64,000 bases of DNA, taken from the NCBI GenBank assembly GCA_041674765.1, contig JBAYVE010000001.1, forward strand, positions 2,321 through 66,320, given 5' to 3'. Origin of the DNA: Patescibacteria group bacterium (GTDB taxonomy: Bacteria > Patescibacteriota > UBA1384 > XYA2-FULL-43-10 > 1-14-0-10-43-13). Numbering within the stretch: the stretch's first letter is position 1; every line of letters begins with the position of its first letter. The translations under genes were made by a program, and so were the position numbers. This document shows positions 1-64,000 of the stretch, one piece after another. The notes below the pieces were generated by a model, which saw only the letters and a program-made list of their open reading frames with translations, ran no database searches and was not told the DNA's origin.

Positions 1-470
1 TCTTGATATTTATGACCGGTGAACTCAGCAAATTTCTTGGCGATTAAATCGGATTGATTAAAGCCTCTTTGATTATAACGATTTTTATGAAGTGGTACGG
101 CAGTTATCAAGACTTCCTTTTTTGCTAATAATGACATTAAAGTTCGATTATCGATGCGCTTAACCAAGAGCATTCCGATAATCTCGGAAATACCGGTCAA
201 TCCGCTGTATTTGAGATGATGAATCATTTCCTTGACCGGACCTGCATCGTATTTTGATGCTACAACCAGGTAATCGATTGAAAAACCATTTCTACTACGG
301 CATTTTGCGCATATTTTTGAATTTTCCGATATTTTACCACAGGCAAAACAGGTATCCGTTTTAACCATTTCAATGTTTGACGCACAATTAAAGCATAAAA
401 AATCACCAAATTTACCGCAATTTACGCATCGCCTCGGGAAGAATAACTCCAGGCAAAATAAGTATAATGG
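1..470 (-). CDS. ComF/ComFC-family protein (phosphoribosyltransferase-type competence protein), 3' end cut by window start; start codon not resolved (no in-frame ATG found upstream of the zinc-finger region)
   Basis: Reverse-strand translation reads ...RCVNCGKFGDFLCFNCASNIEMVKTDTCFACGKISENSKICAKCR...VKEMIHHLKYSGLTGISEIIGMLLVKRID...ITAVPLHKNRYNQRGFNQSDLIAKKFAEFTGHKYQ. Multiple CxxC zinc-finger motifs followed by a PRTase-type core, typical of ComF. Not in the ORF track because it is partial and has no ATG. Confidence 0.5.
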
Positions 471-570
471 CCCAAGAAATAGCCCGTTAAATTTCTTGCA
501 CAAATAATTAGAACTCCACAGATGCCTTACTGTTGATAAAGTAGTTAATTGTTTCATAAAACCGCCTGTA

Positions 571-599
571 TTGACTTATAATTGTTATAAAAGTATCAT
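571..599 (+). promoter_or_regulatory. sigma70-like promoter upstream of hsp20 (TTGACT, 17-nt spacer, TATCAT)
   Basis: TTGACT at 571-576 and TATCAT at 594-599, about 50 nt upstream of the Hsp20 start; read by eye. Confidence 0.35.
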
Positions 600-649
600 T
601 TTGTTATAAGTAGGATTTATCGAAATTGGATTTGGCTGAAAGGAGGGCA

Positions 650-1027
650 ATGAATGCAACAGATACTAATAATGACTGGCTTGCTGATGAAGCAGACGGT
701 CAACTTTCGATTGATGTCTACCAGGACGATCATAACATTTATATTTTAGCCCCAATTGCCGGGGTAAATGCAAGTGATGTAGACCTTTCTATCACAGATG
801 AAGTAATTACAATCAAAGGAACTAGAAAGCCGGGTCACTCGGAGCCAAATGATCAACACTTTACCCAGGAATGCTATTGGGGACCTTTCTCCCGTTCCTA
901 CGTCCTTCCCATAGCCGTAAATGCAGAGAATTCAAAGGCTAGTTTGAAAGACGGTTTGTTGACCGTAATAATTCCAAAGGATGAGAAAGTAAAGACCCGA
1001 TCTATCAAAATCAACGAAACGAAATAA
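650..1027 (+). CDS. Hsp20/alpha-crystallin family small heat-shock protein (likely start at ATG 650; ORF track begins at TTG 626)
   Basis: GQLSIDVYQDDHNIYILAPIAGV...LKDGLLTVIIPK matches the alpha-crystallin domain; AGGAGGG sits just upstream of ATG 650. Confidence 0.85.
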   Translation: MNATDTNNDWLADEADGQLSIDVYQDDHNIYILAPIAGVNASDVDLSITDEVITIKGTRKPGHSEPNDQHFTQECYWGPFSRSYVLPIAVNAENSKASLKDGLLTVIIPKDEKVKTRSIKINETK

Positions 1028-1047
1028 GCAAAAGCTGTATTTGTTAG

Positions 1048-1075
1048 AGATTAAGGCACTTTCAAAAGGGCCTTT
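1048..1075 (+). terminator. weak terminator-like hairpin after hsp20 (GGCAC...GGGCC followed by TTTTTGTTT)
   Basis: Imperfect stem followed by a T-rich run directly after the hsp20 stop. Confidence 0.25.
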
Positions 1076-1124
1076 TTGTTTGATACAATGGTAATTAGCA
1101 AAATAAATGTTAAACAGGAACTTT

Positions 1125-2054
1125 ATGAAAAAAATTCGAAAAGCGGTTATCCCGGCAGCTGGCTATGGAACTAGATTTTTGCCTGCAACAAAAGCCATGC
1201 CCAAAGAAATGCTGCCTATTGTTGACAAGCCGGTCATTCAATATGTAGTTGAAGAACTAGTAGAAGCGGGGATTGAGCAGATTATTTTGATTACCGGTTG
1301 GCACAAGAGAGCAATTGAGGATCATTTTGACCGTCATCTAGAGCTAGAGCATAAATTATTTGAAGCAGGTAAGCTGGAGCAATTAGATAAAATTAAAAAG
1401 ATCTCAGAGATGGCCGAATTCGTTTATGTGCGACAGAAGGAGCAGCGTGGCAACGGTGACGCTATTCTGACAGCCAAAAATGTGGTAGGGGATGAGCCAT
1501 TCATAGTTTTCTGGGGGGATGACTTTATACTCTCCGAACCATCCCGTGCCAAACAGTTAATTTCTGCCTACGAGCAGTATGGCTCAACAATATTGGGCGG
1601 AATAATGACCAAAAATCCGGAGGACGCCAAGATATATGGTTTTGCAAAAGGACAGGAAATTGCCGACGGCGTAATCAAGGTTGAAGATTTAATCGAAAAA
1701 CCGGGAGCCGACAAAAAGCCCTCGGACCTCGCCATAGTTTCCGGTTTTGTTTTCCCGCCGGAGATCTTTGGGGCCTTAGAGGCATGCAAGATTGAAGAGG
1801 GAAAGGAATTGGTGTATGTCGACGGTGTAAACAAATTGAGAAATGACGGAATTCCCGCCTATGCAGTTGAAATCAAAGGCGGTAAATATTATGATTGTGG
1901 TAACGTAGTCAAATATATTAAAACCAACCTTGAAATCGCTATGCAGCGAGACGACATCAAAAAAGAGATGACGCCGTTTATCCGTGAAATGGCTGCCGGA
2001 TTGCAATCGGAAGACTCTGATAGACAAAGCTCTTCATATATCGTCAGCAATTAA
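1125..2054 (+). CDS. galU: UTP--glucose-1-phosphate uridylyltransferase (GalU); start probably the second ATG at 1125
   Basis: MKKIRKAVIPAAGYGTRFLPATKAMPKEMLPIVDKPVIQYVVEE is the canonical GalU N-terminus; AGGA lies 6 nt before ATG 1125. Confidence 0.9.
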   Translation: MKKIRKAVIPAAGYGTRFLPATKAMPKEMLPIVDKPVIQYVVEELVEAGIEQIILITGWHKRAIEDHFDRHLELEHKLFEAGKLEQLDKIKKISEMAEFVYVRQKEQRGNGDAILTAKNVVGDEPFIVFWGDDFILSEPSRAKQLISAYEQYGSTILGGIMTKNPEDAKIYGFAKGQEIADGVIKVEDLIEKPGADKKPSDLAIVSGFVFPPEIFGALEACKIEEGKELVYVDGVNKLRNDGIPAYAVEIKGGKYYDCGNVVKYIKTNLEIAMQRDDIKKEMTPFIREMAAGLQSEDSDRQSSSYIVSN

Positions 2055-2080
2055 TATTTTATATAAATCTGGAGGGAGAT

Positions 2081-3460
2081 ATGAAACGGTTTGCGAAGAT
2101 AGCGAGCTACATAATAATAGCCGGCCTTTTTTCGGTAGCGCTCTCGGGCTGTACTGCAAAAAGTCAAAAGACGCCGGAAACGACGAAACTAATTGTCTGG
2201 GGATTTGAGGAGGAAGACGTCTGGAAACCAGTTAAAGCTGAATTCGAAAAAGCCAACAAGGGGATCGAACTAAATTATCAAAAACAGATCTTTGATGACA
2301 GATATGAAACCAGAGTTCTAAATTCAATGCAGTCAGGACAAGGTCCGGATGTCTGGGCAATGCCAAACGACTGGGTCTACCGCCATAAGGACAAACTTGT
2401 GCCAATGCCGGCTAACTTGGCCAAAAATGTCAACCTTGACACGCAATTCGTCCCCATAATCAAACAGTCTGTAAACTTTGACGATAAAATCTATGCTTTA
2501 TCACCATACGCAGAACCCATGCTGGTTTTTTGGAATAGCAGCATCTTCAAAACTATGGAAGAAGACTACAGTCAAAAAGAAAAAACACCAAGCCTGACCT
2601 CGGAGCAGAGAGATAAGACTTTACGGCTTTTTCAGTCCTTTCCAAAAACTTGGACTGAATTTACTGATCTAGCGAAGGCTTTAACGCTCAAAAGCAATCA
2701 GGAAATTCAACAGTCCGGAGTCGCGATGGGGAGTAGTAATATCCGACACAGTCAGGACATTCTAAACCTTCTTATGCTTCAAAATGAGACGAAAATTGTT
2801 TCGGATGATCTAAAAATTGCCACTTTTAATCTTCCCCTGGAGACACCAAGAGAGAATCCTGACATTCCAGGCAAAAGAGCTCTCGATTTCTATACCGCCT
2901 TCAATAATCCAAATAGCGCCAACTACTCATGGAATGATTCCCTTGGGAACTCTCTCGATGCCTTTGCGAATGGTAAAGTGGCTATGATCTTTGCCTATAA
3001 CTCAGATGAGAATTATTTAAAACAAAAGTACCCGAGTTTCTCATACAAAAAAGCTTTTGTCCCCCAAATTAGCGAAGAAACGAACAAAATTACCGATTTT
3101 GCCAAATTTACAGCTTTCGGCGTCAGCAATCAAACAGAATTAGCAGCACAAGCCTGGAATTTAGTATATAACTTTTTGGTTAATGACCCATCAACTCAGT
3201 TTGTCTCCGGAGCAGGGCTGTATAATTCCAAGAAAGCTGCCGAATATGATATCGCTCTTGCAAATAGAGATAACAATAGTCCTGAAAAACTAGAATTGGC
3301 CACGGCAAAGACCTTTAACAAGGGAAGATTTCCCGTTGAATTTGATAACTACATAAAAAGCGCTATATTTGCGGTAAATAAGGGATTACAAGACTCAAAA
3401 CAAGCTCTGGACCTCGCGGCGGAAAATGTGACTCAGCTTCTGAAAAAAACTGATTGGTAA
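2081..3460 (+). CDS. Lipoprotein, family-1 extracellular solute-binding protein (ABC-type sugar-binding fold); no permease genes adjacent
   Basis: Lipobox LSGC after an N-terminal hydrophobic segment; KLIVWGFEEE...FEKANKGIELNY...SGQGPDVWAMPNDW is a typical SBP_bac_1 N-lobe; strong SD GGAGGGAG upstream. Confidence 0.7.
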   Translation: MKRFAKIASYIIIAGLFSVALSGCTAKSQKTPETTKLIVWGFEEEDVWKPVKAEFEKANKGIELNYQKQIFDDRYETRVLNSMQSGQGPDVWAMPNDWVYRHKDKLVPMPANLAKNVNLDTQFVPIIKQSVNFDDKIYALSPYAEPMLVFWNSSIFKTMEEDYSQKEKTPSLTSEQRDKTLRLFQSFPKTWTEFTDLAKALTLKSNQEIQQSGVAMGSSNIRHSQDILNLLMLQNETKIVSDDLKIATFNLPLETPRENPDIPGKRALDFYTAFNNPNSANYSWNDSLGNSLDAFANGKVAMIFAYNSDENYLKQKYPSFSYKKAFVPQISEETNKITDFAKFTAFGVSNQTELAAQAWNLVYNFLVNDPSTQFVSGAGLYNSKKAAEYDIALANRDNNSPEKLELATAKTFNKGRFPVEFDNYIKSAIFAVNKGLQDSKQALDLAAENVTQLLKKTDW

Positions 3461-3478
3461 GACAGGGGAGTGCTCTCA

Positions 3479-5968
3479 ATGGGAGGAACCAAAAGAAAAA
3501 TATTTGCATGGGCCATGGCGGCGATCATAGTTTCGTCAGCTGGTTTTTTATACTTCTCTCTTCCTCTCGCCAGTGCCGACAGAAATTTTCCAGCGACAGG
3601 GGACTATTCTGTCAACCACTATTTTAAATTTCATATCAATTCGAACGAATGGAAAATTATCCGCCAGGTAATGAATGCCGATAGTCAGGGTAAAAAATTA
3701 GGAGAAGAAGGGATAGGAGAAAATCAGCTTCGTGATCTAATTTACAACGGCAACAAACTCCTGATGGGTGATCCGGCCCAATTCACCTATGGCAGACTTT
3801 ATGTCTATGAGAAATTCGGGCAATCAGGTTTTGACTTTCCCCTGGATTTGAGCGGAAATAAACGCTCGGCATGGCTTTTGATCCAAGAAAAGATGAAAGG
3901 CGGACCAGATCTTCATGTTTCGGGTAATAAGAGAACGTTAACTCCAGAGGAAAAAGTATTTCTTACCGACGGAATTTCATATATTCATTATCAATTAGCC
4001 CCTCCTGCCACACCGGTAGTAGAAGCGCCGAAGCCTCCTGAGACCCCAGTCGTAACAGCGACAGTTGCGCCGGCAAAGCCTGTCAGGCCCGCGATTTTGG
4101 ACCTCCAATATTCTACTAGACACAAAGCCGGCCCGGATAGCCCGCTGGTCTTTGTAATTCCCAATGCGACAACTCAGCTCGGATCCGAGAGGGTCAAGAT
4201 TCTCTCAGACCCAAAGTATCCTTTGGGAGCGTTTATGTACAATAAGGCTAGCGACTCCCGTATAGCCGTTGACCCCGACACGCTCTTTCTACCCTATGGG
4301 CTAGAGGTCAGCGATCTTTCGGCTTTCAACAGTACTCACGCCGAGTTTATCAATGTAGTTATGGAAATATATAAGTCTATTATTGATAGAGTCCAGGCGT
4401 CGGGAAATACAACAGACGATCAGGCTAAGACCGATCTGAAAGCAGCTCAAACGGCTTATGAGGCTCTAATTGATTATGTCAGCAGCAATTATCAACCGAT
4501 TGATAGCCTACTAAACTTTTGGGCAGAAAAAGGAACCTATCTGAAGGGTGAGGACGTCGAGATCATCATCGGCATGCCGAGCGTTCCGTCAAATTGGAAT
4601 TATGTCTCCGTCAAGGTTACGGAAGCAGGTTATAAGAGTGCTACAGATAGTGCTCTTGCTCAAGATAACAACTATGGTATTTCTATTTATAATGATGACA
4701 TAACCAAGTTTCCCATTACCGACCCTACGACTGGGAAACGTGAGGAACATACCTTTTGGAAAACAGATGGTGATACTAAGGCCGGCTACCATGGCATATT
4801 GGCCCAGATTTGGGGTCCGAACGGTCCACTGCGAAGCAGGCGAATAGTGGTCAATCTAGAAGAATATAGCGCTGAGAACAAAATCAATGTCAGTAGTAAA
4901 TCGATAAATCAGGGTGATACTTTGAAAATTACCGCTGATATATCTGATCAACAGGCCAAGAGAGATTCCGGACTTAGCTGTTTTTTCTACATTAGCGATG
5001 GCTTGGCGCCAAATCCGAATAAGGATGAAGGGGGTTATTGGCTAAAAGGCGAGGGGATGGGTTATGCTCTTGATAAATGTGCTTTCGATTGGAACACGGA
5101 TACCAATACTACAGTCGGCCTGCATACAGTCGGCTTTACTTTGTTGAAAGTTGGCCTTCATCCAACTTTTATTAAGAAACCGGAAACCCCGCCATTTCCC
5201 TGGGTTTATACCCAGGTCAATGTCTGCAAAAAGGGGTCGTCTTCCTGCAACAGTGACATTCCGCTACTCGGTATCAGTGCTACCAACACGGCGATAAATC
5301 AAGGAACAAAAACGACAATCACCGGCCACATTTCCGATCCCAATTCGGAGGAGGTCAAAGGCAAGCAATGTTATTTCTATGTTGGCGACCGGACAGGCAC
5401 TAATACTTGGATTCCGATGGCCAAAAAAGATCTATCTGATTGTAAATACGAGTGGAATACTATAAATAGTGAGCCTGATCTCTACGGCTGGCGGGTCAAC
5501 CTTCAAGCTCCGGGATTGTCCGGCCCCGATACAAATCCTGAGGCAGAGCCAAAATCAAAAACTCTCTTTGTTAGAGTATGTGAAAAGAATGCCACCAGCT
5601 GCCAAGCCCCAAATCAGCCCGATAATCCCAATCCTCTAGATCCTGCAGGCGATGGCACGGCAATCGTTCCCTTCAATGCAGAGGTTTCATCTTCCTCATT
5701 GATTACAATCGCCGGTTTGACGGCAGATATACAGACACTAGAACAATTACTTTTCAAGACCAAATATTACTGGCTGCCTCTTTTTCTTGGTGTGCTCTCC
5801 TTCATCGCTATTCTTTTCGGTGGATTTATGATATTAACCTCGGGTGGAAACGAGGAGCAGGCAAAAAAAGGCAAAAATTCCATCCTCTACGGAGCGATCG
5901 GGCTTGCTATTGGCACCGTCTCTTATGTTATTATAATTATATTAATCCGTGATTTTATCAATAAATAG
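3479..5968 (+). CDS. Large secreted surface protein: signal peptide, Pro-rich linker, two tandem Cys-containing modules, and a C-terminal two-TM hairpin paralogous to the two downstream small proteins
   Basis: ATG 3479 with GGGGAG 8 nt upstream (ORF track used GTG 3470). Linker PPATPVVEAPKPPETPVVTATVAPAKPVRP. Repeated modules CFFYISDG...CAFDWNT and CYFYVGDR...CKYEWNT. C-terminus FLGVLSFIAILFGGFMILTSGGNEEQAKKGKNSILYGAIGLAIGTVSYVIIIIL. Confidence 0.6.
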   Translation: MGGTKRKIFAWAMAAIIVSSAGFLYFSLPLASADRNFPATGDYSVNHYFKFHINSNEWKIIRQVMNADSQGKKLGEEGIGENQLRDLIYNGNKLLMGDPAQFTYGRLYVYEKFGQSGFDFPLDLSGNKRSAWLLIQEKMKGGPDLHVSGNKRTLTPEEKVFLTDGISYIHYQLAPPATPVVEAPKPPETPVVTATVAPAKPVRPAILDLQYSTRHKAGPDSPLVFVIPNATTQLGSERVKILSDPKYPLGAFMYNKASDSRIAVDPDTLFLPYGLEVSDLSAFNSTHAEFINVVMEIYKSIIDRVQASGNTTDDQAKTDLKAAQTAYEALIDYVSSNYQPIDSLLNFWAEKGTYLKGEDVEIIIGMPSVPSNWNYVSVKVTEAGYKSATDSALAQDNNYGISIYNDDITKFPITDPTTGKREEHTFWKTDGDTKAGYHGILAQIWGPNGPLRSRRIVVNLEEYSAENKINVSSKSINQGDTLKITADISDQQAKRDSGLSCFFYISDGLAPNPNKDEGGYWLKGEGMGYALDKCAFDWNTDTNTTVGLHTVGFTLLKVGLHPTFIKKPETPPFPWVYTQVNVCKKGSSSCNSDIPLLGISATNTAINQGTKTTITGHISDPNSEEVKGKQCYFYVGDRTGTNTWIPMAKKDLSDCKYEWNTINSEPDLYGWRVNLQAPGLSGPDTNPEAEPKSKTLFVRVCEKNATSCQAPNQPDNPNPLDPAGDGTAIVPFNAEVSSSSLITIAGLTADIQTLEQLLFKTKYYWLPLFLGVLSFIAILFGGFMILTSGGNEEQAKKGKNSILYGAIGLAIGTVSYVIIIILIRDFINK

Positions 5969-5986
5969 TTATTATCTTCATAAACA

Positions 5987-6340
5987 ATGTTCCATTTGAT
6001 AGAAAAAGTCAGCGCTAAGAACCTCGGTGAAATCATCAAAGAGATGAATTTTACCGTATCAAACAGTCCTGTTCAGGCAAACAAAGATCATGACTGGGGT
6101 ACAATTTTGACCTTCGTTACAAGAGTGATGGAGATAGCCCTTGACTTTGCCGCTATCACTGCTGGTATAATGATGATGATGGGAGCGATAGGATATGCGA
6201 TGTCCTTTGGCGATGAAGCGAAGGCTGAGACAGCCAAGAAACAGCTTCTTTGGTCGATCATCGGATTGTTTATCCTTGCCGGCTCCAGGTTAGTTATCGG
6301 CTTTATCAGCCGTGAACTGACCGGTAAAGCATTACCTTAA
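5987..6340 (+). CDS. Small two-TM hairpin membrane protein; VirB2/TrbC-pilin-like topology is a hypothesis
   Basis: About 55-aa hydrophilic N-terminus, then AAITAGIMMMMGAIGYAMSFGDEAKAETAKKQLLWSIIGLFILAGSRLVIGFI. Shares the helix-loop(AKK)-helix core with the next ORF and with the C-terminus of the 832-aa protein. Confidence 0.45.
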   Translation: MFHLIEKVSAKNLGEIIKEMNFTVSNSPVQANKDHDWGTILTFVTRVMEIALDFAAITAGIMMMMGAIGYAMSFGDEAKAETAKKQLLWSIIGLFILAGSRLVIGFISRELTGKALP

Positions 6341-6365
6341 ATAAAAACTTAAAACTGGAGGAAAT

Positions 6366-6680
6366 ATGATCAGTCAACTAGTCGAAAAAGTAGTTGCAAG
6401 CTATAACACCAACAATGTCGCGGTGACCCCACTTTCTAGCAATCTTACCCTTACCAATTTACTGGATAAGGTTGTTCCGTGGGTAGCTATCATCGCAGGC
6501 ACATTAGCCTTCTTCTTTCTTGTCTACTCCGGCTTCCTGTATCTGACGGCCAACGGAAATCCAGACGCTGCGAAAAAAGGTCAGGCGGGTATTATCAACG
6601 CCATCATCGGCTTGGTCATCATCTTCTTGGCCTGGGGTATCACTACTGCGATCGTAAATCTGCTAGGTGGTAAAAGCTAG
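6366..6680 (+). CDS. Small two-TM hairpin membrane protein, paralog of 5987-6340; VirB2/TrbC-pilin-like topology is a hypothesis
   Basis: VAIIAGTLAFFFLVYSGFLYLTANGNPDAAKKGQAGIINAIIGLVIIFLAWGITTAIV; GGAGG SD 6 nt upstream of ATG. Confidence 0.45.
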   Translation: MISQLVEKVVASYNTNNVAVTPLSSNLTLTNLLDKVVPWVAIIAGTLAFFFLVYSGFLYLTANGNPDAAKKGQAGIINAIIGLVIIFLAWGITTAIVNLLGGKS

Positions 6681-8314
6681 CTTTTTGTCACTCTCCAGAC
6701 CTCTTCGATAGTAGTAGTCCCTAAAATTGCTTTTATAAGGCCGTCCTGCTCCATGGTAATCATCCCTAGAGCTTGGGCGGCTTTTTCGAATTCAAAGATC
6801 GAAGCCTTCTTGGAGATCAGCTGCTCAATCTGTTCGTTCGGAATCAGAACTTCGATTACAACTTGGCGGCCTGAAAATCCGGTGTTATTGCAGCTTTTGC
6901 AACCGGCGCCTTTCTTTAGCTTGATCTGACCTGAACTTATTTTGGCGTTGGCTTCTGCCGGCAAGCGGTCTTTGATCGGGCGCAGAGTATCGAGCACGAC
7001 CTGCCAGACTTCCGGTCTCGGTGTAATCTCTTCCTGACAATCAGGACAAACTTTCCGTACCAATCTCTGAGCCATAATCAGGTTGATCGAACCGGATAGC
7101 AAGAATGGCTGAACGCCCATTTCGAGAAACCTGGCGTAAACAGCAGGCGCTGAGTTCGCATGAATTGTGGATAAAAGTAAATGGCCTGTCAGAGCCGCTT
7201 GGACGGCAATCTCGGCGGTAGAGATGTCACGGATCTCACCAACCATCAAAACGTCAGGATCTTGGCGCAGAGAGGCTCGCAGCCCATCTGCAAACTCATA
7301 GCCGGCCCCTGGTTTGACCTGGCTCTGTTCAATGCCGTCTATTTTATATTCGACTGGATCTTCAAGTGTGATAATCTTGACACCGGGTTTCTTTAAATCC
7401 ATCAATATTGCATATAGTGTAGATGACTTACCGCTGCCTGTCGGACCAGACGTCAAAATCATCCCATGAGGTTTCGAGATAGCCTCGCGGATAATTGCCA
7501 GCGCATCTGGCCTGAAGCCTAACTTATCGAGGCTCAAGATTGATTTTTCCTGCCCCAACAAACGGAGAACTACCGACTCGCCGAACGCAGACGGCATAAT
7601 CGAGACTCTGAAATCTATCTCCTCTCTGCTATCTTTGAAGGAGAACCGGCCATCCTGCGGCTTATCTGTTATGTCCATCCGGAGCTTGGACATATATTTG
7701 ATACGTGCTATCAACTGTTTATAGGCAGGTATTGGCAGAAAGACAACATCCTGAAGTACACCGTCAACCCGGTAGCGGGTCAGGAAACCGTCCTCAGCCG
7801 GTTCTATATGAATATCCGAGGCATTGAGCTGCATCGCGCCGTATAGTAGAATTTCCAGAAGTTCGGTAGTGGAAGCTTTTTTCGCAGCGTCGGCAGCTGA
7901 TTTGATATCGGTGATCTGGACTTTATTTTGATGCTCCTCCAGCTCGGCTTTTTTCTGACTCAGCTCTGTCTTTGCCTTTTCATACTCATATAAACCATAC
8001 CGCCAACTGCTCTCAGACATCACCCCCGGCTGAAACTGAACACCTAATTTGTCCCCCCATTCAGAGAGGAAATTTATCGTTTCCTGATTTTTCGGGTCAA
8101 CGGCTGCTATTTTTATCTGCTTGCCAACTTTCAGATATGGTATCACTTTGTATCTAAAAGCGTTCTCTTCAGGCACCAAATCAAGGATTTCTTTAACTAA
8201 GGGATAACCGCTCAAATTGATATAGGGCAGTTTTTGCGCTTTCGCCCGCTCCTCAGTATGATGCTCCTCCTGAGTACGGTTGAGGAAATAAATTTTATCA
8301 TTTAGGGTTGACAT
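6677..8314 (-). CDS. pilB: GspE/PilB-family secretion ATPase (type IV pilus/type II secretion assembly ATPase) with N-terminal GspE_N-like domain and C-terminal tetracysteine motif
   Basis: Walker A LTSGPTGSGKSS; Asp box VLMVGEIRD; His box; C-terminal CPDCQ...CKSCNNTG; N-terminal NLSGYPLVKEILDLVPEENAFRYKVIPY resembles T2SSE_N. Confidence 0.85.
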   Translation of the reverse strand: MSTLNDKIYFLNRTQEEHHTEERAKAQKLPYINLSGYPLVKEILDLVPEENAFRYKVIPYLKVGKQIKIAAVDPKNQETINFLSEWGDKLGVQFQPGVMSESSWRYGLYEYEKAKTELSQKKAELEEHQNKVQITDIKSAADAAKKASTTELLEILLYGAMQLNASDIHIEPAEDGFLTRYRVDGVLQDVVFLPIPAYKQLIARIKYMSKLRMDITDKPQDGRFSFKDSREEIDFRVSIMPSAFGESVVLRLLGQEKSILSLDKLGFRPDALAIIREAISKPHGMILTSGPTGSGKSSTLYAILMDLKKPGVKIITLEDPVEYKIDGIEQSQVKPGAGYEFADGLRASLRQDPDVLMVGEIRDISTAEIAVQAALTGHLLLSTIHANSAPAVYARFLEMGVQPFLLSGSINLIMAQRLVRKVCPDCQEEITPRPEVWQVVLDTLRPIKDRLPAEANAKISSGQIKLKKGAGCKSCNNTGFSGRQVVIEVLIPNEQIEQLISKKASIFEFEKAAQALGMITMEQDGLIKAILGTTTIEEVWRVTKS

Positions 8315-8490
8315 TTTTTCCTTTCAATCTCACTTAAGTATAATAGAATCACCTTCTTTTGTCTAATGGAAATCCAAGATCAAATATGATAAGGTTGACA
8401 TAATAAAGAGTAGGGAATGGTAAAAAGTTAGCTGATAGGACTGATTGAAGATTGGTCGCAGAAATGCTTATAGATATTTCGATTACTTCT

Positions 8491-8580
8491 GGTGAGATGC
8501 CCGAGAGGCTGATGGGGCTGGTCTCGAAAACCGGTAACCGGGAAACCGGTTCGTGGGTTCGAATCCCACTCTCACCGCCA
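8491..8580 (+). tRNA. tRNA-Ser (anticodon CGA), CCA-encoded
   Basis: Acceptor GGTGAGA/TCTCACC; anticodon arm CTGGT-CTCGAAA-ACCGG; long variable arm; T-arm GTGGG-TTCGAAT-CCCAC; discriminator G plus CCA. Closely resembles E. coli tRNA-Ser(CGA). Confidence 0.9.
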
Positions 8581-8670
8581 GCCTTCGCTAAAGCTACGGC
8601 TGTCAAGCCAGTAATTTAGCGAAGGGTGTCCGCCGAAGTTTTAACGAAGGCGGGCTTTTGTTATTAGACT

Positions 8671-8910
8671 ATGAATTATTATGTTTATATTTTGGAACTT
8701 TGCGATAAATCACATTATATAGGATCCACGCCAGATATTGATAACCGTCTCAGGGAACACCAATCTGGTTATTGTCTTTCAACCAAAGGTAAATTACCGT
8801 GTATCATGATTTGGCATGGCTGTTTTAACGACAAATTGAAAGCTCTAAGATTTGAAAAATATCTTAAATCTGGTTCAGGCAGGGCGTTTCGTCATAAACG
8901 ATTTGAATAA
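8671..8910 (+). CDS. Small GIY-YIG nuclease-superfamily protein (UPF0213-like)
   Basis: YYVYILELCDKSHYIGSTPDIDNRLREH matches the GIY-YIG core (YVY...YIG...R..EH). Confidence 0.65.
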   Translation: MNYYVYILELCDKSHYIGSTPDIDNRLREHQSGYCLSTKGKLPCIMIWHGCFNDKLKALRFEKYLKSGSGRAFRHKRFE

Positions 8911-9203
8911 TATGTTTAGGGTCTTTTTTGCCGACAGATATGGTATTTATTTAAACAGCCCACCACATGGGCCGTTAAAGTTATTATCGAATTATTTGCT
9001 TTTTGTGCTATTTCAAGTACTATTTGACCACGGGAAAGGTCTAGACCCACACGTCCCGCCAGTTGACCCGTCATAAATAAGTTTATTCCTCACTCCCAGT
9101 AGGCCAATAATTTGAAATTAGCTTGTGGCAGGGCAGATTCTTATAGCAAGCCATGCTCTTATTAAACGGCCTACGTCAATCAGGGGGAAATTGGAGAGCC
9201 ATT

Positions 9204-9233
9204 AAAAAAAGACCTCTTTCGAGGTCTTTTTTT
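9204..9233. terminator. Bidirectional rho-independent terminator (A7-GACCTC-TTTC-GAGGTC-T7), ends yidC
   Basis: Perfect 6-bp stem at 9211-9216 and 9221-9226, flanked by an A-run and a T-run, immediately after the yidC stop. Confidence 0.7.
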
Positions 9234-10158
9234 ATTTCTTGGTTCTGACGGTCACATTCACGCCGAGCTTCTTCTCAGTCTTATCAAGCCGCTTTTCATT
9301 TATCTTAGCAAGCCAATCCTTTTTCTTCTTCGGCGCTCCCAATAAACTATGTTTTTCTGCTGCCTTCAGTTCGCGGTCGATCTCCTGAACCACAGGATCA
9401 CTGTCAAGTTCCTTCCGAGCCTCCGCTCTCTCTTTTTTGTTATTTAGGATTTGTTTGTTGACATAAAGCTGCTGAACAATACTAAATACGGTAGTAACAA
9501 TCCAGTAAATAACTAGAGCCGCCGGCATTGATCTGCCAAAGAAAAGAGTAAAGACTGCCGGTAGAAAAAGCATTTGCTTGTTCATCATAGCCATAGGATC
9601 CTTTGGCTCGTCCTCGGCCTTCTTGTTTTTATCCTTTCTCGGCATCATCAGATAAGAGAGTCCCATCTGTAAGACTGCTGCGACTATCGGTAAAATCCAC
9701 TTATCAGGCTCAGAAAGATTGAAGCCCAAAAACATCTGGTTCATTGTTTCAGGATGGGGGATAAAGGAATATAAATCTTTGAAGCCTTCTTCGGTTAATC
9801 CGCTTCGAAAGACAGAGAAGAGAACCCAAAGAATCGGCAGTTGAATTAGGAGTGGCAGACATGAACCAAAAGGGGAGAAACCTTCTTCTTTGTACAGAGC
9901 CATCAACGCTGCTGATTGATCCTTCTGATCTTTGATCTCGCTCTTGATCTTATTAATCCGTGGTTGAAGTTCCATATTCTTGACTTGGGCGTGAGCAGCC
10001 TTCAGCGATGAAGGCAATAAAATAAGTCTGACAATAACCGTCAGAATAATAATCGCAACACCAATTGAATGACCCGGAACAGCCCATGCAAAAAGAATCA
10101 GCAAATTATATAACGGCTGATAAAGAAGAACGTGAAAAAAAGATTTAAATGCTTCCAT
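9232..10158 (-). CDS. yidC: Membrane protein insertase YidC (short monoderm type) with Lys-rich C-terminal tail
   Basis: Multi-TM core with conserved IVRLILLPSSLK...QP...; position downstream of rnpA-yidD; basic C-terminal tail. Confidence 0.85.
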   Translation of the reverse strand: MEAFKSFFHVLLYQPLYNLLILFAWAVPGHSIGVAIIILTVIVRLILLPSSLKAAHAQVKNMELQPRINKIKSEIKDQKDQSAALMALYKEEGFSPFGSCLPLLIQLPILWVLFSVFRSGLTEEGFKDLYSFIPHPETMNQMFLGFNLSEPDKWILPIVAAVLQMGLSYLMMPRKDKNKKAEDEPKDPMAMMNKQMLFLPAVFTLFFGRSMPAALVIYWIVTTVFSIVQQLYVNKQILNNKKERAEARKELDSDPVVQEIDRELKAAEKHSLLGAPKKKKDWLAKINEKRLDKTEKKLGVNVTVRTKK

Positions 10159-10183
10159 AAGATATAAATTAATTATTTATTGA

Positions 10184-10420
10184 TTATTTAATAGAGTCAA
10201 AACCGCCTTTACTCCATGGGTTGCAACGCAGAACACGCCAAGTTGATAAGGCCATGCCGTAAATAACACCTTTTTTTAGAATTGCTTCTTTGGCATACTC
10301 CGAGCAGGTTGGCGTAAACTTACAGTATCCGCCAGGATGACGATGCCTAAGCCAGCTATGATCAGGTGATAATGTTTTCTGGTATATGCCGATTAAAAAG
10401 ATAAGAAATTTCTTTATCAT
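10184..10420 (-). CDS. yidD: Membrane protein insertion efficiency factor YidD
   Basis: YQKTLSPDHSWLRHRHPGGYCKFTPTCSEYAKEAILKKGVIYGMALSTWRVLRCNPWSKGGFD is a canonical YidD sequence; overlaps rnpA by 4 nt. Confidence 0.85.
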   Translation of the reverse strand: MIKKFLIFLIGIYQKTLSPDHSWLRHRHPGGYCKFTPTCSEYAKEAILKKGVIYGMALSTWRVLRCNPWSKGGFDSIK

Positions 10421-10767
10421 TTTATCGCCCCAATTCTAGAAAGCCCGCAGGTAAGGTCTTTCTTGATATCTTCCCTGACCCGATCACCAGAGTAAGCCTC
10501 TTTTATCCCGATTATAATATCGAGTCCGCCTTTAATCTCCGATAGGTTATCCAGAATAAGCGCTCGTAATTGCCGCCGAAGAAAGTTACGCCTAGTAGCC
10601 CTTTTGTCAATCTTATTACTGATAATAAAACCAAACCGCGTAAGCGTCTGACTATTTGGATTTTGAGCAGCCCTAAGATAAAGATGGCCTGAGTAAACCG
10701 GCTTTGATAACTTAAATACTTTTTGAAAGTCTCTCTGCTTCTGTAAACGATTGTTCTTCTTAAGCAT
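10417..10767 (-). CDS. rnpA: Ribonuclease P protein component RnpA
   Basis: Basic about 116-aa protein NRLQKQRDFQKVFKLSKPVYSGHLYLRAAQNPNSQTLTRFGFIISNKIDKRATRRNFLRRQLR; position between rpmH and yidD. Confidence 0.8.
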   Translation of the reverse strand: MLKKNNRLQKQRDFQKVFKLSKPVYSGHLYLRAAQNPNSQTLTRFGFIISNKIDKRATRRNFLRRQLRALILDNLSEIKGGLDIIIGIKEAYSGDRVREDIKKDLTCGLSRIGAIK

Positions 10768-10870
10768 AGAATTACACTATCATTTAAGGCTGCTGATTGC
10801 AAAGTAAAAAGCGCTATATCCTAGATCAGACTCTGAGTTCATAAAAAAATGAGCTAAAAGCTCATTTTCC

Positions 10871-11005
10871 TTAGGCAGATAGAGTTTTCCGGCCTTTGGC
10901 TCGTCTGCGTTTCAACACAAGACGGCCAGCCAGGCTGGACATTCTCTTCAAAAAACCGTGTCTCTTTGATCTTTTTCTTTTGTTTGGTTGGAAAGTTCTT
11001 TTCAT
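10871..11005 (-). CDS. rpmH: 50S ribosomal protein L34 (45 aa), missed by the ORF track because it is under 60 aa
   Basis: Hand translation of the minus strand gives [44 protein letters not shown], a near-consensus L34; canonical position upstream of rnpA. Confidence 0.9.
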
Positions 11006-11426
11006 AGTAACCATATTTATAACATAATTTTCGACTCATTTCAACCCATAGAAACGTGGTTCCGAAAACCTTACTTTTTCCCTGTTTCTTATTGTTCGAG
11101 GAGGAACGACGAGAACTTTGGTCACTTATTAGTACAGCGACAGACTTCTCATTTCAAAGAGCACCATTCGAAGAATAAATACATTTAATAGGGTTTTAGG
11201 GAATCACAAATAGAAACTACGGTTTGGATTACAGCAAATATTCTGGTAGTGATTCATTTACTACCTTCCCGCTGCACCCGTACAACCAGACTACACCATA
11301 TATCATCCAAACCCAACGTTGCCATTACTGCCGAACTACTTGATACCTCACTCCCTAGATGTTTAATTTCTTTACCACTCTCTTACTGGATAATTTATGC
11401 TTCGAAACGCGCTGTATTGCATACCT

Positions 11427-11435
11427 TGTGGATAA
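11427..11435 (-). promoter_or_regulatory. Perfect DnaA box (TGTGGATAA, reverse complement of TTATCCACA) 40 nt upstream of dnaA
   Basis: Exact 9-mer consensus read in the sequence; likely dnaA autoregulation or an origin element. Confidence 0.5.
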
Positions 11436-11473
11436 CTTGATAATATTTTGAAGACGAAACAACTTACAATTGG

Positions 11474-12868
11474 ATGCTTATGGATTTAGTAGATTTATGG
11501 CGTAACGCCCTAGGAGAGTTACAGATTACCCTGTCGAAGCCAAGCTTTGAAACTTGGTTCAAGAACACTTTCATTTTTGAGTTTAAAAAAGGAAACTTTA
11601 CGATTGGTGTGCCGACTTTCTTCGTTGAGGACTGGCTAAAGAAGAAGTATATCAAAGAGATAATGCGAGCGCTACAAAAACAGATCGATGAGCCGATCAT
11701 AGCCATCAAATTTAAAATAGCCATACCCGCCCCAGAACAGGTTATCGCCTTTGATAAGAACAAAGTTATCCACAAGCCTGTGGACAAACGGTCCGAAGCG
11801 GTAGCTGTTATTTCTCCACCGAGCTTTCCCAAAAGCGCCAACCTAAATGATAGTTATGTTTTTGAAAACTTTGTAGTCGGCCAATCAAATCAATTAGCGT
11901 TTGCTGCTGCACAAGCAGTCGCCAAGGGTCCGGGAACTCTTTACAACCCTCTCTTTATCTATGGAGACTCAGGACTCGGCAAAACTCATCTGATGCAAGC
12001 AATTGGACATGAACTCCTAAAGGACCATCCCAATAAACAGGTTCTTTACGTCTCGACCGAAACATTTGTCAACGATTTTATTCAGGCTGTCGGATCGGGT
12101 TTTGGCAAGGCAAAGGATTTTAAGAACAGATACCGCAATGTGGATCTATTACTAATCGATGATATCCAATTCCTCTCAACCAAAGAACAGACTCAGGACG
12201 AGTTTTTCCACACATTCAACCATCTTCATCAGAACAAAAAACAGGTCGTCCTGACATCAGATAGGACACCTAAAGATATCAAAGGATTGGAATCCAGACT
12301 CAAGACAAGGTTCGAAGGAGGTATGGTCTGCGATATTTCCTACCCCGATCTGGAAACAAGAGAAGCAATTCTACAGCACAAAGCGGTCCAGCTAAATAAG
12401 GTTGTTGACCCCGGGGTGATTACCTTCATCGCCGAAGTCGTTAAATCTTCTGTTCGGGAGCTGGAGGGAGCTCTCAATAAAATAATCGCCACTTGTGAGC
12501 TTACCAATACTGCCCTGACACTAGAGAAAGCAGCCGAAATTCTAGATAACATTATCGAAGATAAAAAGACTGTCATTACTTCCGACTTGGTAATTCGGGA
12601 GGTGCACAAGTATTATAAATTACCAATCGAAGAGATCATCAGCAAAAAAAGGACAAAAGAATTGGTATTACCGAGACAAATAACCATGTACCTTTTACGT
12701 CATGAATGCGGGCTGTCCTTTCCGGAGATAGGCAGAGAGATGGGTGGTAAGGATCATTCCACTATCATGCATGGTTGCAACAAGATAGAAGCATGTATCT
12801 CCAGCAACAACCGAGTTAAAGAGGATCTGAATAACTTAAAGGAACAAATATTTTCCGGGTACCGGTAA
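11474..12868 (+). CDS. dnaA: Chromosomal replication initiator DnaA
   Basis: AAA+ Walker A GDSGLGKTHL; Walker B LLLIDDIQF; C-terminal DNA-binding helix-turn-helix region ...LPRQITMYLLRHECGLSFPEIGREMGGKDHSTIMHGCNKIE. Confidence 0.95.
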   Translation: MLMDLVDLWRNALGELQITLSKPSFETWFKNTFIFEFKKGNFTIGVPTFFVEDWLKKKYIKEIMRALQKQIDEPIIAIKFKIAIPAPEQVIAFDKNKVIHKPVDKRSEAVAVISPPSFPKSANLNDSYVFENFVVGQSNQLAFAAAQAVAKGPGTLYNPLFIYGDSGLGKTHLMQAIGHELLKDHPNKQVLYVSTETFVNDFIQAVGSGFGKAKDFKNRYRNVDLLLIDDIQFLSTKEQTQDEFFHTFNHLHQNKKQVVLTSDRTPKDIKGLESRLKTRFEGGMVCDISYPDLETREAILQHKAVQLNKVVDPGVITFIAEVVKSSVRELEGALNKIIATCELTNTALTLEKAAEILDNIIEDKKTVITSDLVIREVHKYYKLPIEEIISKKRTKELVLPRQITMYLLRHECGLSFPEIGREMGGKDHSTIMHGCNKIEACISSNNRVKEDLNNLKEQIFSGYR

Positions 12869-13292
12869 TAAAATAATAGCTTATTTAAGTAATAGTAATA
12901 ATAAGGGGTGTGGATACTGTGGGCAATTGAAAAAATCCTATGCCAGAGCTATAAACAAGAGCAATGATCTGTGGAAAAACCTGGAAATAACAAAGTTGAT
13001 AAACAGTTGATAAGTGACAAACTATTTTCAGAAATAGGTTAGAAGACCCTTTATACACTTTTTATCCACCAGGCTCTCTCGAATAACCGGTAGTTCTGTC
13101 CACAGGTCTTACCGGTAGGTGGAAAAAAGCCAATATAGAACAGCTAAATTGCGTCAGGACTTATTCACAGTTTTTATAGGAAGTGTTGATAACATCAAAG
13201 ACAGTTCGTAAAGTTGAAAAATTTATAAGTTGTTGAAGTGATCGCTTGTCTTAAAATTTTTTACTTTACGAATTAAGAATATGAGGAGCACA
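12869..13292. promoter_or_regulatory. Candidate oriC: dnaA-dnaN spacer with clustered DnaA-box-like 9-mers and an AT-rich stretch abutting dnaN
   Basis: TGTGGATAC at 12909-12917; TTATCCACC at 13062-13070; CTGTCCACA at 13096-13104; TTATTCACA at 13161-13169; TGTTGATAA at 13184-13192; AT-rich region 13200-13280. Confidence 0.5.
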
Positions 13293-14396
13293 ATGAAAAT
13301 AGTATTGCTGCAATCGAATTTTGCAAAAGCGCTGAACCAGGTATCCAGAGTCGTCGGGGCCCGTACGACCCTACCTGTTTTGAGTAATGTTTTGTTATCT
13401 GCCAAAAAAGGCAAGATAAGACTCTCTGCGACCGATCTGGAAGTTGGTATCACAACTCAGACTGTCGGCAAGATAGAAGAAGAGGGTGAGCTGACCTTGC
13501 CGGCCAGACTGCTATCTGATTTTATCTCAAATAATAAAGACGAGTCGATTGAGATTACTACAGAAGGAATGGTCGCCACCTTGAAGTCAAGTCATTTCGA
13601 GGCAACAATCCAAGGGATTTCTGCCGAGGAGTTTCCGACAGTTCCAGAAGCCCCGAAGGAGTATTATTCTTCTGTTAAAAGAGGGGAATTGGCTGACGCG
13701 TTGAAAAAGGTAAATCTAGCGGCTGCCAATGACGAATCAAGGCCGGCGCTAGCAGGTGTTTTTTGGCAATTTGACTCGGGTGCCCTGACTTTAGCGGCGA
13801 CAGATTCATACCGTTTGGCCGAGAAGAAACTAATTCTAGAGAAGAATGTAGAGAAAAAAGATATTATTATTCCAGGTAGGACGATGAATGAAATTGCCCG
13901 GTTATTGGGAGCTGAGGAGGTTGAAGATGTCCTGTTGGCGGTCGCAGATAATCAAGTAACATTTAAGGTAGGGGATATTTTGATCGTCTCCAGACTCATT
14001 GAGGGTGTGTTCCCCAACTATAGGCAGATTATTCCAACCGGTTATAAAACAACAGTGAAAGCCGGTCTATCAGGACTTCAGTCAGCTGTTAAAATGTCTT
14101 CTCTGTTCGCCAAGGACTCGGCTAACAATAATATTAAACTTGTGGTCGATAAGGTGCTAACAGTGGTCTCATCGGTATCTCAGACTGGCAGCGCAAAATC
14201 AACGGTGGATGCCGAAATTTCCGGTACCGGTCTGACAATAGCCTTCAACGCTAGATATGTCCTTGATGTTCTCTCGGTTATCGGTGGGGACAAAGTGATC
14301 TTTCAGTTTAATGAAAGTAGTTCTGCTGCCCTAATCAAATCTGAGAAAGACGAGAATTACAACTATATTATAATGCCGTTGAAGGCTGAGAGCTAG
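13293..14396 (+). CDS. dnaN: DNA polymerase III beta sliding clamp DnaN (start at the second ATG, 13293, which has an AGGAG SD)
   Basis: MKIVLLQSNFAKALNQVSRVV...LPVLSNVLLSAKKGKIRLSATDLE is a canonical DnaN N-terminus; follows dnaA. Confidence 0.9.
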   Translation: MKIVLLQSNFAKALNQVSRVVGARTTLPVLSNVLLSAKKGKIRLSATDLEVGITTQTVGKIEEEGELTLPARLLSDFISNNKDESIEITTEGMVATLKSSHFEATIQGISAEEFPTVPEAPKEYYSSVKRGELADALKKVNLAAANDESRPALAGVFWQFDSGALTLAATDSYRLAEKKLILEKNVEKKDIIIPGRTMNEIARLLGAEEVEDVLLAVADNQVTFKVGDILIVSRLIEGVFPNYRQIIPTGYKTTVKAGLSGLQSAVKMSSLFAKDSANNNIKLVVDKVLTVVSSVSQTGSAKSTVDAEISGTGLTIAFNARYVLDVLSVIGGDKVIFQFNESSSAALIKSEKDENYNYIIMPLKAES

Positions 14397-14469
14397 TATT
14401 AACTAAAAAGTAAAAACGAAAAAGTTAAAATTAGTGTGTTCGTATCACAAACGAGTTATTTATATATTC

Positions 14470-14484
14470 AGCCACGAAGTGGCT
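14470..14484 (+). terminator. Perfect 6-bp hairpin AGCCAC-GAA-GTGGCT after dnaN; weak terminator (poor U-tract)
   Basis: Read in sequence; followed by cttttacattttt. Confidence 0.25.
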
Positions 14485-14516
14485 ACTAAACTTTTACATT
14501 TTTACCTTTAACAAAA

Positions 14517-15575
14517 ATGTTAAAACACTTGAAATTAGAGAACTATCGCAATCATCAGCAACTGGAGATTGAACTGTCGGAAATAACGGTTTTGATCGGA
14601 AGGAACGGGGCCGGTAAAAGCAATATCTTAGAAGCGATTGCAATGCTGTCCTTCTGCCGTTCTTTTCGTGATGACGCGAAGAAGAATGTTGTCTTTTTTG
14701 AAGCCGATTATGCAAGAATTCGGAGTGGTGAATTGGAGGTCTTTATACAGAAGAATCCGGTTTTTCTATTGAAACCAAAAAGCAAAGGAGTTGCCAGAAA
14801 ACAATCGGAGTTTATCGGCCAGCTCCGCTGTGTTATTTTTTCACCGGAGTCCTTAGAGCTGGTGTCAGGCTCGCCAAAACAGAGAAGACGGTTCTTGGAT
14901 ATAATGATAAGTCAGAGGAATCCGGAGTATCTAAATGCATTGATCGCCTATGAAAAGGTGCGGTCGGAGCGGAATTCGCTTTTGTTAATGATTCTACAAC
15001 ATAGGGCTTCCGAACCGGAATTGGATTTCTGGGATAATGAGATTGCCAAATATGGGCAGATTATTATCGGAGAAAGGCAGAAAGCGATCGGCCTGGTCAA
15101 TGAATTAATTTCAACTATCTATGGGAAAATATCAGGGAGCCCCAATGATCATCTTAGAATCGAATATGAGTCGAACGCCATCGGAGAAGATTATCTAGGT
15201 GGATTAGCAGCGACGAGGAGGAGAGAAATAGCGGCCGCTCGTACCGTTTTTGGCCCTCACCGTGATGACTTCAGATTTATATTAAACAATCATGATATGG
15301 GAAATTTTGCCTCGAGAGGAGAGACTAAATCTGCTGTCTTAGCTTTGAAGATGGCGGAGCTGGCTTTTCTAACAAACAGTTCCAAGGAAAAACCGATTTT
15401 ACTTTTGGATGATGTTTTCTCAGAATTTGACCAGTATCGCCGAAAACAATTAATAGAGGTTGTCCAAGGTTATCAAACGGTAATCTCAACAACCGACCGC
15501 AGTAATCTTTCGGAGCAACTTTTAAGCCATGCTAAAATTATTCAGTTAGCACAGTGTAATTCACAGAATTTTTAA
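14517..15575 (+). CDS. recF: DNA replication and repair protein RecF
   Basis: LKLENYRNHQQLEIELSEITVLIGRNGAGKSNILEAI (Walker A) and signature near the C-terminus; follows dnaN. Confidence 0.9.
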   Translation: MLKHLKLENYRNHQQLEIELSEITVLIGRNGAGKSNILEAIAMLSFCRSFRDDAKKNVVFFEADYARIRSGELEVFIQKNPVFLLKPKSKGVARKQSEFIGQLRCVIFSPESLELVSGSPKQRRRFLDIMISQRNPEYLNALIAYEKVRSERNSLLLMILQHRASEPELDFWDNEIAKYGQIIIGERQKAIGLVNELISTIYGKISGSPNDHLRIEYESNAIGEDYLGGLAATRRREIAAARTVFGPHRDDFRFILNNHDMGNFASRGETKSAVLALKMAELAFLTNSSKEKPILLLDDVFSEFDQYRRKQLIEVVQGYQTVISTTDRSNLSEQLLSHAKIIQLAQCNSQNF

Positions 15576-15577
15576 CT

Positions 15578-15874
15578 ATGAAAAAGATAGATAAGATTTT
15601 GAGCGATAGCCTAACCAAGAAAGGCATCGGACAGGCTGCCAAGAGCGCCCTGGTTTGTTTTTGGGCAGACAAGTGGGGAAACGGTCGTTTTTCCGTTATA
15701 AGCTTCCAAAACGGCATTTTGAAGGTTTCTGTGGAATCATCCCCGGCTGCATCTGAGTTAGAAATAGCTAAAGAGGATCTGATTGATGAGGTCAACAAAA
15801 AAGCAAACAAACGGATAGTTCGTCAGGTTAGAATTTTAGTCGGGAGACAAAGACGGGACTCTGTTCTAAATTAA
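15578..15874 (+). CDS. DUF721/DciA-like protein at the canonical position after recF
   Basis: Small basic protein immediately after recF (ATG overlaps the recF stop region); sequence fits DUF721-type (GIGQAAKSALVCFWADKW...SFQNGILKVSVESSP). Confidence 0.55.
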   Translation: MKKIDKILSDSLTKKGIGQAAKSALVCFWADKWGNGRFSVISFQNGILKVSVESSPAASELEIAKEDLIDEVNKKANKRIVRQVRILVGRQRRDSVLN

Positions 15875-16173
15875 AGAATCCAGCCGTCCAAGAGAGAGCA
15901 GAGAAGCACCGGAAACTAGAATTATCCCATTAGAAAAGAACTAATTGAATTGATCTTGGGTATGTCAAAAGTCTTTGAATCGAAATAACACTGTCATTTC
16001 GACCCCTCGATGTGTTGTCTAGGTTGGAGAAATCTTTGGAGAGTCAATACTTATGGTTTGCTAAATCTCTTTGGTTAATTAGCACCGCTCGAGGCGACAA
16101 AAAAAGTTCTATTTTATTAACCCAAATAAACCACCCCTAGCCCCTCCTTGAAAAGGAAGGGAATGTAACGGGA

Positions 16174-19100
16174 TTAGAACCCTACATGCGTCCAGACGGT
16201 CGTTTGGGTGTTGGCCCAGAGACCCTCTTTTGTTTTTGCTTTGCCCTCGCTATCAAAGCCAAGGCAGATGCCGTTGACAGCCAAAGCGTCTTTGCCAAGG
16301 CGTTGCTGGCAGATATTAGTCGAAACCATGTCATTCCAAAAAGTGACATCCTCTGAACGTCCAGTCATTATTTGTGTTGGGATAAGGGCTTCGCCGGTCG
16401 AATCGTTGTATTTACTGTCGTACTGAATAGAAAGGACGTCTCCGATCAATCTCCTGGCCTTATATTGAGCCGCTAGAATTTTCTTTTTTTCCAATGTCTT
16501 ATTCAGGGCTGATGAATGGGCGGCATTTCCGCCGAAAACGCCTATGCCGGAGATATCATTTTTTTGCATTGCAGAGGAAGGAATTGTAAAATTATTCACC
16601 GGTGTATCAAGAAGGGATAAAGGATCACCCGACAAATTTATGTTTTGGTTTCCAGAAGATCTGCCGCTAAGTTTATCCCAGAAACTAGAAGGAGGAGAAG
16701 AGTCCTTATAAGGGTAATATCCATCAACAGAGCACCAATACTCAACACGGTAAGTAGAGAAGAGATTGATGGCCAGAAAAGTCAGGAGTGTTATAGCGAT
16801 TGTTACCGGATCGACCATCGGAATTATCCAGGCGCCAGCGATAGCATGGGCTGCAATAGCGATACTGGCATATGCAGCGGTGCTTACTAACACCATCAGA
16901 CTACCTGGCACAAGATTTAAGTCCTCTTCCCAGCCCGAGATCGTTTCGCCAAGGTACTTTTCAACTAGATAATCAATCGTCATTTGAACAATAATCTGGA
17001 AGGCTGCAGCTCGAAGGGCTTTGGCATTATCAACTTTGATTTGCTCGACCGTTTCTGCGGCCTGGGCATTCTCCAGATTTGTTTGGAATCTTTGTACCTG
17101 GCCGGCCATGCCGGCGTTTACTGCCTCGTCATATAGCCGTTGGGCTTCTTGGACATTTTCGGTTGCAGTTTGAAGAGACTTTTGGGCGCTTCGAAGAGCC
17201 TGATTCGCTTTATAAGCGTCGATACCTGACTTCGCAAGTCTAAAGGATGTGCCTTCTGAGACACCGAGAGCCCTGTCAGCCCAATTAAATACTCTTCCGA
17301 CGCCCCAATTCACAATAGCCTGTCCGAGCGTTGGAACAGATGCTCCGCCGATAGTTTGATTGGCATTGCCCTGAATTCCTTCGAAGCTGAAGGAATTAAT
17401 ACCCCAGTCATTGGTTGAAAGTCCGACTAAAATTCCCTTGGCCATATCGGGAGTGATTGAGAAGCGAAAAATCTTCTCAAAGCCTTTAGCCATATAATTC
17501 GCAAAATATTGAAAAGACTGACCGTTGTTTACCTTGATTAGAGTCTCTAAGGCAGCCATATTGTTGCCTTGGATCATACTGCTAGCATAAACCAGAATAT
17601 CGCCCCACTCCTGAACATTCTTTACGGCGTCAAATTTGACGCCAAATAAGTGACCGTTTGTCACTCCTCGTTTGACATATTTGACGATAGCAGCAGTCTT
17701 GATTTCTCCATTGCCTTTTATAATTGCCTCTGCAAAGCCAGGATAAATATTTGTGTCCAGCTTCCAAAGTCCGATATCCAGAGCTCGGTATTCGAGAATC
17801 TCAATAGCACGGTTTTTGGCTGATCCATTGACATCTTGGACGTCTGCGGCGTTAGCTCTTGAAGGATCGTTTAGAGTGTTAAGTTTCCTCTCCAAAGGTT
17901 CTACTCTAATCGCCTGTTCATCTTGAATACACGAATTAATCTTATGTTGTTGCTCATACCTATCCGTACACGAGTTTTTAATCGAAGTATTTTCCCTATT
18001 TATCTGAGTTTGGAGATCGACTTTTGCCTGTTCATACTTTTCAGGGGTGTAGTCATACTGTCTTTCGACGGTGGCTTGCACACTTTCAACCGGTGATTTG
18101 AAAGCATCTACCTGACCGAGACAATCAATGCCTTTTGCAAAATCATTGCCGCCCGTCTTTGCGCATTCCGGAGCCCCCGGAGCGTACTCAGTTACCTCGG
18201 GATTGGCCGAGTTACCAGTAGCATCCTTGTAGGCTGCTAGTTTTTGAGCGCTTTTGGTAGATAGACCATAAATTGAGTTACGGATCATCTCATATGTGAT
18301 AAAAAACTCTGCCGGGATAGGAGTCTTTGTATCAACGCCATCGATTTTTTTGATTGCATAATTGGAGGTCAGTGCCATAGTAATAACGCTGATCGCTCTG
18401 TTGCTATCTCGGCCAAAGAGATCTTTCAAATCAGCGGTTGGGACATCAACGCCGATAAAAACACCGCCGATTGTTAAATTGGCAATCTTTTTATGCAGCT
18501 GTTCTATCGCTGCGTTTTGGAGCCAAAGCCGGGCCCGATCTGCCAAGACTTCATTTTTTGGAATTGTACCTTTATCGATATCCTGTTTTTGGGCAATCGA
18601 TCTTCTGGCCGTGATTTTGCATTCTGTCTCTTGTGCATTTAGAGCGTTGATTTGCAGTACGGCATCATCTCTGTCTGCTACGGCATTTTCATATTCATCT
18701 GAACCGACAACGGTCTTGGATATCTCTTTTTCTGCTCCCGACTTGATCAGCGCCAGTCTAAGTTGCTCATCTGCATAAGTGGCCCGACACTGATCATCGG
18801 CACTTTTTACATCAGTTGGCAGAAGGGCTTTATAAATTCCGCTAAAAGATGCTTGGCTGGTGCTATTTAGATCGGCCTGTTCATCAAGCTTGGCTGCTAT
18901 GACTCCCATCATCGTTGAATAGGCGGTATCAGGATTCTCGATTATACTTAAAATTGTGGTTTGCGGAATGCTCAATTTATCTGCAAGTTTATATTTGAAT
19001 AAATTAGTCAAACCGTCGAAGAGCAAGGCATAATTCTTATAATCAGGGTTACTACTCTCTCCAGATATAGAGAATGTTGGCGCAGTAAAGATTGCCCTGA

Positions 19101-22100
19101 GGGCAGTCACAGTTTTCTTCGCGCCTTCTTCCTGTTCCACACTTAGATCAAAAATGCCGCACAGACGATCAACAGATACATCAAGGATGCGGTTTTTTAT
19201 AAGGGAATTTCCGGCTTCTTCTATATATTCCGAAGGTGTTATCTTGCCGTAGAGAAGCTGATAGGTGCCGCCGGCCTTTAAAGAAAAAGTATTGTCAAGC
19301 TGAGCGATAAAGCGGATATACGCAGAGACTCGTGCATTCTGAGTAATATCATTGCTATCGGTAGTGCTGGGTAAAATAGTCAAAGCATCAGTTATATTTA
19401 TTGTTAGCTCATTCTGAAGCTCAGAAAGCGCATCAAAAGCATCATTACTAAGCATTGGCGTGCCCTGAACATATTTCTGCAAGCGAAGAAGTTGATAAGA
19501 GATATCCGAATTCTTAATAAGAGCATACTGTTCGCCCATAATACGGGACATCTTCCCCTCATCCTTCAAAGCCCAGAGAAAAGGAATTTTGAAAGCAGCG
19601 GCAAAGTTTATCGGCTTTACATTTCTAATGATTTCTTCAATATCGTCTCCATGAAAGGTTCCGCGAGGAATGCCAAGTGTTTCTTCAATCTTGGCCTGGC
19701 CGATATTTGAGATAAAGCTATCAATAGTTTTTCCTTTAATCGGGACATAATCTAGTCCAAAGAGCCCGCCCAAGAAAGTGCCGCCGGCTTGGGCAAATGC
19801 ACAATCTCTGGCATCGGTTGTGAGAGCAGTATAAATTAGATAAGTTGTACCAGTTTTTAGTTCCATCTCCTGATCAAGATAACCGGAAGCAATCCGACCG
19901 GCAGATGAATAGTCGCCATTCAAAAGATCAAACATATCCCCGGCATCAAAAAGGTCCGGATCGACGGAAAAGGGGAGATTATCAAACAATTTGTAAGTAA
20001 AGATTTTGGCGGCTTCTTTCTCTCCGACCAATTGTTTATAGTTGGCTACTGAATTTTTAAGATGATTCCTCACAAAAAGTTTTTCTAGCAAGGTAATCGG
20101 AAGGCCAGTACTCCTATAAATCTCATTAATGACGATATTACTTGTATTTGCCTCTCCAAACGCGTATTGCATAGAGGGATCGTTTACAAAATTCTCTAAA
20201 TTGGAGTGAAAAATCTCGAAATCCCAACCAGGGAAAGCTCTACTTAGGCCATAAGAAATTTCATATAGAATACTAATGATTTGCTGCTCTTTGTGATTAT
20301 TTGCATAGTTTTGAGCTTCCTCTCTGCTTTCAAAACAGTGCCGGCCTTCCTTATCGTAATAACAGAACGAATTGTTCTGTAAGGTCGTCTCATTTACGGA
20401 GAATCCTTCTTTTTGGGTGTAGATAACTTTACAGCTGCTCTCTTTGTTATCATCGGCATACGGATTTGCATTGATGTAATCTACGAGCCTATCACTACCG
20501 TACTCATCTGCTTCGCTGGGCAGAAGTTCTCCGTTGAGCATCTGGATATACTTCTCCAAGGCGTTTTTGCTGATTTTTAATATTGAAGCCTCAATCAAAT
20601 TCTTCTGTTTGTTGGTTAGACTGGCCGATGTCAAGGTTTTCTCTTCAGTAAATAGAGATTTTGTGGAACCTTTTAGAACATCAAAATTTTTATCTGCCTT
20701 CTCAGCAGTTGAGTTGGCTTCGCTCCATATTCCAGAATTTCCACTCTTCAAGGCCTCATAACTGCCCATCGGCAAGCCCATACGGAACAACAAATCATTT
20801 TCTGGTGTTCTGATATTATCGCCAAATTTTCTATTGGAGATATTCTCAACGATATCATCCAGATCGTTTTCCTTCGTTAGCAAGCCGTTCTGGTCTTTGA
20901 GCTTTGATTGAAAGTCTTGTTTCCAACGAGTTGTTGCCGCATCGACAAATTTTTTAAATTGGTCGGGGTTATCCTTCTTTAATTTACGGAAATAATCAAC
21001 CGTTAATCTCTCTCTGGTTTGGGATAGCCGCTTAAAGAATTCATCAAATTTACTGAGTTTTACCGTGTCGCCGAAATACGCTGATAATATTTCAGGCCCT
21101 GCCCATCTCATCAAAGCTTCAAAATCTTTCTTGAAGTCAGGCGGGGTCTTGGATATGGAGGCGCCCTGAAAGTAGAAGAAAGGCATATTATAATGTTCCT
21201 CGATTCTTGCTTGACCGATCGCTTGCATAAAGGCATCCTGACCGGTGACTCCTCTTTTTTCAAAGTTCTCGACAAAATAAATTAGGGAGTTGCTGGGAAG
21301 ACCCAATTTAGCCTCGGCGGTGTTGGCTCCGAGGGTGACAAACAGATCAGACACACCAATTTTTCCGGCGATGAAGTTAAAAATAATCTTTGCTATTTGA
21401 AAGGTAGTCAATTTTTTACTTTTTCGCCGTCCATCGCCAGAATCAGTGTTTTGGGTGGAATCGAGGCCTGGCTTTATCTGATTTATGGTTAATAAATCAG
21501 AGGGAATTTCTTTGCCTGCCATGATCTCGCTGATAGCTCTGATCAGTTCGTTTACGTCAGTGATTAGAATGTTTACTCGGGCAGCCTTCTCATCATATTC
21601 ACTGGTTTTCTTCATCTCATACACCTGCTTCAGCGCCAGAAGATTTTTCTGGAGGTCGGCGAGATCGGTAGCAATTACACTAGCCGAATTAATAATCCCC
21701 TGAAGCTTTGAGAGATCGCTATCGTTCTTTAAAAGATCCCTCAAAGAACTCATAGTTTTTTCAACCTTGTCAGAAATCTCACGTATCTCAACATCATCAG
21801 ATTTTAGAGCTTCCCATTCGCTGTTGATCTTACTTTGTAGCTCATAGACCTTAAGAACTCTAGCTAAGTAGAAGCCAAGTTCCTTGTTGTTGGTTGAGAG
21901 TTCCGGATCTAGATTAAGGAGATCAATTTTGGTTTTATCTTCATCATCCAATAATTTGTTGGCCAGTCCGTAATAAAGCAATTTTGAGCCGATTCGTTCA
22001 AATACATTCTCAGCATTTGCGTTAGCATATCCCATCATAAGAAAAAGATCGAAGTCTTCCAAACCGGCTGTTTTAGCTTTTGTTTTTGGGATATTAAAAT

Positions 22101-24717
22101 CTTGAGAATAATCTTTACTTTGAGCCTCGCTTGAATCCTGAGTTTTATATTGGATCCGGAAATTTACGGTCTGACTGAGCGCACAAATACTTTGTTGTCG
22201 CTTCTTTTCAATCTCGTCACTGATCTCAATATTTCCGGCATCTGTGTGAATCGTAATATTAATCTGTTCGGCCGGACGTTGGCAGGCATCTTTGGCAGTA
22301 ACTTTGGCTAAATTACCTCGAAGCCACTCTCTAAAGGTTAGATATCCCAAGTCGCCAGGATTGTATTCCACCTCCTGGCCATTTTCGATGGCAAATATCT
22401 TATCAATAGTTTCACCTTCGTTTAGGAACTTTGTACTGTCTAGATGAGTGGAATCATCTCCGAGCCGCCGTGCCAGCGTGTAGATGCCGATAGTTTGGTA
22501 GGCACTTCTACTGCCGGAAATAGCTTGTTCCCAAGTGCCGTCCGGTAGTTGATAGGCGCTATTCGTCATGGCGAAGTATTTCAAGCCGAAACTCGTGTCG
22601 TGCTTACGGGATTCCCCGACTATGTTGGCATATTCGGCCGCAGTGAAGGGCTTTGCGTGATCATTTGGATTGTGACCGTTCGTAAAAAGCGAAGTTGTCC
22701 CTGGCTGAATATGCAGGAGGTTATCAATATAGCCTGCATTGTTGCGGAAGATCTGAGTGCGGACAGAATTTAAGCTATCGTCTAAATCATTGAAAGACGT
22801 TGCATCCGTAGGCCAACTTTCCTTTGGCAAGTTTAACTTTGCTTCGATAATCTTGGCGCCGACGAGTGTCGCAAACATCGTACCGTCATTTAGATTATCA
22901 AGATCGCCGGCACGAAGATTCATCTCTGCTTCAACTTTGCGCTGTCCAATATTTTCCAGCAAACCGAAAAGATTATTCTTGACTTCCTTTCCGGCCTGGA
23001 AGTCATTATCAAGGGAACCAAAGGGAAGACCAAGCCTTTTTTCGATTGCAGATCTACCAATGACGTATTTGAGCGCTGTCAGGTCTGTAATATCGGTATC
23101 TGTCAGTATTTCTCTTGGAAGACCTAAATAGTCAGCCAGATAAACGCCTCCCAAATTTTTCAGAGTGTCCTCGACATCGCTACCATGAATAGAGTTTGTA
23201 GGCGAGTTAATGATATTAGCAAAGAGTGATTGGCCTAGAAGAGAAACAATATCATCCAAGCCGGCGCTTGAGAGATCGCCATCATAACTGCTAAATTGAG
23301 GATTCATGGCAGACAATAGATCGAGAGCGCTCTGAGATGCCATTTGTCTCATCGTCTCCATCAAATCCGTGCCAGTGTTTGTATTTGATCTCCGATAGCC
23401 ATCAGTTGTCTGCCATGCCAATTTGATCGGTTGGGCAGCCTGAGGTTCCTTGAAATCATGGCCGATCCTTCTTTTCTTTAGGACGGTGCAACGGACGTCG
23501 TCAATCTCGGTGATATCAACTGCCTGACCATTGTAGTGTGCAGAGATATTTCTGCTATTCTTCAGTGCCGGATCACTGTCCTCGAGAATCTCAGCGTTTT
23601 TCAAATCTTCATAATAAGCGTCATATTCCTGACCGTCTTTATCCTCGATTGTAAAACTATTGGCTTTTGCCCCGCATTCCGCGGCACTTTCATCTAAAGA
23701 GCAGACAACGTTTGAGTTGGTAATAGAACCGTTCAATTGTTCTCGTATCACATCTGACTCATTTGAATCGGTGTCGTTCTGGAGGATTCTGTTGGCCTTA
23801 ATTCTCCAATGACCTCCTCCTCCCTGGTCTTTTGGTGTGATTAAGTAAATCAGCGTCTTCAAAACTCTGATATCGATAGTCGGGGCCGAGATAGCATCAG
23901 AAATCAAATCGGCGACATATTCCTTATTGTTGTCACTTAATAGCTTGCCTTGGAGAGTATTGCTATCGATACCGGTGATGCACGAGAGAGTATTAAAATT
24001 GGCAAGATTTGTTTTGCCGGTTGCTTTAATTCGAGCCGCCTCCTCTTCCCAAAGGCCTTTCAACTTTTTATCACCGAAGTTTTTTTCCGCGAGAGAAACC
24101 AGATCCCTGAATTGCTGATGGTTGGAGATAGTCTCCGTCGCAGTAATACCGGTACCGTTTTGAAGCCAGGTTAGATATTGGAATTCATCTAGATATCTAG
24201 GACTCTCCTTGGTCTTTTCGGTATTTACCTGGTCATAAATCTTGTTCCGATTATCTGCAGGCAAAATTGCAAAAAGATTGAACAAGTCGTTATTGAAATC
24301 AGGCATAATATCGCTCATGCATTTGAGCTTTTTGAGAGATTCGATATCTTTCTTAGCTAAAACTAATCTTGCGTCAGAGGACGGTCCGAAAATGTCGTCC
24401 ACGGATAAAAGACTATCAGGATTGGTATAATAACTAATCAATTCCGCGAGCTGCTGATAGGCCTCTGACTGACCGAATTTTTTACAAACTTCTGAGTTAT
24501 TAGTTTCGGGCAGAGTGAACGTGAAATTTTGCTGAATGGTTATTGAATTAAGTCTGATCAGATCCGGTCTGTTCTGGGCAATATAGTCAGAAGAATCCAA
24601 ACTATCGATTTCGGTTGAAGGGATATCTGCAGCCTGTGCCCAGCTTAATAGAAAAGGATTTAGTATAATGACGACAGAGATAACTGCAAATAATAACTTT
24701 TGAAAGAATATCTTCAT
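16174..24717 (-). CDS. Giant (2847 aa) secreted surface protein, membrane-anchored by C-terminal TM helices; last gene of the T4SS-like operon; function unknown
   Basis: Single uninterrupted ORF. Signal peptide MKIFFQKLLFAVISVVIILNPFLLSWAQA. Recurrent motif (I/L)E(A/E)KLGLP at least 8 times. SAHYNGQAVDI motif (M15-peptidase-like SxHxxGxAxD). Coiled-coil segment. Hydrophobic helices SLMVLVSTAAYASIAIAAHAIAGAWIIPMV...ITLLTFLAINLF about 215 aa from the C-terminus. ATG overlaps the upstream gene stop (ATGA). Confidence 0.7.
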   Translation of the reverse strand: MKIFFQKLLFAVISVVIILNPFLLSWAQAADIPSTEIDSLDSSDYIAQNRPDLIRLNSITIQQNFTFTLPETNNSEVCKKFGQSEAYQQLAELISYYTNPDSLLSVDDIFGPSSDARLVLAKKDIESLKKLKCMSDIMPDFNNDLFNLFAILPADNRNKIYDQVNTEKTKESPRYLDEFQYLTWLQNGTGITATETISNHQQFRDLVSLAEKNFGDKKLKGLWEEEAARIKATGKTNLANFNTLSCITGIDSNTLQGKLLSDNNKEYVADLISDAISAPTIDIRVLKTLIYLITPKDQGGGGHWRIKANRILQNDTDSNESDVIREQLNGSITNSNVVCSLDESAAECGAKANSFTIEDKDGQEYDAYYEDLKNAEILEDSDPALKNSRNISAHYNGQAVDITEIDDVRCTVLKKRRIGHDFKEPQAAQPIKLAWQTTDGYRRSNTNTGTDLMETMRQMASQSALDLLSAMNPQFSSYDGDLSSAGLDDIVSLLGQSLFANIINSPTNSIHGSDVEDTLKNLGGVYLADYLGLPREILTDTDITDLTALKYVIGRSAIEKRLGLPFGSLDNDFQAGKEVKNNLFGLLENIGQRKVEAEMNLRAGDLDNLNDGTMFATLVGAKIIEAKLNLPKESWPTDATSFNDLDDSLNSVRTQIFRNNAGYIDNLLHIQPGTTSLFTNGHNPNDHAKPFTAAEYANIVGESRKHDTSFGLKYFAMTNSAYQLPDGTWEQAISGSRSAYQTIGIYTLARRLGDDSTHLDSTKFLNEGETIDKIFAIENGQEVEYNPGDLGYLTFREWLRGNLAKVTAKDACQRPAEQINITIHTDAGNIEISDEIEKKRQQSICALSQTVNFRIQYKTQDSSEAQSKDYSQDFNIPKTKAKTAGLEDFDLFLMMGYANANAENVFERIGSKLLYYGLANKLLDDEDKTKIDLLNLDPELSTNNKELGFYLARVLKVYELQSKINSEWEALKSDDVEIREISDKVEKTMSSLRDLLKNDSDLSKLQGIINSASVIATDLADLQKNLLALKQVYEMKKTSEYDEKAARVNILITDVNELIRAISEIMAGKEIPSDLLTINQIKPGLDSTQNTDSGDGRRKSKKLTTFQIAKIIFNFIAGKIGVSDLFVTLGANTAEAKLGLPSNSLIYFVENFEKRGVTGQDAFMQAIGQARIEEHYNMPFFYFQGASISKTPPDFKKDFEALMRWAGPEILSAYFGDTVKLSKFDEFFKRLSQTRERLTVDYFRKLKKDNPDQFKKFVDAATTRWKQDFQSKLKDQNGLLTKENDLDDIVENISNRKFGDNIRTPENDLLFRMGLPMGSYEALKSGNSGIWSEANSTAEKADKNFDVLKGSTKSLFTEEKTLTSASLTNKQKNLIEASILKISKNALEKYIQMLNGELLPSEADEYGSDRLVDYINANPYADDNKESSCKVIYTQKEGFSVNETTLQNNSFCYYDKEGRHCFESREEAQNYANNHKEQQIISILYEISYGLSRAFPGWDFEIFHSNLENFVNDPSMQYAFGEANTSNIVINEIYRSTGLPITLLEKLFVRNHLKNSVANYKQLVGEKEAAKIFTYKLFDNLPFSVDPDLFDAGDMFDLLNGDYSSAGRIASGYLDQEMELKTGTTYLIYTALTTDARDCAFAQAGGTFLGGLFGLDYVPIKGKTIDSFISNIGQAKIEETLGIPRGTFHGDDIEEIIRNVKPINFAAAFKIPFLWALKDEGKMSRIMGEQYALIKNSDISYQLLRLQKYVQGTPMLSNDAFDALSELQNELTINITDALTILPSTTDSNDITQNARVSAYIRFIAQLDNTFSLKAGGTYQLLYGKITPSEYIEEAGNSLIKNRILDVSVDRLCGIFDLSVEQEEGAKKTVTALRAIFTAPTFSISGESSNPDYKNYALLFDGLTNLFKYKLADKLSIPQTTILSIIENPDTAYSTMMGVIAAKLDEQADLNSTSQASFSGIYKALLPTDVKSADDQCRATYADEQLRLALIKSGAEKEISKTVVGSDEYENAVADRDDAVLQINALNAQETECKITARRSIAQKQDIDKGTIPKNEVLADRARLWLQNAAIEQLHKKIANLTIGGVFIGVDVPTADLKDLFGRDSNRAISVITMALTSNYAIKKIDGVDTKTPIPAEFFITYEMIRNSIYGLSTKSAQKLAAYKDATGNSANPEVTEYAPGAPECAKTGGNDFAKGIDCLGQVDAFKSPVESVQATVERQYDYTPEKYEQAKVDLQTQINRENTSIKNSCTDRYEQQHKINSCIQDEQAIRVEPLERKLNTLNDPSRANAADVQDVNGSAKNRAIEILEYRALDIGLWKLDTNIYPGFAEAIIKGNGEIKTAAIVKYVKRGVTNGHLFGVKFDAVKNVQEWGDILVYASSMIQGNNMAALETLIKVNNGQSFQYFANYMAKGFEKIFRFSITPDMAKGILVGLSTNDWGINSFSFEGIQGNANQTIGGASVPTLGQAIVNWGVGRVFNWADRALGVSEGTSFRLAKSGIDAYKANQALRSAQKSLQTATENVQEAQRLYDEAVNAGMAGQVQRFQTNLENAQAAETVEQIKVDNAKALRAAAFQIIVQMTIDYLVEKYLGETISGWEEDLNLVPGSLMVLVSTAAYASIAIAAHAIAGAWIIPMVDPVTIAITLLTFLAINLFSTYRVEYWCSVDGYYPYKDSSPPSSFWDKLSGRSSGNQNINLSGDPLSLLDTPVNNFTIPSSAMQKNDISGIGVFGGNAAHSSALNKTLEKKKILAAQYKARRLIGDVLSIQYDSKYNDSTGEALIPTQIMTGRSEDVTFWNDMVSTNICQQRLGKDALAVNGICLGFDSEGKAKTKEGLWANTQTTVWTHVGF

Positions 24718-26120
24718 TTTAGCGATAAAGCATACTTAATACGGGACCACAAATAATCGCCCCAATCCTTCGATTCGTTTTGATTATGGTCGATTTTATC
24801 TACTTCTGTGGTTGTTAGACAGACATTGCAGTAGCTCATTTCAATATGAAGCTGCGAATAATTGCCAATTTTTACTGTTTTTCCGATCGGCTTATTTAAG
24901 TCAGTAATCTTTTGTCCTTTTACTACAGAGGGATCAAAATTTGCGTACAAGAGGAGATAGTCACCGTTTTGGATAGCTATCTTCTTATGGCCCGTCCCAT
25001 CATCAGAAACATCAATGACCTCGCCGATCATACCGGGGTAGACGTTGTTACCTTCGGTGGTATACAAATCGACGCCGTCACATTTATTTTGGCCGAAGTA
25101 AATATAAGTTCCGTGACCCAGATCATCGCTCGGTGTAGTCGGTCGGAGTGGTGTTCCGGTGTGAAGTTCACTGTTTGTGCCGATGATTTTGGCCTTTTCA
25201 ATCGGATAATGTCCATTGATAGCAGGAATGCTATTATCTATTTTTTGTAGAACATTTTTTATAGCATCAAAAATTTCCTGACCTAACTCGACATTACCGG
25301 CAGCCGCTTGATTGACCTTTGTGAGAGCGCTATCGATCTCATTCTTGATATTTTGATCTGTCGTCTCCTCCTTTAGCTGAGTTAGTAAGAGCTGTAATTT
25401 TGTCGTTAGCTCTTTCTTTGATTGCTTTTGGATTTCAGGGTCTTTGACTGCGAGGAGTGTAGCCTCAATAACTGATTTATTATCAATCGGCATGGCGGGA
25501 GTAGTGGGAGTTTGGCCGCCGGCCCCACTCTTATAAAATCTAAGGGAGAAAGCCAGCATGCCGATGGCCATAGCCAGTATTACGACGACTAAAATGATAC
25601 TCCAGCTTCCGCCGAGGAGTCCGGCTATCCAGGCCCAGATTCTAACAATTGCAGCTACAAATCTTTTTGTTACTTTTTCTTCGAATTTTTGTTTTAAATC
25701 ATCAGCTATTCTTCTTGCTTTTCCGGCTCTAGCGTTTTGTTGATTAGTGTCTTCTCTAGAAGCATTTGGTTCTTGTCCTTGTTCAGGACCATTTTGGATG
25801 TTAGCCGCTCCCGTCTTTCGGGCGGTTCCCCCCTGATTGGCATATGGATCGGTTTTATCATCGCCAGGAAGAATCTGATCTGGAGAGATCTCGGGGTTGT
25901 CGGGTACCCTTTGCGGTAAAGGGGGCGGCTGTGATTCTTGTTCCCAAATCGGATCGTCAATCTCGCGGTTTAGAAAAGGATCGTCTTGAGCGCCAGGAAC
26001 TCCTTTGCCCTGATTGCGCAGACGTAAATATGAATCTCTAGCGCCCTCCGACTGAGACTTCATGTAGTCTTGTCGGTATTTGCGCATCTGTTTTTTGATA
26101 GATTGTAGTCTTTTATCCAA
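24714..26120 (-). CDS. Membrane-anchored protein with C-terminal M23/LytM-like peptidase domain (possibly degenerate)
   Basis: Basic cytoplasmic N-terminus; TM (WIAGLLGGSWSIILVVVILAMAIGML); C-terminal ...GTNSELHTGTP...VVKGQKITDLNKPIGKTVKIGNYSQLHIEM resembles the M23 core (…VKKGQ.V..GQ.IG..G.TG.STGPHLHFE). Confidence 0.45.
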   Translation of the reverse strand: MDKRLQSIKKQMRKYRQDYMKSQSEGARDSYLRLRNQGKGVPGAQDDPFLNREIDDPIWEQESQPPPLPQRVPDNPEISPDQILPGDDKTDPYANQGGTARKTGAANIQNGPEQGQEPNASREDTNQQNARAGKARRIADDLKQKFEEKVTKRFVAAIVRIWAWIAGLLGGSWSIILVVVILAMAIGMLAFSLRFYKSGAGGQTPTTPAMPIDNKSVIEATLLAVKDPEIQKQSKKELTTKLQLLLTQLKEETTDQNIKNEIDSALTKVNQAAAGNVELGQEIFDAIKNVLQKIDNSIPAINGHYPIEKAKIIGTNSELHTGTPLRPTTPSDDLGHGTYIYFGQNKCDGVDLYTTEGNNVYPGMIGEVIDVSDDGTGHKKIAIQNGDYLLLYANFDPSVVKGQKITDLNKPIGKTVKIGNYSQLHIEMSYCNVCLTTTEVDKIDHNQNESKDWGDYLWSRIKYALSLK

Positions 26121-26180
26121 GACCCCTCCACTTGATTGGGCTAGTATTATTTATAGGTTATCTGGTTTCAACCTCACGCT

Positions 26181-27446
26181 TTATTCAACTTTGATCGCAA
26201 ATATTCCATCGCTTGTTTGATATAAAATCATCTTTTCATCATCAGAAATAAAGAGTGTATTTATAAATATTTTGCCGAAATCTCTAATAATAAACCCGGA
26301 ATTTTTTTTATTATCGGTGTCAAATTTGAAGATTGATTCGTTCTTTGTTTTCGAATCATAAGTAGCGATGACTACGTTTTTTGAATCCTTCTCCCATGCG
26401 GTTTTACTTATTTCTGCAAAAATGCCCAGTGTCCGTTTATCAGAGCCATCGATATTCATGATAGACAGAGCCGAAAAAACGGGGCTTTCGGGATCGCTCT
26501 GATATGTTCCATAAAGTATTTTGTTGCCGTTGGGAGAGAAAGAGGCATCCAATTGACCACCATTATCGGTCAAAGTTTTGAAAGTACGGGAGTAGGTGTT
26601 GAAAAGATATATTTTGTTCTTCGAACGATCGCTATTTCGCGGAATTATAAGCAGCCATTGCGAATCAGGAGACCACTTCAGAATCGGATTCTCGATGCCC
26701 CTCTCGGAAAAATTAGCAATTCTAGTTACCTCGGTATTGGCAATATTGGAAAAAACCAGCGATTTCTCTCCATTCGTTGCATAATAGTAGGCTATTTTGG
26801 AGTTATCAGGAGACCAAGCAACAGCTCCGACATCCTTGCCCCAAGGAAGTTCTGTTTGATTGACAAAGTCGTATTTTTTAAAGTCAAATATTGTCATCTC
26901 GCCGGCTTTTCTTAAAAGGGCCAATTCCTTTGTCGGCGACCAGATTATCTCTTTCACGCCGGTTAATCTAGCATCGGTAATCGGCGTATTCTTGATGATT
27001 TCAATAGTCCCATCCTCCGTCAGACCGACCTTTAGTTTGTAGAGAGTTTTCCCACCGTTCCCAAGGTAGTAGCCGTCGTTGAAATCACTTCCCTTGACGA
27101 TATATTCTGCGCCGTTGCTGATCTCGACCGGTTTCGGAGTAGTTTTCAACTCAAACAAAATCTGTTTCATGAACCCGCGTTTCAGAGAAAGAGTGGTATT
27201 CAATCCGACATAGCCATCGGCCTCGATTTTAACATTATGATTCTCCGGCGAAAGATTGAGGCGGAAAGTGCCGCTGCTGATCGATTGGACAGCCTTATCA
27301 TCAATTGTTAGCTCAGCTTCATAGGGAATGACTTTCAGCGTTACAAATGATCTCGAGAAAACCCATATTAGGGCAATTACGGCTAATATTGTTGCTAAAA
27401 TAGCGATATAAATGGAACGGCTTAATTTTTTTAATTCTACATTCAT
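26181..27446 (-). CDS. N-terminally anchored TolB-like beta-propeller protein (PD40/WD40-like repeats)
   Basis: N-terminal TM then repeated ...WSPD...KI(A/L)Y... units (IIWSPTKE, VAWSPDNSKIAYYY, LKWSPDSQWLLI, ASFSPNGNKILYG). Confidence 0.6.
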   Translation of the reverse strand: MNVELKKLSRSIYIAILATILAVIALIWVFSRSFVTLKVIPYEAELTIDDKAVQSISSGTFRLNLSPENHNVKIEADGYVGLNTTLSLKRGFMKQILFELKTTPKPVEISNGAEYIVKGSDFNDGYYLGNGGKTLYKLKVGLTEDGTIEIIKNTPITDARLTGVKEIIWSPTKELALLRKAGEMTIFDFKKYDFVNQTELPWGKDVGAVAWSPDNSKIAYYYATNGEKSLVFSNIANTEVTRIANFSERGIENPILKWSPDSQWLLIIPRNSDRSKNKIYLFNTYSRTFKTLTDNGGQLDASFSPNGNKILYGTYQSDPESPVFSALSIMNIDGSDKRTLGIFAEISKTAWEKDSKNVVIATYDSKTKNESIFKFDTDNKKNSGFIIRDFGKIFINTLFISDDEKMILYQTSDGIFAIKVE

Positions 27447-27479
27447 TTTTACCTTTACTTATCTTTCTTTAGTTGAGAG

Positions 27480-28691
27480 CTACCAGCGTCCTATGCCGCA
27501 ATTAGCACACTGTAAGTCTTTTAACGTGCGATGATGTTGAATCCTTATCTCATCATCACCGACATTTCCTTCGATTGTGACTAAATCAACTGGAGTGACA
27601 ACAAAGCCTACATGGTAACCGCTGTCGCTTGCCCTACTTGGTACCATGAAGACGTCTCCTGCCTGTATTTCTGATAAGCTTTTCGGCTTAAACCAAGTGT
27701 GATTTTTTATGAAATAATCGCGTAAATTCAGAGTTCTACCGATTTTTGCAACCTCAGGGTCATTGTATACTTGAGCCAAAATCCATGAGACAAAGTATGT
27801 GCACCATTGAGCACAGCCTTTGCCTGGAACATATTTAACGCAGTTTGCGCCTCCGGTCTTATAACCTTTTTTCCCGGCAGCCAATTCGTCTGTAGCCAAC
27901 TTAACTATCTCATTTCCTGTCTGATTGCCTACCGTTAGTTGGCCGTTGATTGTGCATCCTTCAGCTAACTCTGTAAAAGTTTTTCCGACGTCTTGCAGAT
28001 AATCAAGTGCAATCTGTGCCCCACGGATTGCAGTAATACCTTGTTTGGACCAAAGGGGATATATCTTTGACCCATAATTACTCTGATCTTGATATTCTTT
28101 AATCTTGTCTGCGGACATAGGATAGCCATCTGCAACCCAAAGCTTTGCCACATTTGCCCCGCGATTATAAGCCAAAGCTACTGCTTGAATAGCATGAACA
28201 TCGGAAAAATTTGTAATACCAAGACTCTCTGCCTTATTCTTAATTATTTTAGCTGCCGGCCCAACTGATTTTGCAAAGTCTTTAGCGTCTTCTTTGGAAA
28301 GTCCGTATGCTTCTCTGCTGGCGCTATCCAGTTGGAATGGTCCGCAACCGTTTACTACGCAGGCAAAGTCTGATCCCATTGGTTTCCATTGCCTACCATT
28401 TTCCTTCCAGTAAATTGCTGCAAGCATCGCCGGATGAATGCCGGCTTCTTTTGCAGCCTGTGTCATCAGGGTCTGCTCCGATATGCCCACTTTTGCCCAA
28501 GTGTTACAGGAGACATCGCCGGATGAATAATTACTAGCTGCAGGATCGCCCTGTGCCTTCATTATATTCATGAATCCAGCACCGCCGACAGCGGCAGCTA
28601 CGATGGTGCCGCCAAGAATAAGTATGCTTGAAAAAATCAGCGGTCCGACCAGAACTGCGGCTTTATATTTTTTTAAAAATATCAATTTCAT
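27480..28691 (-). CDS. Bifunctional peptidoglycan hydrolase: lytic transglycosylase (SLT)-like domain plus C-terminal CHAP domain; VirB1-equivalent of Gram-positive T4SS (TraG/PrgK-like architecture)
   Basis: N-terminal TM; LAAIYWKENGRQWKPMGSDFACVVNGCGPFQL (SLT-like catalytic Glu region); C-terminal CAQWCTYFVSWILAQV...GDVFMV...GYHVGFVV...TIEGNVGDDEI (CHAP Cys/His). Confidence 0.6.
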   Translation of the reverse strand: MKLIFLKKYKAAVLVGPLIFSSILILGGTIVAAAVGGAGFMNIMKAQGDPAASNYSSGDVSCNTWAKVGISEQTLMTQAAKEAGIHPAMLAAIYWKENGRQWKPMGSDFACVVNGCGPFQLDSASREAYGLSKEDAKDFAKSVGPAAKIIKNKAESLGITNFSDVHAIQAVALAYNRGANVAKLWVADGYPMSADKIKEYQDQSNYGSKIYPLWSKQGITAIRGAQIALDYLQDVGKTFTELAEGCTINGQLTVGNQTGNEIVKLATDELAAGKKGYKTGGANCVKYVPGKGCAQWCTYFVSWILAQVYNDPEVAKIGRTLNLRDYFIKNHTWFKPKSLSEIQAGDVFMVPSRASDSGYHVGFVVTPVDLVTIEGNVGDDEIRIQHHRTLKDLQCANCGIGRW

Positions 28692-28695
28692 TCAT

Positions 28696-30516
28696 TTATT
28701 GTTGTCCTAGTATTTGTTTGGGGTCGGTAGTGATAATTTGATCTTCCGTGTACGAAGCTACTGCTTTGAAAGCAACGTGATTTAATCCTGCAAAGAAAAG
28801 ACCCTCTCCGACGTCTGACTCCAAAAGTAAATACTTTTCACCTTCAGTCAGGTTAAAAGTCTCAGCCACAAGGTCAACAGAAGCTGTTGATTGCTTCATC
28901 AATACCTGCATCGAGGAGTTGGCGACCACGGCCTTTCCATAACGGCTGGACAGAAAATCTTCTACATCCTGACTTATTATCGTCAATCCCAGATAGTATT
29001 TTCTGGCTCTTTTGGCCAAACCGTGAAGGAATTTCGCCGAGTCCTCGTATTGCATCATCCACCAAGCTTCATCGACGATCATCAGGCGCTTTTTCATCTC
29101 CATCCGAACTTTGGTCCAGATATAATCAAGAACAGTGTAAATGGCGATTGGCCGAAGCTGTTCATCCAGATCCCGGACAGAGAAAACAACAAATCCGGGT
29201 TTCAAGGTAAAATTCGTTCGTTGATTGTAAAGATTGGCAAAAGTGCCCTCGGTAAATTTCGACAGCCTGGCACGCAGAGACTCCGTGCCCTGTAGATTTG
29301 AGAGAATGTTGTAAAAATCTTGGAGTAGGGGAGGCTCGTTCTTCTGACTCTCAGGGTCAAAGGTAATATCCTTTAGGGCATATGTTTCAAAGAGCGCTTT
29401 GTCCACCACAGCATCTTCTTCCGGCGAAAGTCCGCCAACCATCAGATTTATCAACCCATGCAAAGAGGAGATGTTTGACCGCAACACATCTTCGCCCGAT
29501 TCTTTATCATTGGTCGGTAGATCAAAAGGGTTGATTCTTTTATCAGAATTCAAGGAAATATTTAGATAGCTACCATTGACGGCGTCACTCAGCGTCTTGT
29601 ATTCGTTTTCAGGATCTATCACGATGACGTCAGCTCCCAGCATCAGATAACGGATTGCTTCCAATTTGACGAAATAAGATTTACCTGAGCCTGATTTGGC
29701 GAACACAACGGAATTGGCATTCTCCAAATGAAAACGGTCAAAGATGATCAGCGAATTGTTGTGCCGGTTGATACCGTATAGGACGCCTTCATCCTGAGTC
29801 AATTCTGAGGAGGTAAAGGGGAAAGTCGACGAGAGAGAACCGGTATCCAAATTCCGCAAAACATTTACCTTGTCGGTGAATAAAGGCAGTGTCGCTTGAA
29901 AACCTTGCTCCATCTGGAAAACTGTTTCCTTCGTGTAGATAAGAAGACCTCCCAGGGTGGATTCCAGCTGATCACAGAGCGTCCGTAATTCCTCTTGAGA
30001 CCTGGCATATAAAGTAAAGTAGAGGCCGAATTGGAAGAGCCGAACCTCGCCTCTTTGAAGAACGTCTCGGAGGGATTCTACATCGCCCAGAGCAGTCTCC
30101 ATCTCAGGATCCCGAGGCTTACCCTTTTCATGATCGATTGACATTGTAGATTCGAGTTTACCAACCTGGGTTTTGAGCTGATACATCACCTCCTTGGATT
30201 CCAAAGGGTGAATGTACATCCCAATGTCCATGTTCATGTCATAGTTGATTACAGGAGAAAGCCAGTTCGTCTCCAAATATCGAGGGTAAGTAAAAACAAA
30301 GAGAGTTTTGATATAAAAGGATCCCACTTGAATATAGTTTGGGGTAACCACATAAGAAGCAGGCGCAATAATATCCCGGATCGATGCCACTCCCTGGCTT
30401 GGCACGTCCTTCTTTTCCTTGGTATCGCGAACATAAGCAACTTCGCGCTCGGAAATATTATTCTGGGCTAGTTGACGTGCATCTACATTTTTAGTTGTTT
30501 GGTCTAAATCAGCCAT
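28696..30516 (-). CDS. virB4: VirB4/TrbE/CagE-family T4SS ATPase (606 aa from ATG 30516; the longer ORF-track version to 30732 is an out-of-frame artefact)
   Basis: Walker A FAKSGSGKSYF; Walker B RLMIVDEAWWMM; VirB4-type middle region YVVTPNYIQVGSFYIKTLFVFTYPRYLETNWLSPVI; GGAG SD 14 nt upstream of ATG 30516; 8-nt overlap (ATGGCTGA) with the upstream gene. Confidence 0.85.
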   Translation of the reverse strand: MADLDQTTKNVDARQLAQNNISEREVAYVRDTKEKKDVPSQGVASIRDIIAPASYVVTPNYIQVGSFYIKTLFVFTYPRYLETNWLSPVINYDMNMDIGMYIHPLESKEVMYQLKTQVGKLESTMSIDHEKGKPRDPEMETALGDVESLRDVLQRGEVRLFQFGLYFTLYARSQEELRTLCDQLESTLGGLLIYTKETVFQMEQGFQATLPLFTDKVNVLRNLDTGSLSSTFPFTSSELTQDEGVLYGINRHNNSLIIFDRFHLENANSVVFAKSGSGKSYFVKLEAIRYLMLGADVIVIDPENEYKTLSDAVNGSYLNISLNSDKRINPFDLPTNDKESGEDVLRSNISSLHGLINLMVGGLSPEEDAVVDKALFETYALKDITFDPESQKNEPPLLQDFYNILSNLQGTESLRARLSKFTEGTFANLYNQRTNFTLKPGFVVFSVRDLDEQLRPIAIYTVLDYIWTKVRMEMKKRLMIVDEAWWMMQYEDSAKFLHGLAKRARKYYLGLTIISQDVEDFLSSRYGKAVVANSSMQVLMKQSTASVDLVAETFNLTEGEKYLLLESDVGEGLFFAGLNHVAFKAVASYTEDQIITTDPKQILGQQ

Positions 30517-31495
30517 TTGATGGTTCTGTCTCCTGTTTAGTTTCCTCTTGGCCCTTTTCGTCATCTGCGACCGGCACGGCCGGTCCTGTTTTCCCGGGAG
30601 TTGGACTGTCCGGGGTATCTTTGGTTTGTGAGCTCGAAGTTTGTCCGTTGCTACTTTTGCTTGACTCGGCTTGAGCCGCTTCTGCCTTGAGTCTCTCTTC
30701 CTGTTCAATCTTTCGCTGTGCCAAAACAACATTGGAATTGTCGATCATATCTAATTCTTCCTGGCTTTTTTTGCCGTCATTTTCAGTCTCTGCAGCATCA
30801 GCTACTTTCATTTTCTTCTTAGTCTCGCTCGCAGCGATAATAATGGGGGAGGCGAGTGAAACAGCATCTTCAATTCGCTCCTTTGAAGCTTCATCAGGAT
30901 TGTAGACCTGATAAAACAATTCTATTAACTGTTCAGTCGATAATTGGAAGCAGTGAAGGCCCATGCTTCCCAAGCCTTGGGCTACTATTGCGCCCCTTTC
31001 CATTATTTTTTTTGCATTGGTCTCAAATTCCTGGTCTGTAATTTTGATATGGTCGTAAATGGTCGCTTTTTTCGGTTTAAATAACTTATCAAATAAACCT
31101 GATTGTTGAATTGCCATCGGCTGGTAGGAGACAACAACGTAAAAATTCTTTTTCATTATGTTGGCCATCGTAATCAGTTCGCCAATGAAGTCTATGTAGT
31201 CGTCGGTCTGTGCCTTCAAGAGTTCGTTCCCCTGGCTTTTGGCTATATCGGTCAGTTTCTTCAGGTATGGCGCCAAGTCGAGCTGTTTTGATCTGATAAT
31301 TATTTCGATTGGGAAATGGAGTGAGTTGAGAAAACCCTGATATTGAAAAACAATCGAATTTTGTTCAGCCTCGCTTTTTAGGTTAAAATTGGCGGCTGCG
31401 ACCTGTAAGACTATCCGGTAGGAACCGTCTTTTAGGATGATAATGCCGTCTTTTATTCCGGCGATATCGATAGCTTGTTGAGTGGAAAACACCAT
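30509..31495 (-). CDS. VirB4 N-terminal-domain-like protein with about 110-aa acidic/Ser/Gln-rich disordered tail; encoded separately from and translationally coupled to the VirB4 ATPase
   Basis: LKDGSYRIVLQVAAANFNLKSEAEQNSIVFQYQGFLNSLHFPIEIIIRSK parallels the extreme N-terminus of A. tumefaciens VirB4 (LEDGSIMSIARIDGVAFELEE...FNTLLRNIADDHVSIYAHLVRH; from memory); tail ...ETENDGKKSQEELDM...AEAAQAESSKSSNGQTSSSQTKDTPDSPTPGKTG...DDEKGQEETKQETEPSNG. Confidence 0.5.
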   Translation of the reverse strand: MVFSTQQAIDIAGIKDGIIILKDGSYRIVLQVAAANFNLKSEAEQNSIVFQYQGFLNSLHFPIEIIIRSKQLDLAPYLKKLTDIAKSQGNELLKAQTDDYIDFIGELITMANIMKKNFYVVVSYQPMAIQQSGLFDKLFKPKKATIYDHIKITDQEFETNAKKIMERGAIVAQGLGSMGLHCFQLSTEQLIELFYQVYNPDEASKERIEDAVSLASPIIIAASETKKKMKVADAAETENDGKKSQEELDMIDNSNVVLAQRKIEQEERLKAEAAQAESSKSSNGQTSSSQTKDTPDSPTPGKTGPAVPVADDEKGQEETKQETEPSNG

Positions 31496-31518
31496 AATAT
31501 AAACTTTAAAATAATTTG

Positions 31519-31932
31519 TTATTGTTTAATCAGAACTTTTCCCGTGTCATACTTCTTCGCTATATTGCTTATTTCATCATGACTGACATTCTTGTGCTGA
31601 ACCGTCGTTCCTTTCTTCTCGACATGATATATTTCTATCCTCAGATCGGAATCATCACCTTGGTGCCAGACCCTTTTTTTCGGTTGGGATACATAGGCAA
31701 TAGCGGCTTTAAAGAAATCCAAGAAAGGGCGCTCATTGATCTTGATGAAATCCAAGCAGATGACAAATACCGCAATCGGTGTGATCAAAATATAGGAAAA
31801 CGGCTTGGGGATAGCAGAATAAATGGCATATGAACAGCCAAAGCCAATTACGGCATAGATAAACTGAACCATTGTTAATGGCCCGAGGACTCGATCTTTC
31901 ATATCGATATTTTGCGGAACTTTATACCTCAA
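31519..31932 (-). CDS. Small two-TM membrane protein, VirB3/PrgI-like (position and topology)
   Basis: 137 aa; MKDRVLGPLTMVQFIYAVIGFGCSYAIYSAIPKPFSYILITPIAVFVICLDFI hairpin; lies immediately upstream of the VirB4-N gene, as VirB3 does in T4SS loci. Confidence 0.4.
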   Translation of the reverse strand: MRYKVPQNIDMKDRVLGPLTMVQFIYAVIGFGCSYAIYSAIPKPFSYILITPIAVFVICLDFIKINERPFLDFFKAAIAYVSQPKKRVWHQGDDSDLRIEIYHVEKKGTTVQHKNVSHDEISNIAKKYDTGKVLIKQ

Positions 31933-32022
31933 AAGCCCCTCCTAGGCCTAAGTTATGACTATAAAGTTAGTATAACAAAAAAAAGGAATGCAACAAAGAG
32001 GACGAAGCTTGGGCAAAGATTA

Positions 32023-32943
32023 TCAAGGATGGATGATAGGAGAAGGTTTTGCTGCCTGTGCTGCAAACTGGTTTTTCCGAATTAGAGGCTTGCCGGCTCT
32101 TTCTAATTCACTTGAAGTGATTAGCGTTGAATAAAAATAAAGCATGGCTGATCGTTCACGAATATAATTTTCAGCTTCTTCATAATTATCGGTTTTAAGG
32201 CCATGCGCTGTAAGATAAATTTTAGTGTCTGCAATTTCCTCGGCGTTGACGATATAAATCAATGCTTCCTCGCAATTGACCTCTTCTTTGAGCTTTTCTA
32301 TATCGAGTTCGAGTCTGTTTGTGAGGCGGTAGAAATCGACAACTTTGGGATAGATTTCTTTGAGCTGGGGGATAGTAATGGGATATTCAATATAATTATG
32401 CATCACAAGCAAAATTTCTTTTGCTAAAGCGCTGATTTTCTTTAAGGTCTCAGGGTTTTCTTCCCCCGATCCTTTATAAAGTCGGGCGAAGTTATCGACT
32501 TGAGGCTTAACAGCGAGATAGCAAAGGTTTTCATAGCCATTCTTAATCTGTCTGCATCGGACAACAATTTCCTGCCAAGACTTGACCTGCTGACTTATGA
32601 CATATTTCTCATTTAGCCGAAATGTGCCCTGAAATAGCTTGGCAAGAGTAATATTTATATCATTCAGACTCCCATCTTTCATTCCAGCTATCGCAAAAAT
32701 AATCCGTTTGCGATCATCATCGATTGCTATTGATCCGCATGTCTCAGCCAGGAGACATGCCAGTATTATTTTGTGGCGTGCAATTTCTCGAAGTAGGCAA
32801 TTTTCAAAAAAGAGATACCAAAAATTTATATAATCAGGTCTCGGCAATGCCGTTACAAATGTTTTTACTTCCTCAAAACTATGAGTTTCCAGGTAGAAGG
32901 CGTAGTTTTTTGCGTCAGTGATATCTTTTTCGGTTTCGATCAT
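32023..32943 (-). CDS. Hypothetical cytoplasmic protein (306 aa) within the T4SS-like operon
   Basis: Long ORF with no TM segments or recognisable motifs; tight operon spacing. Confidence 0.5.
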   Translation of the reverse strand: MIETEKDITDAKNYAFYLETHSFEEVKTFVTALPRPDYINFWYLFFENCLLREIARHKIILACLLAETCGSIAIDDDRKRIIFAIAGMKDGSLNDINITLAKLFQGTFRLNEKYVISQQVKSWQEIVVRCRQIKNGYENLCYLAVKPQVDNFARLYKGSGEENPETLKKISALAKEILLVMHNYIEYPITIPQLKEIYPKVVDFYRLTNRLELDIEKLKEEVNCEEALIYIVNAEEIADTKIYLTAHGLKTDNYEEAENYIRERSAMLYFYSTLITSSELERAGKPLIRKNQFAAQAAKPSPIIHP

Positions 32944-32958
32944 ACAAATTTCTTTTTA

Positions 32959-35733
32959 TTACTTCAAGAACCTGGCTGGAATCTCGACGCCAGGATATTT
33001 TCGTCGGAATTCGTCAACGCCAAGAAAGCTGACCAGGTCATCAATTTTATCGCCAATTTTGACTTTCTTTCCGTTTATTTCAATTGTCTCCGTCGCATCC
33101 AACCCAGAGGCATTATCGAGTTCCTTGCCGCCTTCACGGGAAACAGGAGCGTACTGCAGCTTGGCCTCTGCATCAAAACCTTGCCGATATTGTCCGCCAG
33201 GACCGCGGATATCAGCATTTATAACGGCCTGATTCATTTTGCCGAGGACATCAAGCCCCTGAGTATATTCGGCGCTAGTGACATTTTCACCAGCGGCTTT
33301 TCGAAGGTCTACTTTTAAGGTATTTTTAGTTGAATCCCATACAAAGGTGGCAGCACTTTCGAGTTCGGATTTCTGGACTTTTGTCAGGTCTGCTGCCTTT
33401 CTCACAGCAGCCTCTCGTAGATGGACTTGGAAACCAGAGGCGTCAGTTTCGTCAGCCAGAAATTCGTCAATTTTGGCAGATTTCTCTGCGTCGGTAAGGG
33501 CTTTGAACCCAGCATCTACTTCTCCATAACTTGACATCGCATCTTTTTTAATGGCGATAAATTGGCCGCCGTTCATAACAGTTTCGAGACCTCTTTCATG
33601 CTTTTGGGCTAGTTTATCCCTTACAACCACAGCACCGGCGGCGTCCTCAGTATCACTAGCCGCTTCTAATTCCGCGCTTGTAAACATGTCATGGATGTTT
33701 GACCATGTCGAAGTTTGGGAACTAACCCCTTGAAGAGAATTTTTTATCTCCGAGAAGATTTTCCAATACTCTTTACCGTTGAGATCTCCTGCTCTATTTG
33801 TAACCATTTTCATAAACCAATCTCTCATCTCACCTGTTGCCAAACGAGCCGACTCTTCGGAGATGCGTTTTTCCGTTGTCGAGCCATATTCCTCTTTGTT
33901 TATAGCAGAGAGCTCTTTCATCGTTCTGTCGCGAAGTAGTCCTTTAATTGCCTCGGGCTCGCCATCTGTCAGAGAGCCAGCTTTTGAAATATCTTCACTG
34001 ATAACGTTGCCGTTCTCATCCATTGGAACTATACCTTGCAATGATATTCGGCCTAGTCCTATAAATTTGTTGTTATTTTTATCAAAGTATCTAGAGTCTG
34101 ATTTCAATGAATCCAGTTGGGCGGCATAGCTCAATTCAGCAATCTTTAGCTCCTTTTCAGCAATCACCCTCTGATCTTCTAGCTTTTTCCTTACTACCGG
34201 ATCGGTAACGTCCGGATCTGCAAGCATGGCTTCGACTTTCTCAATTGTATCGCTGTGCTTACGGAAGGATTCGACTACTTCATTTAATTTATATGCGTTC
34301 GCCTTGACCTCTCGGCGGTTATCACTGTCTGATTTTCCACCAAGCCTTTCGTATGGCTGAGCCATCCTAACTGCTTGCAACAAGTCCTCCCAGACTGCCC
34401 GGAATTGTTTATTATCATGAAAAGCAGGATCGCCTAAAGCGGCCATCCCCTTTGCCTTATTCTTGAAATTATTTAGATAAGTATCATCTGCCTCGACTCT
34501 CATCTCATACTGTCTGGTTCTTAAATACGCCTCTTTGCCTTCTGCGCCGCCTAGCTCATAGTATTTTCTCTTTAAGTTCTTGTCTTTCCAATCTTTTTCA
34601 CCATAGAGTGAATTGACGTTATCCATATACTGACCCCATTTGGCTTGGTCTTTGTCGCTCATATATCGGATGCCGCCTGTTTTACCACCAAACGCTTCTC
34701 GATAAAGCTGATCGTCCCAGCCTTCAGATTCTTTTTTATGCCAATCTCTGGCAGCTTGGACCCTTCTAGCACGTCTAACCCAAGCACCGATAGGATTTGC
34801 CAAAGCATTTGGACTCTTGCTACCAAAGCTCTTGAACCAGTTGCCGATCGTTGTCTTCTTATCTTCCACCATAGGATCGATCCACTTGGACTTGACCTTG
34901 CTACCAGCCCATTTGCCAGCTTTTTTGACGGTCAGATTGCCAAATTGATTCATCAGCGATCCACCGACCTTAAATGGGGCCATGATAGCCATTATGATCG
35001 TTGCTAGAGTCAGAATACGCATCATAAAGCTATTATCCGAAATATTGCCAAGCTGGAAACCGAGCCAAAGGATGGCGATGGAGATTACCGGCATAAATGT
35101 CCAGCGAAGCATGTAACTCCACCACTGATTAAATAAGCTTTTTGTTTGAGGAAGGATCATCGCCAGGAAAGCTAGGGGAGAAACCATTATCAATACGTAT
35201 ACGACCCAATTCCGAAAAAGGAAGAGAAAAGCCAAGACCAAGGCACCAATTCCAATGGCCAGAATAGTTATCGAGTTCAGGAATGCATCGAAACCTCCGT
35301 CGAAGTTGAATTGCGGCATCTCCAGACCCAATGAGTTATCGACAGCACTGGTATTCGTAAAGAAAGTCATTGCAACGCTGGAGGCATCGACAAGGATTCT
35401 TGAGATTAGGAAACTGAAATTCGCTGCGATGACAGCGAGCAGAAGAGTGGGGATCAATTTTTTGATCCCGTAAGTATTAGCATTTATCCGTAGTATCTCC
35501 ATAAAGGCGATAGCAACAAGAATAAGAATGAGTAGAGAATTGGCTGTAGTTAAAAGCATGCCCCAAACTTCGCGTATCACTGTCCCCGGTTGTCCACTTC
35601 CTGTTAGGACTTTACACATCGGTTCAACTGTTGACGCCTGCGCGGAATCAGGTAATAAGAAAAAAGCTAGTGGCGATAATACCAATAGTAAATTCAATAA
35701 TCTCCAAATTATCCTTTGCTTTGTCAGGTGCAC
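32959..35733 (-). CDS. VirB6/TrbL-like polytopic membrane protein (signal peptide, about 6-7 TM N-terminal half, about 500-aa hydrophilic C-terminal extension)
   Basis: MHLTKQRIIWRLLNLLLVLSPLAFFLLPDSAQAS then multiple hydrophobic helices (LLILILVAIAFMEIL, LIPTLLLAVIAANFSFLI, ILAIGIGALVLAFLFLF, VVYVLIMVSPLAFLAMIL, FMPVISIAILWLGFQL, ILTLATIIMAIMAPF), then a charged coiled C-terminal region. This architecture is typical of Gram-positive VirB6 analogues. Confidence 0.55.
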   Translation of the reverse strand: MHLTKQRIIWRLLNLLLVLSPLAFFLLPDSAQASTVEPMCKVLTGSGQPGTVIREVWGMLLTTANSLLILILVAIAFMEILRINANTYGIKKLIPTLLLAVIAANFSFLISRILVDASSVAMTFFTNTSAVDNSLGLEMPQFNFDGGFDAFLNSITILAIGIGALVLAFLFLFRNWVVYVLIMVSPLAFLAMILPQTKSLFNQWWSYMLRWTFMPVISIAILWLGFQLGNISDNSFMMRILTLATIIMAIMAPFKVGGSLMNQFGNLTVKKAGKWAGSKVKSKWIDPMVEDKKTTIGNWFKSFGSKSPNALANPIGAWVRRARRVQAARDWHKKESEGWDDQLYREAFGGKTGGIRYMSDKDQAKWGQYMDNVNSLYGEKDWKDKNLKRKYYELGGAEGKEAYLRTRQYEMRVEADDTYLNNFKNKAKGMAALGDPAFHDNKQFRAVWEDLLQAVRMAQPYERLGGKSDSDNRREVKANAYKLNEVVESFRKHSDTIEKVEAMLADPDVTDPVVRKKLEDQRVIAEKELKIAELSYAAQLDSLKSDSRYFDKNNNKFIGLGRISLQGIVPMDENGNVISEDISKAGSLTDGEPEAIKGLLRDRTMKELSAINKEEYGSTTEKRISEESARLATGEMRDWFMKMVTNRAGDLNGKEYWKIFSEIKNSLQGVSSQTSTWSNIHDMFTSAELEAASDTEDAAGAVVVRDKLAQKHERGLETVMNGGQFIAIKKDAMSSYGEVDAGFKALTDAEKSAKIDEFLADETDASGFQVHLREAAVRKAADLTKVQKSELESAATFVWDSTKNTLKVDLRKAAGENVTSAEYTQGLDVLGKMNQAVINADIRGPGGQYRQGFDAEAKLQYAPVSREGGKELDNASGLDATETIEINGKKVKIGDKIDDLVSFLGVDEFRRKYPGVEIPARFLK

Positions 35734-37718
35734 TTTCCTCCATATCCGATCGCATCGCGTAAAAGGCCGAGACCAAGGTTAGCCAGAGGCTCTAAAATAG
35801 TATTGTAAATCAACCTCAACACAATGCAGATTGAAAAGCTTATATATTCTAAAGGACTAAGCATAGATGCATTTGGCGAGATACAATCGCCTTTTGCTCC
35901 TTCTTGGATAGCAGCAGCGTTCCATTCATTGGCTAGGGTTTGATCAGCAAATCTTTGTGCCACAGCGTTCTTATCATCTAAGATTTCTTGAGTAAAGCCA
36001 AAGGCTTTTTTTGTCTCGTCTGTAATGTTTTCACTTCCCATTATACATTCGTGAAATTCAATATTTTTTTGAAGATAAAAAAGTCCTAATTCTGATTGGA
36101 AAACAGCGGTTAGATAATCTTCCTGGGTATTTTGAGCATAAGCCTTTATTCCCCAAAGAGCTATGCCTATTGTGATGATACCTATGAGGGCGTATATATT
36201 GGCTTTTCCAGGGCTCTTAGACCAAAATTTGTTTCCAGCTGCTTTGATTTTAGCAGCTGGCCGTGAGGCTGGTACTATTAACTCAGCCCCGGGTTTTGGG
36301 GCAGTAAGTGCAACATTTGCACCTTTTGAAGATGGCATAAGAATATTTGTCCCTGGGTGCGTTCTTTCAATTTGGGCAATAGCCTTTTCCGTAACAGCTG
36401 CTCCGGTAGTGGTAACTTCTGCAACTGACGCAGCAGCTCTAGCATCTTGCAAGCTTTTTAGTTTATTATACCCAACGAATGCGGCACCTACTTCACCAGC
36501 GCCGACAATGACTTCAGCGGCGCTTGTAAAATCCATATCAAATTGTCCTTCCGGGTACTCCTTGCCTTTATTCCATGGCATTGCTTTCCACCAATCAGAG
36601 TATTTGCTTCTAGCCTCTTCGCTGGTGAACATCTTTATGCCCTTTATTGCCAAGTCGTACTGCTTGTCTAAATAAGCGCCGTTCACAGAATGGATATCAG
36701 GATATTCTGATCCAGAGTTAGCATAAAAAGACGTATACATCGCCATGTCTATATCTGCGTTTTTATATTTAGAGCCGTCAAATTTTTGTTTTACTTCTGT
36801 ACCATTTATTTTGGCGATCTCAGAAGCGAATTCTTCGGCTACGCTCTTAATTGCATCCAAATTCTTCCAGCCGGTTTGCGATTCGGGCTTAACTATGAGG
36901 TTGCGGCATTGATCGACAGCTTCTTTCGGCATATTGCCCTGAATTAATTTTGGCTTTGTGCCACTTTTAAGATACTCGATAGTTTGTTTCAAATACCAAC
37001 CGAAGATCCAGTTAGTGTCGTTCGTGGCAGCCCAATGAAGGCCAATTTTTTCTTTCTCGTTATAGGGATTCTCATAGTAGAAATCCCAGTTCATTAATTT
37101 CCCGTTTGCATCCTTCGCGCATGCCATGAAGAGTGTAAAATCACCCGAATTATCTTTTTGGCACTCTTTCCATGCAAGAGCATCGATCACGGTTCCGTCT
37201 GGAATTTGAGGGTAGAAACCATACTCACCTGCAGGTTTCGAGGTGTCATTTCTTGTTGTTGGTCTGGTGATGAGGACTAAGGGATATTTACCGCTGCCAG
37301 CAGGGGCGCCGTTAACCTTTAACTCTTTTATGGATTCTGATAGATCGATTGTTTTGCCTTCACTAGTTACGGTATATCCGGTTATATATAACAGATCAAC
37401 ATCCCATGAACCATTATCGGCATTGTCATTTTCTACTGTCATATTTCGCCATCGAGTGCCACCGGTTCCATAGTTGGTGTAAGTGATCTTTGCTAGTTTT
37501 CTCTTGCCATCTTCTGTAAAATAGATTGAATGAACCACATTACCAGCGATATGTGTGCTGGTCCCATCTCCAATAGTTGCGTTGGTAGATGACCATGTAG
37601 CGGTTTTTTCCTCAAATTGGGGATTGGGCACCTCTGCGTGAGCAATGTCCGCGAAGATAGGTGAAAAGTAGCCTATCAAAAAAGAAAATAGTACTAGATA
37701 ACTTACAATTTTTTTCAT
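35724..37718 (-). CDS. Secreted protein (664 aa) with signal peptide and a single TM helix near residue 510; unknown function
   Basis: MKKIVSYLVLFSFLIGYFSPIFADIAHA signal; later IYALIGIITIGIALWGIKAYA TM; 10-nt overlap with the VirB6-like gene. Confidence 0.5.
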   Translation of the reverse strand: MKKIVSYLVLFSFLIGYFSPIFADIAHAEVPNPQFEEKTATWSSTNATIGDGTSTHIAGNVVHSIYFTEDGKRKLAKITYTNYGTGGTRWRNMTVENDNADNGSWDVDLLYITGYTVTSEGKTIDLSESIKELKVNGAPAGSGKYPLVLITRPTTRNDTSKPAGEYGFYPQIPDGTVIDALAWKECQKDNSGDFTLFMACAKDANGKLMNWDFYYENPYNEKEKIGLHWAATNDTNWIFGWYLKQTIEYLKSGTKPKLIQGNMPKEAVDQCRNLIVKPESQTGWKNLDAIKSVAEEFASEIAKINGTEVKQKFDGSKYKNADIDMAMYTSFYANSGSEYPDIHSVNGAYLDKQYDLAIKGIKMFTSEEARSKYSDWWKAMPWNKGKEYPEGQFDMDFTSAAEVIVGAGEVGAAFVGYNKLKSLQDARAAASVAEVTTTGAAVTEKAIAQIERTHPGTNILMPSSKGANVALTAPKPGAELIVPASRPAAKIKAAGNKFWSKSPGKANIYALIGIITIGIALWGIKAYAQNTQEDYLTAVFQSELGLFYLQKNIEFHECIMGSENITDETKKAFGFTQEILDDKNAVAQRFADQTLANEWNAAAIQEGAKGDCISPNASMLSPLEYISFSICIVLRLIYNTILEPLANLGLGLLRDAIGYGGKCT

Positions 37719-37807
37719 TTACCCCTCCGGTAATAGTGCATTTTAGTAATCACAAAAATTATACCACAAAGATCTTAAAATCAGTAAACAAATTTTTTAA
37801 TACAAAT

Positions 37808-38476
37808 CTATTCTATAGCGTTCAGATATTGCCGGACAAGTTCATCGTCGGGATTGAGAGACTTGGCGGCAGTAAATGATTGCTTCGCTTCCTCCCGCAA
37901 TTGTTTTTTCAGATTAGAATTCATCTCGATATTTTCAGCAATTTTCAACTGGGAAATACCCAGATATAGCCAGCCGTCGGCGGAAGTTTTGTCCATCTCG
38001 ATAGCAATTTTGGCAGCAGCTGACGCTAACTGAAACTCCTCTTTCTCAATTAGTAATTTAGAATTTTTGACGGCTTGAATGGGCTCAGCGGGGACTTTCT
38101 TTGCTAATTCAAAATATTGTGATTGCTCGGTCAGCTTTTTTTCTTTGAAAAAGTCTTCTAGAGATAATATATCGCTAGTTCCAAGCTCAGCCAATTGCCG
38201 TCTTTCCGCTGCTTTTTCGTTCTTGCCATTTAAGACTAAGGCTTTTTTATATTCCAAGTCGGCACTCAAAAATTTCTTCTGCTCTAAGTACAAGTCGCCC
38301 TTTTCGACATAATTATTCGACCATTTGCCTCGAGCCGGTTTAGTTAGTAAGGATAAGGTCAACAGTATTATCAGAAAAATAAGTGTCCATTTCAGGCATT
38401 TCATAAGCAGAGGATTACCTAGGAGGAAGGAACCTTTATTCTTTTGATCAGGCGGAATTGCCATCGGCATTGGCAT
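37808..38476 (-). CDS. N-terminally anchored TPR-like (helical repeat) protein
   Basis: TM LKWTLIFLIILLTLSLLTK; helical-repeat-like region ...KGDLYLEQKKFLSADLEYKKALVLNGKNEKAAERRQLAELG...DGWLYLGISQLKIAENIEMN...AKQSFTAAKSLNPDDEL. Confidence 0.4.
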   Translation of the reverse strand: MPMPMAIPPDQKNKGSFLLGNPLLMKCLKWTLIFLIILLTLSLLTKPARGKWSNNYVEKGDLYLEQKKFLSADLEYKKALVLNGKNEKAAERRQLAELGTSDILSLEDFFKEKKLTEQSQYFELAKKVPAEPIQAVKNSKLLIEKEEFQLASAAAKIAIEMDKTSADGWLYLGISQLKIAENIEMNSNLKKQLREEAKQSFTAAKSLNPDDELVRQYLNAIE

Positions 38477-38477
38477 C

Positions 38478-39272
38478 TTATCTCCTCAATAGATAAATGA
38501 GAATAATAAACAAAGCAAAAATTATGCGGTAGAATACAAATATTTTGAAATTGCTCTTTTTTAGGTAGTTCAGCAAGAATTTTATAGCGATGAAACCGAA
38601 AACAGTGGCAAACAAAACCGCAGTGAAGAATTCGAGATTAAGGTCAGAGCTCGTTAACTTTCTTGACTCATACAGAAAGGCACCGACTGTGGCAGGCGTT
38701 CCAATCAGAAAGGAAAAACGGGCAGCGTCCTCCCGTTTCAAACCGATCGAACGGGCAGCCACCATCGTGATACCCGAACGGGAAACACCGGGGATTAGGG
38801 CCAATGCCTGAGCTAATCCGATAAGAAAGGATTGCTTGAAGCCAATATCCTTGAAAGAGTTTGTAGATTTGGCATATTTATCTACCAGCCAGAGAACTAT
38901 GCCAAAAATCATCATAGTAAAAGCGATTATCAGTGGAGCCTGGAGCTTTGACTCAGTAATCTTTTCGAGAAATACTCCTGCAATCGCGGCCGGAATCGTT
39001 GCTAACACAATTTGCCAGAGCAGGGTCGAGGAAAACGCAGTGGTATTCTTTCCTGTAAAAGCAGATCGAAATATGCCCAGCCAATCCCGCCAGAAGAAGG
39101 CAAGCAAAGCGGCCACGGTGCCCATATGCAAGGCCGTATCAAATTTCAACCCTCCATGAACCCAATTGAAAAGATAGGGAACTCCCCAGAGATGTGCCGA
39201 TGATGATATTGGCAAAAACTCAGCCAAACCCTGAATAGTGCCCAAAATAATTGCTTGATATAAATATAGCAT
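38478..39272 (-). CDS. uppP: Undecaprenyl-diphosphatase UppP (BacA)
   Basis: IILGTIQGLAEFLPISSSAHL...GVSRSGITM... are canonical UppP motifs; first gene of the long minus-strand operon (1-nt gap to the next gene). Confidence 0.9.
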   Translation of the reverse strand: MLYLYQAIILGTIQGLAEFLPISSSAHLWGVPYLFNWVHGGLKFDTALHMGTVAALLAFFWRDWLGIFRSAFTGKNTTAFSSTLLWQIVLATIPAAIAGVFLEKITESKLQAPLIIAFTMMIFGIVLWLVDKYAKSTNSFKDIGFKQSFLIGLAQALALIPGVSRSGITMVAARSIGLKREDAARFSFLIGTPATVGAFLYESRKLTSSDLNLEFFTAVLFATVFGFIAIKFLLNYLKKSNFKIFVFYRIIFALFIILIYLLRR

Positions 39273-39366
39273 AAGGATATTTTAACAAACAAAGACAAAA
39301 ATACCAAGAAAAGGTGCAGAAGAGATACGCTTGTTGTTAGTGCCAGGTATCCGTTATAATCAATGC

Positions 39367-39921
39367 ATGAATATTTTAGATCAATTGAGATTTTACGATT
39401 ATCACATTTATTTGTTTTTTCATGGTGCCATTCATGGGCGGCCCTACTTAAACGAATTTTATCTTTTCTTCGCCAAGTACGGCATTATCTTCTTTTTCCT
39501 TGCATTTATTTATCTCATCGTGAGAGGAAGAATTTATGCCTTCGTCTGCGCCTTTTTTTCAAGCGCAATGGCCAGTCTTCTTGATATCTTTATCGGCTTG
39601 ATTTTCAAACGACCGAGACCTTTTGTCAGTCATAATGCAGAAGTTCTCACTCCTATCATAACTGGTCTTCGGGTAGACCGTCTTTCCTTTCCTTCGGCTC
39701 ATACATACTTGGCCTTTGCGATTGCCACCAGCATTTTTTTGTATGGCCATCGAAAGTTGGGCATATTGCTATATTTCCTCGCCATCCTGGTGGCGGTGGG
39801 GAGGATGGGAGCAGGCTTACATTATCCTAGTGATGTTACGGCCGGTGCCCTGCTTGGGATTAGCACTGGAATTATCTCATTTCTAGCAATCGAAAAATAT
39901 GAACGTAAACATCAAGATTAG
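39367..39921 (+). CDS. PAP2-family lipid phosphatase (likely start ATG 39367; ORF track begins at 39331 inside a promoter-like sequence)
   Basis: PAP2 motifs KRPRP..., PSAHT, GLHYPSDV; TTGTTA...GTTATAAT promoter-like sequence at 39333-39360. Confidence 0.7.
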   Translation: MNILDQLRFYDYHIYLFFHGAIHGRPYLNEFYLFFAKYGIIFFFLAFIYLIVRGRIYAFVCAFFSSAMASLLDIFIGLIFKRPRPFVSHNAEVLTPIITGLRVDRLSFPSAHTYLAFAIATSIFLYGHRKLGILLYFLAILVAVGRMGAGLHYPSDVTAGALLGISTGIISFLAIEKYERKHQD

Positions 39922-39982
39922 CAGGGGAGGAATTGGAAAGAAACACAATCTTTTAGAATTTAAGACTTACTACATATAACTT

Positions 39983-41032
39983 ATGACTGCCAATCTGATT
40001 GAACTGAAAAGACAATTTTTGGAGTATTGTGAGTTGGACAAGGGCCAATCTCTCTTGACGATAGAAAATTATAACCGGTATCTGGATAGATTTTTTAAAT
40101 TTTTGGAAGAACAACGTGCTGTCATTCCTGCGAAGGCAGAAATCCAGAAGATTAAGGAATTGGATTCCGGATCTCCAGATACAGTCCGGAATGACACTGT
40201 TGAGCTTCTACCATCCGATATAGATCAGGAATGCGTCCGGCAATACCGTCTTTACGTCAACAGGCTAAAGGATGACCGGGGAAGAGAGTTAAAAAGGTCA
40301 ACTCAGAACTTTCATATGCTGGCGCTCCGTGCGTTTCTTCGATACCTCGCTAGGAGTGGTATCGCGAGCCTGGCAGCTGATAAAGTTGATATCGCCAAGA
40401 CGGGCGACCGAGAGGTCACTTTTCTCGAGGGAGAAGAGATTGGTAATATGCTGAAGCTTCCTGACACGGATGAGCTGTCCGGACTGCGGGATCGCGCCAT
40501 TTTAGAGGTGCTATTTTCAACCGGTCTCCGTGTCTCAGAATTAGCAAGCCTCGATATTGATGATTTGAACTTCGATCGTGGCGAGATCTCGATTCTCGGG
40601 AAGGGGAAAAAAATCAGAGTAGTTTTTCTTTCTGAGGAAGCGGTTTATTGGCTTCTTCAATATACCAAGAACCTTGGTTGGGCCGATAAAGAAAAGGACC
40701 AACCTTTATTGTTATCGAACAGAGGGACGCGGCTGACAGTTAGGTCAATCGAGCGGATTGTCAAAAAATATGCTTTGCGAGCAGGCATAGGCAAAAAAGT
40801 CTCGCCACACACCTTGCGTCACTCTTTTGCGACCGATCTCCTTATCGCTGGTGCCGATATCCGCAGTGTTCAGTCCATGCTCGGCCATGCCTCGATTACG
40901 ACCACTCAAGTCTACACCCATATTACAGATCAACATCTTCGGGAAATTCATCAAAAATTTCATGGCAGATCACTAAAAGAGGAAAAAAGCGCCGAAGAAA
41001 GTCATATCACAACAGAGGAAAAAAGCGAATAG
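39983..41032 (+). CDS. Tyrosine site-specific recombinase, XerC/XerD family, with an insertion of about 60 aa in the N-terminal core-binding domain and an acidic C-terminal tail
   Basis: N-terminus LKRQFLEYCELDKGQSLLTIENYNRYLDRFFKFL; catalytic region R..., HTLRHSFATDLLIAGADIRSVQSMLGHASITTTQVYTHI (RHRH...Y). Confidence 0.85.
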   Translation: MTANLIELKRQFLEYCELDKGQSLLTIENYNRYLDRFFKFLEEQRAVIPAKAEIQKIKELDSGSPDTVRNDTVELLPSDIDQECVRQYRLYVNRLKDDRGRELKRSTQNFHMLALRAFLRYLARSGIASLAADKVDIAKTGDREVTFLEGEEIGNMLKLPDTDELSGLRDRAILEVLFSTGLRVSELASLDIDDLNFDRGEISILGKGKKIRVVFLSEEAVYWLLQYTKNLGWADKEKDQPLLLSNRGTRLTVRSIERIVKKYALRAGIGKKVSPHTLRHSFATDLLIAGADIRSVQSMLGHASITTTQVYTHITDQHLREIHQKFHGRSLKEEKSAEESHITTEEKSE

Positions 41033-41035
41033 GGC

Positions 41036-41064
41036 TTGACAAATTATGGTCTATCTGATACAAT
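41036..41064 (+). promoter_or_regulatory. Near-consensus sigma70 promoter (TTGACA, 17 nt, TACAAT) followed by a perfect 7-bp inverted repeat ATTTACT-AAAA-AGTAAAT at 41071-41088
   Basis: Hexamers and spacer read directly; the palindrome sits at the predicted +1 to +18 (operator-like position). Confidence 0.4.
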
Positions 41065-41110
41065 CTCTTAATTTACTAAAAAGTAAATACTAATTAGATA
41101 GGCAGGCCAT

Positions 41111-41272
41111 ATGAAAACAAAAATAAAAATTGATCCGATTGCTGACAATAAGACAAATGTGCTCATCAACTCTGCTGAGCATCGTATTCTTGAAATTAAA
41201 AAGGAAATTCGAGGTGTGTTCGAATTTCCATCAAGATGCAAGACCCGGGTCTTCGAGATGTGGGAAGACTAA
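41111..41272 (+). CDS. Unannotated small ORF (53 aa), hypothetical
   Basis: ATG 41111 (AGGCAGG 4-10 nt upstream) to TAA 41270-41272: MKTKIKIDPIADNKTNVLINSAEHRILEIKKEIRGVFEFPSRCKTRVFEMWED; under the 60-aa threshold so absent from the ORF track; directly downstream of the promoter/palindrome. Confidence 0.3.
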   Translation: MKTKIKIDPIADNKTNVLINSAEHRILEIKKEIRGVFEFPSRCKTRVFEMWED

Positions 41273-41356
41273 AGCAAGAGATGTCTCTCTCGCATTAAAT
41301 TTTGCGCCGTTCTATCTACGATTATTTAGCGGTAATTTGATAGCTTTATAATTTGG

Positions 41357-42685
41357 CTAGTCTCGGCCAAATCTTTTTTCAAGTTCCTCGCGGGCAATTT
41401 TTCTATCTGAAAAAGGGATAAATTTATCCTCTCCGATTGCCATCACTTCTTCGGCTCCTTTGCCGGTGATAATAACCACATCGTTCTTCGCTGCCTCTTT
41501 AACCGCCTTGTGGATTGCTTGGGCCCGATCCAAAACTTTCCAGTAGTTTCGGTTTAAATGCCACTGATGTTTCTTTTCTCCACCTTTATGGATTGCTTCG
41601 GCAACCTGTTCCATAATTTCATCAGGATCCTCGTCATAGGGATCTTCATTTGTAAATATTACCAAATCGGCATAATGACCTGCCAGGGCACCCATGATAG
41701 GACGCCTTGTTTTGTCACGCCTACCTGTCCCGCCAAGAACAGCGATTAATCGTCCACCTCTGTTTTTCATACTATCGCAGATCGTCTCGTAGACATTTTT
41801 CAGTGAATCCGGATTATGAGCGTAGTCAACAATTACGGTGAAATCCTGGTTTTTAGAAGCGACAATCGGCTCCATTCGTCCAGGGACCAGAGTGATTTTC
41901 TCGAGGCCATTTTTGATGATCTCAGGCTCAATTTCCAAAGCAAGTCCGACCGCGAAGGCCGCGAGGGCATTTTGTACATTGAATGTTCCAGGAAGCTTCA
42001 AGTTGATGGTATTTTGGCCGCTGTCGTAGACAGCAGTGAAAGTAATCCCGTTTGGAGAGGGTAATATCTTTCTGGCAACGACGCCATGCTCTACTATCTT
42101 TTTGGCTGAGTAGAGAAATTTCTCGCTCGAAGGCAATGAGTAAAATTTGTTCCAGTTTTGGTCGTCGGCATTTATGACGAATTTTGCGGCAGGATTTTCT
42201 TTGAAGACCTTGAGCTTTGCGTTGAGGTAGTTCTCCTTTGTTTTATGATAATCCAGATGATCCTGAGACAGATTGGTGTAGACCAGGGTATCGAAATGAA
42301 TGCCAGCAATTCTGTTTTGATCAATGGCCTGGGAGGAAGTTTCTATGACCGCAAACTCACATTTTTCCTTCACGGCTTGCTTTAAGAACGCTTGAATGAC
42401 GGGAGCCGGCGGGGTCGTAACCCAGCGTGATTTCGTCGTATGAGCAATGTTTTTGCCGCCCATCTTGGTATTGATTGTCGTCTCCATCGCATTTTTGATG
42501 CCAGCTGTATCTAGGACGGAAGCAATCATATTGCAAACTGTGGTTTTGCCCTTGGTGCCGGTAACACCGATGACTTTTATCTTATTGGCGGGTTTGCCAT
42601 ATCGAAAAGCAGCAAAGATAGCCTCAACTTTATGGGCCTTGTTCTTGGTCGATTGTGTCAGTACTTTGGATATAATTTTTCGCAT
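41357..42685 (-). CDS. murE: Mur ligase, MurE-type (UDP-MurNAc-L-Ala-D-Glu:diamino acid or L-Lys ligase), short N-terminus
   Basis: VIGVTGTKGKTTVCNMIASVL; ETSSQAI; NLSQDHLDYH; DYAHNPDSL are MurE-like signatures. Confidence 0.75.
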   Translation of the reverse strand: MRKIISKVLTQSTKNKAHKVEAIFAAFRYGKPANKIKVIGVTGTKGKTTVCNMIASVLDTAGIKNAMETTINTKMGGKNIAHTTKSRWVTTPPAPVIQAFLKQAVKEKCEFAVIETSSQAIDQNRIAGIHFDTLVYTNLSQDHLDYHKTKENYLNAKLKVFKENPAAKFVINADDQNWNKFYSLPSSEKFLYSAKKIVEHGVVARKILPSPNGITFTAVYDSGQNTINLKLPGTFNVQNALAAFAVGLALEIEPEIIKNGLEKITLVPGRMEPIVASKNQDFTVIVDYAHNPDSLKNVYETICDSMKNRGGRLIAVLGGTGRRDKTRRPIMGALAGHYADLVIFTNEDPYDEDPDEIMEQVAEAIHKGGEKKHQWHLNRNYWKVLDRAQAIHKAVKEAAKNDVVIITGKGAEEVMAIGEDKFIPFSDRKIAREELEKRFGRD

Positions 42686-42771
42686 ACAGATTTGTTTAAT
42701 GCTAAAGACTAAAATAAACGAAATAACGAAATTATCTTTTTAGTTGTTTGGTTTCTTTTAGTTTTTAGCGT

Positions 42772-43758
42772 TTATCTCCGCCTAATTCTCTCTGCAATTT
42801 TAAATAAATTATACTCCATTGGCCGAAGTATCAAATCATGGCTGCCGAGCAGATCGACTTGTTCGCCGCCAAACTGCTTCTTAAATCGGGTAATACCAGA
42901 CCAGGGATGCTTCGGATCATCGTTAGGCGCAATTCCAAAGAAATCATATTTTTTAAAGCCGTTAGCTTTTGCCTCCTGGATAATTTCAAAATGCAGTAGA
43001 TTCGGTGCCATCATGTTCTTATATTCTTTGCTCGACGCTCCAAACATGTAGATGGCGGTATCGCCGGAATAAACAATAATAGCGCTGGCCAGCGGAATTC
43101 TCCCCATGCCCGAGGGGGAGTTAGAGGGGGCGGGAGAATCCTTAATTTCTCCAAAAGCGGTATAGGTCCGAGCATAACCACTTTTAGAGAGAATTTCAAG
43201 GAGCTGGTCAAAATATTTTTTTGAGCGAAAAGAGATGCCATGACGCTTGGCGGTTTCGGAATAAAGCTCGAAGAAGGTATCAGCGGTATTTTCTTCTTCA
43301 ACTTTAATATTATTGTTCTGTGCAATTTTTAAATTATAGCGGCATTTTTGCTTCATACCTGCGAGCATTTTTTCGGTCGGCTGGGTTAAGTCTAGGATCC
43401 AGGTATGTTCGGGTTGCATTTCCTCAAAAGCTTTCTGGAAGCCAAAAGCAGAAAGCTTAAAGTCTAAAGTTGTAGCAGTTGACTCGAAACGGTAAAAAAA
43501 TGCCTTTTCCCTGTTCGCTATTTCTCTTATCTCTTTTAAAAAGTTTTTATCTTTTAACTTGCTACTTTGATCTTCGCTCACCATCGGCGAATAGAGCATA
43601 CTTCGGCCGAATGGCAGATTTTTTTGCAAGACTAAAATTCCTTCTATCCAATAGCTTTTTTGATAGCCGGTCGCAAGCTTAAACTGCTCCCACTCTTTAG
43701 ATTGAAAAATCGATGCCATAAAGACATAATAACATTTTTCTCTAATGAATGGCAGCAT
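42772..43758 (-). CDS. FemAB-family peptidoglycan interpeptide-bridge aminoacyltransferase (alternative start 43719)
   Basis: FemAB-like N-terminus SIFQSKEWEQFKLATGYQKSYWIEGILVLQKNLPFG...; length and position next to murE. Confidence 0.65.
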   Translation of the reverse strand: MLPFIREKCYYVFMASIFQSKEWEQFKLATGYQKSYWIEGILVLQKNLPFGRSMLYSPMVSEDQSSKLKDKNFLKEIREIANREKAFFYRFESTATTLDFKLSAFGFQKAFEEMQPEHTWILDLTQPTEKMLAGMKQKCRYNLKIAQNNNIKVEEENTADTFFELYSETAKRHGISFRSKKYFDQLLEILSKSGYARTYTAFGEIKDSPAPSNSPSGMGRIPLASAIIVYSGDTAIYMFGASSKEYKNMMAPNLLHFEIIQEAKANGFKKYDFFGIAPNDDPKHPWSGITRFKKQFGGEQVDLLGSHDLILRPMEYNLFKIAERIRRR

Positions 43759-43960
43759 TGAGAAAAACTGCCAAAAATGGTATAAATAACTTTAATTGAA
43801 AATCGCCTGATTAGTTTTTTTTCTTTGGGTATCACAAAATCAACAATGCAACAATTTAACAATCAAACAATAAGAATATTAGCTATTAAGACGAGCTGTG
43901 ACCCATCCTACGCTAAAGCTACGGAGGGCGAGTCGAGGAATAAAATAAGTTGAGCCACGC

Positions 43961-45226
43961 ATGAAAAGCGAGAATATTAAAATTTTAGCAATTGAAACCA
44001 GCTGTGATGAGACGGCTGCTGCTGTGATTGGAGTTAAAGACGGACAGCCGGTCATCCTATCGAATGTTGTCAGTTCGCAGATCGATCTTCATGCAAAGAC
44101 TGGCGGAGTTGTCCCTGAGGTGGCAAGCCGTGCTCACCTCGAAGCAATTATTCCGGTAATTACAGAAGCGCTGCTAGTGGCAAAAAATTTCAATATTCAA
44201 CAACCAACCCCCAATCAAATTCCAAATTGTAAGAACCAAATGGAAATTAAAAATTGGATGTTGAATGGACGTTGGAATTTGGAGGTTGGCAACTCTAAGA
44301 ATTTTCTTTTAGAAGATATTACCCATATTGCTGTGACGGCGGGACCGGGACTGATCGGATCGTTGCTGGTTGGATATAATGCTGCAAAGACTATCGCTTA
44401 TGCAAAAAATCTTCCAATTATTCCCATAAACCATATCGAAGGACACATATATTCAGCTTTCGCTGAATTAGGCCAAAAGCCAAAAGTAAAAAGCCAAAAG
44501 CCAGGAACAATTTTTCCGATCCTTGCCTTAACAGTCTCGGGTGGTCATACCTCGCTAACATTAATGAAAGGTCATGGTCAATACGAGACGATCGGTCAAA
44601 CACTCGATGATGCTGTTGGAGAGGCATATGACAAGGTCGCCAGATTGCTTGATCTGGGTTATCCTGGTGGACCAAAGATCGCTCAATTAGCACAACAATT
44701 TCGCGATAAATTTCTAAACAAATCTAAAAATTCATATGGCAATGAAGCAACAAATCAATTGAACAATAAAATAATTTTTCCTCGCCCAATTCTGAACGAT
44801 GGCACTTATAATTTTTCCCTCTCTGGCCTAAAGACAGCAGTGCTTGTGAAGGTTAAAAACATCATGACACAATTTGGTTATGCTACTCCAGATCAAATTC
44901 CAGAGAATACCAAAGAGGAGATCGCCTTCGCTTTCGAGGAGGCCGTCGCTGAAGTTCTGTCGGTCAAAACGGCAAAGGCTGCGATACAATATAGGGCGAA
45001 TGCGGTAATATTTGCGGGAGGCGTCTCAGCAAATACCTATCTTGGGGAGAGGATAAAGGATGAATTGGCAAAGACCAACACGGAGTTGCCAATCTGTATT
45101 CCCAAAAGAGAGTTGGCGGGAGACAATGCAGCAATGATCGGCATCGCGGCTTATTATCACATCTTGGATGGCAAAGTTCGAAAGTGGGACGATACAAAAG
45201 TTGATTCTGGTTGGGAGCTAGCCTAG
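43961..45226 (+). CDS. tsaD: tRNA N6-adenosine threonylcarbamoyltransferase TsaD (Kae1/Gcp) with an insertion of about 60 aa
   Basis: ILAIETSCDETAAAVI...GGVVPEVASRAHLE...; insertion NFNIQQPTPNQIPNCKNQMEIKNWMLNGRWNLEVGNSKNFLLED before ITHIAVTAGPGLIGSLLVG. Confidence 0.9.
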   Translation: MKSENIKILAIETSCDETAAAVIGVKDGQPVILSNVVSSQIDLHAKTGGVVPEVASRAHLEAIIPVITEALLVAKNFNIQQPTPNQIPNCKNQMEIKNWMLNGRWNLEVGNSKNFLLEDITHIAVTAGPGLIGSLLVGYNAAKTIAYAKNLPIIPINHIEGHIYSAFAELGQKPKVKSQKPGTIFPILALTVSGGHTSLTLMKGHGQYETIGQTLDDAVGEAYDKVARLLDLGYPGGPKIAQLAQQFRDKFLNKSKNSYGNEATNQLNNKIIFPRPILNDGTYNFSLSGLKTAVLVKVKNIMTQFGYATPDQIPENTKEEIAFAFEEAVAEVLSVKTAKAAIQYRANAVIFAGGVSANTYLGERIKDELAKTNTELPICIPKRELAGDNAAMIGIAAYYHILDGKVRKWDDTKVDSGWELA

Positions 45227-45390
45227 TTATTGATAAGAACTATTTTGCAATTGAAGGATAATATGGAATCATTTATGTCCTTCTGATAATTTTAGATCCC
45301 AATTAAGTTGATTCTTTGAAACGATAATACTAGAAAAGTTAGCCCCGAAAAAGTATAATCAACAAATAATTATTAATCTTTTATTGTTTT

Positions 45391-46029
45391 ATGATTACAG
45401 CCGTAGTAGACGTTCTGGCAAATGCCGTTATTGAGACAATTGATTTTGCGGGATACGCAGGTATTTTTTTCCTAATGCTGGTCGAAAGTTGCGGGATCCC
45501 GATGCCTTCCGAAGTAATAATGCCCTTCTCGGGGTTCCTGGTTTTTGAAGGCAAAATGACACTACTTGCCATCGTTCTTTATGGCGCTCTGGGCAATCTG
45601 GTCGGCTCTTGGCTAGCCTATTGGATTGGCTACAAGGGAGGGCGTCCGCTGATTGAAAAATACGGGAAATATTTCCTTATCTCCAAACATGATTTGGACT
45701 TGGCTGATAAATGGTTTCAAAAATGGGGGGATTGGACTGTATTTATTGGGCGTCTTTTGCCTGTTGTCCGCACATATATTTCGTTCCCGGCCGGTGTAGC
45801 AAAGATGGATTTTAAGAAGTTCAGCATCTATACTTTTCTAGGCGCTCTTCCCTGGACATTGCTTTTCGGCTGGCTTGGTATCAAGATGGGTGCAAATTGG
45901 GAACTGATTAGGGAAAAACTTCATAATTTTGATATGGCGATTTTATTGGTTGTGGTTTTGACGATTGTTCTCTATGTATGGCGCCATATTCGACAAAACA
46001 AAAAAATCAAAGCAGTAGAGGCCTCATAA
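45391..46029 (+). CDS. DedA/VTT-domain family membrane protein
   Basis: YAGIFFLMLVESCGIPMPSEVIMPFSGFL...GNLVGSWLAYWIGYKGGRPLIEKYGKYF...FIGRLLPVVRTYISFPAG. Confidence 0.8.
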   Translation: MITAVVDVLANAVIETIDFAGYAGIFFLMLVESCGIPMPSEVIMPFSGFLVFEGKMTLLAIVLYGALGNLVGSWLAYWIGYKGGRPLIEKYGKYFLISKHDLDLADKWFQKWGDWTVFIGRLLPVVRTYISFPAGVAKMDFKKFSIYTFLGALPWTLLFGWLGIKMGANWELIREKLHNFDMAILLVVVLTIVLYVWRHIRQNKKIKAVEAS

Positions 46030-46089
46030 ATAATAGTTAGCTCATACTAAAATACCCCGGCAATTCCGGGGTATTTTAGTAATTTCTTT

Positions 46090-46851
46090 TTAGAGAGATG
46101 TACTGGCGGGAGTGGCAGTGTCGTCGGCAGTATCATCAGAGGTAGTGTTTGTAGGGGTTGATCCAGCCTGCGATTGATTATCCTGTATTTGCGATGATGT
46201 TGGCTGAACTTGACTTTGATTAATAGCCGACGGGTTGATATCCGCTGTCTGGGACTGTGTATTGTCTACTGGCGCTGACGTAACCGGAGTCTGCGCCGGA
46301 GGAGTACCTGCTCCTGAACCGGCTGAGCTGAAGGAGAATGGTGAACTGTCTGCCTGGCCAAAAGCGATACCGGTATTTGCTGAATCCTGGTTTGGGGCAA
46401 CGGGGGCGGGAGCTGCAGCCGGCCGATCAAGTGGAAGGCTAGTATCGGTAACGGCTGTCGCCACTGGCGCAGGAGTATTAATCTCGGCCGGACCGAAGAT
46501 ATCTGCATTTAAGTCGGGGCTGCTGGCGGCAAATGGATCGGATGGCACAGCCGACCCAGTGGGCTGATCCCATGTGGCAGTCGGTGCTGACTCCAGAGCA
46601 GGCGGAGTGGCTGGTTGTCCGGCATTTGCCTCTGCTATTTGATCTGCATTACCTTCGTCCACAATCAGATCGGTGTGGGGAATACCGGTCAGCTTTTCTA
46701 GATGATGAACGCCGACAATGATGGCCGCGGGTTTACCATTTTTTGTAATAACATAAAGTTGTTCAGAATCTTCGACCTCATCGATTATTTTGTTAAGAGA
46801 GTCCCTCGCCTCGGTTACGGGTAAAATTTTCTCAACATCTACGTCTAGCAT
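46090..46851 (-). CDS. Phd/YefM-antitoxin-like N-terminal domain fused to an Ala/Pro/Thr/Ser/Gln-rich disordered tail of about 170 aa; no cognate toxin adjacent
   Basis: ILPVTEARDSLNKIIDEVEDSEQLYVITKNGKPAAIIVGVHHLEKL (YefM-like) then ...AGQPATPPALESAPTATWDQPTGSAVPSDPFAASSPDLN...TSAPVDNTQSQTADINPSAINQSQVQPTSSQIQDNQSQAGSTPTNTTSDDTADDTATPASTSL. Confidence 0.45.
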   Translation of the reverse strand: MLDVDVEKILPVTEARDSLNKIIDEVEDSEQLYVITKNGKPAAIIVGVHHLEKLTGIPHTDLIVDEGNADQIAEANAGQPATPPALESAPTATWDQPTGSAVPSDPFAASSPDLNADIFGPAEINTPAPVATAVTDTSLPLDRPAAAPAPVAPNQDSANTGIAFGQADSSPFSFSSAGSGAGTPPAQTPVTSAPVDNTQSQTADINPSAINQSQVQPTSSQIQDNQSQAGSTPTNTTSDDTADDTATPASTSL

Positions 46852-47021
46852 AAACCTCCTGATTTTTTTTAACGATTTTATTATGTTACTATTTTACCAC
46901 TATTTTAGCCATTTACTACTCATCTTGTTCCGGACATTAGCTCCTAATTTTATTTCTAAAAGCAAAGTGTTAAAATGATGGTGAACATTTCAAAGTGAAT
47001 TAAAAGCTAACAGGAATAAAA

Positions 47022-47447
47022 ATGAAAAATGAGAGGTATCAGGGTATTTTCCAATTTATAAAATTTGGGCTAGTTGGCGTGTCAAACACCGCCGTCGACT
47101 GGGTGATCTTTTTTCTCCTGACTATTACTTTTTTAAAGGAGGCCGAAACCTTTGCCAAAGCCCTTGCTTTTCTGGTCGCTATGTTGAACTCCTATCTCTG
47201 GAACACAATATGGACCTTCAAGAAGGAGTACAGGGATGCTACAGCGATAGAGGGTACAAATGTGAAGAGAGCTATCTTTATGAAATTTGCGGTTGTGAGC
47301 ATACTTGGCTGGGGGTTAAACACGCTCGCCTTTAATTTTACTCGCTTTGATCTCGATCAATCAAAAGTGATTGCATTAATCGTTGCTTCAGCGGTAGCCA
47401 CTCTGCTAAATTATTTTGCCAACAAACTCTGGACTTACAAGAAATAA
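47022..47447 (+). CDS. GtrA-family small membrane protein (polyprenyl-phosphate-sugar flippase-like)
   Basis: FIKFGLVGVSNTAVDWVIFFLL...KLWTYKK; 4 TM, about 140 aa. Confidence 0.6.
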   Translation: MKNERYQGIFQFIKFGLVGVSNTAVDWVIFFLLTITFLKEAETFAKALAFLVAMLNSYLWNTIWTFKKEYRDATAIEGTNVKRAIFMKFAVVSILGWGLNTLAFNFTRFDLDQSKVIALIVASAVATLLNYFANKLWTYKK

Positions 47448-47655
47448 GCAGCAAACAGTAAACTAGTTTTAAGCTGTTAAGTCTCAAACAGTGAGTTGAG
47501 CCTATAATACTTACTTTTTGGCCTGGCCAATACTCTTATTTTTAGCCTTCAACTTTTTGCTTTTAGGCTAATGTTAGTTCTCGCTTGCCTTTCGAGCAAA
47601 ACGGTTGTAATATTATCCTATAATTTTCGCAAATCTAATTTTTTATTGGAGAAAT

Positions 47656-48939
47656 ATGGCAAAGGAAAAAGGCAAGGTTGCAATTGTTGGTTTGGGATAC
47701 GTTGGTCTGCCGCTGGCTCTATTGGCCTCAAGAAAGGGATTTGAGGTTGTTGGTATTGATATTAATGAACAAAAGATTTCTCTCTTAAACGAACGCAAAA
47801 TGCCCTTTGTCGATGCAAAATTACAGAAAGAACTTTTGTTGACCAAGGCTAAATTCTATTCGGATATTGAAAAGATCTCCAGCGCAGAAACTATTGTAGT
47901 CTGCGTACCAACACCCGTTTATGACAATTATCTTCCCAATTTGGAACCAGTGAAGGGTGCAATGGATGGAATTGCCAAACAATTGAAGAAAGGGCAGCTG
48001 GTGATACTCGAGTCAACCGTCAACCCGGGTGTTTCCGATGAAGTAGCAATCCCAATTCTTGAGCAGAGCTCCGGTTTGAAGGTGAGCACAGACTTCTATT
48101 TTGCTCATTGTCCTGAGCGGATAAATCCTGGTGACGACAAATGGGATGTAGAAAATATTCCCCGTGTGGTTGGGGGGTCCGATAACCAAGCTTTGAAAAA
48201 GGCAACGACCTTCTACGAAGGGATTCTATCGGGCTCCGTAAAGCCGATGGGTTCTCTAAAAGAAGCAGAGGCCGTGAAAATTGTCGAAAATTCCTTCCGG
48301 GATATCAACATTGCCTTCGTCAATGAACTTGCTCAGTCATTTGCCCATTTGGGAATTGACGTCGTTAATGTCATCGAAGGTGCAGCCACTAAGCCTTTTT
48401 CATTTTTAGCCCATTTCCCTGGCTGTGGCGTTGGCGGCCATTGTATCCCAGTCGACCCGTACTATCTAATCGAATATGCCAAGAAAAATGGTTTCGAACA
48501 TGATTTTCTGCGTTTGGCTAGGAGAATAAACAACCAAATGCCGAGTTATGCCGTCAGCCAGATGGTCGAGGGGCTAAATGAGGCCAATAAATCAATCAAG
48601 GGTTCCGTAATTGCTGTTTTGGGTTTGGCTTATAAGTCGGGGATTGACGACTGCCGTGAGAGTCCCGCTTTCAAAATCATTGAGGAGTTAAAGGGATTGG
48701 GCGCTACTGTCAGGGTTTTTGATCCCTTCGTTATGGCCAAATCTGATGTTCAGAACTTGGATGAGGCTTTATCCGGTGCTACTGCCGTGATGGTCACAAC
48801 CGGCCATAAAATTTTCAAAGATTTGTTGCCTGATGATCTTTCCAAATACAAGATCAAGGTAGTGGTAGACGGACGGAATTGCCTAAATAAGGATAAGTTT
48901 AGAAACTCAAAATTAATTTATAAAGCCATAGGACGGTAA
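47656..48939 (+). CDS. Nucleotide-sugar dehydrogenase (UDP-glucose/GDP-mannose dehydrogenase family; possibly UDP-ManNAc or UDP-GlcNAc dehydrogenase)
   Basis: KVAIVGLGYVGLPLALLASRKGFEVVGIDIN (Rossmann); catalytic Cys region GCGVGGHCIPVDPYYL; TATAAT at 47618 upstream. Confidence 0.85.
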   Translation: MAKEKGKVAIVGLGYVGLPLALLASRKGFEVVGIDINEQKISLLNERKMPFVDAKLQKELLLTKAKFYSDIEKISSAETIVVCVPTPVYDNYLPNLEPVKGAMDGIAKQLKKGQLVILESTVNPGVSDEVAIPILEQSSGLKVSTDFYFAHCPERINPGDDKWDVENIPRVVGGSDNQALKKATTFYEGILSGSVKPMGSLKEAEAVKIVENSFRDINIAFVNELAQSFAHLGIDVVNVIEGAATKPFSFLAHFPGCGVGGHCIPVDPYYLIEYAKKNGFEHDFLRLARRINNQMPSYAVSQMVEGLNEANKSIKGSVIAVLGLAYKSGIDDCRESPAFKIIEELKGLGATVRVFDPFVMAKSDVQNLDEALSGATAVMVTTGHKIFKDLLPDDLSKYKIKVVVDGRNCLNKDKFRNSKLIYKAIGR

Positions 48940-50048
48940 TGTCTGAAGAAGTTCTTTGGAAAAAAATAGAGGGAGGGGTTTTTGTCATCGCCGAAATTGG
49001 CAAGAATTTCATCCAATCCGAAGAAGAGAAACCGGTTTTAGAATATTTGAAAAATGCCAAAAAACTTGCGTTGGCTGCCAAAGAAGCAGGTGCTGATGCT
49101 GTTAAGTTCCAGACCCATAATGTAGAAGATGAACAGATACAAACCAAAGTCGTCTCGCCTCATTTCAAAGGCATGGACCGCTACTCCTGGGTTAAACGCA
49201 ATACACTCGTAACTCCTTTGGAAGGTTTCTGGAAGCCGCTAAAAGCGTATTGTGACCAGATAGGAATCACGTTCTTTTCCACGCCGATGTCTCGTGGGGC
49301 TGCAGAGATTGTGGAGAAAATCGGTGTTGACCTTTGGAAGGTTGGATCAGGCGATATTTTAGACTTTGTCATGCTTGATTATTTGACTCAGACAAAAAAA
49401 CCGATCATTCTCTCAGCCGGAATGTCCACTTTGGAGGAGTTGGACCTTGCTTTGAATTTCCTGAAGAAAAGGAAGTCAAAATTCGCACTTTTGCACTGTG
49501 TTTCCCAATATCCCTGTCCTTTGGAGAAGCTAAATTTGTCGACGCTTGAATATTTCAAAGAGAGATATGAATGCCCGATCGGTTTTTCTGATCATTCGGT
49601 TGGTGAACAGGTGGCTCTTGCCGCAGTCAAGCAAGGCGCCAAAATTATTGAGAAACATTTTTCCTTCGGTCGTGATTTATGGGGCTCTGATCACAAAGTC
49701 TCGATGACACCTAAGGAGATGAAAGAGATGATAGACAAAATCCGTTTGCTGGAGAAGAAAATTTTTGTTGGGACGGACGAACAGTTGATTAAAAAAGCGA
49801 TGGGCAAGAAGGGAAAAATACTGCAGGAGGACGAAGCAGTCTTCCGTCCATTTTTTCGGAAGGCGCTAGTAGCCGGATGTGAGATTAAAAAGGGTGAGAA
49901 AATACAGCCGGAGATGATATATGCGATGAGACCGCAAGCATATATAGCCGGGCTTCACTCTGAAGAATATGAAAAAATAGTCGGTAAAGTTGCCAAAAAA
50001 AAATTTTCCAAATATGAGCCTTTTGATATTGATAGTATTTATAATTGA
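48939..50048 (+). CDS. neuB: NeuB-family nonulosonic acid synthase (N-acetylneuraminate/legionaminate synthase-like) with C-terminal SAF-like region
   Basis: VFVIAEIGKNF...AKEAGADAVKFQTH...; TIM-barrel NeuB signature; ATGA overlap with the upstream gene. Confidence 0.75.
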   Translation: MSEEVLWKKIEGGVFVIAEIGKNFIQSEEEKPVLEYLKNAKKLALAAKEAGADAVKFQTHNVEDEQIQTKVVSPHFKGMDRYSWVKRNTLVTPLEGFWKPLKAYCDQIGITFFSTPMSRGAAEIVEKIGVDLWKVGSGDILDFVMLDYLTQTKKPIILSAGMSTLEELDLALNFLKKRKSKFALLHCVSQYPCPLEKLNLSTLEYFKERYECPIGFSDHSVGEQVALAAVKQGAKIIEKHFSFGRDLWGSDHKVSMTPKEMKEMIDKIRLLEKKIFVGTDEQLIKKAMGKKGKILQEDEAVFRPFFRKALVAGCEIKKGEKIQPEMIYAMRPQAYIAGLHSEEYEKIVGKVAKKKFSKYEPFDIDSIYN

Positions 50049-51394
50049 CGGTTCATTCTATGAGCATTAAAAAACTGTTAGGTGAGATGGTAAAGATATT
50101 CATTAATTTTCTAAGAGTGTTAAAGAGTCATTGGTTTGTAATATTTTTGCTTGCTGTCGGTCTCTTTTATTCATTTTATAGCGCTGTTTTTCTGAAACCT
50201 CATGATGCAGACAATCTAATTGCGCTCTCCTTCGGCTTAAGAAACCCTTCTGAGTTTATTACGGGGTCTTTTACTTCATATTTTCCGGCTTACCGTCCGT
50301 TGGCACAGCTTATTATCTGGTTCCAGTATCAGATTTCAGGCGTAAGCTCTTCAGAGAGTTACTTTGTTATAAATATTCTAATTTGGCTTCTTTGCGCTGT
50401 TTTTGTATATCTGATTGTCCATAATCTAACAAAGCACAAAGTTGCCTCTGCTGCCGCTTCTTTATTACTGTTTCTCGATCAGCGATCTTTCAATTCGATT
50501 ATTTGGATAGGCGAAAGACAGAGTTCGTTAGCTGTTCTATTCGGTTTGGCTGCTTTGTTCGTCAGCCTTCGTACCAATCGATATAACATTGCTCGGATCT
50601 TCTTGATTATGTTTTTATTACTTGCTGCTATGCTGTGCAAAGAATATGGAATTGCTTTTGCCGGCGCAATTGTTCTTATCGCTTTTACTAAGAAAAAAGA
50701 CAAAGGCAAGTTAATCTTGGCCTCAATTCTTTCTGTTGTTATCTATTTCGTGATGCGTTTTGTTATCGCTAGTGGCGGGGGCCTGCGTAATTACTGCGAA
50801 GATATGGGCTATTTTCAAACGGTCGCATATATTTGTTATCAAAATTTGCCGCTGATGGTTGAGATCAAACAGCATATCTATAATACCGGTGCATCGTTCA
50901 TAGGCACCTTTATGCCATTGGCCTTCACCGATAAGGGGCAGATAATTCTATCGCCGGAAATAATTATTCATTATGCCCCGAGCTTTGTTCTGGCGTTGTG
51001 GGTAACTTGTCTTGCTATCTTTGCACTAATAAAGCAACACAAGAAGGCCTTACCCTTTTTGGGTTTAATAATCTTCTGTGCCATCCTAAATTTTATGCTT
51101 TACCGCGGACGCAATCAGTTGGTCGGAGTGACCGGCTTATCGATAATTTTCGGTTTGGGCCTCTCTGGTTTAAAGGTGAAGAAGCAATTAATACCGCTCT
51201 TTTGCTTTGTTATAGTTTTTTTAATACTTTTATTTCCGGGCAGGAGGCTTAGAAATGATATTCTTGAATACACGGCGCTTGAACCCAGCAATACCTACTG
51301 CTTGCAGGAGAGATACCCATTTGATATTAATAGGGATGTGGTTAGCAATTTAAATCAAAAATACAATCTAATATTTAGGGAATGTGATGACTAA
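50045..51394 (+). CDS. Polytopic membrane protein, putative GT-C glycosyltransferase (ArnT/PMT/GtrC-like)
   Basis: About 11 hydrophobic helices; acidic motif HDADN in the first extracytoplasmic loop, as in GT-C enzymes; sits within the glycan locus. Confidence 0.4.
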   Translation: MTVHSMSIKKLLGEMVKIFINFLRVLKSHWFVIFLLAVGLFYSFYSAVFLKPHDADNLIALSFGLRNPSEFITGSFTSYFPAYRPLAQLIIWFQYQISGVSSSESYFVINILIWLLCAVFVYLIVHNLTKHKVASAAASLLLFLDQRSFNSIIWIGERQSSLAVLFGLAALFVSLRTNRYNIARIFLIMFLLLAAMLCKEYGIAFAGAIVLIAFTKKKDKGKLILASILSVVIYFVMRFVIASGGGLRNYCEDMGYFQTVAYICYQNLPLMVEIKQHIYNTGASFIGTFMPLAFTDKGQIILSPEIIIHYAPSFVLALWVTCLAIFALIKQHKKALPFLGLIIFCAILNFMLYRGRNQLVGVTGLSIIFGLGLSGLKVKKQLIPLFCFVIVFLILLFPGRRLRNDILEYTALEPSNTYCLQERYPFDINRDVVSNLNQKYNLIFRECDD

Positions 51395-52166
51395 AAATAC
51401 CAAAGTAGTTATTCTGGCCGGAGGGCTTGGAACAAGGATAAGCGAAGAAACGACCCTAAAACCGAAACCAATGGTAGAGATCGGAGGCAAACCGATCCTC
51501 TGGCATATAATGAAGATCTATTCAGAACAGGGTTTCAATGATTTCATTATTTGCCTTGGCTACAAGGGTTTTTACATCAAAGAATGGTTTAGTCATTACT
51601 ATCTTCATCGGTCTGATGTTACCTTTGATTTTGAAAAGAACCAGACGATATTCCATAATCCCAAATCAGAAGATTGGAAGGTGACTCTAGCCGATACAGG
51701 GGAAGCAACGATGACGGGTGGCAGAATCAAGCGAATCAAGGATTATATTGGCGATAAGACTTTTATGCTGACCTATGGAGACGGGGTCAGCGATGTGGAT
51801 ATAAACAAGTTGCTGAAATTCCACAAAAGAAGCAAAAAGATTGCGACTATGACCTCAGTTATTCCGGAGGGCAGATTTGGTGCCCTGAAACTAATGGGAT
51901 CAAAAGTTAAAAATTTTGCTGAGAAGCACGATAACAAGTCAAGGATCAACGCCGGATTCTTTGTACTAGAACCAGCGATTTTTAACTATATTGAAGGAGA
52001 TGAAACTGTTTTCGAGCAGGAGCCACTGCAAAGGTTAGCGGAGGAAGGGCAGCTGGTAACTTTTAAACACGAAGGTTTCTGGAAGGCGATGGATAGTTTG
52101 TCGGATAAAAATAAATTGGAAGCGATGTGGGAAAACTGCGACGCTCCCTGGAAGACTTGGGAATAA
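51384..52166 (+). CDS. rfbF: Glucose-1-phosphate cytidylyltransferase (RfbF/DdhA)
   Basis: VVILAGGLGTRISEETTLKPKPMVEIGGKPILWHIMKIYSEQGFNDFIICLGYKG is near-identical in pattern to RfbF. Confidence 0.9.
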   Translation: MMTKNTKVVILAGGLGTRISEETTLKPKPMVEIGGKPILWHIMKIYSEQGFNDFIICLGYKGFYIKEWFSHYYLHRSDVTFDFEKNQTIFHNPKSEDWKVTLADTGEATMTGGRIKRIKDYIGDKTFMLTYGDGVSDVDINKLLKFHKRSKKIATMTSVIPEGRFGALKLMGSKVKNFAEKHDNKSRINAGFFVLEPAIFNYIEGDETVFEQEPLQRLAEEGQLVTFKHEGFWKAMDSLSDKNKLEAMWENCDAPWKTWE

Positions 52167-52167
52167 A

Positions 52168-53238
52168 ATGCAGATCACGGAGTTTATAAAAGGCAAAAAG
52201 TTTTTAGTAACAGGACATACCGGTTTTAAAGGGGCTTGGCTGACTAAAATTATTCTTCAGTTCGGCGGAGAGGTCTCAGGTTACGCCCTGGCGCCGAATA
52301 CGTCCCCTTCCCTTTTTGAGGCCTTAGGTTTGAAGTCTCAGATAGAGAATCATTTTGGTGATATTAGAGATCTCGAAAAATTTGATAAAGTAGTAGCTGC
52401 TTACAAGCCTGATGTTATTCTCCATCTTGCTGCTCAACCATTGGTTCGGGCATCTTATGATAAACCGGTTTATACTTTCGAGGCAAATGTTATTGGCACA
52501 GTTAACGTGCTAGAAAGTATCCGCAGAAATAAGATAAAATCCGGTGTCATTATCACGACCGACAAAGTATACAAAAATCTGGAGAAGGATGTTTTATTTA
52601 AAGAAGAAGATGCACTCGGGGGACACGATCCCTATAGTGCCAGCAAGGCTTGCACGGAGATAGTTGCTGATTCGTATATCAAATCATTTTTTTCAACCGA
52701 AAAGTATAAGAAAGATCATGAAACCCTAATAGCTACTGCCCGTGCCGGCAACGTCATTGGCGGGGGAGACTGGGCAGAGGATCGGCTGATTCCAGATGTC
52801 GTACGTTCACTTTTTACCACAAAGGAGACGCTGATCCTGAGAAATCCATCTGCAGTTAGGCCTTGGCAACATGTTTTCGAGTCACTTTATGGTTATCTGC
52901 TATTGGCTTGCCGGCTACACAACGGCGAAAAAAACTTTGTCGGCGCCTGGAATTTCGGCCCTGAAAAAAGTGATATGCTCAAGGTTGAAGAAATCATCAA
53001 GAAGCTTCTTGGAATTCTAGGCAATTATAAAGTCTGCCCTGACCCAGCCAAACCGGAGATGATGCTTTTGAAATTGGACAACAGTCGAGCCAAAGAACTT
53101 TTGAAATGGAAAACTACCTATAACATTGATCAGGCCGTAGAAACGACAGCGGCTTGGTATAGAGCATTTTTTAATGAGAAAAATAAAATAGGAGAATTTT
53201 CCGAGTCACAAATAAAAGAATATTTCCATAATAAATAA
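52168..53238 (+). CDS. rfbG: CDP-glucose 4,6-dehydratase (RfbG/DdhB)
   Basis: FIKGKKFLVTGHTGFKGAWLTKIIL...; YSASKAC; SDR extended family. Confidence 0.9.
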   Translation: MQITEFIKGKKFLVTGHTGFKGAWLTKIILQFGGEVSGYALAPNTSPSLFEALGLKSQIENHFGDIRDLEKFDKVVAAYKPDVILHLAAQPLVRASYDKPVYTFEANVIGTVNVLESIRRNKIKSGVIITTDKVYKNLEKDVLFKEEDALGGHDPYSASKACTEIVADSYIKSFFSTEKYKKDHETLIATARAGNVIGGGDWAEDRLIPDVVRSLFTTKETLILRNPSAVRPWQHVFESLYGYLLLACRLHNGEKNFVGAWNFGPEKSDMLKVEEIIKKLLGILGNYKVCPDPAKPEMMLLKLDNSRAKELLKWKTTYNIDQAVETTAAWYRAFFNEKNKIGEFSESQIKEYFHNK

Positions 53239-53247
53239 AGGTTAGAG

Positions 53248-54540
53248 ATGAAAAAAGATATCAGGAATTTAGTAAAAAAGCATTTCAAGGCTCAATCAAA
53301 TAACGGCGCGATACCTGTCAGCCGGAAGATTTTTGACGAGGAGGAGCTGGGAAATTTGATCGAGGCATCGCTAGAAGGATGGTGGACTGAAGGAAAATGG
53401 GCGGCCCTTTTTGAAGACAAACTGAAAGAGTTCTTGGGTGTGAAGTTTGTCCATGCGGTCAACTCCGGCTCATCAGCCAATTTGCTTGCCTTCTCAGCCC
53501 TTTGTTCGCCATCTTTAGGGGAACGCCAGTTAAAGCCAGGGGATGAGGTAATAACGCTTGCTGCCGGATTTCCAACGACTGTGAATCCGATCATCCAAAA
53601 CAGTTGTATCCCCGTCTTTGTTGATATTGATCTCGCAACGTATGATATTGATGTTTTGGAAATGGAAAAGGCTCTCTCCAAGAAGACAAAGGCAGTAATG
53701 ATCGCACATACACTTGGCAATCCTTTCAATATCAAATCGGTCAAAAAGTTTTGCCGTGAAAATAATCTCTGGCTGATCGAGGATAATTGCGATGCTTTGG
53801 GGTCGGAATACGCTGGTAAAAAAACAGGCACATTTGGTGATATTGCCACTCTTTCCTTCTATCCGGCTCATCATATCACGACCGCTGAGGGTGGCGCAGT
53901 TATCACCAATAACGCGAAACTATCTAAAATTCTTGTTTCTATCAGGGATTGGGGACGTCATTGTTGGTGTAAAACTGGCACTGACAATACCTGCAAAAAC
54001 CGTTTTAGTTGGCAATTAGGTCAGTTGCCAACCGGCTATGATCACAAATATATCTATGGTGAGCTCGGCTACAACCTAAAACTGAGCGATCTTCATGCTG
54101 CGATTGGTGTCGCTCAAATGGATAAATTAGATAATTTTATCAAAAAGAGGCGTGAAAATTTCAATTATTTATCTCAGAAGTTTGCTTCTTTGGACAATTA
54201 TTTTGCTCTTCCGAAGGCGACAAAAAACGCCGATCCTTCTTGGTTCGGCTATCTTTTGAGGATTACTGACGACAGCATTGACCGAGAAGATCTGCTTAGA
54301 TTCTTAGATAGTAAGAAGGTAGGGACCAGGCTACTTTTCGCCGGTAATTTGATTAAACAGCCGTATATTGCCGGAAACAAAGGCATCAAATATCGAAAAG
54401 TTGGGAACTTAAAAAATACTGACATAGTAATGAATAGAGTTTTTTGGATTGGTCTCTGGCCAGGGCTCAGCAAAGAAGAGCTTGATTATGCTGTAAAAAT
54501 GATCAGCGATTTTATAAGGGAAAAAAATGGCAAAAGTTAA
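53248..54540 (+). CDS. rfbH: CDP-6-deoxy-D-xylo-4-hexulose 3-dehydrase E1 (RfbH/DdhC), DegT/DnrJ/EryC1-type
   Basis: DegT family fold; active-site His replacing the PLP-Lys: SFYPAHHITTAEGG is diagnostic of E1; N-terminus like RfbH. Confidence 0.85.
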   Translation: MKKDIRNLVKKHFKAQSNNGAIPVSRKIFDEEELGNLIEASLEGWWTEGKWAALFEDKLKEFLGVKFVHAVNSGSSANLLAFSALCSPSLGERQLKPGDEVITLAAGFPTTVNPIIQNSCIPVFVDIDLATYDIDVLEMEKALSKKTKAVMIAHTLGNPFNIKSVKKFCRENNLWLIEDNCDALGSEYAGKKTGTFGDIATLSFYPAHHITTAEGGAVITNNAKLSKILVSIRDWGRHCWCKTGTDNTCKNRFSWQLGQLPTGYDHKYIYGELGYNLKLSDLHAAIGVAQMDKLDNFIKKRRENFNYLSQKFASLDNYFALPKATKNADPSWFGYLLRITDDSIDREDLLRFLDSKKVGTRLLFAGNLIKQPYIAGNKGIKYRKVGNLKNTDIVMNRVFWIGLWPGLSKEELDYAVKMISDFIREKNGKS

Positions 54541-56290
54541 ATTATCGGATTATGTTATATCTTTTTTGGCAGAGCATGAGGTTGGATATGTTTTTGGTTA
54601 TATCGGAGGCGCGATTACTCATCTTGTTGATTCGGCTAGCAAAAATCGAAAGATCAAATTTATTCAGGTTTATCATGAGCAGACGGCTTCTATTGCCGCA
54701 GAGGGATATGCAAGGCAAACTGGTAATATCGGCGTAGCAGCGGCGACTAGCGGACCTGGGGCTACCAATATGGTGACTGGCATCGCCGATGCATATTTCG
54801 ACTCAATCCCAACAATCTATCTTACCGGACAAGTAAACACTTATGAATATAAGTATGACAAAAAAGTCCGGCAGCAGGGCTTTCAAGAAACAGACATCGT
54901 CAGCATCGTCAAACCAGTTACGAAGTATGCCAAACTGGTTGATAAGCCAGAAGAGATCCGTTTCGAGCTAGAAAAAGCTTTCTATCTTGCAAAAGAGGGC
55001 AGGCCAGGGCCGGTTCTTTTGGATCTTCCGATGGATATTCAACGAGCAGAGATTGACCCTGGTAAATTGAAGAAGTTCATTCCGGAAAAATCCCTGCCAA
55101 AAGAGCTGAATCTTCTTAAGATCAAAAAAATGCTTGAAAAAAGCAGCCGGCCGATAATTTTGGCGGGCGGTGGTGCTGTAAATTCTGGGGCCGAGAAGGA
55201 GCTTTTCAGGTTTGCGAAGAAGAATAATATTCCCGTCGTCACTTCGTTGATGGGAAAAGGAAGTTTTCCTGAGGAGCACTCGCTTTTTATCGGCATGATC
55301 GGAAGCTATGGTAATCGTGCCGCGAACATCGCTTTATCGAACGCCGATCTTCTTTTGGCTATCGGTAGTCGGCTGGATACAAGACAGGTCGGTACAAACT
55401 TAAAAAGCTTTTTGAGGTCTGGCCGGATAGTACATATCGACATAGATAAAAATGAATTAAAACACAACAGGCTAAACGGCAGAATTACCTTAAATATCGA
55501 TGCAAAAAACTTTCTCAAAAAAATTAATGATCTAAAGATTGAAAAAAGGGATAGGCCTCTGTGGGTCTCTTACATTAAAAAAATAACGGCTATTTATAAT
55601 CAGAAGGTTGAATCGGAGAGAAGATGCCCGAACAAGACCCCATATGACCTAATGGAAGTATTGAACAAGGTGTCTCTAAAAGACCAGATTTTCACTGTCG
55701 ATATTGGCCAAAATCAGATGTTTGCCGGCCAAGGATTAACAATCAGGGAAAGGCAGCGCTTTTATACCAGCGGCGGAATGGCGCCAATGGGTTATGCTAT
55801 GCCCGTGGCGATCGGAGCCAGTTTTGCTGACAAAAAGAAAAAAATTATTGCCATCACTGGGGATGGAGGTTTTCATATCTCAACGCAATCGCTCATGCTA
55901 ATTTCGCAATATAACCTTCCGATAAAGGTAATAATTCTCAATAATGCCTCTCTTGGGATGATAGTCCAATTTCAGGATTTGTATTTCGACTCAAATGAAG
56001 TAGCAACTACCAAATCCGGAGGCTATTTAGTACCAGATTTTAAAGCCATGTCAGCTGCTTACGGTTTGCCATTTATCAAAATTGGCGATTTGTCTAGGCA
56101 GAGGAAGAGATTAGAGGAGGCTTTGGCCTCTCCTGGCGGCATGATTATCGAGGTAAATACTGGCGGGAAAACAATAGTAGCTCCAAAGCTTGAGGTCAAT
56201 TGTCCGATCGAAGATATGAACCCAAGGCTAGATAAGGCAGAGCTGAGAGATAATATGATTATTGATTTATTCGGCGAAGGCAAGGAGTAG
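54527..56290 (+). CDS. ThDP-dependent acetolactate-synthase-like enzyme (IlvB/AHAS large-subunit family); candidate YerE-like sugar C-branching enzyme
   Basis: N-terminal PYR domain GYIGGAITHLVD...GYARQTGNIGVAAATSGPGATNMVTGIADAYFDSIPTIYLTGQV; ThDP motif ITGDGGFHIS...NNASLGM; embedded between rfbH and a reductase. Confidence 0.8.
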   Translation: MAKVKLSDYVISFLAEHEVGYVFGYIGGAITHLVDSASKNRKIKFIQVYHEQTASIAAEGYARQTGNIGVAAATSGPGATNMVTGIADAYFDSIPTIYLTGQVNTYEYKYDKKVRQQGFQETDIVSIVKPVTKYAKLVDKPEEIRFELEKAFYLAKEGRPGPVLLDLPMDIQRAEIDPGKLKKFIPEKSLPKELNLLKIKKMLEKSSRPIILAGGGAVNSGAEKELFRFAKKNNIPVVTSLMGKGSFPEEHSLFIGMIGSYGNRAANIALSNADLLLAIGSRLDTRQVGTNLKSFLRSGRIVHIDIDKNELKHNRLNGRITLNIDAKNFLKKINDLKIEKRDRPLWVSYIKKITAIYNQKVESERRCPNKTPYDLMEVLNKVSLKDQIFTVDIGQNQMFAGQGLTIRERQRFYTSGGMAPMGYAMPVAIGASFADKKKKIIAITGDGGFHISTQSLMLISQYNLPIKVIILNNASLGMIVQFQDLYFDSNEVATTKSGGYLVPDFKAMSAAYGLPFIKIGDLSRQRKRLEEALASPGGMIIEVNTGGKTIVAPKLEVNCPIEDMNPRLDKAELRDNMIIDLFGEGKE

Positions 56291-57235
56291 ATGAAAATTT
56301 GTATTTTAGGTGCGTCCAGCCATATTGCTCGAGGATTAGTTTTTAATTTTCTCCAAGAAGGAGAGGATGATCTCTACCTATTTGATAAGGGTATTTATTG
56401 TTTCAATAACTATACTGCCGACTTAAGCTCAAAGAAAGTCAGAAAAATCGGTCTATCGGATAAGTTTGAGTCAGTCAATTTTGACGCTATCATAAATTGT
56501 ATAGGGATTGGTGATCCGGCGAAACTGAAGCAGGCCGGTGGATTTATCTTCGACTTGACGGAAAAATTTGACAACAAGATTTTGAAGTATTTAGAAAAAC
56601 ACAAAAGAACGCTTTATATCAATTTAAGCAGCGGCGCCGTTTTCGGAAAATCTGTGAGCAAACCAATTAACAATTCGACGCTTACAACTCTTGATTTAAA
56701 CAATATCCAACCGGAGGATTATTATTCAATCACAAAAATTAATTGTGAGGCTAAGCACCGAGCACATCCGGATCTTAGAATTATCGATCTTCGTGTTTTC
56801 TCATATTTTAGCCGGTTCATCTCGTTGGAGACTGGTTTTTTCATGACTGATGTCATCAACGCACTTTTGGAGGACAGAGTTTTAGAGACACAAAGTGGTG
56901 ATATGGTTCGAGACTTTATTCATCCGAGTGATTTCTTCGCTTTAGTGAAGAAATGCCTTGCGGCTGATGATATTAATGCAGCCTTCGACGTAGTAAGCAG
57001 AAAGCCGGTCAAAAAGACTGAAATTCTAATACATTTCAAGGACAGGTTCGGTCTAAAGTATAAATTCGTGGATAAAGAAGGTTATATTGAGGCAACTGGT
57101 GCTAAGAATTCTTATTTTTCAAAAAATTTGAAGGCCAAAGAGATTCTTGATTTTATTCCGGAGCATAGCTCGCTTCGAGCTCTCGAAATGGAAACGGAAA
57201 CAATATTATTAGGAGCAAAATGCAAAAGAGATTAA
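56291..57235 (+). CDS. NAD(P)-dependent epimerase/reductase-like Rossmann protein (short-chain family)
   Basis: MKICILGASSHIARGL (GxxGxxG-like); YSITKINCEAK (YxxxK). Confidence 0.5.
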   Translation: MKICILGASSHIARGLVFNFLQEGEDDLYLFDKGIYCFNNYTADLSSKKVRKIGLSDKFESVNFDAIINCIGIGDPAKLKQAGGFIFDLTEKFDNKILKYLEKHKRTLYINLSSGAVFGKSVSKPINNSTLTTLDLNNIQPEDYYSITKINCEAKHRAHPDLRIIDLRVFSYFSRFISLETGFFMTDVINALLEDRVLETQSGDMVRDFIHPSDFFALVKKCLAADDINAAFDVVSRKPVKKTEILIHFKDRFGLKYKFVDKEGYIEATGAKNSYFSKNLKAKEILDFIPEHSSLRALEMETETILLGAKCKRD

Positions 57236-58170
57236 TCTCAATCGTAACTCCCTGTTATTGCGAGGAAAAAAATGTAGTTGAAGTCAGCAAGCGCGTGGCC
57301 AAAGTTTTCAAGATTCTAGATAAATATGAATACGAACATATTTTCATCGATAATTGTTCTCCTGATGGTACCGTGAAGATTCTCAAAGGTCTGGCAGCCC
57401 AAGATAAGCATATTAAACTTATCTTAAATGCCAAAAACTTCGGTCATATCCGTTCACCTTTTTATGGCCTTCTGCAGGCTAAGGGAGATGCAGTCATTTT
57501 GCTAGTTTCTGATCTCCAGGATCCGCCTGAGATGATTATTGATTTGATCAAAAAATGGGAAGAGGGATTCAAGATCGTCATCGGGACTAAAAACAAGAGT
57601 GAAGAGAGTCCTGTCATGTTTGCTCTACGGAAGCTCTATTACGGCATGATTAAAAAGATCTCTGAAACCGAGCATATCAAGAACTTTACCGGTTTTGGTC
57701 TCTACGATCAAAAATTTATTGAGGTTTTGCGCCAACTGGATGATCCTTATCCGTATTTTAGAGGTTTGGTAGCTGAGCTTGGTTTCGAACGGGCAGAAAT
57801 AAACTACACACAACCCAAGAGAAAGAGAGGTAAAACCAACAACAATTTTTATACCCTTTATGATATCGGTATGCTGGGCTTCGTCAATCATTCTAAGGTG
57901 CCGATCAGGATCGCCAGTTTTATCGGATTTTGTGCTGCTATCGCCAGTCTCTTGATCGCAGTCGGTTACTTGATTTACAAGATAATGTTTTGGGATAGAT
58001 TTGATTTGGGAACTGCGCCAATGGTAATCGGCCTCTTCTTTTTCGCCTCCGTCCAACTCTTTTTCATCGGTATCATCGGCGAATATATTGGAGCTATTTT
58101 TACCCAAGTTCGAAATCGGCCCCTAGTAATTGAAAGAGAGAGAGTGAATTTTGATAAAAAAAGTTCCTAG
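57220..58170 (+). CDS. gtrB: GT2 polyprenyl-phosphate glycosyltransferase (GtrB/ArnC/DPM1-like) with C-terminal TM helices
   Basis: ISIVTPCYCEEKNV...IFIDNCSPDGT...VSDLQDPPE (DxD-like); two C-terminal TMs. Confidence 0.8.
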   Translation: MQKRLISIVTPCYCEEKNVVEVSKRVAKVFKILDKYEYEHIFIDNCSPDGTVKILKGLAAQDKHIKLILNAKNFGHIRSPFYGLLQAKGDAVILLVSDLQDPPEMIIDLIKKWEEGFKIVIGTKNKSEESPVMFALRKLYYGMIKKISETEHIKNFTGFGLYDQKFIEVLRQLDDPYPYFRGLVAELGFERAEINYTQPKRKRGKTNNNFYTLYDIGMLGFVNHSKVPIRIASFIGFCAAIASLLIAVGYLIYKIMFWDRFDLGTAPMVIGLFFFASVQLFFIGIIGEYIGAIFTQVRNRPLVIERERVNFDKKSS

Positions 58171-58525
58171 TTCGGAATTTATCCGCTTTGTCCTAGTCGG
58201 CATCTTAAATACTCTCTTTGGTTACAGCATCTTTGCCTTGCTTATCTTTTTGCAGTTAAACTACGCCGCCGCTTTGCTGCTGGCCACTATTATGGGTGTT
58301 TTTTTCAATTTCAAGACGATCGGAAAGTTGGTTTTCAAATCCAGCGATAACAAATTGATTTTCCGGTTTGCCGGAGTTTATACTGTGGCGTACCTTTTGA
58401 ACTTAGGATTAATTTTTGCACTTAGTTTTTGGATCTCAAACCGCTATTTAGAGCAGGCCATACTAGCTTTTCCTGTCGCACTTTTTTCATATTATCTAAA
58501 TAAGCGTCTTGTCTTTGCTCGGTAA
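58151..58525 (+). CDS. gtrA: GtrA-family small membrane protein (second copy)
   Basis: FIRFVLVGILNTLFGYSIFALLIF...NKRLVFAR; overlaps the gtrB stop. Confidence 0.6.
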   Translation: MIKKVPSSEFIRFVLVGILNTLFGYSIFALLIFLQLNYAAALLLATIMGVFFNFKTIGKLVFKSSDNKLIFRFAGVYTVAYLLNLGLIFALSFWISNRYLEQAILAFPVALFSYYLNKRLVFAR

Positions 58526-58599
58526 TTATTAATAATTCGCTCCTCCTCTCTTGTGTGCTAATTATGTGTAATTTTATTGCCCTGATATTTGGCCACGCA

Positions 58600-58627
58600 T
58601 TGACAAAATGACCATAAATGCTATTAT
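58600..58627 (+). promoter_or_regulatory. sigma70-like promoter (TTGACA, 16 nt, TATTAT) at the edge of the GC-rich island
   Basis: Hexamers read directly; followed by hairpin CTCGGC-N12-GCCGAG and SD AGGAGG. Confidence 0.35.
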
Positions 58628-58674
58628 GGGATGTTCTCGGCGACCGAAAACATGCCGAGCGCAGGAGGTGTCCA

Positions 58675-59298
58675 TTGGAAAACATTATCAATGTTATCCG
58701 GCAGGTATTATCCTTGCTGGGGCAAATACCCAACATGGCGATTTGTCAGCAAAGCTCGTATGATCGAGCGATGGAGCTTATCAAAAAGACCGGCGGCTTG
58801 CTGCTCGGTCTAGTCCCCAGAGGTATGCCTCTTGGGACTGAACTGTTTGAGGGCGTTGCCGCCCTTTCCATATCCGTAGCCTACGAAATGGTCGTTTTCC
58901 GAACAGGCCAAGACGGTCGAGTCGAGGTCTATATGACGAAGCGCACGGATGATGACCCGGCTTACCCGGGTGAATGGCACTGTCCGGGGACGGTCAGAAG
59001 GCCTTGGGAATCGCCGGCGGACGCGATCGAGCGCCTGGCGCAACGGGAGTTTGGCGCTCGTATTATCAGCTATAAAATCGTCGGGATGATCGACGATTAT
59101 GCCGAGAAGCGGGGGCATTTCTACACTCCAGTTTGTATCGGCCATCTTGACGGCGAGCCTACCAGCCCTCGAGGGGATTGGTTCCCGGTCGATCAGCTTC
59201 CCGAGAACACGGTCAAGCATCATTCCGTGGGTGTTGTGCCGTGCGCTCTAGAGTGGCGGGATCTTCCGGATATTCCGATCATGGAGATCCGAGCATAA
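58675..59298 (+). CDS. NUDIX-like hydrolase-fold protein (degenerate Nudix box), encoded in a GC-rich island; probable TTG start with perfect SD
   Basis: AGGAGG 6 nt upstream of TTG 58675 (ORF track begins at 58618); ...GRVEVYMTKRTDDDPAYPGEWHCPGTVRRPWESPADAIERLAQREFGA resembles the Nudix fold but departs from GX5EX7REUXEEXGU. Confidence 0.35.
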   Translation: MENIINVIRQVLSLLGQIPNMAICQQSSYDRAMELIKKTGGLLLGLVPRGMPLGTELFEGVAALSISVAYEMVVFRTGQDGRVEVYMTKRTDDDPAYPGEWHCPGTVRRPWESPADAIERLAQREFGARIISYKIVGMIDDYAEKRGHFYTPVCIGHLDGEPTSPRGDWFPVDQLPENTVKHHSVGVVPCALEWRDLPDIPIMEIRA

Positions 59299-59318
59299 CG
59301 CCGGAACATGTGTATGGG

Positions 59319-59347
59319 GGCGGCTGTAAAAGGCTGCCTCTTTTTTT
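59319..59347 (+). terminator. Rho-independent terminator (GGCGGC-tgtaaaag-GCTGCC then TCTTTTTTT)
   Basis: 6-bp stem with one G-U pair plus T7 run immediately after the NUDIX-like gene. Confidence 0.55.
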
Positions 59348-59456
59348 AAACAACCCATCACATGGGGCGTTTGAAGCAAACCTTATCTTCGCTTGAAAAA
59401 AGGGTCGTCTTTCGGTATTCTCTAAATAAGCTTAAAGTTAATCTCTATTTTCACCT

Positions 59457-60614
59457 ATGGCAGAGAAAAGAAAAGTCTGTGTAGTTGTGGCCAGCCGGGC
59501 AAACTACGGACGAGTTAAATATTTGATGAAGGCGGTCAAGGAGCATCCACAACTAGAACTCCAGTTGATTGTTGGGGCCTCTACTTTGCTCTACCGCTTC
59601 GGTAAAGCAGTCGATATTATCAAGAAGGACGGTTTTACGCCTTCGAGAAATCTTTATTATGTCGTTGAAGGTGATACTTTAGCGACGCAATCGAAGTCTG
59701 CAGGGCTTGGTATTCTCGAACTTTCCTCCGCTTTTGAGGATCTGCAGCCCGATGTGATTGTTTCTGTCGCTGATCGTTTTGAGACGATGGCCACGGCTGT
59801 TGCCGCTACCTATCAAAATATTCCATTAGCCCATCTCCAAGGAGGAGAGATTAGCGGAAATATTGATGATCGAGTTCGACATGCCATAACAAAGCTGGCC
59901 GATATCCATTTTGTTGCCAGCGATGAGTCAAGAAATCGTGTTATCAAAATGGGTGAAGACCCAGATTATGTTTTAAATTATGGCTGTCCGGCAATGGACA
60001 TTTTGAAAAACGAAGATCTGGCAATCAGTAATCAAGGCATGGTTCAATATGGCGGGGTCGGATCTAAGGTTGATTGGAGAAAACCTTATGTTCTAATGGT
60101 TCAGCATCCTGTCACTACCTCATACGGCAAGGGCTTCGATCAAGTCAATGAAACTCTTTGCGCGTTGGAAAAATTTCCGGAACTTCAAAAGATTGTACTC
60201 TGGCCGAATATTGATGCCGGCACTGATGATGTATCCAAAGCGATTAGAATATTCCGTGAAAAGCATATGGAGGATAACTTCCATTACTTCCGCAACTTTT
60301 CACCAGAGGATTATGCCCGTGTTCTAAATAATGCTCTCTGCGCTGTCGGCAACTCCAGCAGTTTTATTAGAGAAGCTGCTTATCTTGGCGTTCCTGCCGT
60401 GATTGTTGGCGATCGTCAGAGGGGAAGAGAGCACGGCTCAAATGTTGTCTTTGCTGACTACAATTCAGAGAATATCGGCAAAAATGTCACGAGTCAGTTG
60501 AATCACGGACGTTATAAGAGCGACCAAATCTTTGGCCGGGGCGATGCCGGTAAGAGGATTGCGGATAAATTAGCGACTGTTAAATTTACCGCCATTAAAA
60601 AGATAATGTATTAA
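59457..60614 (+). CDS. neuC: UDP-N-acetylglucosamine 2-epimerase (hydrolysing), NeuC/LegG-type
   Basis: KVCVVVASRANYGRVKYLM...PDVIVSVADRFETMATAVAATYQNIPLAHLQGGEISGNIDD... Confidence 0.8.
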   Translation: MAEKRKVCVVVASRANYGRVKYLMKAVKEHPQLELQLIVGASTLLYRFGKAVDIIKKDGFTPSRNLYYVVEGDTLATQSKSAGLGILELSSAFEDLQPDVIVSVADRFETMATAVAATYQNIPLAHLQGGEISGNIDDRVRHAITKLADIHFVASDESRNRVIKMGEDPDYVLNYGCPAMDILKNEDLAISNQGMVQYGGVGSKVDWRKPYVLMVQHPVTTSYGKGFDQVNETLCALEKFPELQKIVLWPNIDAGTDDVSKAIRIFREKHMEDNFHYFRNFSPEDYARVLNNALCAVGNSSSFIREAAYLGVPAVIVGDRQRGREHGSNVVFADYNSENIGKNVTSQLNHGRYKSDQIFGRGDAGKRIADKLATVKFTAIKKIMY

Positions 60615-60621
60615 GGATTTT

Positions 60622-61473
60622 ATGAAAAAAGGCATGACTGGGGATGAATCCTTATTTGAAAAGAACTGGCAGACTAGAGAAGAGAGCTACTACAATCATT
60701 GGACTAAGGATGAACCAGCCAATCAAATTCAGTTCGCCTTTCGTAACCATTGGGAAGTTTTTCAGGAATTGATGAGGGATAATCATTTTAATAAAGGAAG
60801 ACGCTGCTTAGAAGTGGGCTGTGGGCGAGGCAGTATCTCGGCTTATTTTGCAGATGCGGGATTCGATTGTACCTTGCTTGATGTGTCTCCAGACGTAATA
60901 GAGATTGCCAGAAAAATTTATAAGAAGAATAATTTGAAAGCGAAGTTTGTTGTCGGGGATGCCAACGATCTGCCATTCTCTGAAGGATCGTTTGATATTG
61001 TAGTTTCGATTGGACTTTTGGAACATTTCGAAAATTTTGATAAAACAATTGGCGAACAAGTCAAAATGTTGGCGCCAGGAGGATTATTTCTTGGCTATAT
61101 AGTGCCAAAATATACGGACAATATCCAAAAAGATTATGAATGGATTAACCAGGTACTAAAGGGATATAAAAAGGAAGGTCGCATAGCCTCGAAAGAGGAG
61201 GTCTTCCGCTCAGACACACCCTCGTCAGTTTATTTGAAAGCAATGAAAGCATCGGGCCTAGAGGCATCAAAGTCGAGCGGTATTTATTCTGTTCCAATGA
61301 TTTCTCACTCCATCGATTTCCCTTTTTCTTTAATGCCCGAGGAAAGTGAAAAAGCACTGCTCTTGCATTTTAAAAAGTTATTCGCAGAGAGAAAGAAAAA
61401 ATCTGATAAGCATCCTTGGCTTTGCAAAGAGGGCTTCGGCCAGTCATTTCTAGTTTGGGGATATAAGAAATGA
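60622..61473 (+). CDS. Class I SAM-dependent methyltransferase
   Basis: RCLEVGCGRGSISAYFADAGFDCTLLDVSPDVIEIARK...DLPFSEGSFDIVVSIGLLEHF. Confidence 0.8.
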   Translation: MKKGMTGDESLFEKNWQTREESYYNHWTKDEPANQIQFAFRNHWEVFQELMRDNHFNKGRRCLEVGCGRGSISAYFADAGFDCTLLDVSPDVIEIARKIYKKNNLKAKFVVGDANDLPFSEGSFDIVVSIGLLEHFENFDKTIGEQVKMLAPGGLFLGYIVPKYTDNIQKDYEWINQVLKGYKKEGRIASKEEVFRSDTPSSVYLKAMKASGLEASKSSGIYSVPMISHSIDFPFSLMPEESEKALLLHFKKLFAERKKKSDKHPWLCKEGFGQSFLVWGYKK

Positions 61474-62162
61474 AATATTTGGTCATTATTCCAGCGAGAG
61501 GCGGCTCCAAAGGCATCAAGGATAAAAATATTATTGATGTAAAAGGTAAGCCTCTGATTTGGTACTCTATTAATGCTGCGAATAAGTTAGTATCCGAGGG
61601 CCTGGTGTCGGAAGTTGTTGTCTCTACAGATAATGAAAAGATTGCAGAGATTGCTCGAGAGTGCGGAGGCAATGTGCCTTTTTTGCGTCCGGCCGAGATA
61701 TCGGGAGATAAGGCAAAATCCATTGATTTTGTTCTACACGCTCTAAATTTTTATGAACAGCAGGGCTTGTCTTTCGACGCGGTAATCATCCTTCAACCAA
61801 TAGCTCCACTTCGAACTTTTGAGGATATAAAAGAGGCAGTAATTCTTTTCAATAAGAACAAAGTCGATTCTCTCATATCTGTTTATGAGGAGGAGGGTAT
61901 CGATGATTTGGTCCTTTATTATAGAGACGGGGACAGGGCGGTTCCGCTTAATGCTAATCACAACAATGGAAACCGTCGTCAAGATGCCCCCAAAATTTAT
62001 ATGCGGAATGGAGCCATTTATATTGCTAGGACCGATTTTATTAAGACTGGGCACAAGCTAATCGCCGATCAGCCTTTGATGTTAGAAATGCCAAAAGAGA
62101 GATCTATCAATCTCGATGAACCCAAGGATTTAGAGAAATTGAAAGAAATTTTATGCAAATAG
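61470..62162 (+). CDS. neuA: Acylneuraminate cytidylyltransferase family (CMP-NeuAc/CMP-legionaminate/pseudaminate synthetase)
   Basis: VIIPARGGSKGIKDKNI...KPLIWYSI...VVVSTDNEKIAEIA... Confidence 0.85.
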   Translation: MKYLVIIPARGGSKGIKDKNIIDVKGKPLIWYSINAANKLVSEGLVSEVVVSTDNEKIAEIARECGGNVPFLRPAEISGDKAKSIDFVLHALNFYEQQGLSFDAVIILQPIAPLRTFEDIKEAVILFNKNKVDSLISVYEEEGIDDLVLYYRDGDRAVPLNANHNNGNRRQDAPKIYMRNGAIYIARTDFIKTGHKLIADQPLMLEMPKERSINLDEPKDLEKLKEILCK

Positions 62163-63082
62163 GAATATTAGAAAAAAAGGACTTCAGTCCTGAAGCGTTG
62201 GACATGCTTCGAACTATCGGTGACATTTCTTTGTATTCCGAAGGGGATTTAGGCCAGTTTATTTCAAGTAAAGAAGTGATTTTTATCAGGATCAAGCATT
62301 TTTGGGATAAGGAAATGTTCGCTAAGGCCAAAAGACTTAAATATCTTTGTACTCCAACAACTGGGCTAAATCATATTGACCTTGCCGAGGCAGAGAAAAG
62401 AGGAGTCAAAATTATCTCGCTCAAGGGCGAATATGATTTTACCGGGACTATTGCCGCGACTCCAGAACATACATTCGGCCTAACACTGGCTTTGTTGCGC
62501 AATTATAAAGAAGCCTTTCTGAGTGAAAAAAATAAGGAATGGGATAGAGACCAATATAAGGGTCATGAAATAAAAGACAACAAGGTTGGGATAATCGGTT
62601 TTGGCAGAGTCGGCCGGATGATCGCCGGTTATTTTAAAACCTTCGGAGCAGAGGTTTTTTTCTTTGATGCGGATCAAGAAAAACAACCTTTAAACGGAGA
62701 AACTAAGTGTTTGAGTGTCGGCGAATTGATTTCAGGGTCCAACATTATTATTTTGGCTGCCTCGTACTCGGAAGGCAATAATAAATTCATCGGTAAAAAG
62801 GAATTTGATTTGATGGCTGATAAGTATTTTATCAATACGGCGAGAGGAGAATTGGTAGATGAAGATTATCTGTTGGACCGGATTGAGGCTGGTGCTTTCG
62901 CCGGAGTTGCTGTGGACGTAATTACCCGCGAGAATCACCAAAACAATCTTGAAAGATGGCTTAGCCTTGTAAATAATAGAAATCTGATTATCACCCCTCA
63001 TATCGCCGGCGCAACCTATGAATCTATGGAGAAGACGGAGATATTCGTTGCCAATCAATTAATAAAACAAATTGAAAAATGA
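62153..63082 (+). CDS. D-isomer-specific 2-hydroxyacid dehydrogenase family protein (NAD-binding)
   Basis: VGIIGFGRVGRMIAGYF...; RGELVDEDYL...; IITPHIAGAT. Confidence 0.8.
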   Translation: MQIGILEKKDFSPEALDMLRTIGDISLYSEGDLGQFISSKEVIFIRIKHFWDKEMFAKAKRLKYLCTPTTGLNHIDLAEAEKRGVKIISLKGEYDFTGTIAATPEHTFGLTLALLRNYKEAFLSEKNKEWDRDQYKGHEIKDNKVGIIGFGRVGRMIAGYFKTFGAEVFFFDADQEKQPLNGETKCLSVGELISGSNIIILAASYSEGNNKFIGKKEFDLMADKYFINTARGELVDEDYLLDRIEAGAFAGVAVDVITRENHQNNLERWLSLVNNRNLIITPHIAGATYESMEKTEIFVANQLIKQIEK

Positions 63083-64000
63083 ATGATCTAAAACAGAAAA
63101 ATGTTATGTTGGTCTACTTTTACGACCAATTTTGGCGCGATGTAGCCATCAGGCTCAAATCTGAAGGAGCCAGAATTTCCTGCATTGTAACTGACAATAA
63201 ACCATTTTTTCAGAGTGCATTTAAGGATGCTCAAATAATTGATGAAAAGGAGCTAGAGCGGCCTGAACGAATAACAAAACTGGACAATTCTGTTTCTTTG
63301 TCCGAAAAGTTACTCAAGGATCTTTCATATGATGAGAACGTATTTTTGTCGATTACTGACCGTCTCTCCTTTTTTCCGGTATCAGTTCACACTCGCAAAA
63401 AAGTTTTCAAAGAGCTGGTCAGTTATTGGCTTTATATTTTGCAAGACCAGAATATCGATGTAATTATTTTCCCGCGGATGCCTCATATGGGCGCCGAGAA
63501 TGTGCTTTTTTCTGTCGCCAAAAAATTGAAAATAAAAACAATATACATTGAAAGAACTCTGATCAGCGACCGCGTACTTCTAATAGAAGAAGAGATCGAG
63601 AAAACAAAGGTTATAGCGCAAGCCTTATCGGAGACGAAAACTTTAGATGAGATTGATCCTGGGCTGTATAAAGATGTTTTTGCAGAAAGTGAGTGGTTGA
63701 ACCGATCGAAAACGATCAATAATGCTGTGATCGCAAAGAAGAACAAGCAAATCTCCTCAATAATTAGTGCTAATAAAGGGCTCTTTTCCAGAATTGGCAG
63801 ATTGTTTAAGTCTGCTGAGAGCAGCCAGTTTTTCTTCAATCGTCTTTACCCAAATTGGTATGTCTTTATTATTGTTTTTTTCTATAATTTTAAGTGCAGA
63901 GAGCTCCGGCGTTTTTATGAAAATAATTGCGTAGCCCCGGAACTTCAGAAGAAATTTGTTTTTTTCCCTTTGCATTTTCAGGTTGAGAGGACAACATTGC
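63079..64000 (+). CDS. Hypothetical protein, 5' portion (continues past the window end); possibly a capsule-polysaccharide-biosynthesis (KpsC/KpsS-like) family member
   Basis: ATG 63079 overlaps the upstream stop (ATGA); ...KKFVFFPLHFQVERTT at the window end loosely resembles the LQV..D motif of Capsule_synth proteins. Confidence 0.3.
   Translation, partial: MNDLKQKNVMLVYFYDQFWRDVAIRLKSEGARISCIVTDNKPFFQSAFKDAQIIDEKELERPERITKLDNSVSLSEKLLKDLSYDENVFLSITDRLSFFPVSVHTRKKVFKELVSYWLYILQDQNIDVIIFPRMPHMGAENVLFSVAKKLKIKTIYIERTLISDRVLLIEEEIEKTKVIAQALSETKTLDEIDPGLYKDVFAESEWLNRSKTINNAVIAKKNKQISSIISANKGLFSRIGRLFKSAESSQFFFNRLYPNWYVFIIVFFYNFKCRELRRFYENNCVAPELQKKFVFFPLHFQVERTTL

Follow-up and report, generated by a model that had tools for sequence, protein, structure and literature searches.

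The window, i.e., the whole 64-kb stretch of Patescibacterial DNA analysed here, carries three consecutive open reading frames, ORF1, ORF2, and ORF3, preceded by a gene for a lipoprotein with a solute-binding-protein fold (Table 1). The three ORFs are present as the initial annotation had described them, and the same products (829, 117, and 104 aa) appear in public gene calls, with the NCBI names 'MAG: pilin' for ORF1 and 'pilin' for ORF3. The 832 aa first given for ORF1 are likely 829 aa, as the likely start is the ATG at 3479, with GGGGAG ~8 nt upstream. ORF3 has a ribosome-binding site (GGAGG) 5 nt upstream and cannot be extended in the upstream direction. The lipoprotein gene is probably co-transcribed with the three pilin genes. 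An 11-of-12 match to a promoter consensus at 5910-5937 could be an internal promoter for ORF2 and ORF3; its position is not conserved in the related locus L001, and it is therefore left as a possible promoter match.

Table 1. Features of the pilin locus and of the T4SS gene block in the window
Feature	Position	Strand	Description
Solute-binding-protein-fold lipoprotein	2081..3460	+	459 aa, lipobox LSGC; first gene of the binding-protein-plus-pilins module
ORF1	3479..5968	+	829 aa: signal peptide, large N-terminal ectodomain, C-terminal T4SS_pilin hairpin
ORF1 signal peptide	3479..3577	+	aa 1-33, MGGTKRK...PLASA/DR: KRK n-region, hydrophobic core, A-S-A/D cleavage site
ORF1 Pro/Thr/Val-rich linker	3998..4093	+	about aa 174-205
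ORF1 Cys module 1	4880..5233	+	aa 468-585, β-sandwich; C501, C534, C583, C590
ORF1 Cys module 2	5267..5593	+	aa 597-705, β-sandwich; C631, C655, C701, C708
ORF1 C-terminal pilin hairpin	5738..5962	+	aa 754-828: helix, loop SGGNEEQAKKGKNS, helix
ORF2	5987..6340	+	117-aa pilin without signal peptide, N-terminal motif MFHLIEKVSA
ORF3	6366..6680	+	104-aa pilin without signal peptide, N-terminal motif MISQLVEKVVA
Monoderm-type T4SS gene block	16174..37718	-	Presumed assembly machinery; Pfam hits
2847-aa ORF	16174-24717	-	T4SS block
M23 peptidase	24714-26120	-	T4SS block
CHAP/SLT hydrolase	27480-28691	-	T4SS block
VirB4-like ATPase	28696-30732	-	T4SS block; Pfam
VirB6-like protein	30509-31495	-	T4SS block; Pfam
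PrgI/VirB3-like protein	31519-31932	-	T4SS block; Pfam

Profile searches against pilin families were positive. The Pfam family PF18895 (T4SS_pilin) was matched by ORF3 with 55.6 bits and by ORF2 with 28.8 bits, both above the gathering score of 26.6 bits, and by ORF1 with 21.9 bits, just below it; ORF1 was recovered by a clade HMM (E=7.4e-17), and all three products match one family HMM (E=7e-17 to 8e-25). The last 110 aa of ORF1 align with ORF3 (BLAST, 41% identity over 59 aa, E=1.9e-11) and with ORF2 (28% identity over 74 aa, E=2.6e-5), and the alignment of ORF2 with ORF3 is weak by itself (E=0.024, 22% identity). Together with the shared family HMM and PF18895, these pairwise alignments bear out the proposal that the three cores are paralogous. 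Among the family members scanned, PF18895 was matched by 125 of 125 and the TrbC/VirB2 family PF04956 by 35 of 125 at E<=0.01 (best E=8e-9). In the window, ORF3 matched PF04956 with E=0.034 (14.8 bits), ORF1 and ORF2 gave no match in this search, and the gathering score of 27.9 bits was reached by none of the three. A relation to TrbC/VirB2 thus holds at the family level, by way of the relatives, and not for the window ORFs taken singly. The VirB2/TrbC-pilin-like reading first proposed for the trio is supported by the profile matches and by the topology of ORF1.

A PDB sequence search with ORF1 and a profile search with the pilin alignment returned nothing relevant, the PDB profile searches fall short of the solved structures of VirB2 and TraA, and a fold search with the hairpin model found it indistinguishable from thousands of other helical hairpins. 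Such non-specific fold searches, the low information content of helical hairpins, and weak Pfam matches to several unrelated membrane families (E>=0.01) would be compatible with unrelated small membrane proteins, holin-like or similar, whose pilin likeness is compositional. This is scarcely credible given that two of the three ORFs pass the PF18895 gathering score, that homologues keep the motif of loop and helix 2, GNPDAAKKGQ.GIINAIIGL, almost unchanged, and that the arrays are conserved across phylum-level diversity and co-occur with T4SS genes; a holin or phage origin was rejected on the lack of phage context together with the strong pilin-family profile evidence. The type IV pilin signal (G/F-T-L-I-E, a short basic leader, and a hydrophobic N-terminal helix) is absent from all three N-termini, as had been stated before; the L-I-E-K of ORF2 has no Gly before it and no hydrophobic stretch after it.

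A hydropathy scan found two hydrophobic segments in each hairpin. In the AlphaFold models the hairpin is a helix-loop-helix, with helices spanning aa 29-60 and 66-99 of ORF3 and aa 754-786 and 792-828 of ORF1. Scan and models agree with the two-TM hairpin described for all three products. In the ORF1 hairpin, G771, G782, and G790 are invariant and D791, K797, and K799 nearly invariant, and this retention of the conserved Gly, Asp, and Lys of the family argues for the fused hairpin working like the free pilins. The claim that no member of the trio has a classical signal peptide is true for ORF2 and ORF3 and wrong for ORF1, where the signal peptide was called by direct reading of the sequence and a hydropathy scan, with a model helix at aa 4-26. 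Because of this Sec-type signal peptide and the invariant cysteines in β-sandwich modules, the ORF1 ectodomain must be extracellular, which fixes both termini of the hairpin outside and the loop inside, i.e., the topology of VirB2; large cytoplasmic leaders are contradicted for ORF1 on the same grounds. The leaders of the small pilins were overestimated at 50-60 aa, with ~46 aa in ORF2 and ~31 aa in ORF3 before the first membrane helix. Both lack the Sec signal peptide typical of the family and carry a conserved 10-residue N-terminal motif in its place, so that their insertion and processing may differ, pointing to another route.

The ORF1 ectodomain begins at its distal end with an orphan tip, followed inward by a Pro-rich linker, a mixed helix/strand domain, and tandem disulfide-type β-sandwich modules, and is held solely by the C-terminal pilin hairpin. 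Residues 27-205, which contain the linker, are of low model confidence (pLDDT <50), probably disordered, and without homologues, and no representative protein aligns to aa 34-425. The Cys repeat noted in the initial annotation is real: two tandem modules of ~120 aa, with four Cys each, are mutually 28% identical (internal repeat E=3e-11) and have Ig/MG/FN3-like fold matches. Module 1 is modelled as β strands with pLDDT 80-90, and its C501 and C534 are invariant across 20 homologues. Module 2 is common to ORF1 and the protein L009_518 of a related locus (33% identity over 351 aa, E=1.6e-42) and is also found in about 25 cluster representatives. A word-indexed homologue search with ORF1 returned ORF1 alone; the Cys-module-plus-pilin family was revealed by an exhaustive search of the representatives. 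Orthology of the ectodomain to the syntenic 696-aa protein of L001 was considered and rejected, as the pilin hairpin alone aligns.

The large fusion of signal peptide, ectodomain, and C-terminal pilin hairpin occupies a fixed operon position in all close relatives. It is followed by at least two small pilins in the window, in the loci L001, L002, L004, L009, L010, and L013, and in 11 of the 16 metagenome loci whose DNA continues downstream; the arrays of related loci have 2-10 tandem members, and that of the window has three. Conservation of the trio, raised earlier as a point to check in related genomes, was found throughout, with the gene order large, ORF2-type, ORF3-type preserved in every close relative and each position best matching its own counterpart, which indicates specialised paralogues rather than redundant copies. 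Positional orthologues of ORF2 are 31-41% identical in all close relatives and orthologues of ORF3 51-58%, with DnaA and PilB at 60% in L001; ORF3 evolves about as slowly as DnaA and, as the most conserved of the three, is a candidate for the main subunit. From one close relative to another, the ORF1 ectodomain is exchanged for one of an unrelated family; by BLAST, at least four such families occur at this position, besides singletons. Variation by paralogous pilins has been suggested for Patescibacterial arrays by analogy with the VirB2 paralogues of Bartonella and Anaplasma (PMC12102498), and by the same analogy the trio might form a set of main pilins able to replace one another, kept to vary antigens or host range. 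The published proposal and the strong divergence of the paralogues, 22% between ORF2 and ORF3, would fit such a set, but each paralogue has its positional orthologue in every close relative with the order kept, indicating old specialised roles, ORF3 is highly conserved, and the variation is concentrated in the ORF1 ectodomain; interchangeability is therefore decidedly improbable.

The trio had been placed 10 kb from the VirB4/VirB6 operon. This is right for the edge of the T4SS block (16174), which is 9.5 kb away, and not for the virB4-like gene, which lies 22 kb away, across dnaA; in loci of other classes, the genes for VirB4, VirB6, and PrgI are directly beside the pilin arrays. No relaxase was recognised within the window. 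The PilB-type ATPase gene does adjoin the trio, as was reported, in convergent orientation. A functional link to it was set aside, since this adjacency hardly occurs outside the close clade, the genes are convergent, and a type IV prepilin signal is lacking in all three proteins.

In the best explanation, given an even chance of being right as a whole, the trio encodes the pilins of a Patescibacterial operon of the VirB2-like type. On insertion, both termini of the hairpins would face outward and the basic loop (G-N/D-x-x-x-A-K-K-G) would face the cytoplasm, and the T4SS encoded 10-30 kb away (VirB4-like, VirB6-like, and PrgI/VirB3-like) would extract the hairpins from the membrane to build a short filament or stalk. 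ORF3 would be the main subunit, ORF2 a second structural subunit, and ORF1 a subunit that is rare or sits at the tip, with its N-terminal ectodomain pointing outward as a host-contact adhesin, one that surveys of Patescibacterial T4SS would have left undetected. From this arrangement we infer display of the ORF1 domain on a filament or stalk.

The bulky 720-aa N-terminal domain of ORF1 may not fit helical packing except at the tip. Several observations run against the filament view: the array has no virB4 next to it, its neighbours being the gene for the binding protein and a PilB gene in convergent orientation, ORF1 lies below the Pfam gathering threshold, the hairpin fold searches are non-specific, and the PDB profiles miss VirB2 and TraA. 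To our knowledge, no filament attributable to these pilins has been seen in any Patescibacterium. A Patescibacterial pilus has been proposed but is unproven (PMC12857230).

The upstream lipoprotein matches the Pfam families SBP_bac_8 (PF13416, 85.2 bits, E=9e-24) and SBP_bac_1 (PF01547, 69.5 bits, E=6.6e-19), and its nearest solved structures, by weak matches, are sugar-binding proteins. Across classes, 31 of 57 arrays have a homologue directly upstream of the pilins; the median gap between binding protein and first pilin is 4 nt. A scan with the binding protein as its single query, whose reach was the close clade, placed a pilin array directly downstream in all 16 metagenome loci that have downstream DNA. 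Since the genes further upstream vary (GalU, a methyltransferase with GyrA, SMC), the binding-protein/pilin junction is the conserved element. No ABC permease or ATPase gene was found within the window, and a Pfam scan of the members of the neighbour families that recur at 80 loci gave none either. At the base of the pilin structure, the lipoprotein may serve to bind a ligand such as a glycan. It is also conceivable, albeit somewhat unlikely, that the hairpins stay in the membrane for good, as anchors or as an oligomeric platform, and, with the lipoprotein, form a T4SS-independent surface complex for ligand capture or uptake, ORF1 being a stalked surface protein with its pilin-like hairpin as anchor. 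The link of the pilins to the binding protein is tighter in the lineage than that to the T4SS, as seen from the above counts and gap, whereas in other classes the same family stands beside virB4, virB6, and prgI without a binding protein. The kept junction, the 22 kb to virB4, and the lack of a nearby ABC permease to account for the binding protein would suit such a complex; yet a T4SS is encoded in the window genome, the family is related to TrbC/VirB2 pilins through the 35 matching members, and no two-helix hairpin is known as a partner of a solute-binding protein. An improbable further reading is that the binding-protein-plus-pilins module is a distinct apparatus: a VirB2-like filament or channel with a swappable adhesin-pilin fusion setting host range, a docked sugar-type lipoprotein capturing or importing host molecules, and a new N-terminal 10-residue sorting or processing signal on the small pilins that lack a signal peptide. 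If true, a conjugation-type pilus would have been repurposed for uptake from the host cell.

Epibiotic growth, i.e., on a host cell, requires both the T4SS and the pilin arrays in the one Patescibacterial species tested; the arrays proved essential in S. epibionticum (PMC10633639). No adhesin has been identified for T4SS and arrays; the cataloguing of 441 arrays of 2-11 pilins detected 'no adhesins' (PMC12102498). A pilin with a rapidly exchanged ectodomain at a fixed operon place is a candidate host-recognition determinant, and the coupling of the array to an orphan sugar-type binding lipoprotein is a lead on whether the machine exports, adheres, or imports. The fusion, the lipoprotein coupling, and the signal-less pilins can be surveyed in existing genomes and are testable in genetically tractable Saccharibacteria or relatives.

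With the canonical TrbC/VirB2/TraA pilins (F, T, and RP4 pili), the trio shares small size, the two-helix hairpin, a short basic loop, the expected topology, and a partial profile bridge; it differs in that only ORF3 approaches PF04956 (E=0.034), the host is a monoderm, and ORF2 and ORF3 have no long cleavable leader. We know of no canonical VirB2 with a large N-terminal domain, and adhesion in canonical systems comes from a separate protein, i.e., VirB5, TraN, or PrgB. The Mbov_0395 family of Mycoplasma integrative conjugative elements (NCBIfam NF045849, pilin-like conjugal transfer protein) is likewise a pilin-like hairpin in a wall-less/monoderm lineage, and all three ORFs match the same region of its 80-position model (E=5e-8 to 5e-5), with scores of 22-32 bits below the cut-off of 40; no integrative conjugative element is present at the trio. 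ORF1 resembles the adhesin-bearing minor pilins (type IV, sortase tip) in joining a polymerising module to a variable β-sandwich adhesive domain, with its gene beside that of the main subunit; its polymerising module is unrelated, and class III signal peptide, G/FTLIE, and LPXTG are absent. VirB2-like pilin arrays near dnaA in Patescibacteria have been published (McLean 2018, 10.1101/258137; Wang 2023, PMC10633639; Quiñonero-Coronel 2025, PMC12102498), and the trio thus belongs to a known kind, sharing with these PF18895 arrays the family, the tandem array, the site near dnaA, a monoderm-type T4SS in the genome, and the lack of a recognised relaxase in the window. Descriptions of the fusion, the binding-protein coupling, and the signal-peptide-less small pilins were not found in the literature searched, within which these features appear undescribed. 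Where each small array protein of the first description has an N-terminal Sec signal peptide (10.1101/258137), ORF2 and ORF3 carry the 10-residue motif instead; the window array is coupled to a solute-binding lipoprotein gene rather than placed beside virB4, and one of its members, with 829 aa, fuses a signal peptide and an ectodomain to a pilin.

The tandem hairpin trio in the window (ORF1, ORF2, and ORF3) belongs securely to a known pilin family. In a Pfam scan, T4SS_pilin (PF18895) scored 55.6 bits with ORF3, 28.8 with ORF2, and 21.9 with ORF1, the last falling below the gathering score of 26.6 bits. All three ORFs also resemble NCBIfam NF045849, a Mycoplasma family of pilin-like conjugal transfer proteins, each with a sub-threshold match. 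An HMM made from ORF3 homologues found 344 pilin-domain ORFs when applied to all ORFs in the window and in 80 related loci. All 125 small pilin-domain ORFs that were scanned against Pfam matched PF18895, and 35 of them matched TrbC/VirB2 (PF04956) too, with a best E=8e-9. Larger pilin-domain proteins are common in this sample, i.e., 61 of the 344 have at least 200 aa and 15 at least 500 aa. Because the family is known and already annotated, the basic identity of the trio is not new.

The initial annotation had described three ORFs with a two-helix hairpin and a small Gly/Lys loop, and had regarded them as paralogs; both descriptions hold, and the three ORFs, which share a strand, each end in the two hydrophobic helices joined by the short loop. 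The last 110 aa of ORF1 share 41% identity with ORF3 over 59 aa (E=1.9e-11) and match ORF2 at E=2.6e-5, and ORF2 and ORF3 on their own match at E=0.024. The Cys repeat claimed for ORF1 was recovered as two tandem modules of ~120 aa with four Cys each (E=3e-11 between modules), and the profile search proposed for the pilin-like interpretation came out positive. Several details needed correcting: the ORF1 start is most likely the ATG at 3479; a classical signal peptide, said to be absent from all three, is present in ORF1 (aa 1-33, ...PLASA/DR); and the stretch ahead of the first membrane helix in ORF2 and ORF3 is shorter than had been given. The distance to the VirB4 block stands for the edge of the gene block, 9.5 kb away, but the virB4-like gene itself lies at 22 kb.

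Features of the window and of related loci (L-numbers), with positions in nucleotides
Feature	Position	Strand	Description
ComF-like gene	1-557	-	faint Pfam marks (DZR_2/Pribosyltran)
Hsp20 gene	626-1027	+	
Binding protein	2081-3460	+	459-aa lipoprotein, solute-binding-protein fold, directly upstream of ORF1
ORF1	3479-5968	+	829 aa
Sigma-70-like match	5910-5937	+	inside ORF1 3' end, ~50 nt before ORF2
ORF2	5987-6340	+	117 aa
N-terminal motif of ORF2	5987-6016		
ORF3	6366-6680	+	104 aa
N-terminal motif of ORF3	6366-6398		
Stop codon overlap	6677-6680		ORF3 (+) and PilB-type ATPase (-)
tRNA-Ser(CGA)	8491-8580	+	between pilB and yidC
GIY-YIG ORF	8671-8910	+	79 aa, stand-alone nuclease domain, between pilB and yidC
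rnpA, yidD, yidC	9232-10767	-	
dnaA	11474-12868		dnaN, recF, and dciA also present in the window
T4SS block	16174-37718	-	PrgI/VirB3-like, VirB6-like, VirB4-like ATPase, CHAP/SLT hydrolase, M23 peptidase, 2847-aa ORF
2847-aa ORF	16174-24717	-	downstream end of T4SS block
Phd/YefM ORF	46090-46851	-	253 aa
Biosynthesis cluster	47656-63082	+	UDP-glucose dehydrogenase, NeuB, DegT aminotransferase, TPP enzyme, epimerases, GT2 glycosyltransferase, UDP-GlcNAc 2-epimerase, CMP-type cytidylyltransferase
Poly-pilin	L079 8534-11149		871 aa, 6 domains
Poly-pilin	L051 1687-3387		566 aa, 5 domains
N-terminal-hairpin protein	L052 1220-6976		1918 aa
N-terminal-hairpin protein	L045 6292-8172		626 aa
N-terminal-hairpin protein	L061 8326-9855		509 aa

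In all close relatives with enough sequence (loci L001, L002, L004, L009, L010, and L013), the operon follows one order, namely, binding protein, an optional small pilin, the large pilin, an ORF2-type pilin, and at least one ORF3-type pilin, with the binding protein not detected in the L013 operon. Of 16 metagenome loci for which downstream DNA was available, 11 likewise had a large pilin followed by small pilins. Across relatives, each operon position matches its own counterpart best, with identities of 51-58% for ORF3-type pilins, 31-41% for ORF2-type pilins, and 36-41% for the hairpin of the large protein. Redundant antigenic variation among the pilins fits poorly with such positional orthology and is considered improbable. 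The ectodomains of the large pilins comprise at least four families between which BLAST finds no relationship, plus singletons. This combination, in which the slot is fixed, the anchor conserved, and the ectodomain replaceable, is the pattern expected of a host-contact determinant.

Other architectures of the domain were also observed. Single ORFs with 2-8 tandem T4SS_pilin hairpins ('poly-pilins') exist, with two domains each in L025, L035, and L057; many are evident from the representative search, e.g., P0030 (820 aa, 8 matched stretches), and some poly-pilin contigs bear archaeal labels. In the reverse arrangement, which was found as well, the hairpin lies close to the N-terminus and a long extension makes up the C-terminal part; examples include proteins of about 286 aa in L012, L016, and L018. 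In Paceibacteria-type loci, a single gene of this kind comes after virB6, virB4, and two unknown genes, with yidC, rnpA, and dnaA adjoining.

The structure of ORF1 was modeled from a 20-sequence alignment (mean pLDDT 65). From the N-terminal end, the model contains the signal-peptide helix, a low-confidence region without homologues that includes the Pro-rich linker (aa 27-205), a mixed helix and strand domain (aa 206-340), a β-rich region (aa 345-465), two well-predicted β-sandwich Cys modules (aa 468-585 and 597-705; pLDDT 80-94), and a linker leading to the hairpin (aa 754-828). Fold matches were to serial domains resembling Ig, MG, or FN3, such as occur in complement and α2-macroglobulin (MG domains), S-layer proteins, and the adhesin FdeC. 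Residues C501, C534, C655, C701, and C708 are invariant among the 20 homologues, which fits extracellular disulfides. Signal peptide and disulfide-type ectodomain fix the topology of ORF1, with the ectodomain out, the loop in, and the C-terminus out, as in VirB2. The fused hairpin has retained the Gly, Asp, and Lys residues that are conserved in the family. When ORF1 was searched exhaustively against 1.84 billion representative proteins (E ≤0.001), 1,856 matches were obtained, nearly all via the hairpin; the Cys modules plus hairpin are common to ~25 representative proteins, and aa 34-425 had no match except ORF1 itself among the 150 matches listed.

ORF2, ORF3, and their orthologues in L001-L013 begin with a conserved motif of ~10 residues, M-x(1-3)-[LIF]-[IV]-x-K-[AVI]-x-A, after which come ~15-25 variable residues and the first membrane helix. 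No signal peptide was found in the small ORF2/ORF3-type pilins of this clade. The ORF3 start is secure, because an in-frame stop lies 8 codons before it and the ATG is preceded by a GGAGG site. In most other lineages, the pilins have retained a signal peptide of 25-35 aa; ORF1 has one too, as does the small pilin that comes first in these operons in L002, L010, and L013. Among sigma-70-like matches in the region, the best (TTGGCA, 16 nt, TATAAT; 11/12) could raise small-pilin expression but is not conserved in L001. ORF3 and the PilB-type ATPase gene converge without a spacer, their stop codons overlapping as CTAG within the palindrome AAAAGCTAGCTTTT.

The nearest solved relatives of the binding protein are weakly matched sugar-binding proteins. 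In 31 of the 57 arrays with enough flanking DNA, a homologue of it (24-54% identity) is encoded immediately upstream in the same orientation; in four further loci, the order is binding protein, one pilin, a gap, and six pilins. Conversely, all 38 binding-protein homologues in the sampled loci occupy this upstream position, and when loci were sampled reciprocally, starting from the binding protein and covering the close clade only, pilins came immediately after it in 16 of 16 metagenome loci with downstream DNA. The gap between its stop codon and the pilin start has a median of 4 nt and is at most 50 nt in 44 of 54 cases. What lies further upstream varies by lineage (GalU, SMC, or a methyltransferase with GyrA). 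Arrays that lack the binding protein mostly adjoin virB4, virB6, and prgI, and no ABC permease or ATPase was found in the 64-kb window. Judging from gene order and spacing, an orphan sugar-type binding lipoprotein gene appears to be translationally coupled to VirB2-like arrays across many Patescibacteria classes; no paper combining Patescibacteria, a solute-binding protein, and a pilin was found in the searchable literature. The main rival to a filament, a non-filamentous surface complex working with the binding protein, is regarded as rather unlikely.

The window spans the replication-origin region of the chromosome in a Patescibacteria (CPR) bacterium. NCBI entries for the same proteins, from a 365-kb contig, are titled 'MAG: ... 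[Patescibacteria group bacterium]', and the closest species representatives are labeled Berkelbacteria or, in some cases and possibly wrongly, Saccharibacteria. The T4SS block is of the monoderm type, matching the pilins. Its 2847-aa ORF, which follows the M23 peptidase, β-propeller, and CHAP/SLT genes, has no Pfam match, and L003 has a homologue at the equivalent place. The sugar-nucleotide/nonulosonic-acid-type biosynthesis cluster may serve surface or pilin glycosylation. Hsp20 and ComF-like genes recur beside pilin arrays in 21 and 20 loci, respectively, in several different arrangements, either upstream of the arrays or convergent downstream, a recurrence that may exceed backbone synteny. 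The 253-aa ORF combines an N-terminal Phd/YefM antitoxin domain with a long extension without a family match.

We infer filament formation, T4SS dependence, and a role for the binding protein. The hairpins would insert into the membrane and be extracted by the T4SS into a short filament or stalk, with ORF3 as the main subunit and ORF1 as a rare or tip subunit that would bear the variable adhesin, a proposal judged to be evenly poised between right and wrong. Pilin arrays as such have precedents: I) in 2018, Saccharibacteria were reported to have arrays of 4-6 small VirB2-related proteins with signal peptides (10.1101/258137); II) a pilin series within the T4SS cluster is essential in S. epibionticum (PMC10633639); and III) a survey of 3,035 genomes counted 441 arrays of 2-11 pilins, noted the frequency with which the T4SS is located close to dnaA, and detected no adhesins (PMC12102498). 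A 2025 review points to a possible pilus in Patescibacteria monoderms (PMC12857230). For three variants on these systems, no description was found in the literature searched, namely, an adhesin-type fusion that keeps a fixed place in the operon, coupling of the pilins to a binding protein, and pilins lacking a signal peptide; each is open to direct test.

Follow-up and report, generated by a model that had tools for sequence, protein, structure and literature searches.

A Chromosomal Type IV Secretion Locus, Probably Derived from Monoderm Conjugation Machinery, Near the Probable oriC of an Uncultured Patescibacteria Genome

Introduction

Type IV secretion systems (T4SSs) built around VirB4 and VirB6 are well documented in the ultrasmall bacteria of the CPR/Patescibacteria (PMC10633639, PMC12102498). 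In the cultivated species Southlakia epibionticum, strain ML1 (Wang et al. 2023, PMC10633639), dnaA-dnaN-recF is followed on the minus strand by genes for a PEGA protein, a lysozyme/Cys-protease, a DD-peptidase-fold protein, VirB4, a hypothetical protein in the TrsD position, PrgI and VirB6-like proteins, and then by pilins (SEML1_0004-0019). The protein in the TrsD position, SEML1_0009, is 293 aa long and is not annotated as TrsD in the tables consulted (PMC10633639). Nearly all genes of this series (SEML1_0004-0019) are essential for epibiotic growth, as determined by Tn-seq (PMC10633639). A survey of Patescibacteria described the TrsD-VirB4 pairing, pilin arrays, missing relaxases and dnaA proximity across the phylum (Quinonero-Coronel et al. 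2025, PMC12102498).

Here, a locus from a metagenome-assembled genome of an uncultured member of the Patescibacteria is analyzed. Gene content was read in the window, the whole 64-kb stretch of DNA under analysis, and in 10 kb to its right, and statements on absent genes apply to about 76 kb of a 365-kb contig. A sequence-only reading of the window had placed the locus among the CPR/Patescibacteria VirB4/VirB6 systems, and this placement was correct. The locus and the Southlakia cluster (SEML1_0006-0019) have in common the series VirB6-like, PrgI, TrsD-like and VirB4 proteins followed by predicted cell-wall hydrolases, the orientation convergent on dnaA-dnaN-recF, PF18895 VirB2-like pilins nearby, with Hsp20 and tRNA-Ser near the pilins in both genomes, and the lack of a relaxase or coupling protein in the cluster. 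The differences lie in the one VirB6-like gene found here instead of two, in a block headed by uppP and a TPR-like anchor, in pilins (three, one of them a fusion) that lie about 10 kb from the cluster with oriC in between, and in an enlarged downstream module made up of a TolB-like propeller, an M23-like protein that is probably degenerate and a protein of 2847 aa. In addition, no gene for a VirB8-like protein (NTF2-like fold) was recognized at this locus. The requirement for epibiotic growth was demonstrated only in Southlakia. The surveyed Patescibacteria T4SSs share with it an MPF_FATA-like VirB4 with an adjacent TrsD homologue, a PrgI-type VirB3, VirB6, VirB2-like pilins, the missing relaxase, and the location near dnaA, dnaN and rnpA; terms for its TolB-like, uppP and giant-protein neighbours are absent from the survey text (PMC12102498).

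Results

The locus consists of twelve ORFs, all on the minus strand, at positions 16174-39272. The distances between neighbours range from -10 to +90 nt and, in operon order starting from uppP, are 1, 89, -10, 15, 90, 23, -8, 4, 33, 60 and -4 nt. This recomputation of ORFs and spacing agreed with the twelve co-directional, tightly packed genes of the sequence-only reading, and the spacing suggests that the block could be expressed as a single transcript. Promoter-like hexamers are present in the two gaps of 89-90 nt at a frequency not above that of shuffled sequence. The GC content is 42.7% in the locus and 42.0% in its flanks, so there is no compositional anomaly. A tyrosine recombinase gene is located 700 nt upstream. 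The first gene of the block is the housekeeping gene uppP (38478..39272), coding for undecaprenyl-diphosphate phosphatase (Pfam BacA, 2.5e-74; NCBIfam UppP, 3.4e-73), which is separated by 1 nt from the next gene and adjoins T4SS genes in seven related loci. At the other end of the block, dnaA, dnaN, recF and dciA occupy positions 11474-15874. The dnaA-dnaN spacer (12869..13280, no strand assigned), about 3 kb away from the operon's 3' end, is the probable oriC, as judged from a cluster of DnaA-box matches; five of them fall within 12909-13192, and 10 of the 21 matches in the window fall within 11427-13192. Together with the gene identities, this cluster supported the earlier claim that the locus sits about 3 kb from oriC beside dnaA-dnaN-recF.

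The central component is a 606-aa VirB4 ATPase of the MPF_FATA type (28696..30516). The protein matched positions 181-735 of the 752 of NCBIfam conju_CD1110 (1.2e-107; 361 bits against a cut-off of 325) and Pfam P-loop_TraG (4.2e-27), its closest solved structure is the C-terminal domain of a Gram-positive VirB4 (PDB 4ag5, 1.2e-41), and both its Walker A (AKSGSGKS) and Walker B (LMIVDE) motifs are intact. The first ~180 model positions, missing from this protein, are supplied by the preceding gene, which encodes a 328-aa TrsD-like protein (30509..31495), the VirB4 N-terminal subdomain as a gene of its own. It matched positions 2-126 of conju_CD1110 (3.6e-5) and positions 113-279 of VirB4_plasma (3e-7). 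Since the two proteins match different parts of one CD1110 model, they are complementary pieces of VirB4. Comparisons were made with the 80 best genome matches to VirB4 (54-83% identity), referred to here as the related loci. A TrsD-like homologue is present in 79 of them, and it is a separate ORF directly upstream of VirB4 in every locus examined, which ruled out a frameshift artefact as the origin of the split. Next to this gene is that of a 137-aa PrgI-family (VirB3-like) protein (31519..31932; Pfam PrgI, 2.1e-13, 51 bits against a cut-off of 27) with two transmembrane (TM) segments forming a hairpin at aa 15-67; its counterparts were found in 74 of the 80 related loci. Profile searches thus recovered the VirB4 ATPase, the separate VirB4 N-domain and the VirB3-like hairpin expected from the earlier reading, VirB4 unambiguously. 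The 306-aa protein encoded just upstream of PrgI (32023..32943) has no predicted TM segment, in agreement with the cytoplasmic location proposed before. It had no family match in Pfam, NCBIfam or PHROG and no match in the PDB. Its sequence homologues were found only in loci L001-L003, and other relatives have a TM-less ORF in the same slot.

The extended VirB6-like polytopic membrane protein (924 aa; 32959..35733) starts with a signal peptide followed by five to six TM segments (aa 55-261) and a hydrophilic tail of ~660 aa. Its own match to Pfam TrbL is below the cut-off (E=0.013; 15.7 bits against 25.9). Seven of 32 homologues matched TrbL on their own (best 8.6e-8), and the sole PDB match of the family profile was TrwI, the VirB6 protein of plasmid R388 (7o3v_F, E=0.0029). 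The topology and these transitive matches indicate that the protein probably belongs with the VirB6/TrbL family; the proposed VirB6 identity is therefore upheld through the homologues and the profile, but not by the protein's own score. Homologues occur in 40 of the 80 related loci, upstream of PrgI in every checked case. The extended VirB6 proteins of Rickettsiales likewise have a large hydrophilic extension behind their polytopic core. Nonetheless, there is no sequence relationship to those proteins beyond the TrbL-like core, and the Rickettsiales systems are diderm and keep VirD4 and VirB8-11, while the one described here is monoderm. Directly upstream of the VirB6-like gene is that of a secreted or surface protein of 664 aa (35724..37718) with a signal-like N-terminus and C-terminal hydrophobic segments at aa 506-528 and 619-637. 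It had no match in Pfam, NCBIfam or PHROG and only 11 relatives among 1.84 billion representatives, with conservation confined to aa ~250-660. In related loci the same slot is occupied by signal-peptide proteins without detectable similarity to it, a pattern that suggests a fast-diverging secreted protein. The gene between this one and uppP encodes a 222-aa protein (37808..38476) conserved in L001, L003, L004, L006 and L008. The N-terminal TM anchor proposed for it is present (aa 21-50), but its TPR character is weak, as both TPR_17 and TPR_2 matched below the cut-off (E about 4e-3).

The gene list of the core had to be corrected in one respect. The search for VirB2 homologues detected three VirB2-like genes, all outside 16174-39272. 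They are located at 3470-6680, 9.5-13 kb from the operon and on the other side of oriC, on the plus strand. Two code for VirB2-like T4SS pilins of 117 aa (5987..6340; Pfam PF18895, 1.3e-6, 28.8 bits against a cut-off of 26.6; NF045849, 1.7e-5) and 104 aa (6366..6680; PF18895, 5.6e-15; NF045849, 5.4e-8; TrbC, 0.034). The third product is a secreted 832-aa protein (3470..5968) ending in a VirB2-like two-TM pilin domain; its matches are Pfam T4SS_pilin at aa 773-818 (1.9e-4, below the cut-off) and the NCBIfam Mbov_0395 pilin-like family (5.4e-5), with a TM hairpin at aa 765-831. Homologues of the 104-aa pilin are found inside the T4SS cluster, upstream of the VirB6-like gene, in L019, L033 and L049.

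Downstream of VirB4, the 403-aa protein (27480..28691) is probably a membrane-anchored SLT + CHAP peptidoglycan hydrolase, a VirB1 analogue of the PrgK/TraG type, with an N-terminal TM segment. Pfam CHAP (2.4e-4) and SLT (5.5e-3) both matched below their cut-offs; PHROG 342 (endolysin domain) matched aa 73-203 (7e-6), another endolysin match covers aa 271-380, and the motifs KEN96, GPFQ117, AYNRG174, WCT296 and YHVG359 are intact. The next gene codes for a 421-aa TolB-like beta-propeller (26181..27446) anchored by an N-terminal TM segment. The earlier propeller assignment was confirmed by a partial match to TIGR02800 (1e-14) and by PD40 repeats, and matches were found in 29 of the 80 related loci. 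It is followed by the gene for a bitopic protein of 468 aa (24714..26120) with a TM segment at aa 161-197 and a C-terminal M23-like domain (Pfam Peptidase_M23, 3.3e-5, 24.4 bits against a cut-off of 28.7). The zinc and catalytic motifs of LytM (M23) enzymes, HxxxD, YxHL and HxH, are replaced in this protein by CDGVD, YANF and QLHIE; the positional homologue in L004 keeps AHL and HVH. The domain is probably degenerate, with its catalytic histidines lost. Consequently, of the three wall-hydrolase domains claimed previously, SLT and CHAP retain intact motifs but the third is probably deprived of its catalytic histidines. As a whole, the VirB6, SLT, CHAP, M23 and TPR matches of the window proteins themselves are below curated cut-offs.

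The last gene, which the M23-like gene overlaps by 4 nt, encodes a giant protein of 2847 aa (16174..24717) with an N-terminal signal peptide and a C-terminal TM cluster (predicted TM segments at aa 1-30 and 2602-2656). No Pfam match was found when it was searched whole and as 10 pieces; there was no PDB match and there were no internal repeats. The protein belongs to a narrow family without known domains, of which 29 members (2000-3100 aa) were collected, none with a Pfam domain (0/29). The conserved blocks are aa 279-450 and 2750-2847, and the gene lies downstream of VirB4 in L001-L009 and L015. The distant T4SS loci L013, L019, L033 and L064 lack the propeller, M23-like and giant genes. Because neither propeller nor giant occurs in distant relatives in which the T4SS directly adjoins recF, these two proteins need not be parts of the machine; what connects them and uppP with the T4SS is synteny, which is limited to a single family-level lineage. 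It is therefore possible, if on balance doubtful, that the block is not one apparatus and that the T4SS comprises seven genes, from the VirB6-like to the SLT + CHAP gene, and the distant pilins. The uppP, TPR-like anchor, propeller, M23-like and giant genes would then be envelope-biogenesis or adhesion genes that share the strand. The housekeeping, lipid-carrier role of uppP, the room for internal promoters in the gaps of 60-90 nt, and the failure of sequence and fold comparisons to connect the giant with a T4SS component are consistent with this possibility. However, the gene order is kept in all family-level relatives, the M23-like and giant genes overlap, and in Southlakia the genes downstream of virB4 (PEGA, lysozyme/Cys-protease and a 1113-aa DD-peptidase-fold protein) are essential (PMC10633639). 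The authors of that study take SEML1_0006-0019 as the T4SS cluster, with 0004 and 0005 just outside (PMC10633639).

Profile searches identified no relaxase or VirD4/T4CP family among the window ORFs of at least 100 aa or in the 10 kb to the right. No replication or partition genes were found in the about 76 kb, and the window has no integrase, the adjacent recombinase being XerC/D-like (NCBIfam). The claimed lack of a VirD4 coupling ATPase and a relaxase thus holds within about 76 kb of the 365-kb contig; a VirD4-like protein may be encoded in the other 290 kb. Relatives whose VirB4 identity ranges from 83% to 72-73% have the same gene arrangement, uppP, PAP2 and Xer included, and the same flanking housekeeping genes, which argues against a recent mobile element. 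In the distant lineages L012, L019 and L033, recF-dnaN-dnaA likewise lies downstream of VirB4 in convergent orientation. Most of the 80 best VirB4 genome matches are titled CPR/Patescibacteria and all close VirB4 relatives are on CPR contigs. About a dozen of the 80 carry other labels (Gammaproteobacteria, Planctomycetota, Methylomirabilis) or simply 'bacterium', and these labels are taken to be wrong for the bins concerned. The giant protein of the contig itself is listed at NCBI under 'Patescibacteria group bacterium'.

Discussion

[quoted passage not shown] They have in common the CD1110/CTn2-type VirB4, the TrsD-like and PrgI proteins, the lack of outer-membrane core components and, probably, a PrgK/TraG-like SLT + CHAP hydrolase. 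An integrated conjugative element, or its decayed remnant, with relaxase and coupling protein encoded elsewhere, has to be considered on these grounds. Among NCBIfam models, those for ICE/CTn VirB4 families scored best, the pilin-like proteins are similar to the Mbov_0395 family of Mycoplasma ICEs, a tyrosine recombinase is close by, and VirD4-like genes are away from virB4 in most Patescibacteria genomes (PMC12102498). However, this origin is very improbable. In contrast to the Gram-positive conjugative systems, the locus has no relaxase, T4CP, oriT or PrgB-type adhesin, is chromosomal and vertically inherited, has VirB2-like pilins, and carries its M23 domain, probably inactive, on a separate protein. 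The stretch of about 76 kb without DNA-processing, replication or partition genes, the XerC/D-like recombinase that keeps its place beside PAP2 and uppP in relatives, the identical flanks across species with 72-83% VirB4 identity and the flank-like GC content all count against it, as does the finding of relaxases in only 103 of 3,035 Patescibacteria genomes, near virB4 in only 15 (PMC12102498). The earlier conclusion that this is not an ordinary integrated conjugative element was thereby sustained. We consider, with a probability of about 0.8, that the locus is a vertically inherited chromosomal Patescibacteria T4SS, descended from monoderm (MPF_FATA) conjugation machinery and no longer coupled to DNA processing.

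From the components identified, we infer the following function. An extended VirB6-like protein and the PrgI/VirB3-like hairpin would form a membrane channel, and the VirB4 ATPase, with the TrsD-like polypeptide as its separate N-terminal subdomain, would energize it. The membrane-anchored SLT + CHAP hydrolase would open the cell wall locally, with the M23-like protein, which is probably inactive, possibly serving as scaffold or activator. VirB2-like pilins encoded ~10 kb away, one of them fused to a ~760-aa ectodomain, would build an extracellular fibre, and the lineage-specific surface proteins (the 664-aa protein, the TolB-like propeller and the C-terminally anchored 2847-aa protein) would mediate host contact. 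The outcome would be a conduit spanning both envelopes, through which proteins are exported or molecules from the host are exchanged or taken up, rather than one for plasmid conjugation.

The same machine could instead work inward, in a relaxase-independent uptake (cf. H. pylori ComB and archaeal Ced) of DNA, nucleotides or host molecules by an auxotrophic epibiont. Uptake systems need neither relaxase nor T4CP, which fits the absences observed here, Patescibacteria lack nucleotide, amino-acid and lipid synthesis (PMC10633639), and reviewers have speculated on the uptake of molecules from the host via a T4SS or pilus. The VirB4 ATPase domain also has weak NCBIfam CedB and CedD matches over short parts, but these are far below the cut-off and no ComB- or Ced-specific component was found. 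Moreover, natural transformation of Southlakia needs comEC and type IV pili, and loss of comEC leaves the cells viable while the T4SS is essential; the role of the T4SS is therefore not DNA uptake for competence. A machine working inward is unlikely on this evidence, if less so than a conjugative element.

Two features stressed by the sequence-only reading, the missing relaxase and the proximity to dnaA, had already been published (PMC12102498), and their novelty was overrated. What is added here are the three pilin genes across oriC, the fast-diverging slot upstream of VirB6, and the narrow, domain-less family of the 2847-aa protein. The vertically inherited T4SS proposed here is an already known kind of system, here carried by an uncultured relative that has additional surface proteins specific to its lineage, and, by analogy with the collinear and essential Southlakia epibionticum cluster, it is taken to serve an epibiotic lifestyle.

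Results

Twelve long open reading frames lie on the minus strand between positions 16174 and 39272, and their coordinates are exactly those of the operon described in a sequence-only reading of this DNA. The gaps between successive genes are 1, 89, -10, 15, 90, 23, -8, 4, 33, 60, and -4 nt. The block has 42.7% GC, compared with 42.0% in the remainder of the window, itself a stretch of a 365,533-bp metagenome contig. Scans for promoters and terminators found sites no commoner than in shuffled sequence and are therefore uninformative on the operon structure. The order uppP, TPR-like anchor, secreted protein, VirB6-like protein, cytoplasmic protein(s), PrgI, TrsD-like protein, VirB4, anchored hydrolase-slot protein, propeller, bitopic protein, and giant protein is kept across eight related loci found by VirB4 similarity (L001-L008). 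The reading of the order was complete in L001, L003, and L004; L002 and L005 are incomplete at their ends or in their reading, and L006-L008 show local variants such as an extra small ORF or a propeller located ahead of the hydrolase-slot protein. The extra ORFs of L007 (1771-2151) and L008 (1232-1636), 126-134 aa long, separate the TPR-like anchor gene from the secreted-protein slot; they start with similar sequences and have no counterpart in the window.

In the window and in the relatives of the L001-L008 set, a PAP2 gene and a tyrosine recombinase gene are found upstream of the operon. A recombinase in this location could be a phage integrase marking the border of an island, a possibility that was rejected because the protein is XerC/D-like (1.6e-74) and the relatives keep its place. 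The absence of a relaxase and of a VirD4-like coupling protein claimed in the earlier reading was borne out: no match to either the relaxase or the VirD4/TraG-type coupling-protein families was found among the window ORFs of at least 100 aa and the called genes of the next 10 kb. The kept order and flanks, the nature of the recombinase, and the lack of these genes nearby indicate a locus stably resident in the chromosome rather than an ordinary integrative and conjugative element (ICE). The closest VirB4 genes (83-72% identity) are on Patescibacteria MAG contigs, and those with 54-67% identity belong to Berkelbacteria, Kazan, CPR2, Doudnabacteria, and Falkowbacteria. Patescibacteria-type TrsD-VirB4 pairs were also seen on contigs labelled "uncultured Gammaproteobacteria", "Planctomycetota", or "Methylomirabilis" (L034, L035, L040, L041, L048, L058, and others), which are probably mislabelled bins.

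The 606-aa VirB4 ATPase matched the NCBIfam model conju_CD1110 (1.2e-107; 361 bits, with a cut-off of 325) and Pfam P-loop_TraG (4.2e-27), and its nearest solved structure is 4ag5, a Gram-positive VirB4 C-terminal domain (1.2e-41). Both the Walker A (AKSGSGKS) and Walker B (LMIVDE) motifs are intact. The ATPase spans positions 181-735 of the 752 in the conju_CD1110 model and the preceding 328-aa protein spans positions 2-126, filling the region missing from the ATPase. The earlier designation of these two products as the VirB4 ATPase and a VirB4 N-domain protein was therefore right. Judged by sequence, the 328-aa protein corresponds to the TrsD family, regarded in the literature as distantly homologous to the N-terminus of VirB4. 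Frameshifting or pseudogenisation of virB4 was considered as an alternative and rejected because the relatives keep TrsD-like and VirB4 proteins as separate ORFs with varying spacing. The 137-aa product is a hairpin protein of the PrgI family (VirB3-like), with a Pfam match above the cut-off (2.1e-13).

The 924-aa protein, previously called VirB6-like, has a signal peptide; five to six transmembrane segments lie within aa 55-261, and about 660 hydrophilic residues make up its tail. By itself it matched Pfam TrbL only at E = 0.013, and a word-indexed homologue search with its transmembrane domain returned only three weak matches. In place of that search, 31 homologues from related loci were used, making a set of 32 with the window protein. 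Seven of the 32 individually match TrbL (best 8.6e-8) and one matches TrbL_4. The sole match of the resulting profile to PDB sequences at E<=1 was TrwI, the VirB6 of plasmid R388 (E = 0.0029). The topology, the matches of the homologues, and TrwI indirectly support the name, and we accept the protein as a probable extended VirB6-like protein. PDB sequence searches with the TrsD-like and the cytoplasmic 306-aa proteins gave no usable match, and PHROGs returned nothing for the latter.

Three tandem VirB2-like pilin genes missed in the first reading are found on the plus strand at 3470-6680, across oriC from the operon. Two of them code for proteins of 104 aa (PF18895, 5.6e-15) and 117 aa (PF18895, 1.3e-6). 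The remaining gene, the first of the three in order, codes for an 832-aa secreted protein with a C-terminal two-transmembrane hairpin of pilin type (PF18895, 1.9e-4); the secreted domain of this fusion, about 760 aa, includes two similar Cys-containing modules. All three match, below the cut-off, NCBIfam NF045849, which describes Mbov_0395 pilin-like proteins of Mycoplasma ICEs. This resemblance is relevant to the origin of the pilins, either by inheritance along with the monoderm machinery or by acquisition from diderm systems, and hints that they may be native to the monoderm T4SS lineage. Homologous pilins are located within the T4SS cluster, upstream of VirB6, in the related loci L019, L033, and L049. 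Genes for Hsp20 (626-1027) and tRNA-Ser (8491-8580) are near the pilins. A PilB/GspE-type ATPase gene (6677-8314, minus strand; T2SSE 3e-117, TIGR02538 4e-140) is positioned tail to tail with the pilin genes, and PilB homologues are found at most 10 kb from VirB4 in L015 and L049.

The distance of about 3 kb between the operon and oriC proposed earlier is supported by a cluster of DnaA boxes at 11427-13192, with five in the spacer between dnaA and dnaN. GC skew tracks the gene strand and gave no location, and DnaA boxes were used instead. The operon converges on dnaA-dnaN-recF-dciA; if oriC is the DnaA-box cluster, transcription of the operon meets the rightward replication fork head-on. VirB4 followed by convergent recF-dnaN-dnaA is also found in the distant loci L012, L019, and L033.

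The first gene of the operon is uppP, as originally named (Pfam BacA 2.5e-74; NCBIfam 3.4e-73). The region 38478-39921 has two divergent candidate undecaprenyl-diphosphate phosphatase genes, the BacA-type uppP on the minus strand and one for a PAP2 protein with weak resemblance to SepP/BcrC-type enzymes on the plus strand; the pair is kept in L003 and L006. The second product, a 222-aa protein described as a TPR anchor, keeps that name only loosely, the TPR assignment being weak. The 403-aa product, with an N-terminal anchor, had been called an SLT+CHAP hydrolase. Its SLT and CHAP matches are below the Pfam cut-off; matches to PHROG lysins over both stretches and intact KEN/GPFQ/AYNRG and Cys/His motifs back its identification as a putative hydrolase. 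The TolB-like propeller is indeed encoded there, as a membrane-anchored protein of 421 aa. The M23-like protein (468 aa) fared less well: it has an M23-like match (3.3e-5, below the cut-off), but the catalytic histidines are probably lost, a judgement based on the LytM motifs. It has CDGVD, YANF, and QLH, and the positional homologue in L004 retains AHL and HVH. PDB sequence searches with the hydrolase and the M23-like protein gave no usable match, and PHROGs returned nothing for the TPR-like and M23-like proteins.

The gene slot that immediately precedes the VirB6-like gene, equivalent to the VirB5 position of classical virB operons, always codes for a protein with a signal peptide (348-646 aa in L001-L008), and similarity between species is beyond detection. 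In the window it is occupied by the 664-aa protein (35724-37718, minus strand), with 11 relatives among 1.84 billion representatives, conserved only in the C-terminal half; PHROGs returned nothing for it.

The giant 2847-aa protein (16174-24717, minus strand; listed at NCBI as hypothetical protein WC107_00110, Patescibacteria group bacterium) has a signal peptide and a transmembrane cluster at aa 2602-2656. Its family comprises 29 proteins 2000-3100 aa long, all of them lacking Pfam domains. The whole protein had no Pfam, PHROG, or PDB match and no internal repeats, and Pfam searches with ten overlapping pieces gave nothing below E = 0.003. The most conserved block in the family alignment, aa 279-450 (window 23368-23881), has invariant D282, R284, H303, E320, H394, D401, D406, and C410, and contains SAHYNGQAVD, which fits the S-x-H-x-x-G-x-A-x-D motif of VanY/M15 (LAS) peptidases. 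The DD-peptidase fold of a Southlakia epibionticum protein encoded downstream of virB4 makes this idea attractive. On the other side, conservation does not extend to a downstream His ligand, and a profile of aa 225-700 had no match among PDB sequences at E<=10. A word-indexed homologue search with aa 262-464 returned nothing. An AlphaFold2 prediction of aa 225-700 (22 sequences) had pLDDT below 50 over the block and was confident only in helical "GLP-x-GSL" repeats past aa ~515. With Pfam, PHROGs, the PDB profile, and AlphaFold2 unsupportive, the LAS-peptidase identity is an attractive but not confirmed assignment. Past the transmembrane cluster, the C-terminal region (aa 2575-2847; window 16174-16995) has a further conserved domain, in which Cys residues and the terminal T-H-x-G-F are invariant. 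The predicted model of these last 273 aa has pLDDT 76 (80-95 over the final 120 residues) and matches no solved fold.

Two other features of the window are of a different nature. A long plus-strand nucleotide-sugar/nonulosonic-acid-like biosynthesis cluster occupies 47656-63082 and continues, through the stretch read beyond the window (L082), to contig position 75423. It includes genes for UDP-glucose dehydrogenase, NeuB, two CTP_transf_3 proteins, DegT aminotransferases, a TPP enzyme, epimerases, a glycosyltransferase, GtrA, and a 798-aa CBM_4_9 protein. The gene at 46090-46851 (minus strand) codes for a 253-aa protein in which a Phd/YefM antitoxin domain (4e-12) forms the N-terminus and the next 180 or so residues match no family; no adjoining toxin gene was noticed.

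Discussion

The locus belongs to an already known kind, its monoderm-type core, split VirB4, pilins, lack of a relaxase, and oriC neighbourhood having all been published. Southlakia epibionticum has an unusual Gram-positive-like T4SS with essential pilins, and its cluster has no recognisable relaxase or coupling protein, which led to the suggestion of protein export or another role (Wang et al. 2023, PMC10633639). There, dnaA-dnaN-recF are on the plus strand and the minus strand carries, from SEML1_0004 onward, 0005 (PEGA), 0006 (two lysozyme-like domains and a cysteine proteinase), 0007 (1113 aa, Hedgehog/DD-peptidase fold), 0008 (VirB4), 0009, 0010 (PrgI), 0011 (VirB6-like), 0012 (NTF2-like), and 0013 (VirB6-like); the pilins 0014-0019 follow, and then Hsp20 and tRNA-Ser (PMC10633639). 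Nearly all genes of this layout scored as essential (PMC10633639). The core order and the orientation convergent on dnaA-dnaN-recF are the same in the window. Hsp20 and tRNA-Ser are near the pilins in both (SEML1_0014-0022), but in the window this block lies on the other side of dnaA, suggesting that the origin region was rearranged. The downstream modules differ: PEGA, lysozyme/Cys-protease, and 1113-aa DD-peptidase-fold proteins in Southlakia, and a TolB-like propeller, a probably degenerate M23-like protein, and a giant without a known domain here.

A survey of 3,035 genomes placed the Patescibacteria VirB4 proteins in a monophyletic clade nested in MPF_FATA, with TrsD adjoining VirB4, and with PrgI, VirB6, and VirB2 arrays (Quinonero-Coronel et al. 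2025, PMC12102498). Relaxases were found in only 103 of the 3,035 genomes, VirD4-like genes were common and located away from virB4, and dnaA, dnaN, and rnpA were often close (PMC12102498). The earlier interpretation of the locus as a CPR/Patescibacteria T4SS was thus correct, the published systems sharing its core order, missing relaxase, and proximity to dnaA. According to a 2025 review, these are the first T4SSs essential to their bearer, and signal exchange or uptake of host molecules was offered as speculation. A role in competence is argued against by the observation, in the same review, that a comEC deletion abolishes competence and leaves viability unaffected.

The component identities, predicted topology, kept order, chromosomal stability, and lack of DNA-processing genes nearby were demonstrated by the analysis. 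As for function, the VirB6-like and PrgI proteins would form a membrane channel driven by the two-piece VirB4, the SLT/CHAP protein would open the wall, the pilins would form a fibre, and the variable surface proteins would contact the host. Such a machine would serve epibiotic growth through the movement of proteins or host-derived molecules, not conjugation. Distant T4SS loci lack both the propeller and the giant, so that the putative membership of these two proteins in the machine rests on within-lineage synteny and on the analogy with the essential downstream genes of Southlakia. A bolder proposal, which we consider unlikely, is that the hydrolase module downstream of virB4 was rebuilt as a dedicated host-contact or wall-breaching organelle; the giant would then act as an atypical peptidase of peptidoglycan, borne on a long helical stalk, and would form a T4SS-coupled host-range device together with the TolB-like propeller and the fast-diverging 664-aa protein.

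The cargo of the essential T4SS is a question of weight in Patescibacteria, which account for much of bacterial diversity. The value of this locus is comparative: its core persists in a lineage distant from the cultivated Saccharibacteria. The rapid turnover of the extracellular parts, with 11 relatives for the 664-aa protein and a giant without a known domain, is the pattern expected of host-recognition components, and the giant family and the fast-diverging slot are leads worth following.

Follow-up and report, generated by a model that had tools for sequence, protein, structure and literature searches.

Introduction

Patescibacteria are ultrasmall symbiotic bacteria, and in one group of them the conserved last gene of a T4SS operon is gigantic. 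What might such a protein contribute to the secretion system beside which it is encoded? The sole genetically tractable Patescibacterium cannot grow epibiotically without its T4SS, whose role has been described as completely unknown (PMC10633639; PMC11665869). We analyzed the gene and its surroundings in a 64,000-nt stretch of DNA, referred to here as the window (Table 1). The T4SS encoded in it is chromosomal, origin-proximal and of the Gram-positive type (MPF-FATA-like), and belongs to a Berkelbacteria-related Patescibacterium. The giant protein, which is fixed to the T4SS operon in Berkelbacteria-like lineages, is a candidate for the part of it that makes contact with wall or host. The reading that we prefer, tentatively and at somewhat short of an even chance, is that the protein is a Sec-exported giant envelope stalk, anchored near its C-terminus, which serves the T4SS as an accessory component and directs its head at peptidoglycan.

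Table 1. Features of the giant gene and of the T4SS operon that it terminates
Feature	Position (nt)	Strand	Residues (aa)	Basis or remark
Giant gene, ATG start	16174..24717	-	2847 + stop	Single uninterrupted ORF
Sec-type signal peptide	24631..24717	-	1-29	Hydrophobic h-region; predicted cleavage between AQA and AD
Conserved N-terminal head domain	23380..23904	-	272-446	Best conserved block of family
SAHYNGQAVD, H-x6-D motif of LAS / M15 / Hedgehog type	23515..23544	-	392-401	
Tandem quartet of LGLP motif	22798..23169	-	517-640	Motif profile; spacing 29-37 aa
Helical-bundle or coiled-coil-like segment	21463..21870	-	~950-1085	Weak matches only
Pair of LGLP-type motifs	21169..21348	-	1124-1183	Motif profile
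Single weaker LGLP-type motif	20746..20823	-	1299-1324	Match in 9/29 homologues
Two LGLP-type motifs	19642..19896	-	1608-1624 and 1671-1688	Motif profile
Coiled-coil-like linker before anchor	17002..17151	-	2523-2572	Poorly conserved, length variable
Hydrophobic membrane anchor	16759..16911	-	2603-2653	Hydrophobicity and family HMM
Conserved C-terminal tail	16177..16758	-	2654-2847	Family alignment and HMM; ends THVGF-COOH
M23-like gene, bitopic membrane protein	24714..26120	-	468	Weak M23 (LytM) match
Membrane-anchored beta-propeller (PD40/TolB-like) protein	26181..27446	-		Upstream in 24/25 informative loci
VirB1-like wall hydrolase	27480..28691	-	403	Weak SLT and CHAP
VirB4 / TraG P-loop ATPase	28696..30732	-		Same strand and upstream in 25/25 informative loci
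Rest of T4SS operon	30509..37718	-		Five genes, including exported 664-aa protein
TrsD/TraC-like gene	30509-31495	-		
PrgI/VirB3-like gene	31519-31932	-		
orf306	within 30509..37718	-		
Polytopic protein in VirB6 position	32959-35733	-	924	
Exported protein (orf664)	within 30509..37718	-	664	

The giant gene and its protein family

An earlier note on this DNA had described one unbroken 8.5-kb frame, and the ORF was indeed open throughout. A Patescibacteria MAG at NCBI encodes an identical protein, annotated as WC107_00110, and 28 full-length homologues show 24-40% identity; the full-length relatives number 29. These proteins share one layout: behind a signal peptide and a conserved N-terminal domain comes a middle region that differs widely in length, and then a hydrophobic anchor and a tail. 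Total length ranges from 1.3 to 3.3 thousand residues, with the middle alone varying; conservation extends over the whole protein, and each locus has a single copy. As the earlier note had stated, the sequence is non-repetitive at the gross level, the DNA being free of tandem or direct repeats, and no paralogous copy of the head, anchor, tail or motif was found elsewhere in the 64,000-nt window.

Database searches with this family were largely silent. The whole protein and ten 400-aa tiles gave nothing above cut-off against Pfam, only coiled-coil noise, and the ten tiles had no match in PHROGs. The full-family profile had no significant match among PDB sequences, and tblastn with the head found no match in the plasmid and phage collections, the latter comprising 50,697 records. 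Pfam holds no model for the family and we found no description of it in the literature. The head domain is common to at least 195 50%-identity clusters of a Patescibacteria family (195 cluster representatives matched it), and a family of this considerable size is entirely absent from the current domain libraries.

Export signal, anchor and tail

Residues 1-29 (MKIFFQKLLFAVISVVIILNPFLLSWAQA) form a predicted signal peptide with cleavage before AD and a hydrophobic peak at residues 8-26, in keeping with the signal peptide first described, and an N-terminal hydrophobic h-region was present in 122 of the 147 long family representatives. The coiled-coil string reported near the C-terminus was also found; the region aa 2501-2550, which overlaps it, has a conservation of 0.21 and an occupancy of 0.59. 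A hydrophobic stretch follows as claimed, but at nt 16759-16911 instead of about 16800-16960. This anchor spans approximately 50 residues here and only approximately 28 residues in some homologues, which carry a central G-F-N-P turn; it may be either a hairpin or a single span. The HMM of the anchor region matched 137/164 family representatives and that of the tail 104/164. The tail measured 194 residues, not the approximately 215 first estimated, and across the family it ends in H-[IV]-G-[FY], a universally conserved free C-terminus. Additionally, the members of two cysteine pairs, C339/C348 and C2803/C2818, were lost together in some homologues. This pattern fits disulfides and would therefore fit an extracellular location of both head and tail. 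The export signal and the hydrophobic anchor, both predicted from sequence, thus support the original description of a surface protein with a C-terminal membrane anchor.

The head domain and its SxHxxGxAxD motif

The head lies near the N-terminus in all family members. Its elements comprise, in order, a helix (IDIRVLKTLIYL), a GGxGH loop, the strand RIKANRI, a variable insert (aa ~321-388), the SxHxxGxAxD strand and the PIKLAWQT strand; some homologues have a compact version of 115-150 residues. The motif that the earlier note had placed at nt 23500-23550 was present as NISAHYNGQAVDI (aa 390-402, nt 23512-23550). SxHxxGxAxD has a chance expectation of 0.0007 in a protein of such composition and appeared in none of 2000 shuffles, and the exact pattern was found in 120/164 family representatives. 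Among the 29 homologues, the invariant polar positions were D282, R284, E320, H394, D401, D406 and Q436. In a wider alignment of 65 sequences, D282, D401 and Q436 were invariant, and R284, S392, H394 and A399 were conserved in at least 90%.

No Pfam model reached its gathering cut-off with the head. The sub-cut-off matches of single members in the 65-sequence set were concentrated on VanY (14), M15_4 (9), DUF5715 (7), Extensin-like_C (7), M15_3 (3), M15_2 (2) and HH_signal (1), with alignments of 42-54 residues and best single-member E-values of 0.0025-0.05. The VanY, M15 and Hedgehog families presumably all belong to the Pfam clan Peptidase_MD. Searching all PDB sequences with the profile gave no significant match, and 17 of the 20 sub-threshold matches were Hedgehog or VanY-type chains. 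In particular, the VanY-type chain 5hnm aligned below threshold over profile positions 7-78, with the IDIR helix, the SGYR-equivalent strand and the motif in collinear order. IDIR...RIKVxRIxxGY was covered by weak alignments of 42-72 positions to VanY, DUF5715, M15_2 and 5hnm (E 0.003-1), which were likewise collinear. Comparison with CPR M15_4 proteins by hhalign gave probabilities of 54-71% over a span of only 18-19 columns, and relaxed settings neither extended the alignment past the motif nor reached the DPMHF element of those proteins. Taken together, these weak but consistent matches point to the VanY/Hedgehog DD-peptidase superfamily, and peptidase activity is putative.

Fold prediction was less informative. 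AlphaFold gave an unusable model for aa 225-470 with the 29-sequence alignment (pLDDT 58). With 65 sequences, including compact homologues, the pLDDT rose to 71, and this model matched no known fold, DD-peptidases included; the motif loop, however, stayed below 50, which is too weak for a refutation of the peptidase-like fold. The M15/Hedgehog assignment in the earlier note stands in part: the motif belongs to the block with the strongest conservation and draws weak VanY and Hedgehog matches, but a D/ExxH element, a Pfam match above cut-off and a fold match are all missing.

One explanation takes the head to be a fully active M15-type zinc DD- or LD-peptidase, so that the giant protein would mainly degrade wall, opening peptidoglycan of the host or of the cell itself for the T4SS, and the rest would be only a tether. 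We consider this rather unlikely. The exact motif and the further conserved polar residues do suggest a working, not a decayed, site, but the second set of ligands was not there: the downstream D/ExxH or HxH element, which would bring the catalytic residue as well as a third ligand for zinc, was absent in every family member, and neither the close nor the wide family has a conserved His after D401. H303 does not vary in the close family and could give a third ligand from upstream; many members of the wider family have Y, F, L, R or M in its place, and it was therefore dropped as a universal metal ligand. The adjoining genes encode wall hydrolases, in one locus (L001) an M15_4 protein stands in place of the VirB1-like hydrolase, and the T4SS cluster of S. 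epibionticum includes an essential Hedgehog/DD-peptidase protein. Nevertheless, the profile-profile match is confined to the few columns of the motif, no match exists at the level of the fold, and approximately 2400 further conserved residues are hard to square with a mere tether.

The LGLP motif and the variable middle

All eight LGLP-type strings quoted in the earlier note were located, at aa 530, 557, 624, 1134, 1172, 1311, 1535 and 1677. A profile built from them recovered seven of the eight and added two new sites (589-604 and 1608-1624), giving nine sites in the giant protein, among them the tandem quartet. The string that the profile missed, RSTGLPITLLEKL at aa 1535, was dropped as a motif copy. 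Otherwise the signature proved to be a genuine family-wide motif of 18 residues with the consensus G-x3-[IL]-E-x2-LGLP-x-GS-[LF]: the profile found 178 sites in the 29 homologues and none in shuffled sequences at the same threshold, and 243 against 5 at a loose threshold. Residues ~950-1085 gave weak matches to designed helical bundles, the langerin neck, syntaxin, FlgK_D1 and coiled-coil Pfam models. Judging from these coiled-coil-type matches, the middle is probably helical and elongated.

The T4SS operon and its conservation

We found the giant gene to be the terminal gene of a T4SS-like operon, as had been claimed, with VirB4 on the same strand and the last place kept in all 25 informative loci (those with at least 7 kb of upstream DNA). 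The M23-like gene and the giant gene share 4 nt, where the stop of the former runs into the start of the latter. The gene order ahead of it in related loci is PrgI-TrsD-VirB4-hydrolase-beta-propeller, on the same strand, and this order is retained down to approximately 25% protein identity. Two contigs (P0018 and P0024) showed the matching order with the Pfam labels TrbL_3, PrgI, TraC-like and P-loop_TraG. The true start of VirB4 in the window is probably downstream of 30732. At 5987-6680 the window carries VirB2-type pilin genes, and an 832-aa protein has a pilin-like C-terminus; because the genome encodes VirB2-like pilins, the idea that the giant protein stands in for a missing pilus was dropped.

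Adjacency to the T4SS genes might instead reflect origin-region synteny, with the giant protein acting as a general envelope protein in wall organisation, the surface layer or division. We judge this improbable. The rnpA-yidC-dnaA-dnaN-recF and T4SS regions are syntenic in many related MAGs, and shared ancestry can partly explain synteny inside one bacterial group. VirB4, however, was upstream in 25/25 related loci, whereas the convergent recF neighbour was kept in only 8/15 and lost in 7/15, which indicated that the giant gene is linked to the T4SS genes and not merely to the origin region. The giant protein had no homology to a named T4SS subunit in Pfam, PHROGs or PDB sequences, and the 2025 survey of Patescibacterial T4SS lists no such component (PMC12102498); the start-stop overlap and a gene order that outlasts most of the protein identity nonetheless speak against an unrelated envelope protein. 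That the T4SS delivers the protein to the host cell, as a secreted or translocated effector or toxin, is very improbable: the gene does end an operon that is without a relaxase and thought to export proteins (PMC10633639; PMC12102498), and the motif is wall-enzyme-like, but such an effector fits poorly with the Sec signal predicted at the N-terminus and with the hydrophobic anchor and the tail, both of them conserved, and the C-terminus is not variable or toxin-like in a family conserved from end to end with a single copy per locus.

A possible arrangement at the cell surface

We return to the giant protein as an anchored envelope stalk that accompanies the T4SS. Its membrane-distal head would be a much diverged module of the Hedgehog/DD-peptidase fold, with peptidoglycan stem peptides from the cell's own wall or that of the host as its ligand and possibly its substrate. 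The long and probably helical middle, with LGLP turn motifs throughout, would form a stalk of lineage-dependent length, and the anchor and tail may keep the protein next to the secretion channel. The SLT/CHAP, beta-propeller and M23-like proteins, presumably co-transcribed with it, could join it in the wall-crossing, host-contact part of the T4SS. The original proposal of an adhesin or wall-active effector is reasonable as a candidate functional class only.

A bolder version, which we would call a long shot, makes the protein a core T4SS stalk that bridges the gap between epibiont and host. Its length would set the distance between the cells, and its head would recognise or open the host wall for a VirB2-type pilus; the H-[IV]-G-[FY]-COOH end would then be a possible docking signal or pseudo-substrate for a carboxylate-binding, peptidase-like pocket. 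For the accessory stalk that we prefer, the head supplies a defined domain of approximately 130 residues that is suited to expression and testing.

Comparison with known systems

To place the giant protein among known proteins, we compared its head with VanY-type/M15 enzymes and the Hedgehog N-terminal domain. All contain S-x-H-x-x-G-x-A-x-D-I, in which the first His and the Asp occupy zinc-ligand positions. A possible further likeness, from the weak collinear alignment with the VanY-type 5hnm (IDIR...SGYR), is an upstream helix with D-x-R followed by a strand that ends in G-Y. In contrast, the giant head has no D/ExxH or HxH downstream, its C-terminal half consists of three short strands ending in PIKLAWQT, and a 70-residue variable insert interrupts it.

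Phage tape-measure proteins with lytic domains, such as T5 Pb2, are very long and largely helical, carry a LAS-type wall-peptidase motif and hydrophobic segments, and vary in length with the structure served. The giant protein is similarly long, with a LAS-type motif, hydrophobic segments and a variable length, but tape-measure proteins are not known to carry a Sec signal, and their elements come in the reverse order. The PHROGs scan of ten tiles and tblastn against 50,697 phage records revealed no relation between the two.

PrgB-type adhesins, which are thought to mediate cell-cell contact, are likewise large and exposed at the surface, and they belong to Gram-positive T4SS, the class found here. 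Unlike them, the giant protein has neither an adhesin Pfam domain nor an LPxTG sorting signal, the only similar string in a scan being LPETN at aa 69. An LPxTG-anchored adhesin was rejected on this ground, since the C-terminus is instead a hydrophobic anchor with a 194-aa tail. The 2025 survey did not find PrgB homologues in Patescibacteria and lists no adhesin and no giant-like component among their T4SS genes (PMC12102498).

The VirB1-like wall hydrolases of Gram-positive conjugation systems are encoded inside MPF-FATA T4SS operons (PMC12102498). PrgK (pCF10), TraG (pIP501) and TcpG (pCW3) resemble the proposed giant stalk in being membrane-anchored, extracytoplasmic and wall-directed, although they are only 300-900 residues long, with an N-terminal anchor and clear SLT, CHAP or LytM domains. 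The VirB1-like role is already filled here by the 403-aa SLT/CHAP and 468-aa M23-like neighbours.

The remaining comparison, with Southlakia epibionticum (Saccharibacteria), offers a precedent for the preferred reading. Its T4SS cluster encodes SEML1_0007, a protein of 1113 residues with an ECOD Hedgehog/DD-peptidase domain, and SEML1_0006, which has lysozyme and CHAP domains; both adjoin virB4 and recF-dnaN-dnaA, and epibiotic growth requires each of them (PMC10633639). SEML1_0007 differs from the giant protein in its smaller size and in its peptidase domain, which is C-terminal (aa 951-1105) and recognisable by structure search. Compared by described domains and gene position, however, the two systems are alike in placing large exported proteins directly downstream of virB4.

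The giant gene and its product

The giant gene occupies 24717-16174 of the minus strand as a single open frame of 2847 codons with zero interruptions, and its product opens with a typical Sec signal, MKIFFQKLLFAVISVVIILNPFLLSWAQA|AD. An uninterrupted frame and a clear signal peptide had been proposed in an earlier note, and both were confirmed; the peptide strings quoted there all lie where the note placed them, and its view of the gene as grossly non-repetitive agrees with the finding that no tandem or direct DNA repeats of at least 30 bases occur within it. An identical protein, annotated as hypothetical, is present in an NCBI MAG titled "Patescibacteria group bacterium". The features of the window are listed in the table.

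Features of the giant gene and its surroundings (nucleotide positions in the window; aa, residues of the giant protein)
Feature	Position	Strand	Remark
832-aa protein	3470-5968	+	C-terminal 50 aa weakly match T4SS_pilin (E 1.9e-4, below cut-off)
Small T4SS_pilin protein	5987-6340	+	E 1.3e-6
Small T4SS_pilin protein	6366-6680	+	E 5.6e-15
PilB/GspE-type T2SSE ATPase with MshEN domain	6677-8314	-	Type IV pilus or competence motor; adjoins pilin cluster
tRNA-Ser (CGA)	8491-8580	+	Sole tRNA in window
Conserved C-terminus, H-[IV]-G-[FY]-COOH	16177-16188	-	Last four codons of giant gene
C-terminal tail			194 aa past hydrophobic stretch
Hydrophobic stretch	aa 2603-2653 (16759-16911)	-	
Coiled-coil string	aa 2523-2572		
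LGLP two sites	aa 1608-1688		
LGLP single	aa 1304		Weaker
LGLP pair	aa 1129-1183		
LGLP tandem quartet	aa 521-640		Spacing 29-37 aa
M15-like string NISAHYNGQAVDI	aa 390-402 (23512-23550)	-	
Bitopic protein, weak M23 match		-	Upstream; stop overlaps giant gene's start
Membrane-anchored beta-propeller	26181-27446	-	Upstream of giant gene
Weak SLT plus CHAP protein	27480-28691	-	Upstream; VirB1-like
VirB4/TraG P-loop ATPase	28696-30732	-	Upstream of giant gene
TrsD/TraC-like protein	30509-31495	-	Upstream
PrgI/VirB3-like protein		-	Upstream of giant gene
Polytopic 924-aa protein		-	Upstream of giant gene; VirB6 position
Exported 664-aa protein		-	Upstream of giant gene
Tyrosine recombinase (Phage_integrase; XerC/D-like or integrase)	39983-41032	+	Beyond operon, after uppP and PAP2 phosphatase
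Mur ligase and FemAB-family peptidyl transferase	41357-43758	-	Close to T4SS operon
253-aa protein, N-terminal Phd/YefM antitoxin domain	46090-46851	-	

Family extent and architecture

A word-indexed search revealed 29 homologous proteins of 2012-3127 aa, one of them from Candidatus Berkelbacteria, most of which aligned over 90-100% of the query with 24-40% identity; none contained a Pfam domain. The family alignment was most conserved at aa 250-750, culminating at aa 401-450, and aa 2301-2350 and 2751-2847 were also highly conserved. With the aa 225-470 block as query, an exhaustive HMMER search, counted as 50%-identity cluster representatives, identified 195 representatives at E<=0.001 (157 at E<=1e-10), nearly all of 1300-3300 aa with the block close to the N-terminus. 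In many of these the block was compact (115-150 aa) because a variable insert, corresponding to query aa ~321-388, was absent. The anchor HMM matched 137 and the tail HMM 104 of the 164 retrieved representatives; among the 28 members of 1300-1700 aa the counts were 22 and 9. Together with the matches to the head, the conserved N-terminal domain at aa 272-446, these results give the layout of the family: a signal peptide, the head, a middle of very variable length, the anchor and the tail. One genome was scanned for each GTDB species, which yielded 41 confirmed loci, every one in a Patescibacteria MAG labeled Berkelbacteria, "uncultured Candidatus Saccharibacteria" or Patescibacteria group, and no family matches were found in the plasmid and phage collections.

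The head domain

The motif S-x-H-x-x-G-x-A-x-D, which had led the earlier note to propose an M15/Hedgehog-type domain, has a chance expectation of 0.0007 in the giant protein and is present in exact form in 120 of the 164 family representatives. Fourteen residues were invariant in the 29 homologues (D282, R284, G300, G302, H303, E320, H394, G397, D401, D406, C410, T411, W435 and Q436). In a wider alignment of 65 sequences, D282, D401 and Q436 remained invariant and R284, the GG pair, S392, H394 and A399 were at least 90% conserved; many members had Y, F, L, R or M in place of H303. When each of the 65 heads was scanned alone against Pfam (E<=10), the families matched repeatedly were VanY (14), Peptidase_M15_4 (9), DUF5715 (7), Extensin-like_C (7), Peptidase_M15_3 (3) and Peptidase_M15_2 (2), while HH_signal and every unrelated family were matched only once. 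In compact members the VanY/M15-type alignments spanned 42-54 residues, including the strand preceding the motif. The 65-sequence profile had no significant match among all PDB sequences; the 20 sub-significant matches (E<=10) included 16 Sonic or Indian hedgehog N-domains and one VanY-type D-Ala-D-Ala carboxypeptidase (5hnm), whose alignment, likewise below significance, extended from IDIR across the SGYR-equivalent strand to the motif. Comparison by hhalign with an alignment of CPR M15_4 proteins from the VirB1 position gave a probability of 54%, or 71% with the template trimmed to the domain, over just 18-19 aligned columns.

The head did not reach a Pfam cut-off, and no family member contained a conserved His or D/ExxH element downstream of the motif. 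Since this defining feature was absent, we rejected membership of M15 by the usual criteria. The head is probably related to the VanY/Hedgehog fold, although much diverged: it would have retained the N-terminal half and the H-x6-D strand, with the rest remodelled. An active wall peptidase on a tether would agree with the motif, but the missing downstream element speaks against it; we consider retained hydrolytic activity possible, though less likely than not. The conservation of so many polar residues favours a functional site for a ligand or metal over a dead relic.

The LGLP unit

The short LGLP signature had been read as suggesting a small repeated domain, and the profile analysis bears out a genuine repeated unit. 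Started from six copies and refined iteratively on the 29 homologues, the profile converged on an 18-aa unit with the consensus NIGQAKIEdeLGLPRGSF. At domain E<=0.01 it detected 178 sites in the homologues and 0 in shuffled sequences; at E<=5 the counts were 243 and 5. This shuffle control falls short of full independence, since the same family had served to train the profile. Nine sites occupied equivalent alignment positions across homologues; close homologues carried 4-8 copies and the most distant one (P0029) three. LGLP is a real recurrent sequence unit, and the spacing of the tandem quartet suggests short helical-hairpin repeats. Copies were fewer in the wider family (0.8-2 on average), and the motif therefore belongs to the long subfamily and not to the whole family.

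The T4SS operon

The window lies at the chromosomal origin, with rnpA, yidC, dnaA, dnaN, recF and a small DciA-like ORF. The contigs of two homologues (P0018 and P0024) show the window's gene order with Pfam labels: TrbL_3 (from the P0018 contig only, as the P0024 locus begins further downstream), PrgI (a weak label, given in one of the two gene sets of P0018), TraC-like, P-loop_TraG, a hydrolase (CHAP or Peptidase_M15_4), the beta-propeller and the giant gene, followed by convergent recF-dnaN-dnaA. Among 25 fetched loci with 7 kb or more of DNA upstream, VirB4 was upstream on the same strand in all 25 and the beta-propeller in 24, whereas convergent recF was kept in 8 of 15 loci with enough downstream DNA. 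The giant gene is therefore tied more tightly to the T4SS genes than to the origin. This linkage weighs against the rival reading of an envelope protein with no relation to the T4SS.

Taken at its longest, the VirB4 ORF shares 224 nt with the TrsD/TraC-like gene. The ~70 residues at its N-terminus are very basic and do not look genic, so the true start is probably an internal Met. The VirB1-position hydrolase varies among relatives: the window and a Berkelbacteria locus (L003) have SLT/CHAP, but the genome of P0018 (locus L001/L002, 5713-6879) has a Peptidase_M15_4 protein with canonical S-x-H-x-x-G-x-A-x-D and DPMHF. Wall-hydrolase modules at this position therefore appear interchangeable. 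After its TM segment, the beta-propeller protein has a short N-terminal domain that by eye resembles a PEGA-type fold; in the Southlakia epibionticum cluster, a separate exported protein of PEGA type, SEML1_0005, takes the equivalent place.

A VirB2-type pilin cluster (3470-6680, +) lies ~10 kb from the operon, across dnaA. Its two pilin genes, and the 832-aa protein with its pilin-like C-terminus, led us to drop the idea that the giant protein substitutes for a pilus the organism lacks. A pilin domain fused to ~770 aa of unassigned sequence would be an unusual arrangement. The Mur ligase and FemAB-family transferase imply that the organism's peptidoglycan carries an interpeptide bridge, which bears on what the operon's peptidase-like proteins might recognise.

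The anchor and the C-terminus

The hydrophobic region comprised ~50 aa in the query versus ~28 aa with a central G-F-N-P turn in several homologues; the anchor would therefore be either a helical hairpin that leaves both head and tail outside, or a single membrane span that places the tail inside. The tail cysteines C2803 and C2818 were jointly lost in P0029, and C339 and C348 of the head insert in P0016-P0023; this paired loss is weak evidence for disulfides and two extracellular ends. The protein ended exactly in H-[IVAT]-[GS]-[FYW] in 90 of 147 long representatives and within 6 residues of the end in 110, and most of the remainder had close variants such as IHLRW and VHIQY. There was no LPxTG signal in the giant protein, and to our knowledge the H-[IV]-G-[FY]-COOH end matches no sorting signal of monoderm bacteria. 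A translocated effector could be encoded at such an operon position, but the Sec signal and the conserved anchor make it the weakest reading.

Proposed role and comparison with known systems

The best-supported account is that of a T4SS-associated envelope protein. Sec would export it, and the C-terminal anchor would hold it in the membrane beside the T4SS channel, with a peptidoglycan-directed head carried distally on a long stalk, the length of which is specific to the lineage. The presumably co-transcribed SLT/CHAP, beta-propeller and M23-like proteins may act with it to traverse the wall, or to hold it, where contact is made. The export signal, the anchor, the place in the operon and the layout of the family are established, and what the head's fold and ligand are, how extended the middle is and whether the T4SS is touched at all are inferred.

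For Patescibacteria, a relaxase-less T4SS of MPF-FATA-like type close to dnaA has been published, in agreement with the window; that report describes no adhesin and does not mention such a giant protein (PMC12102498). Our literature search found no paper describing the family, which would add an unannotated giant part, restricted to certain lineages, to a secretion system already on record. No expectation is overturned, and the protein offers a testable handle on the role of the T4SS in these organisms. It belongs neither with the PrgB-type adhesins nor with the VirB1-type hydrolases or the tape-measure proteins. Relative to Gram-positive T4SS, it would work most like the wall-directed accessory and surface proteins combined. 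The nearest documented parallel is SEML1_0007 of S. epibionticum, a large essential protein adjoining virB4 with a Hedgehog/DD-peptidase domain (PMC10633639 supplements); a fold of this type with a Patescibacterial T4SS therefore has precedent.
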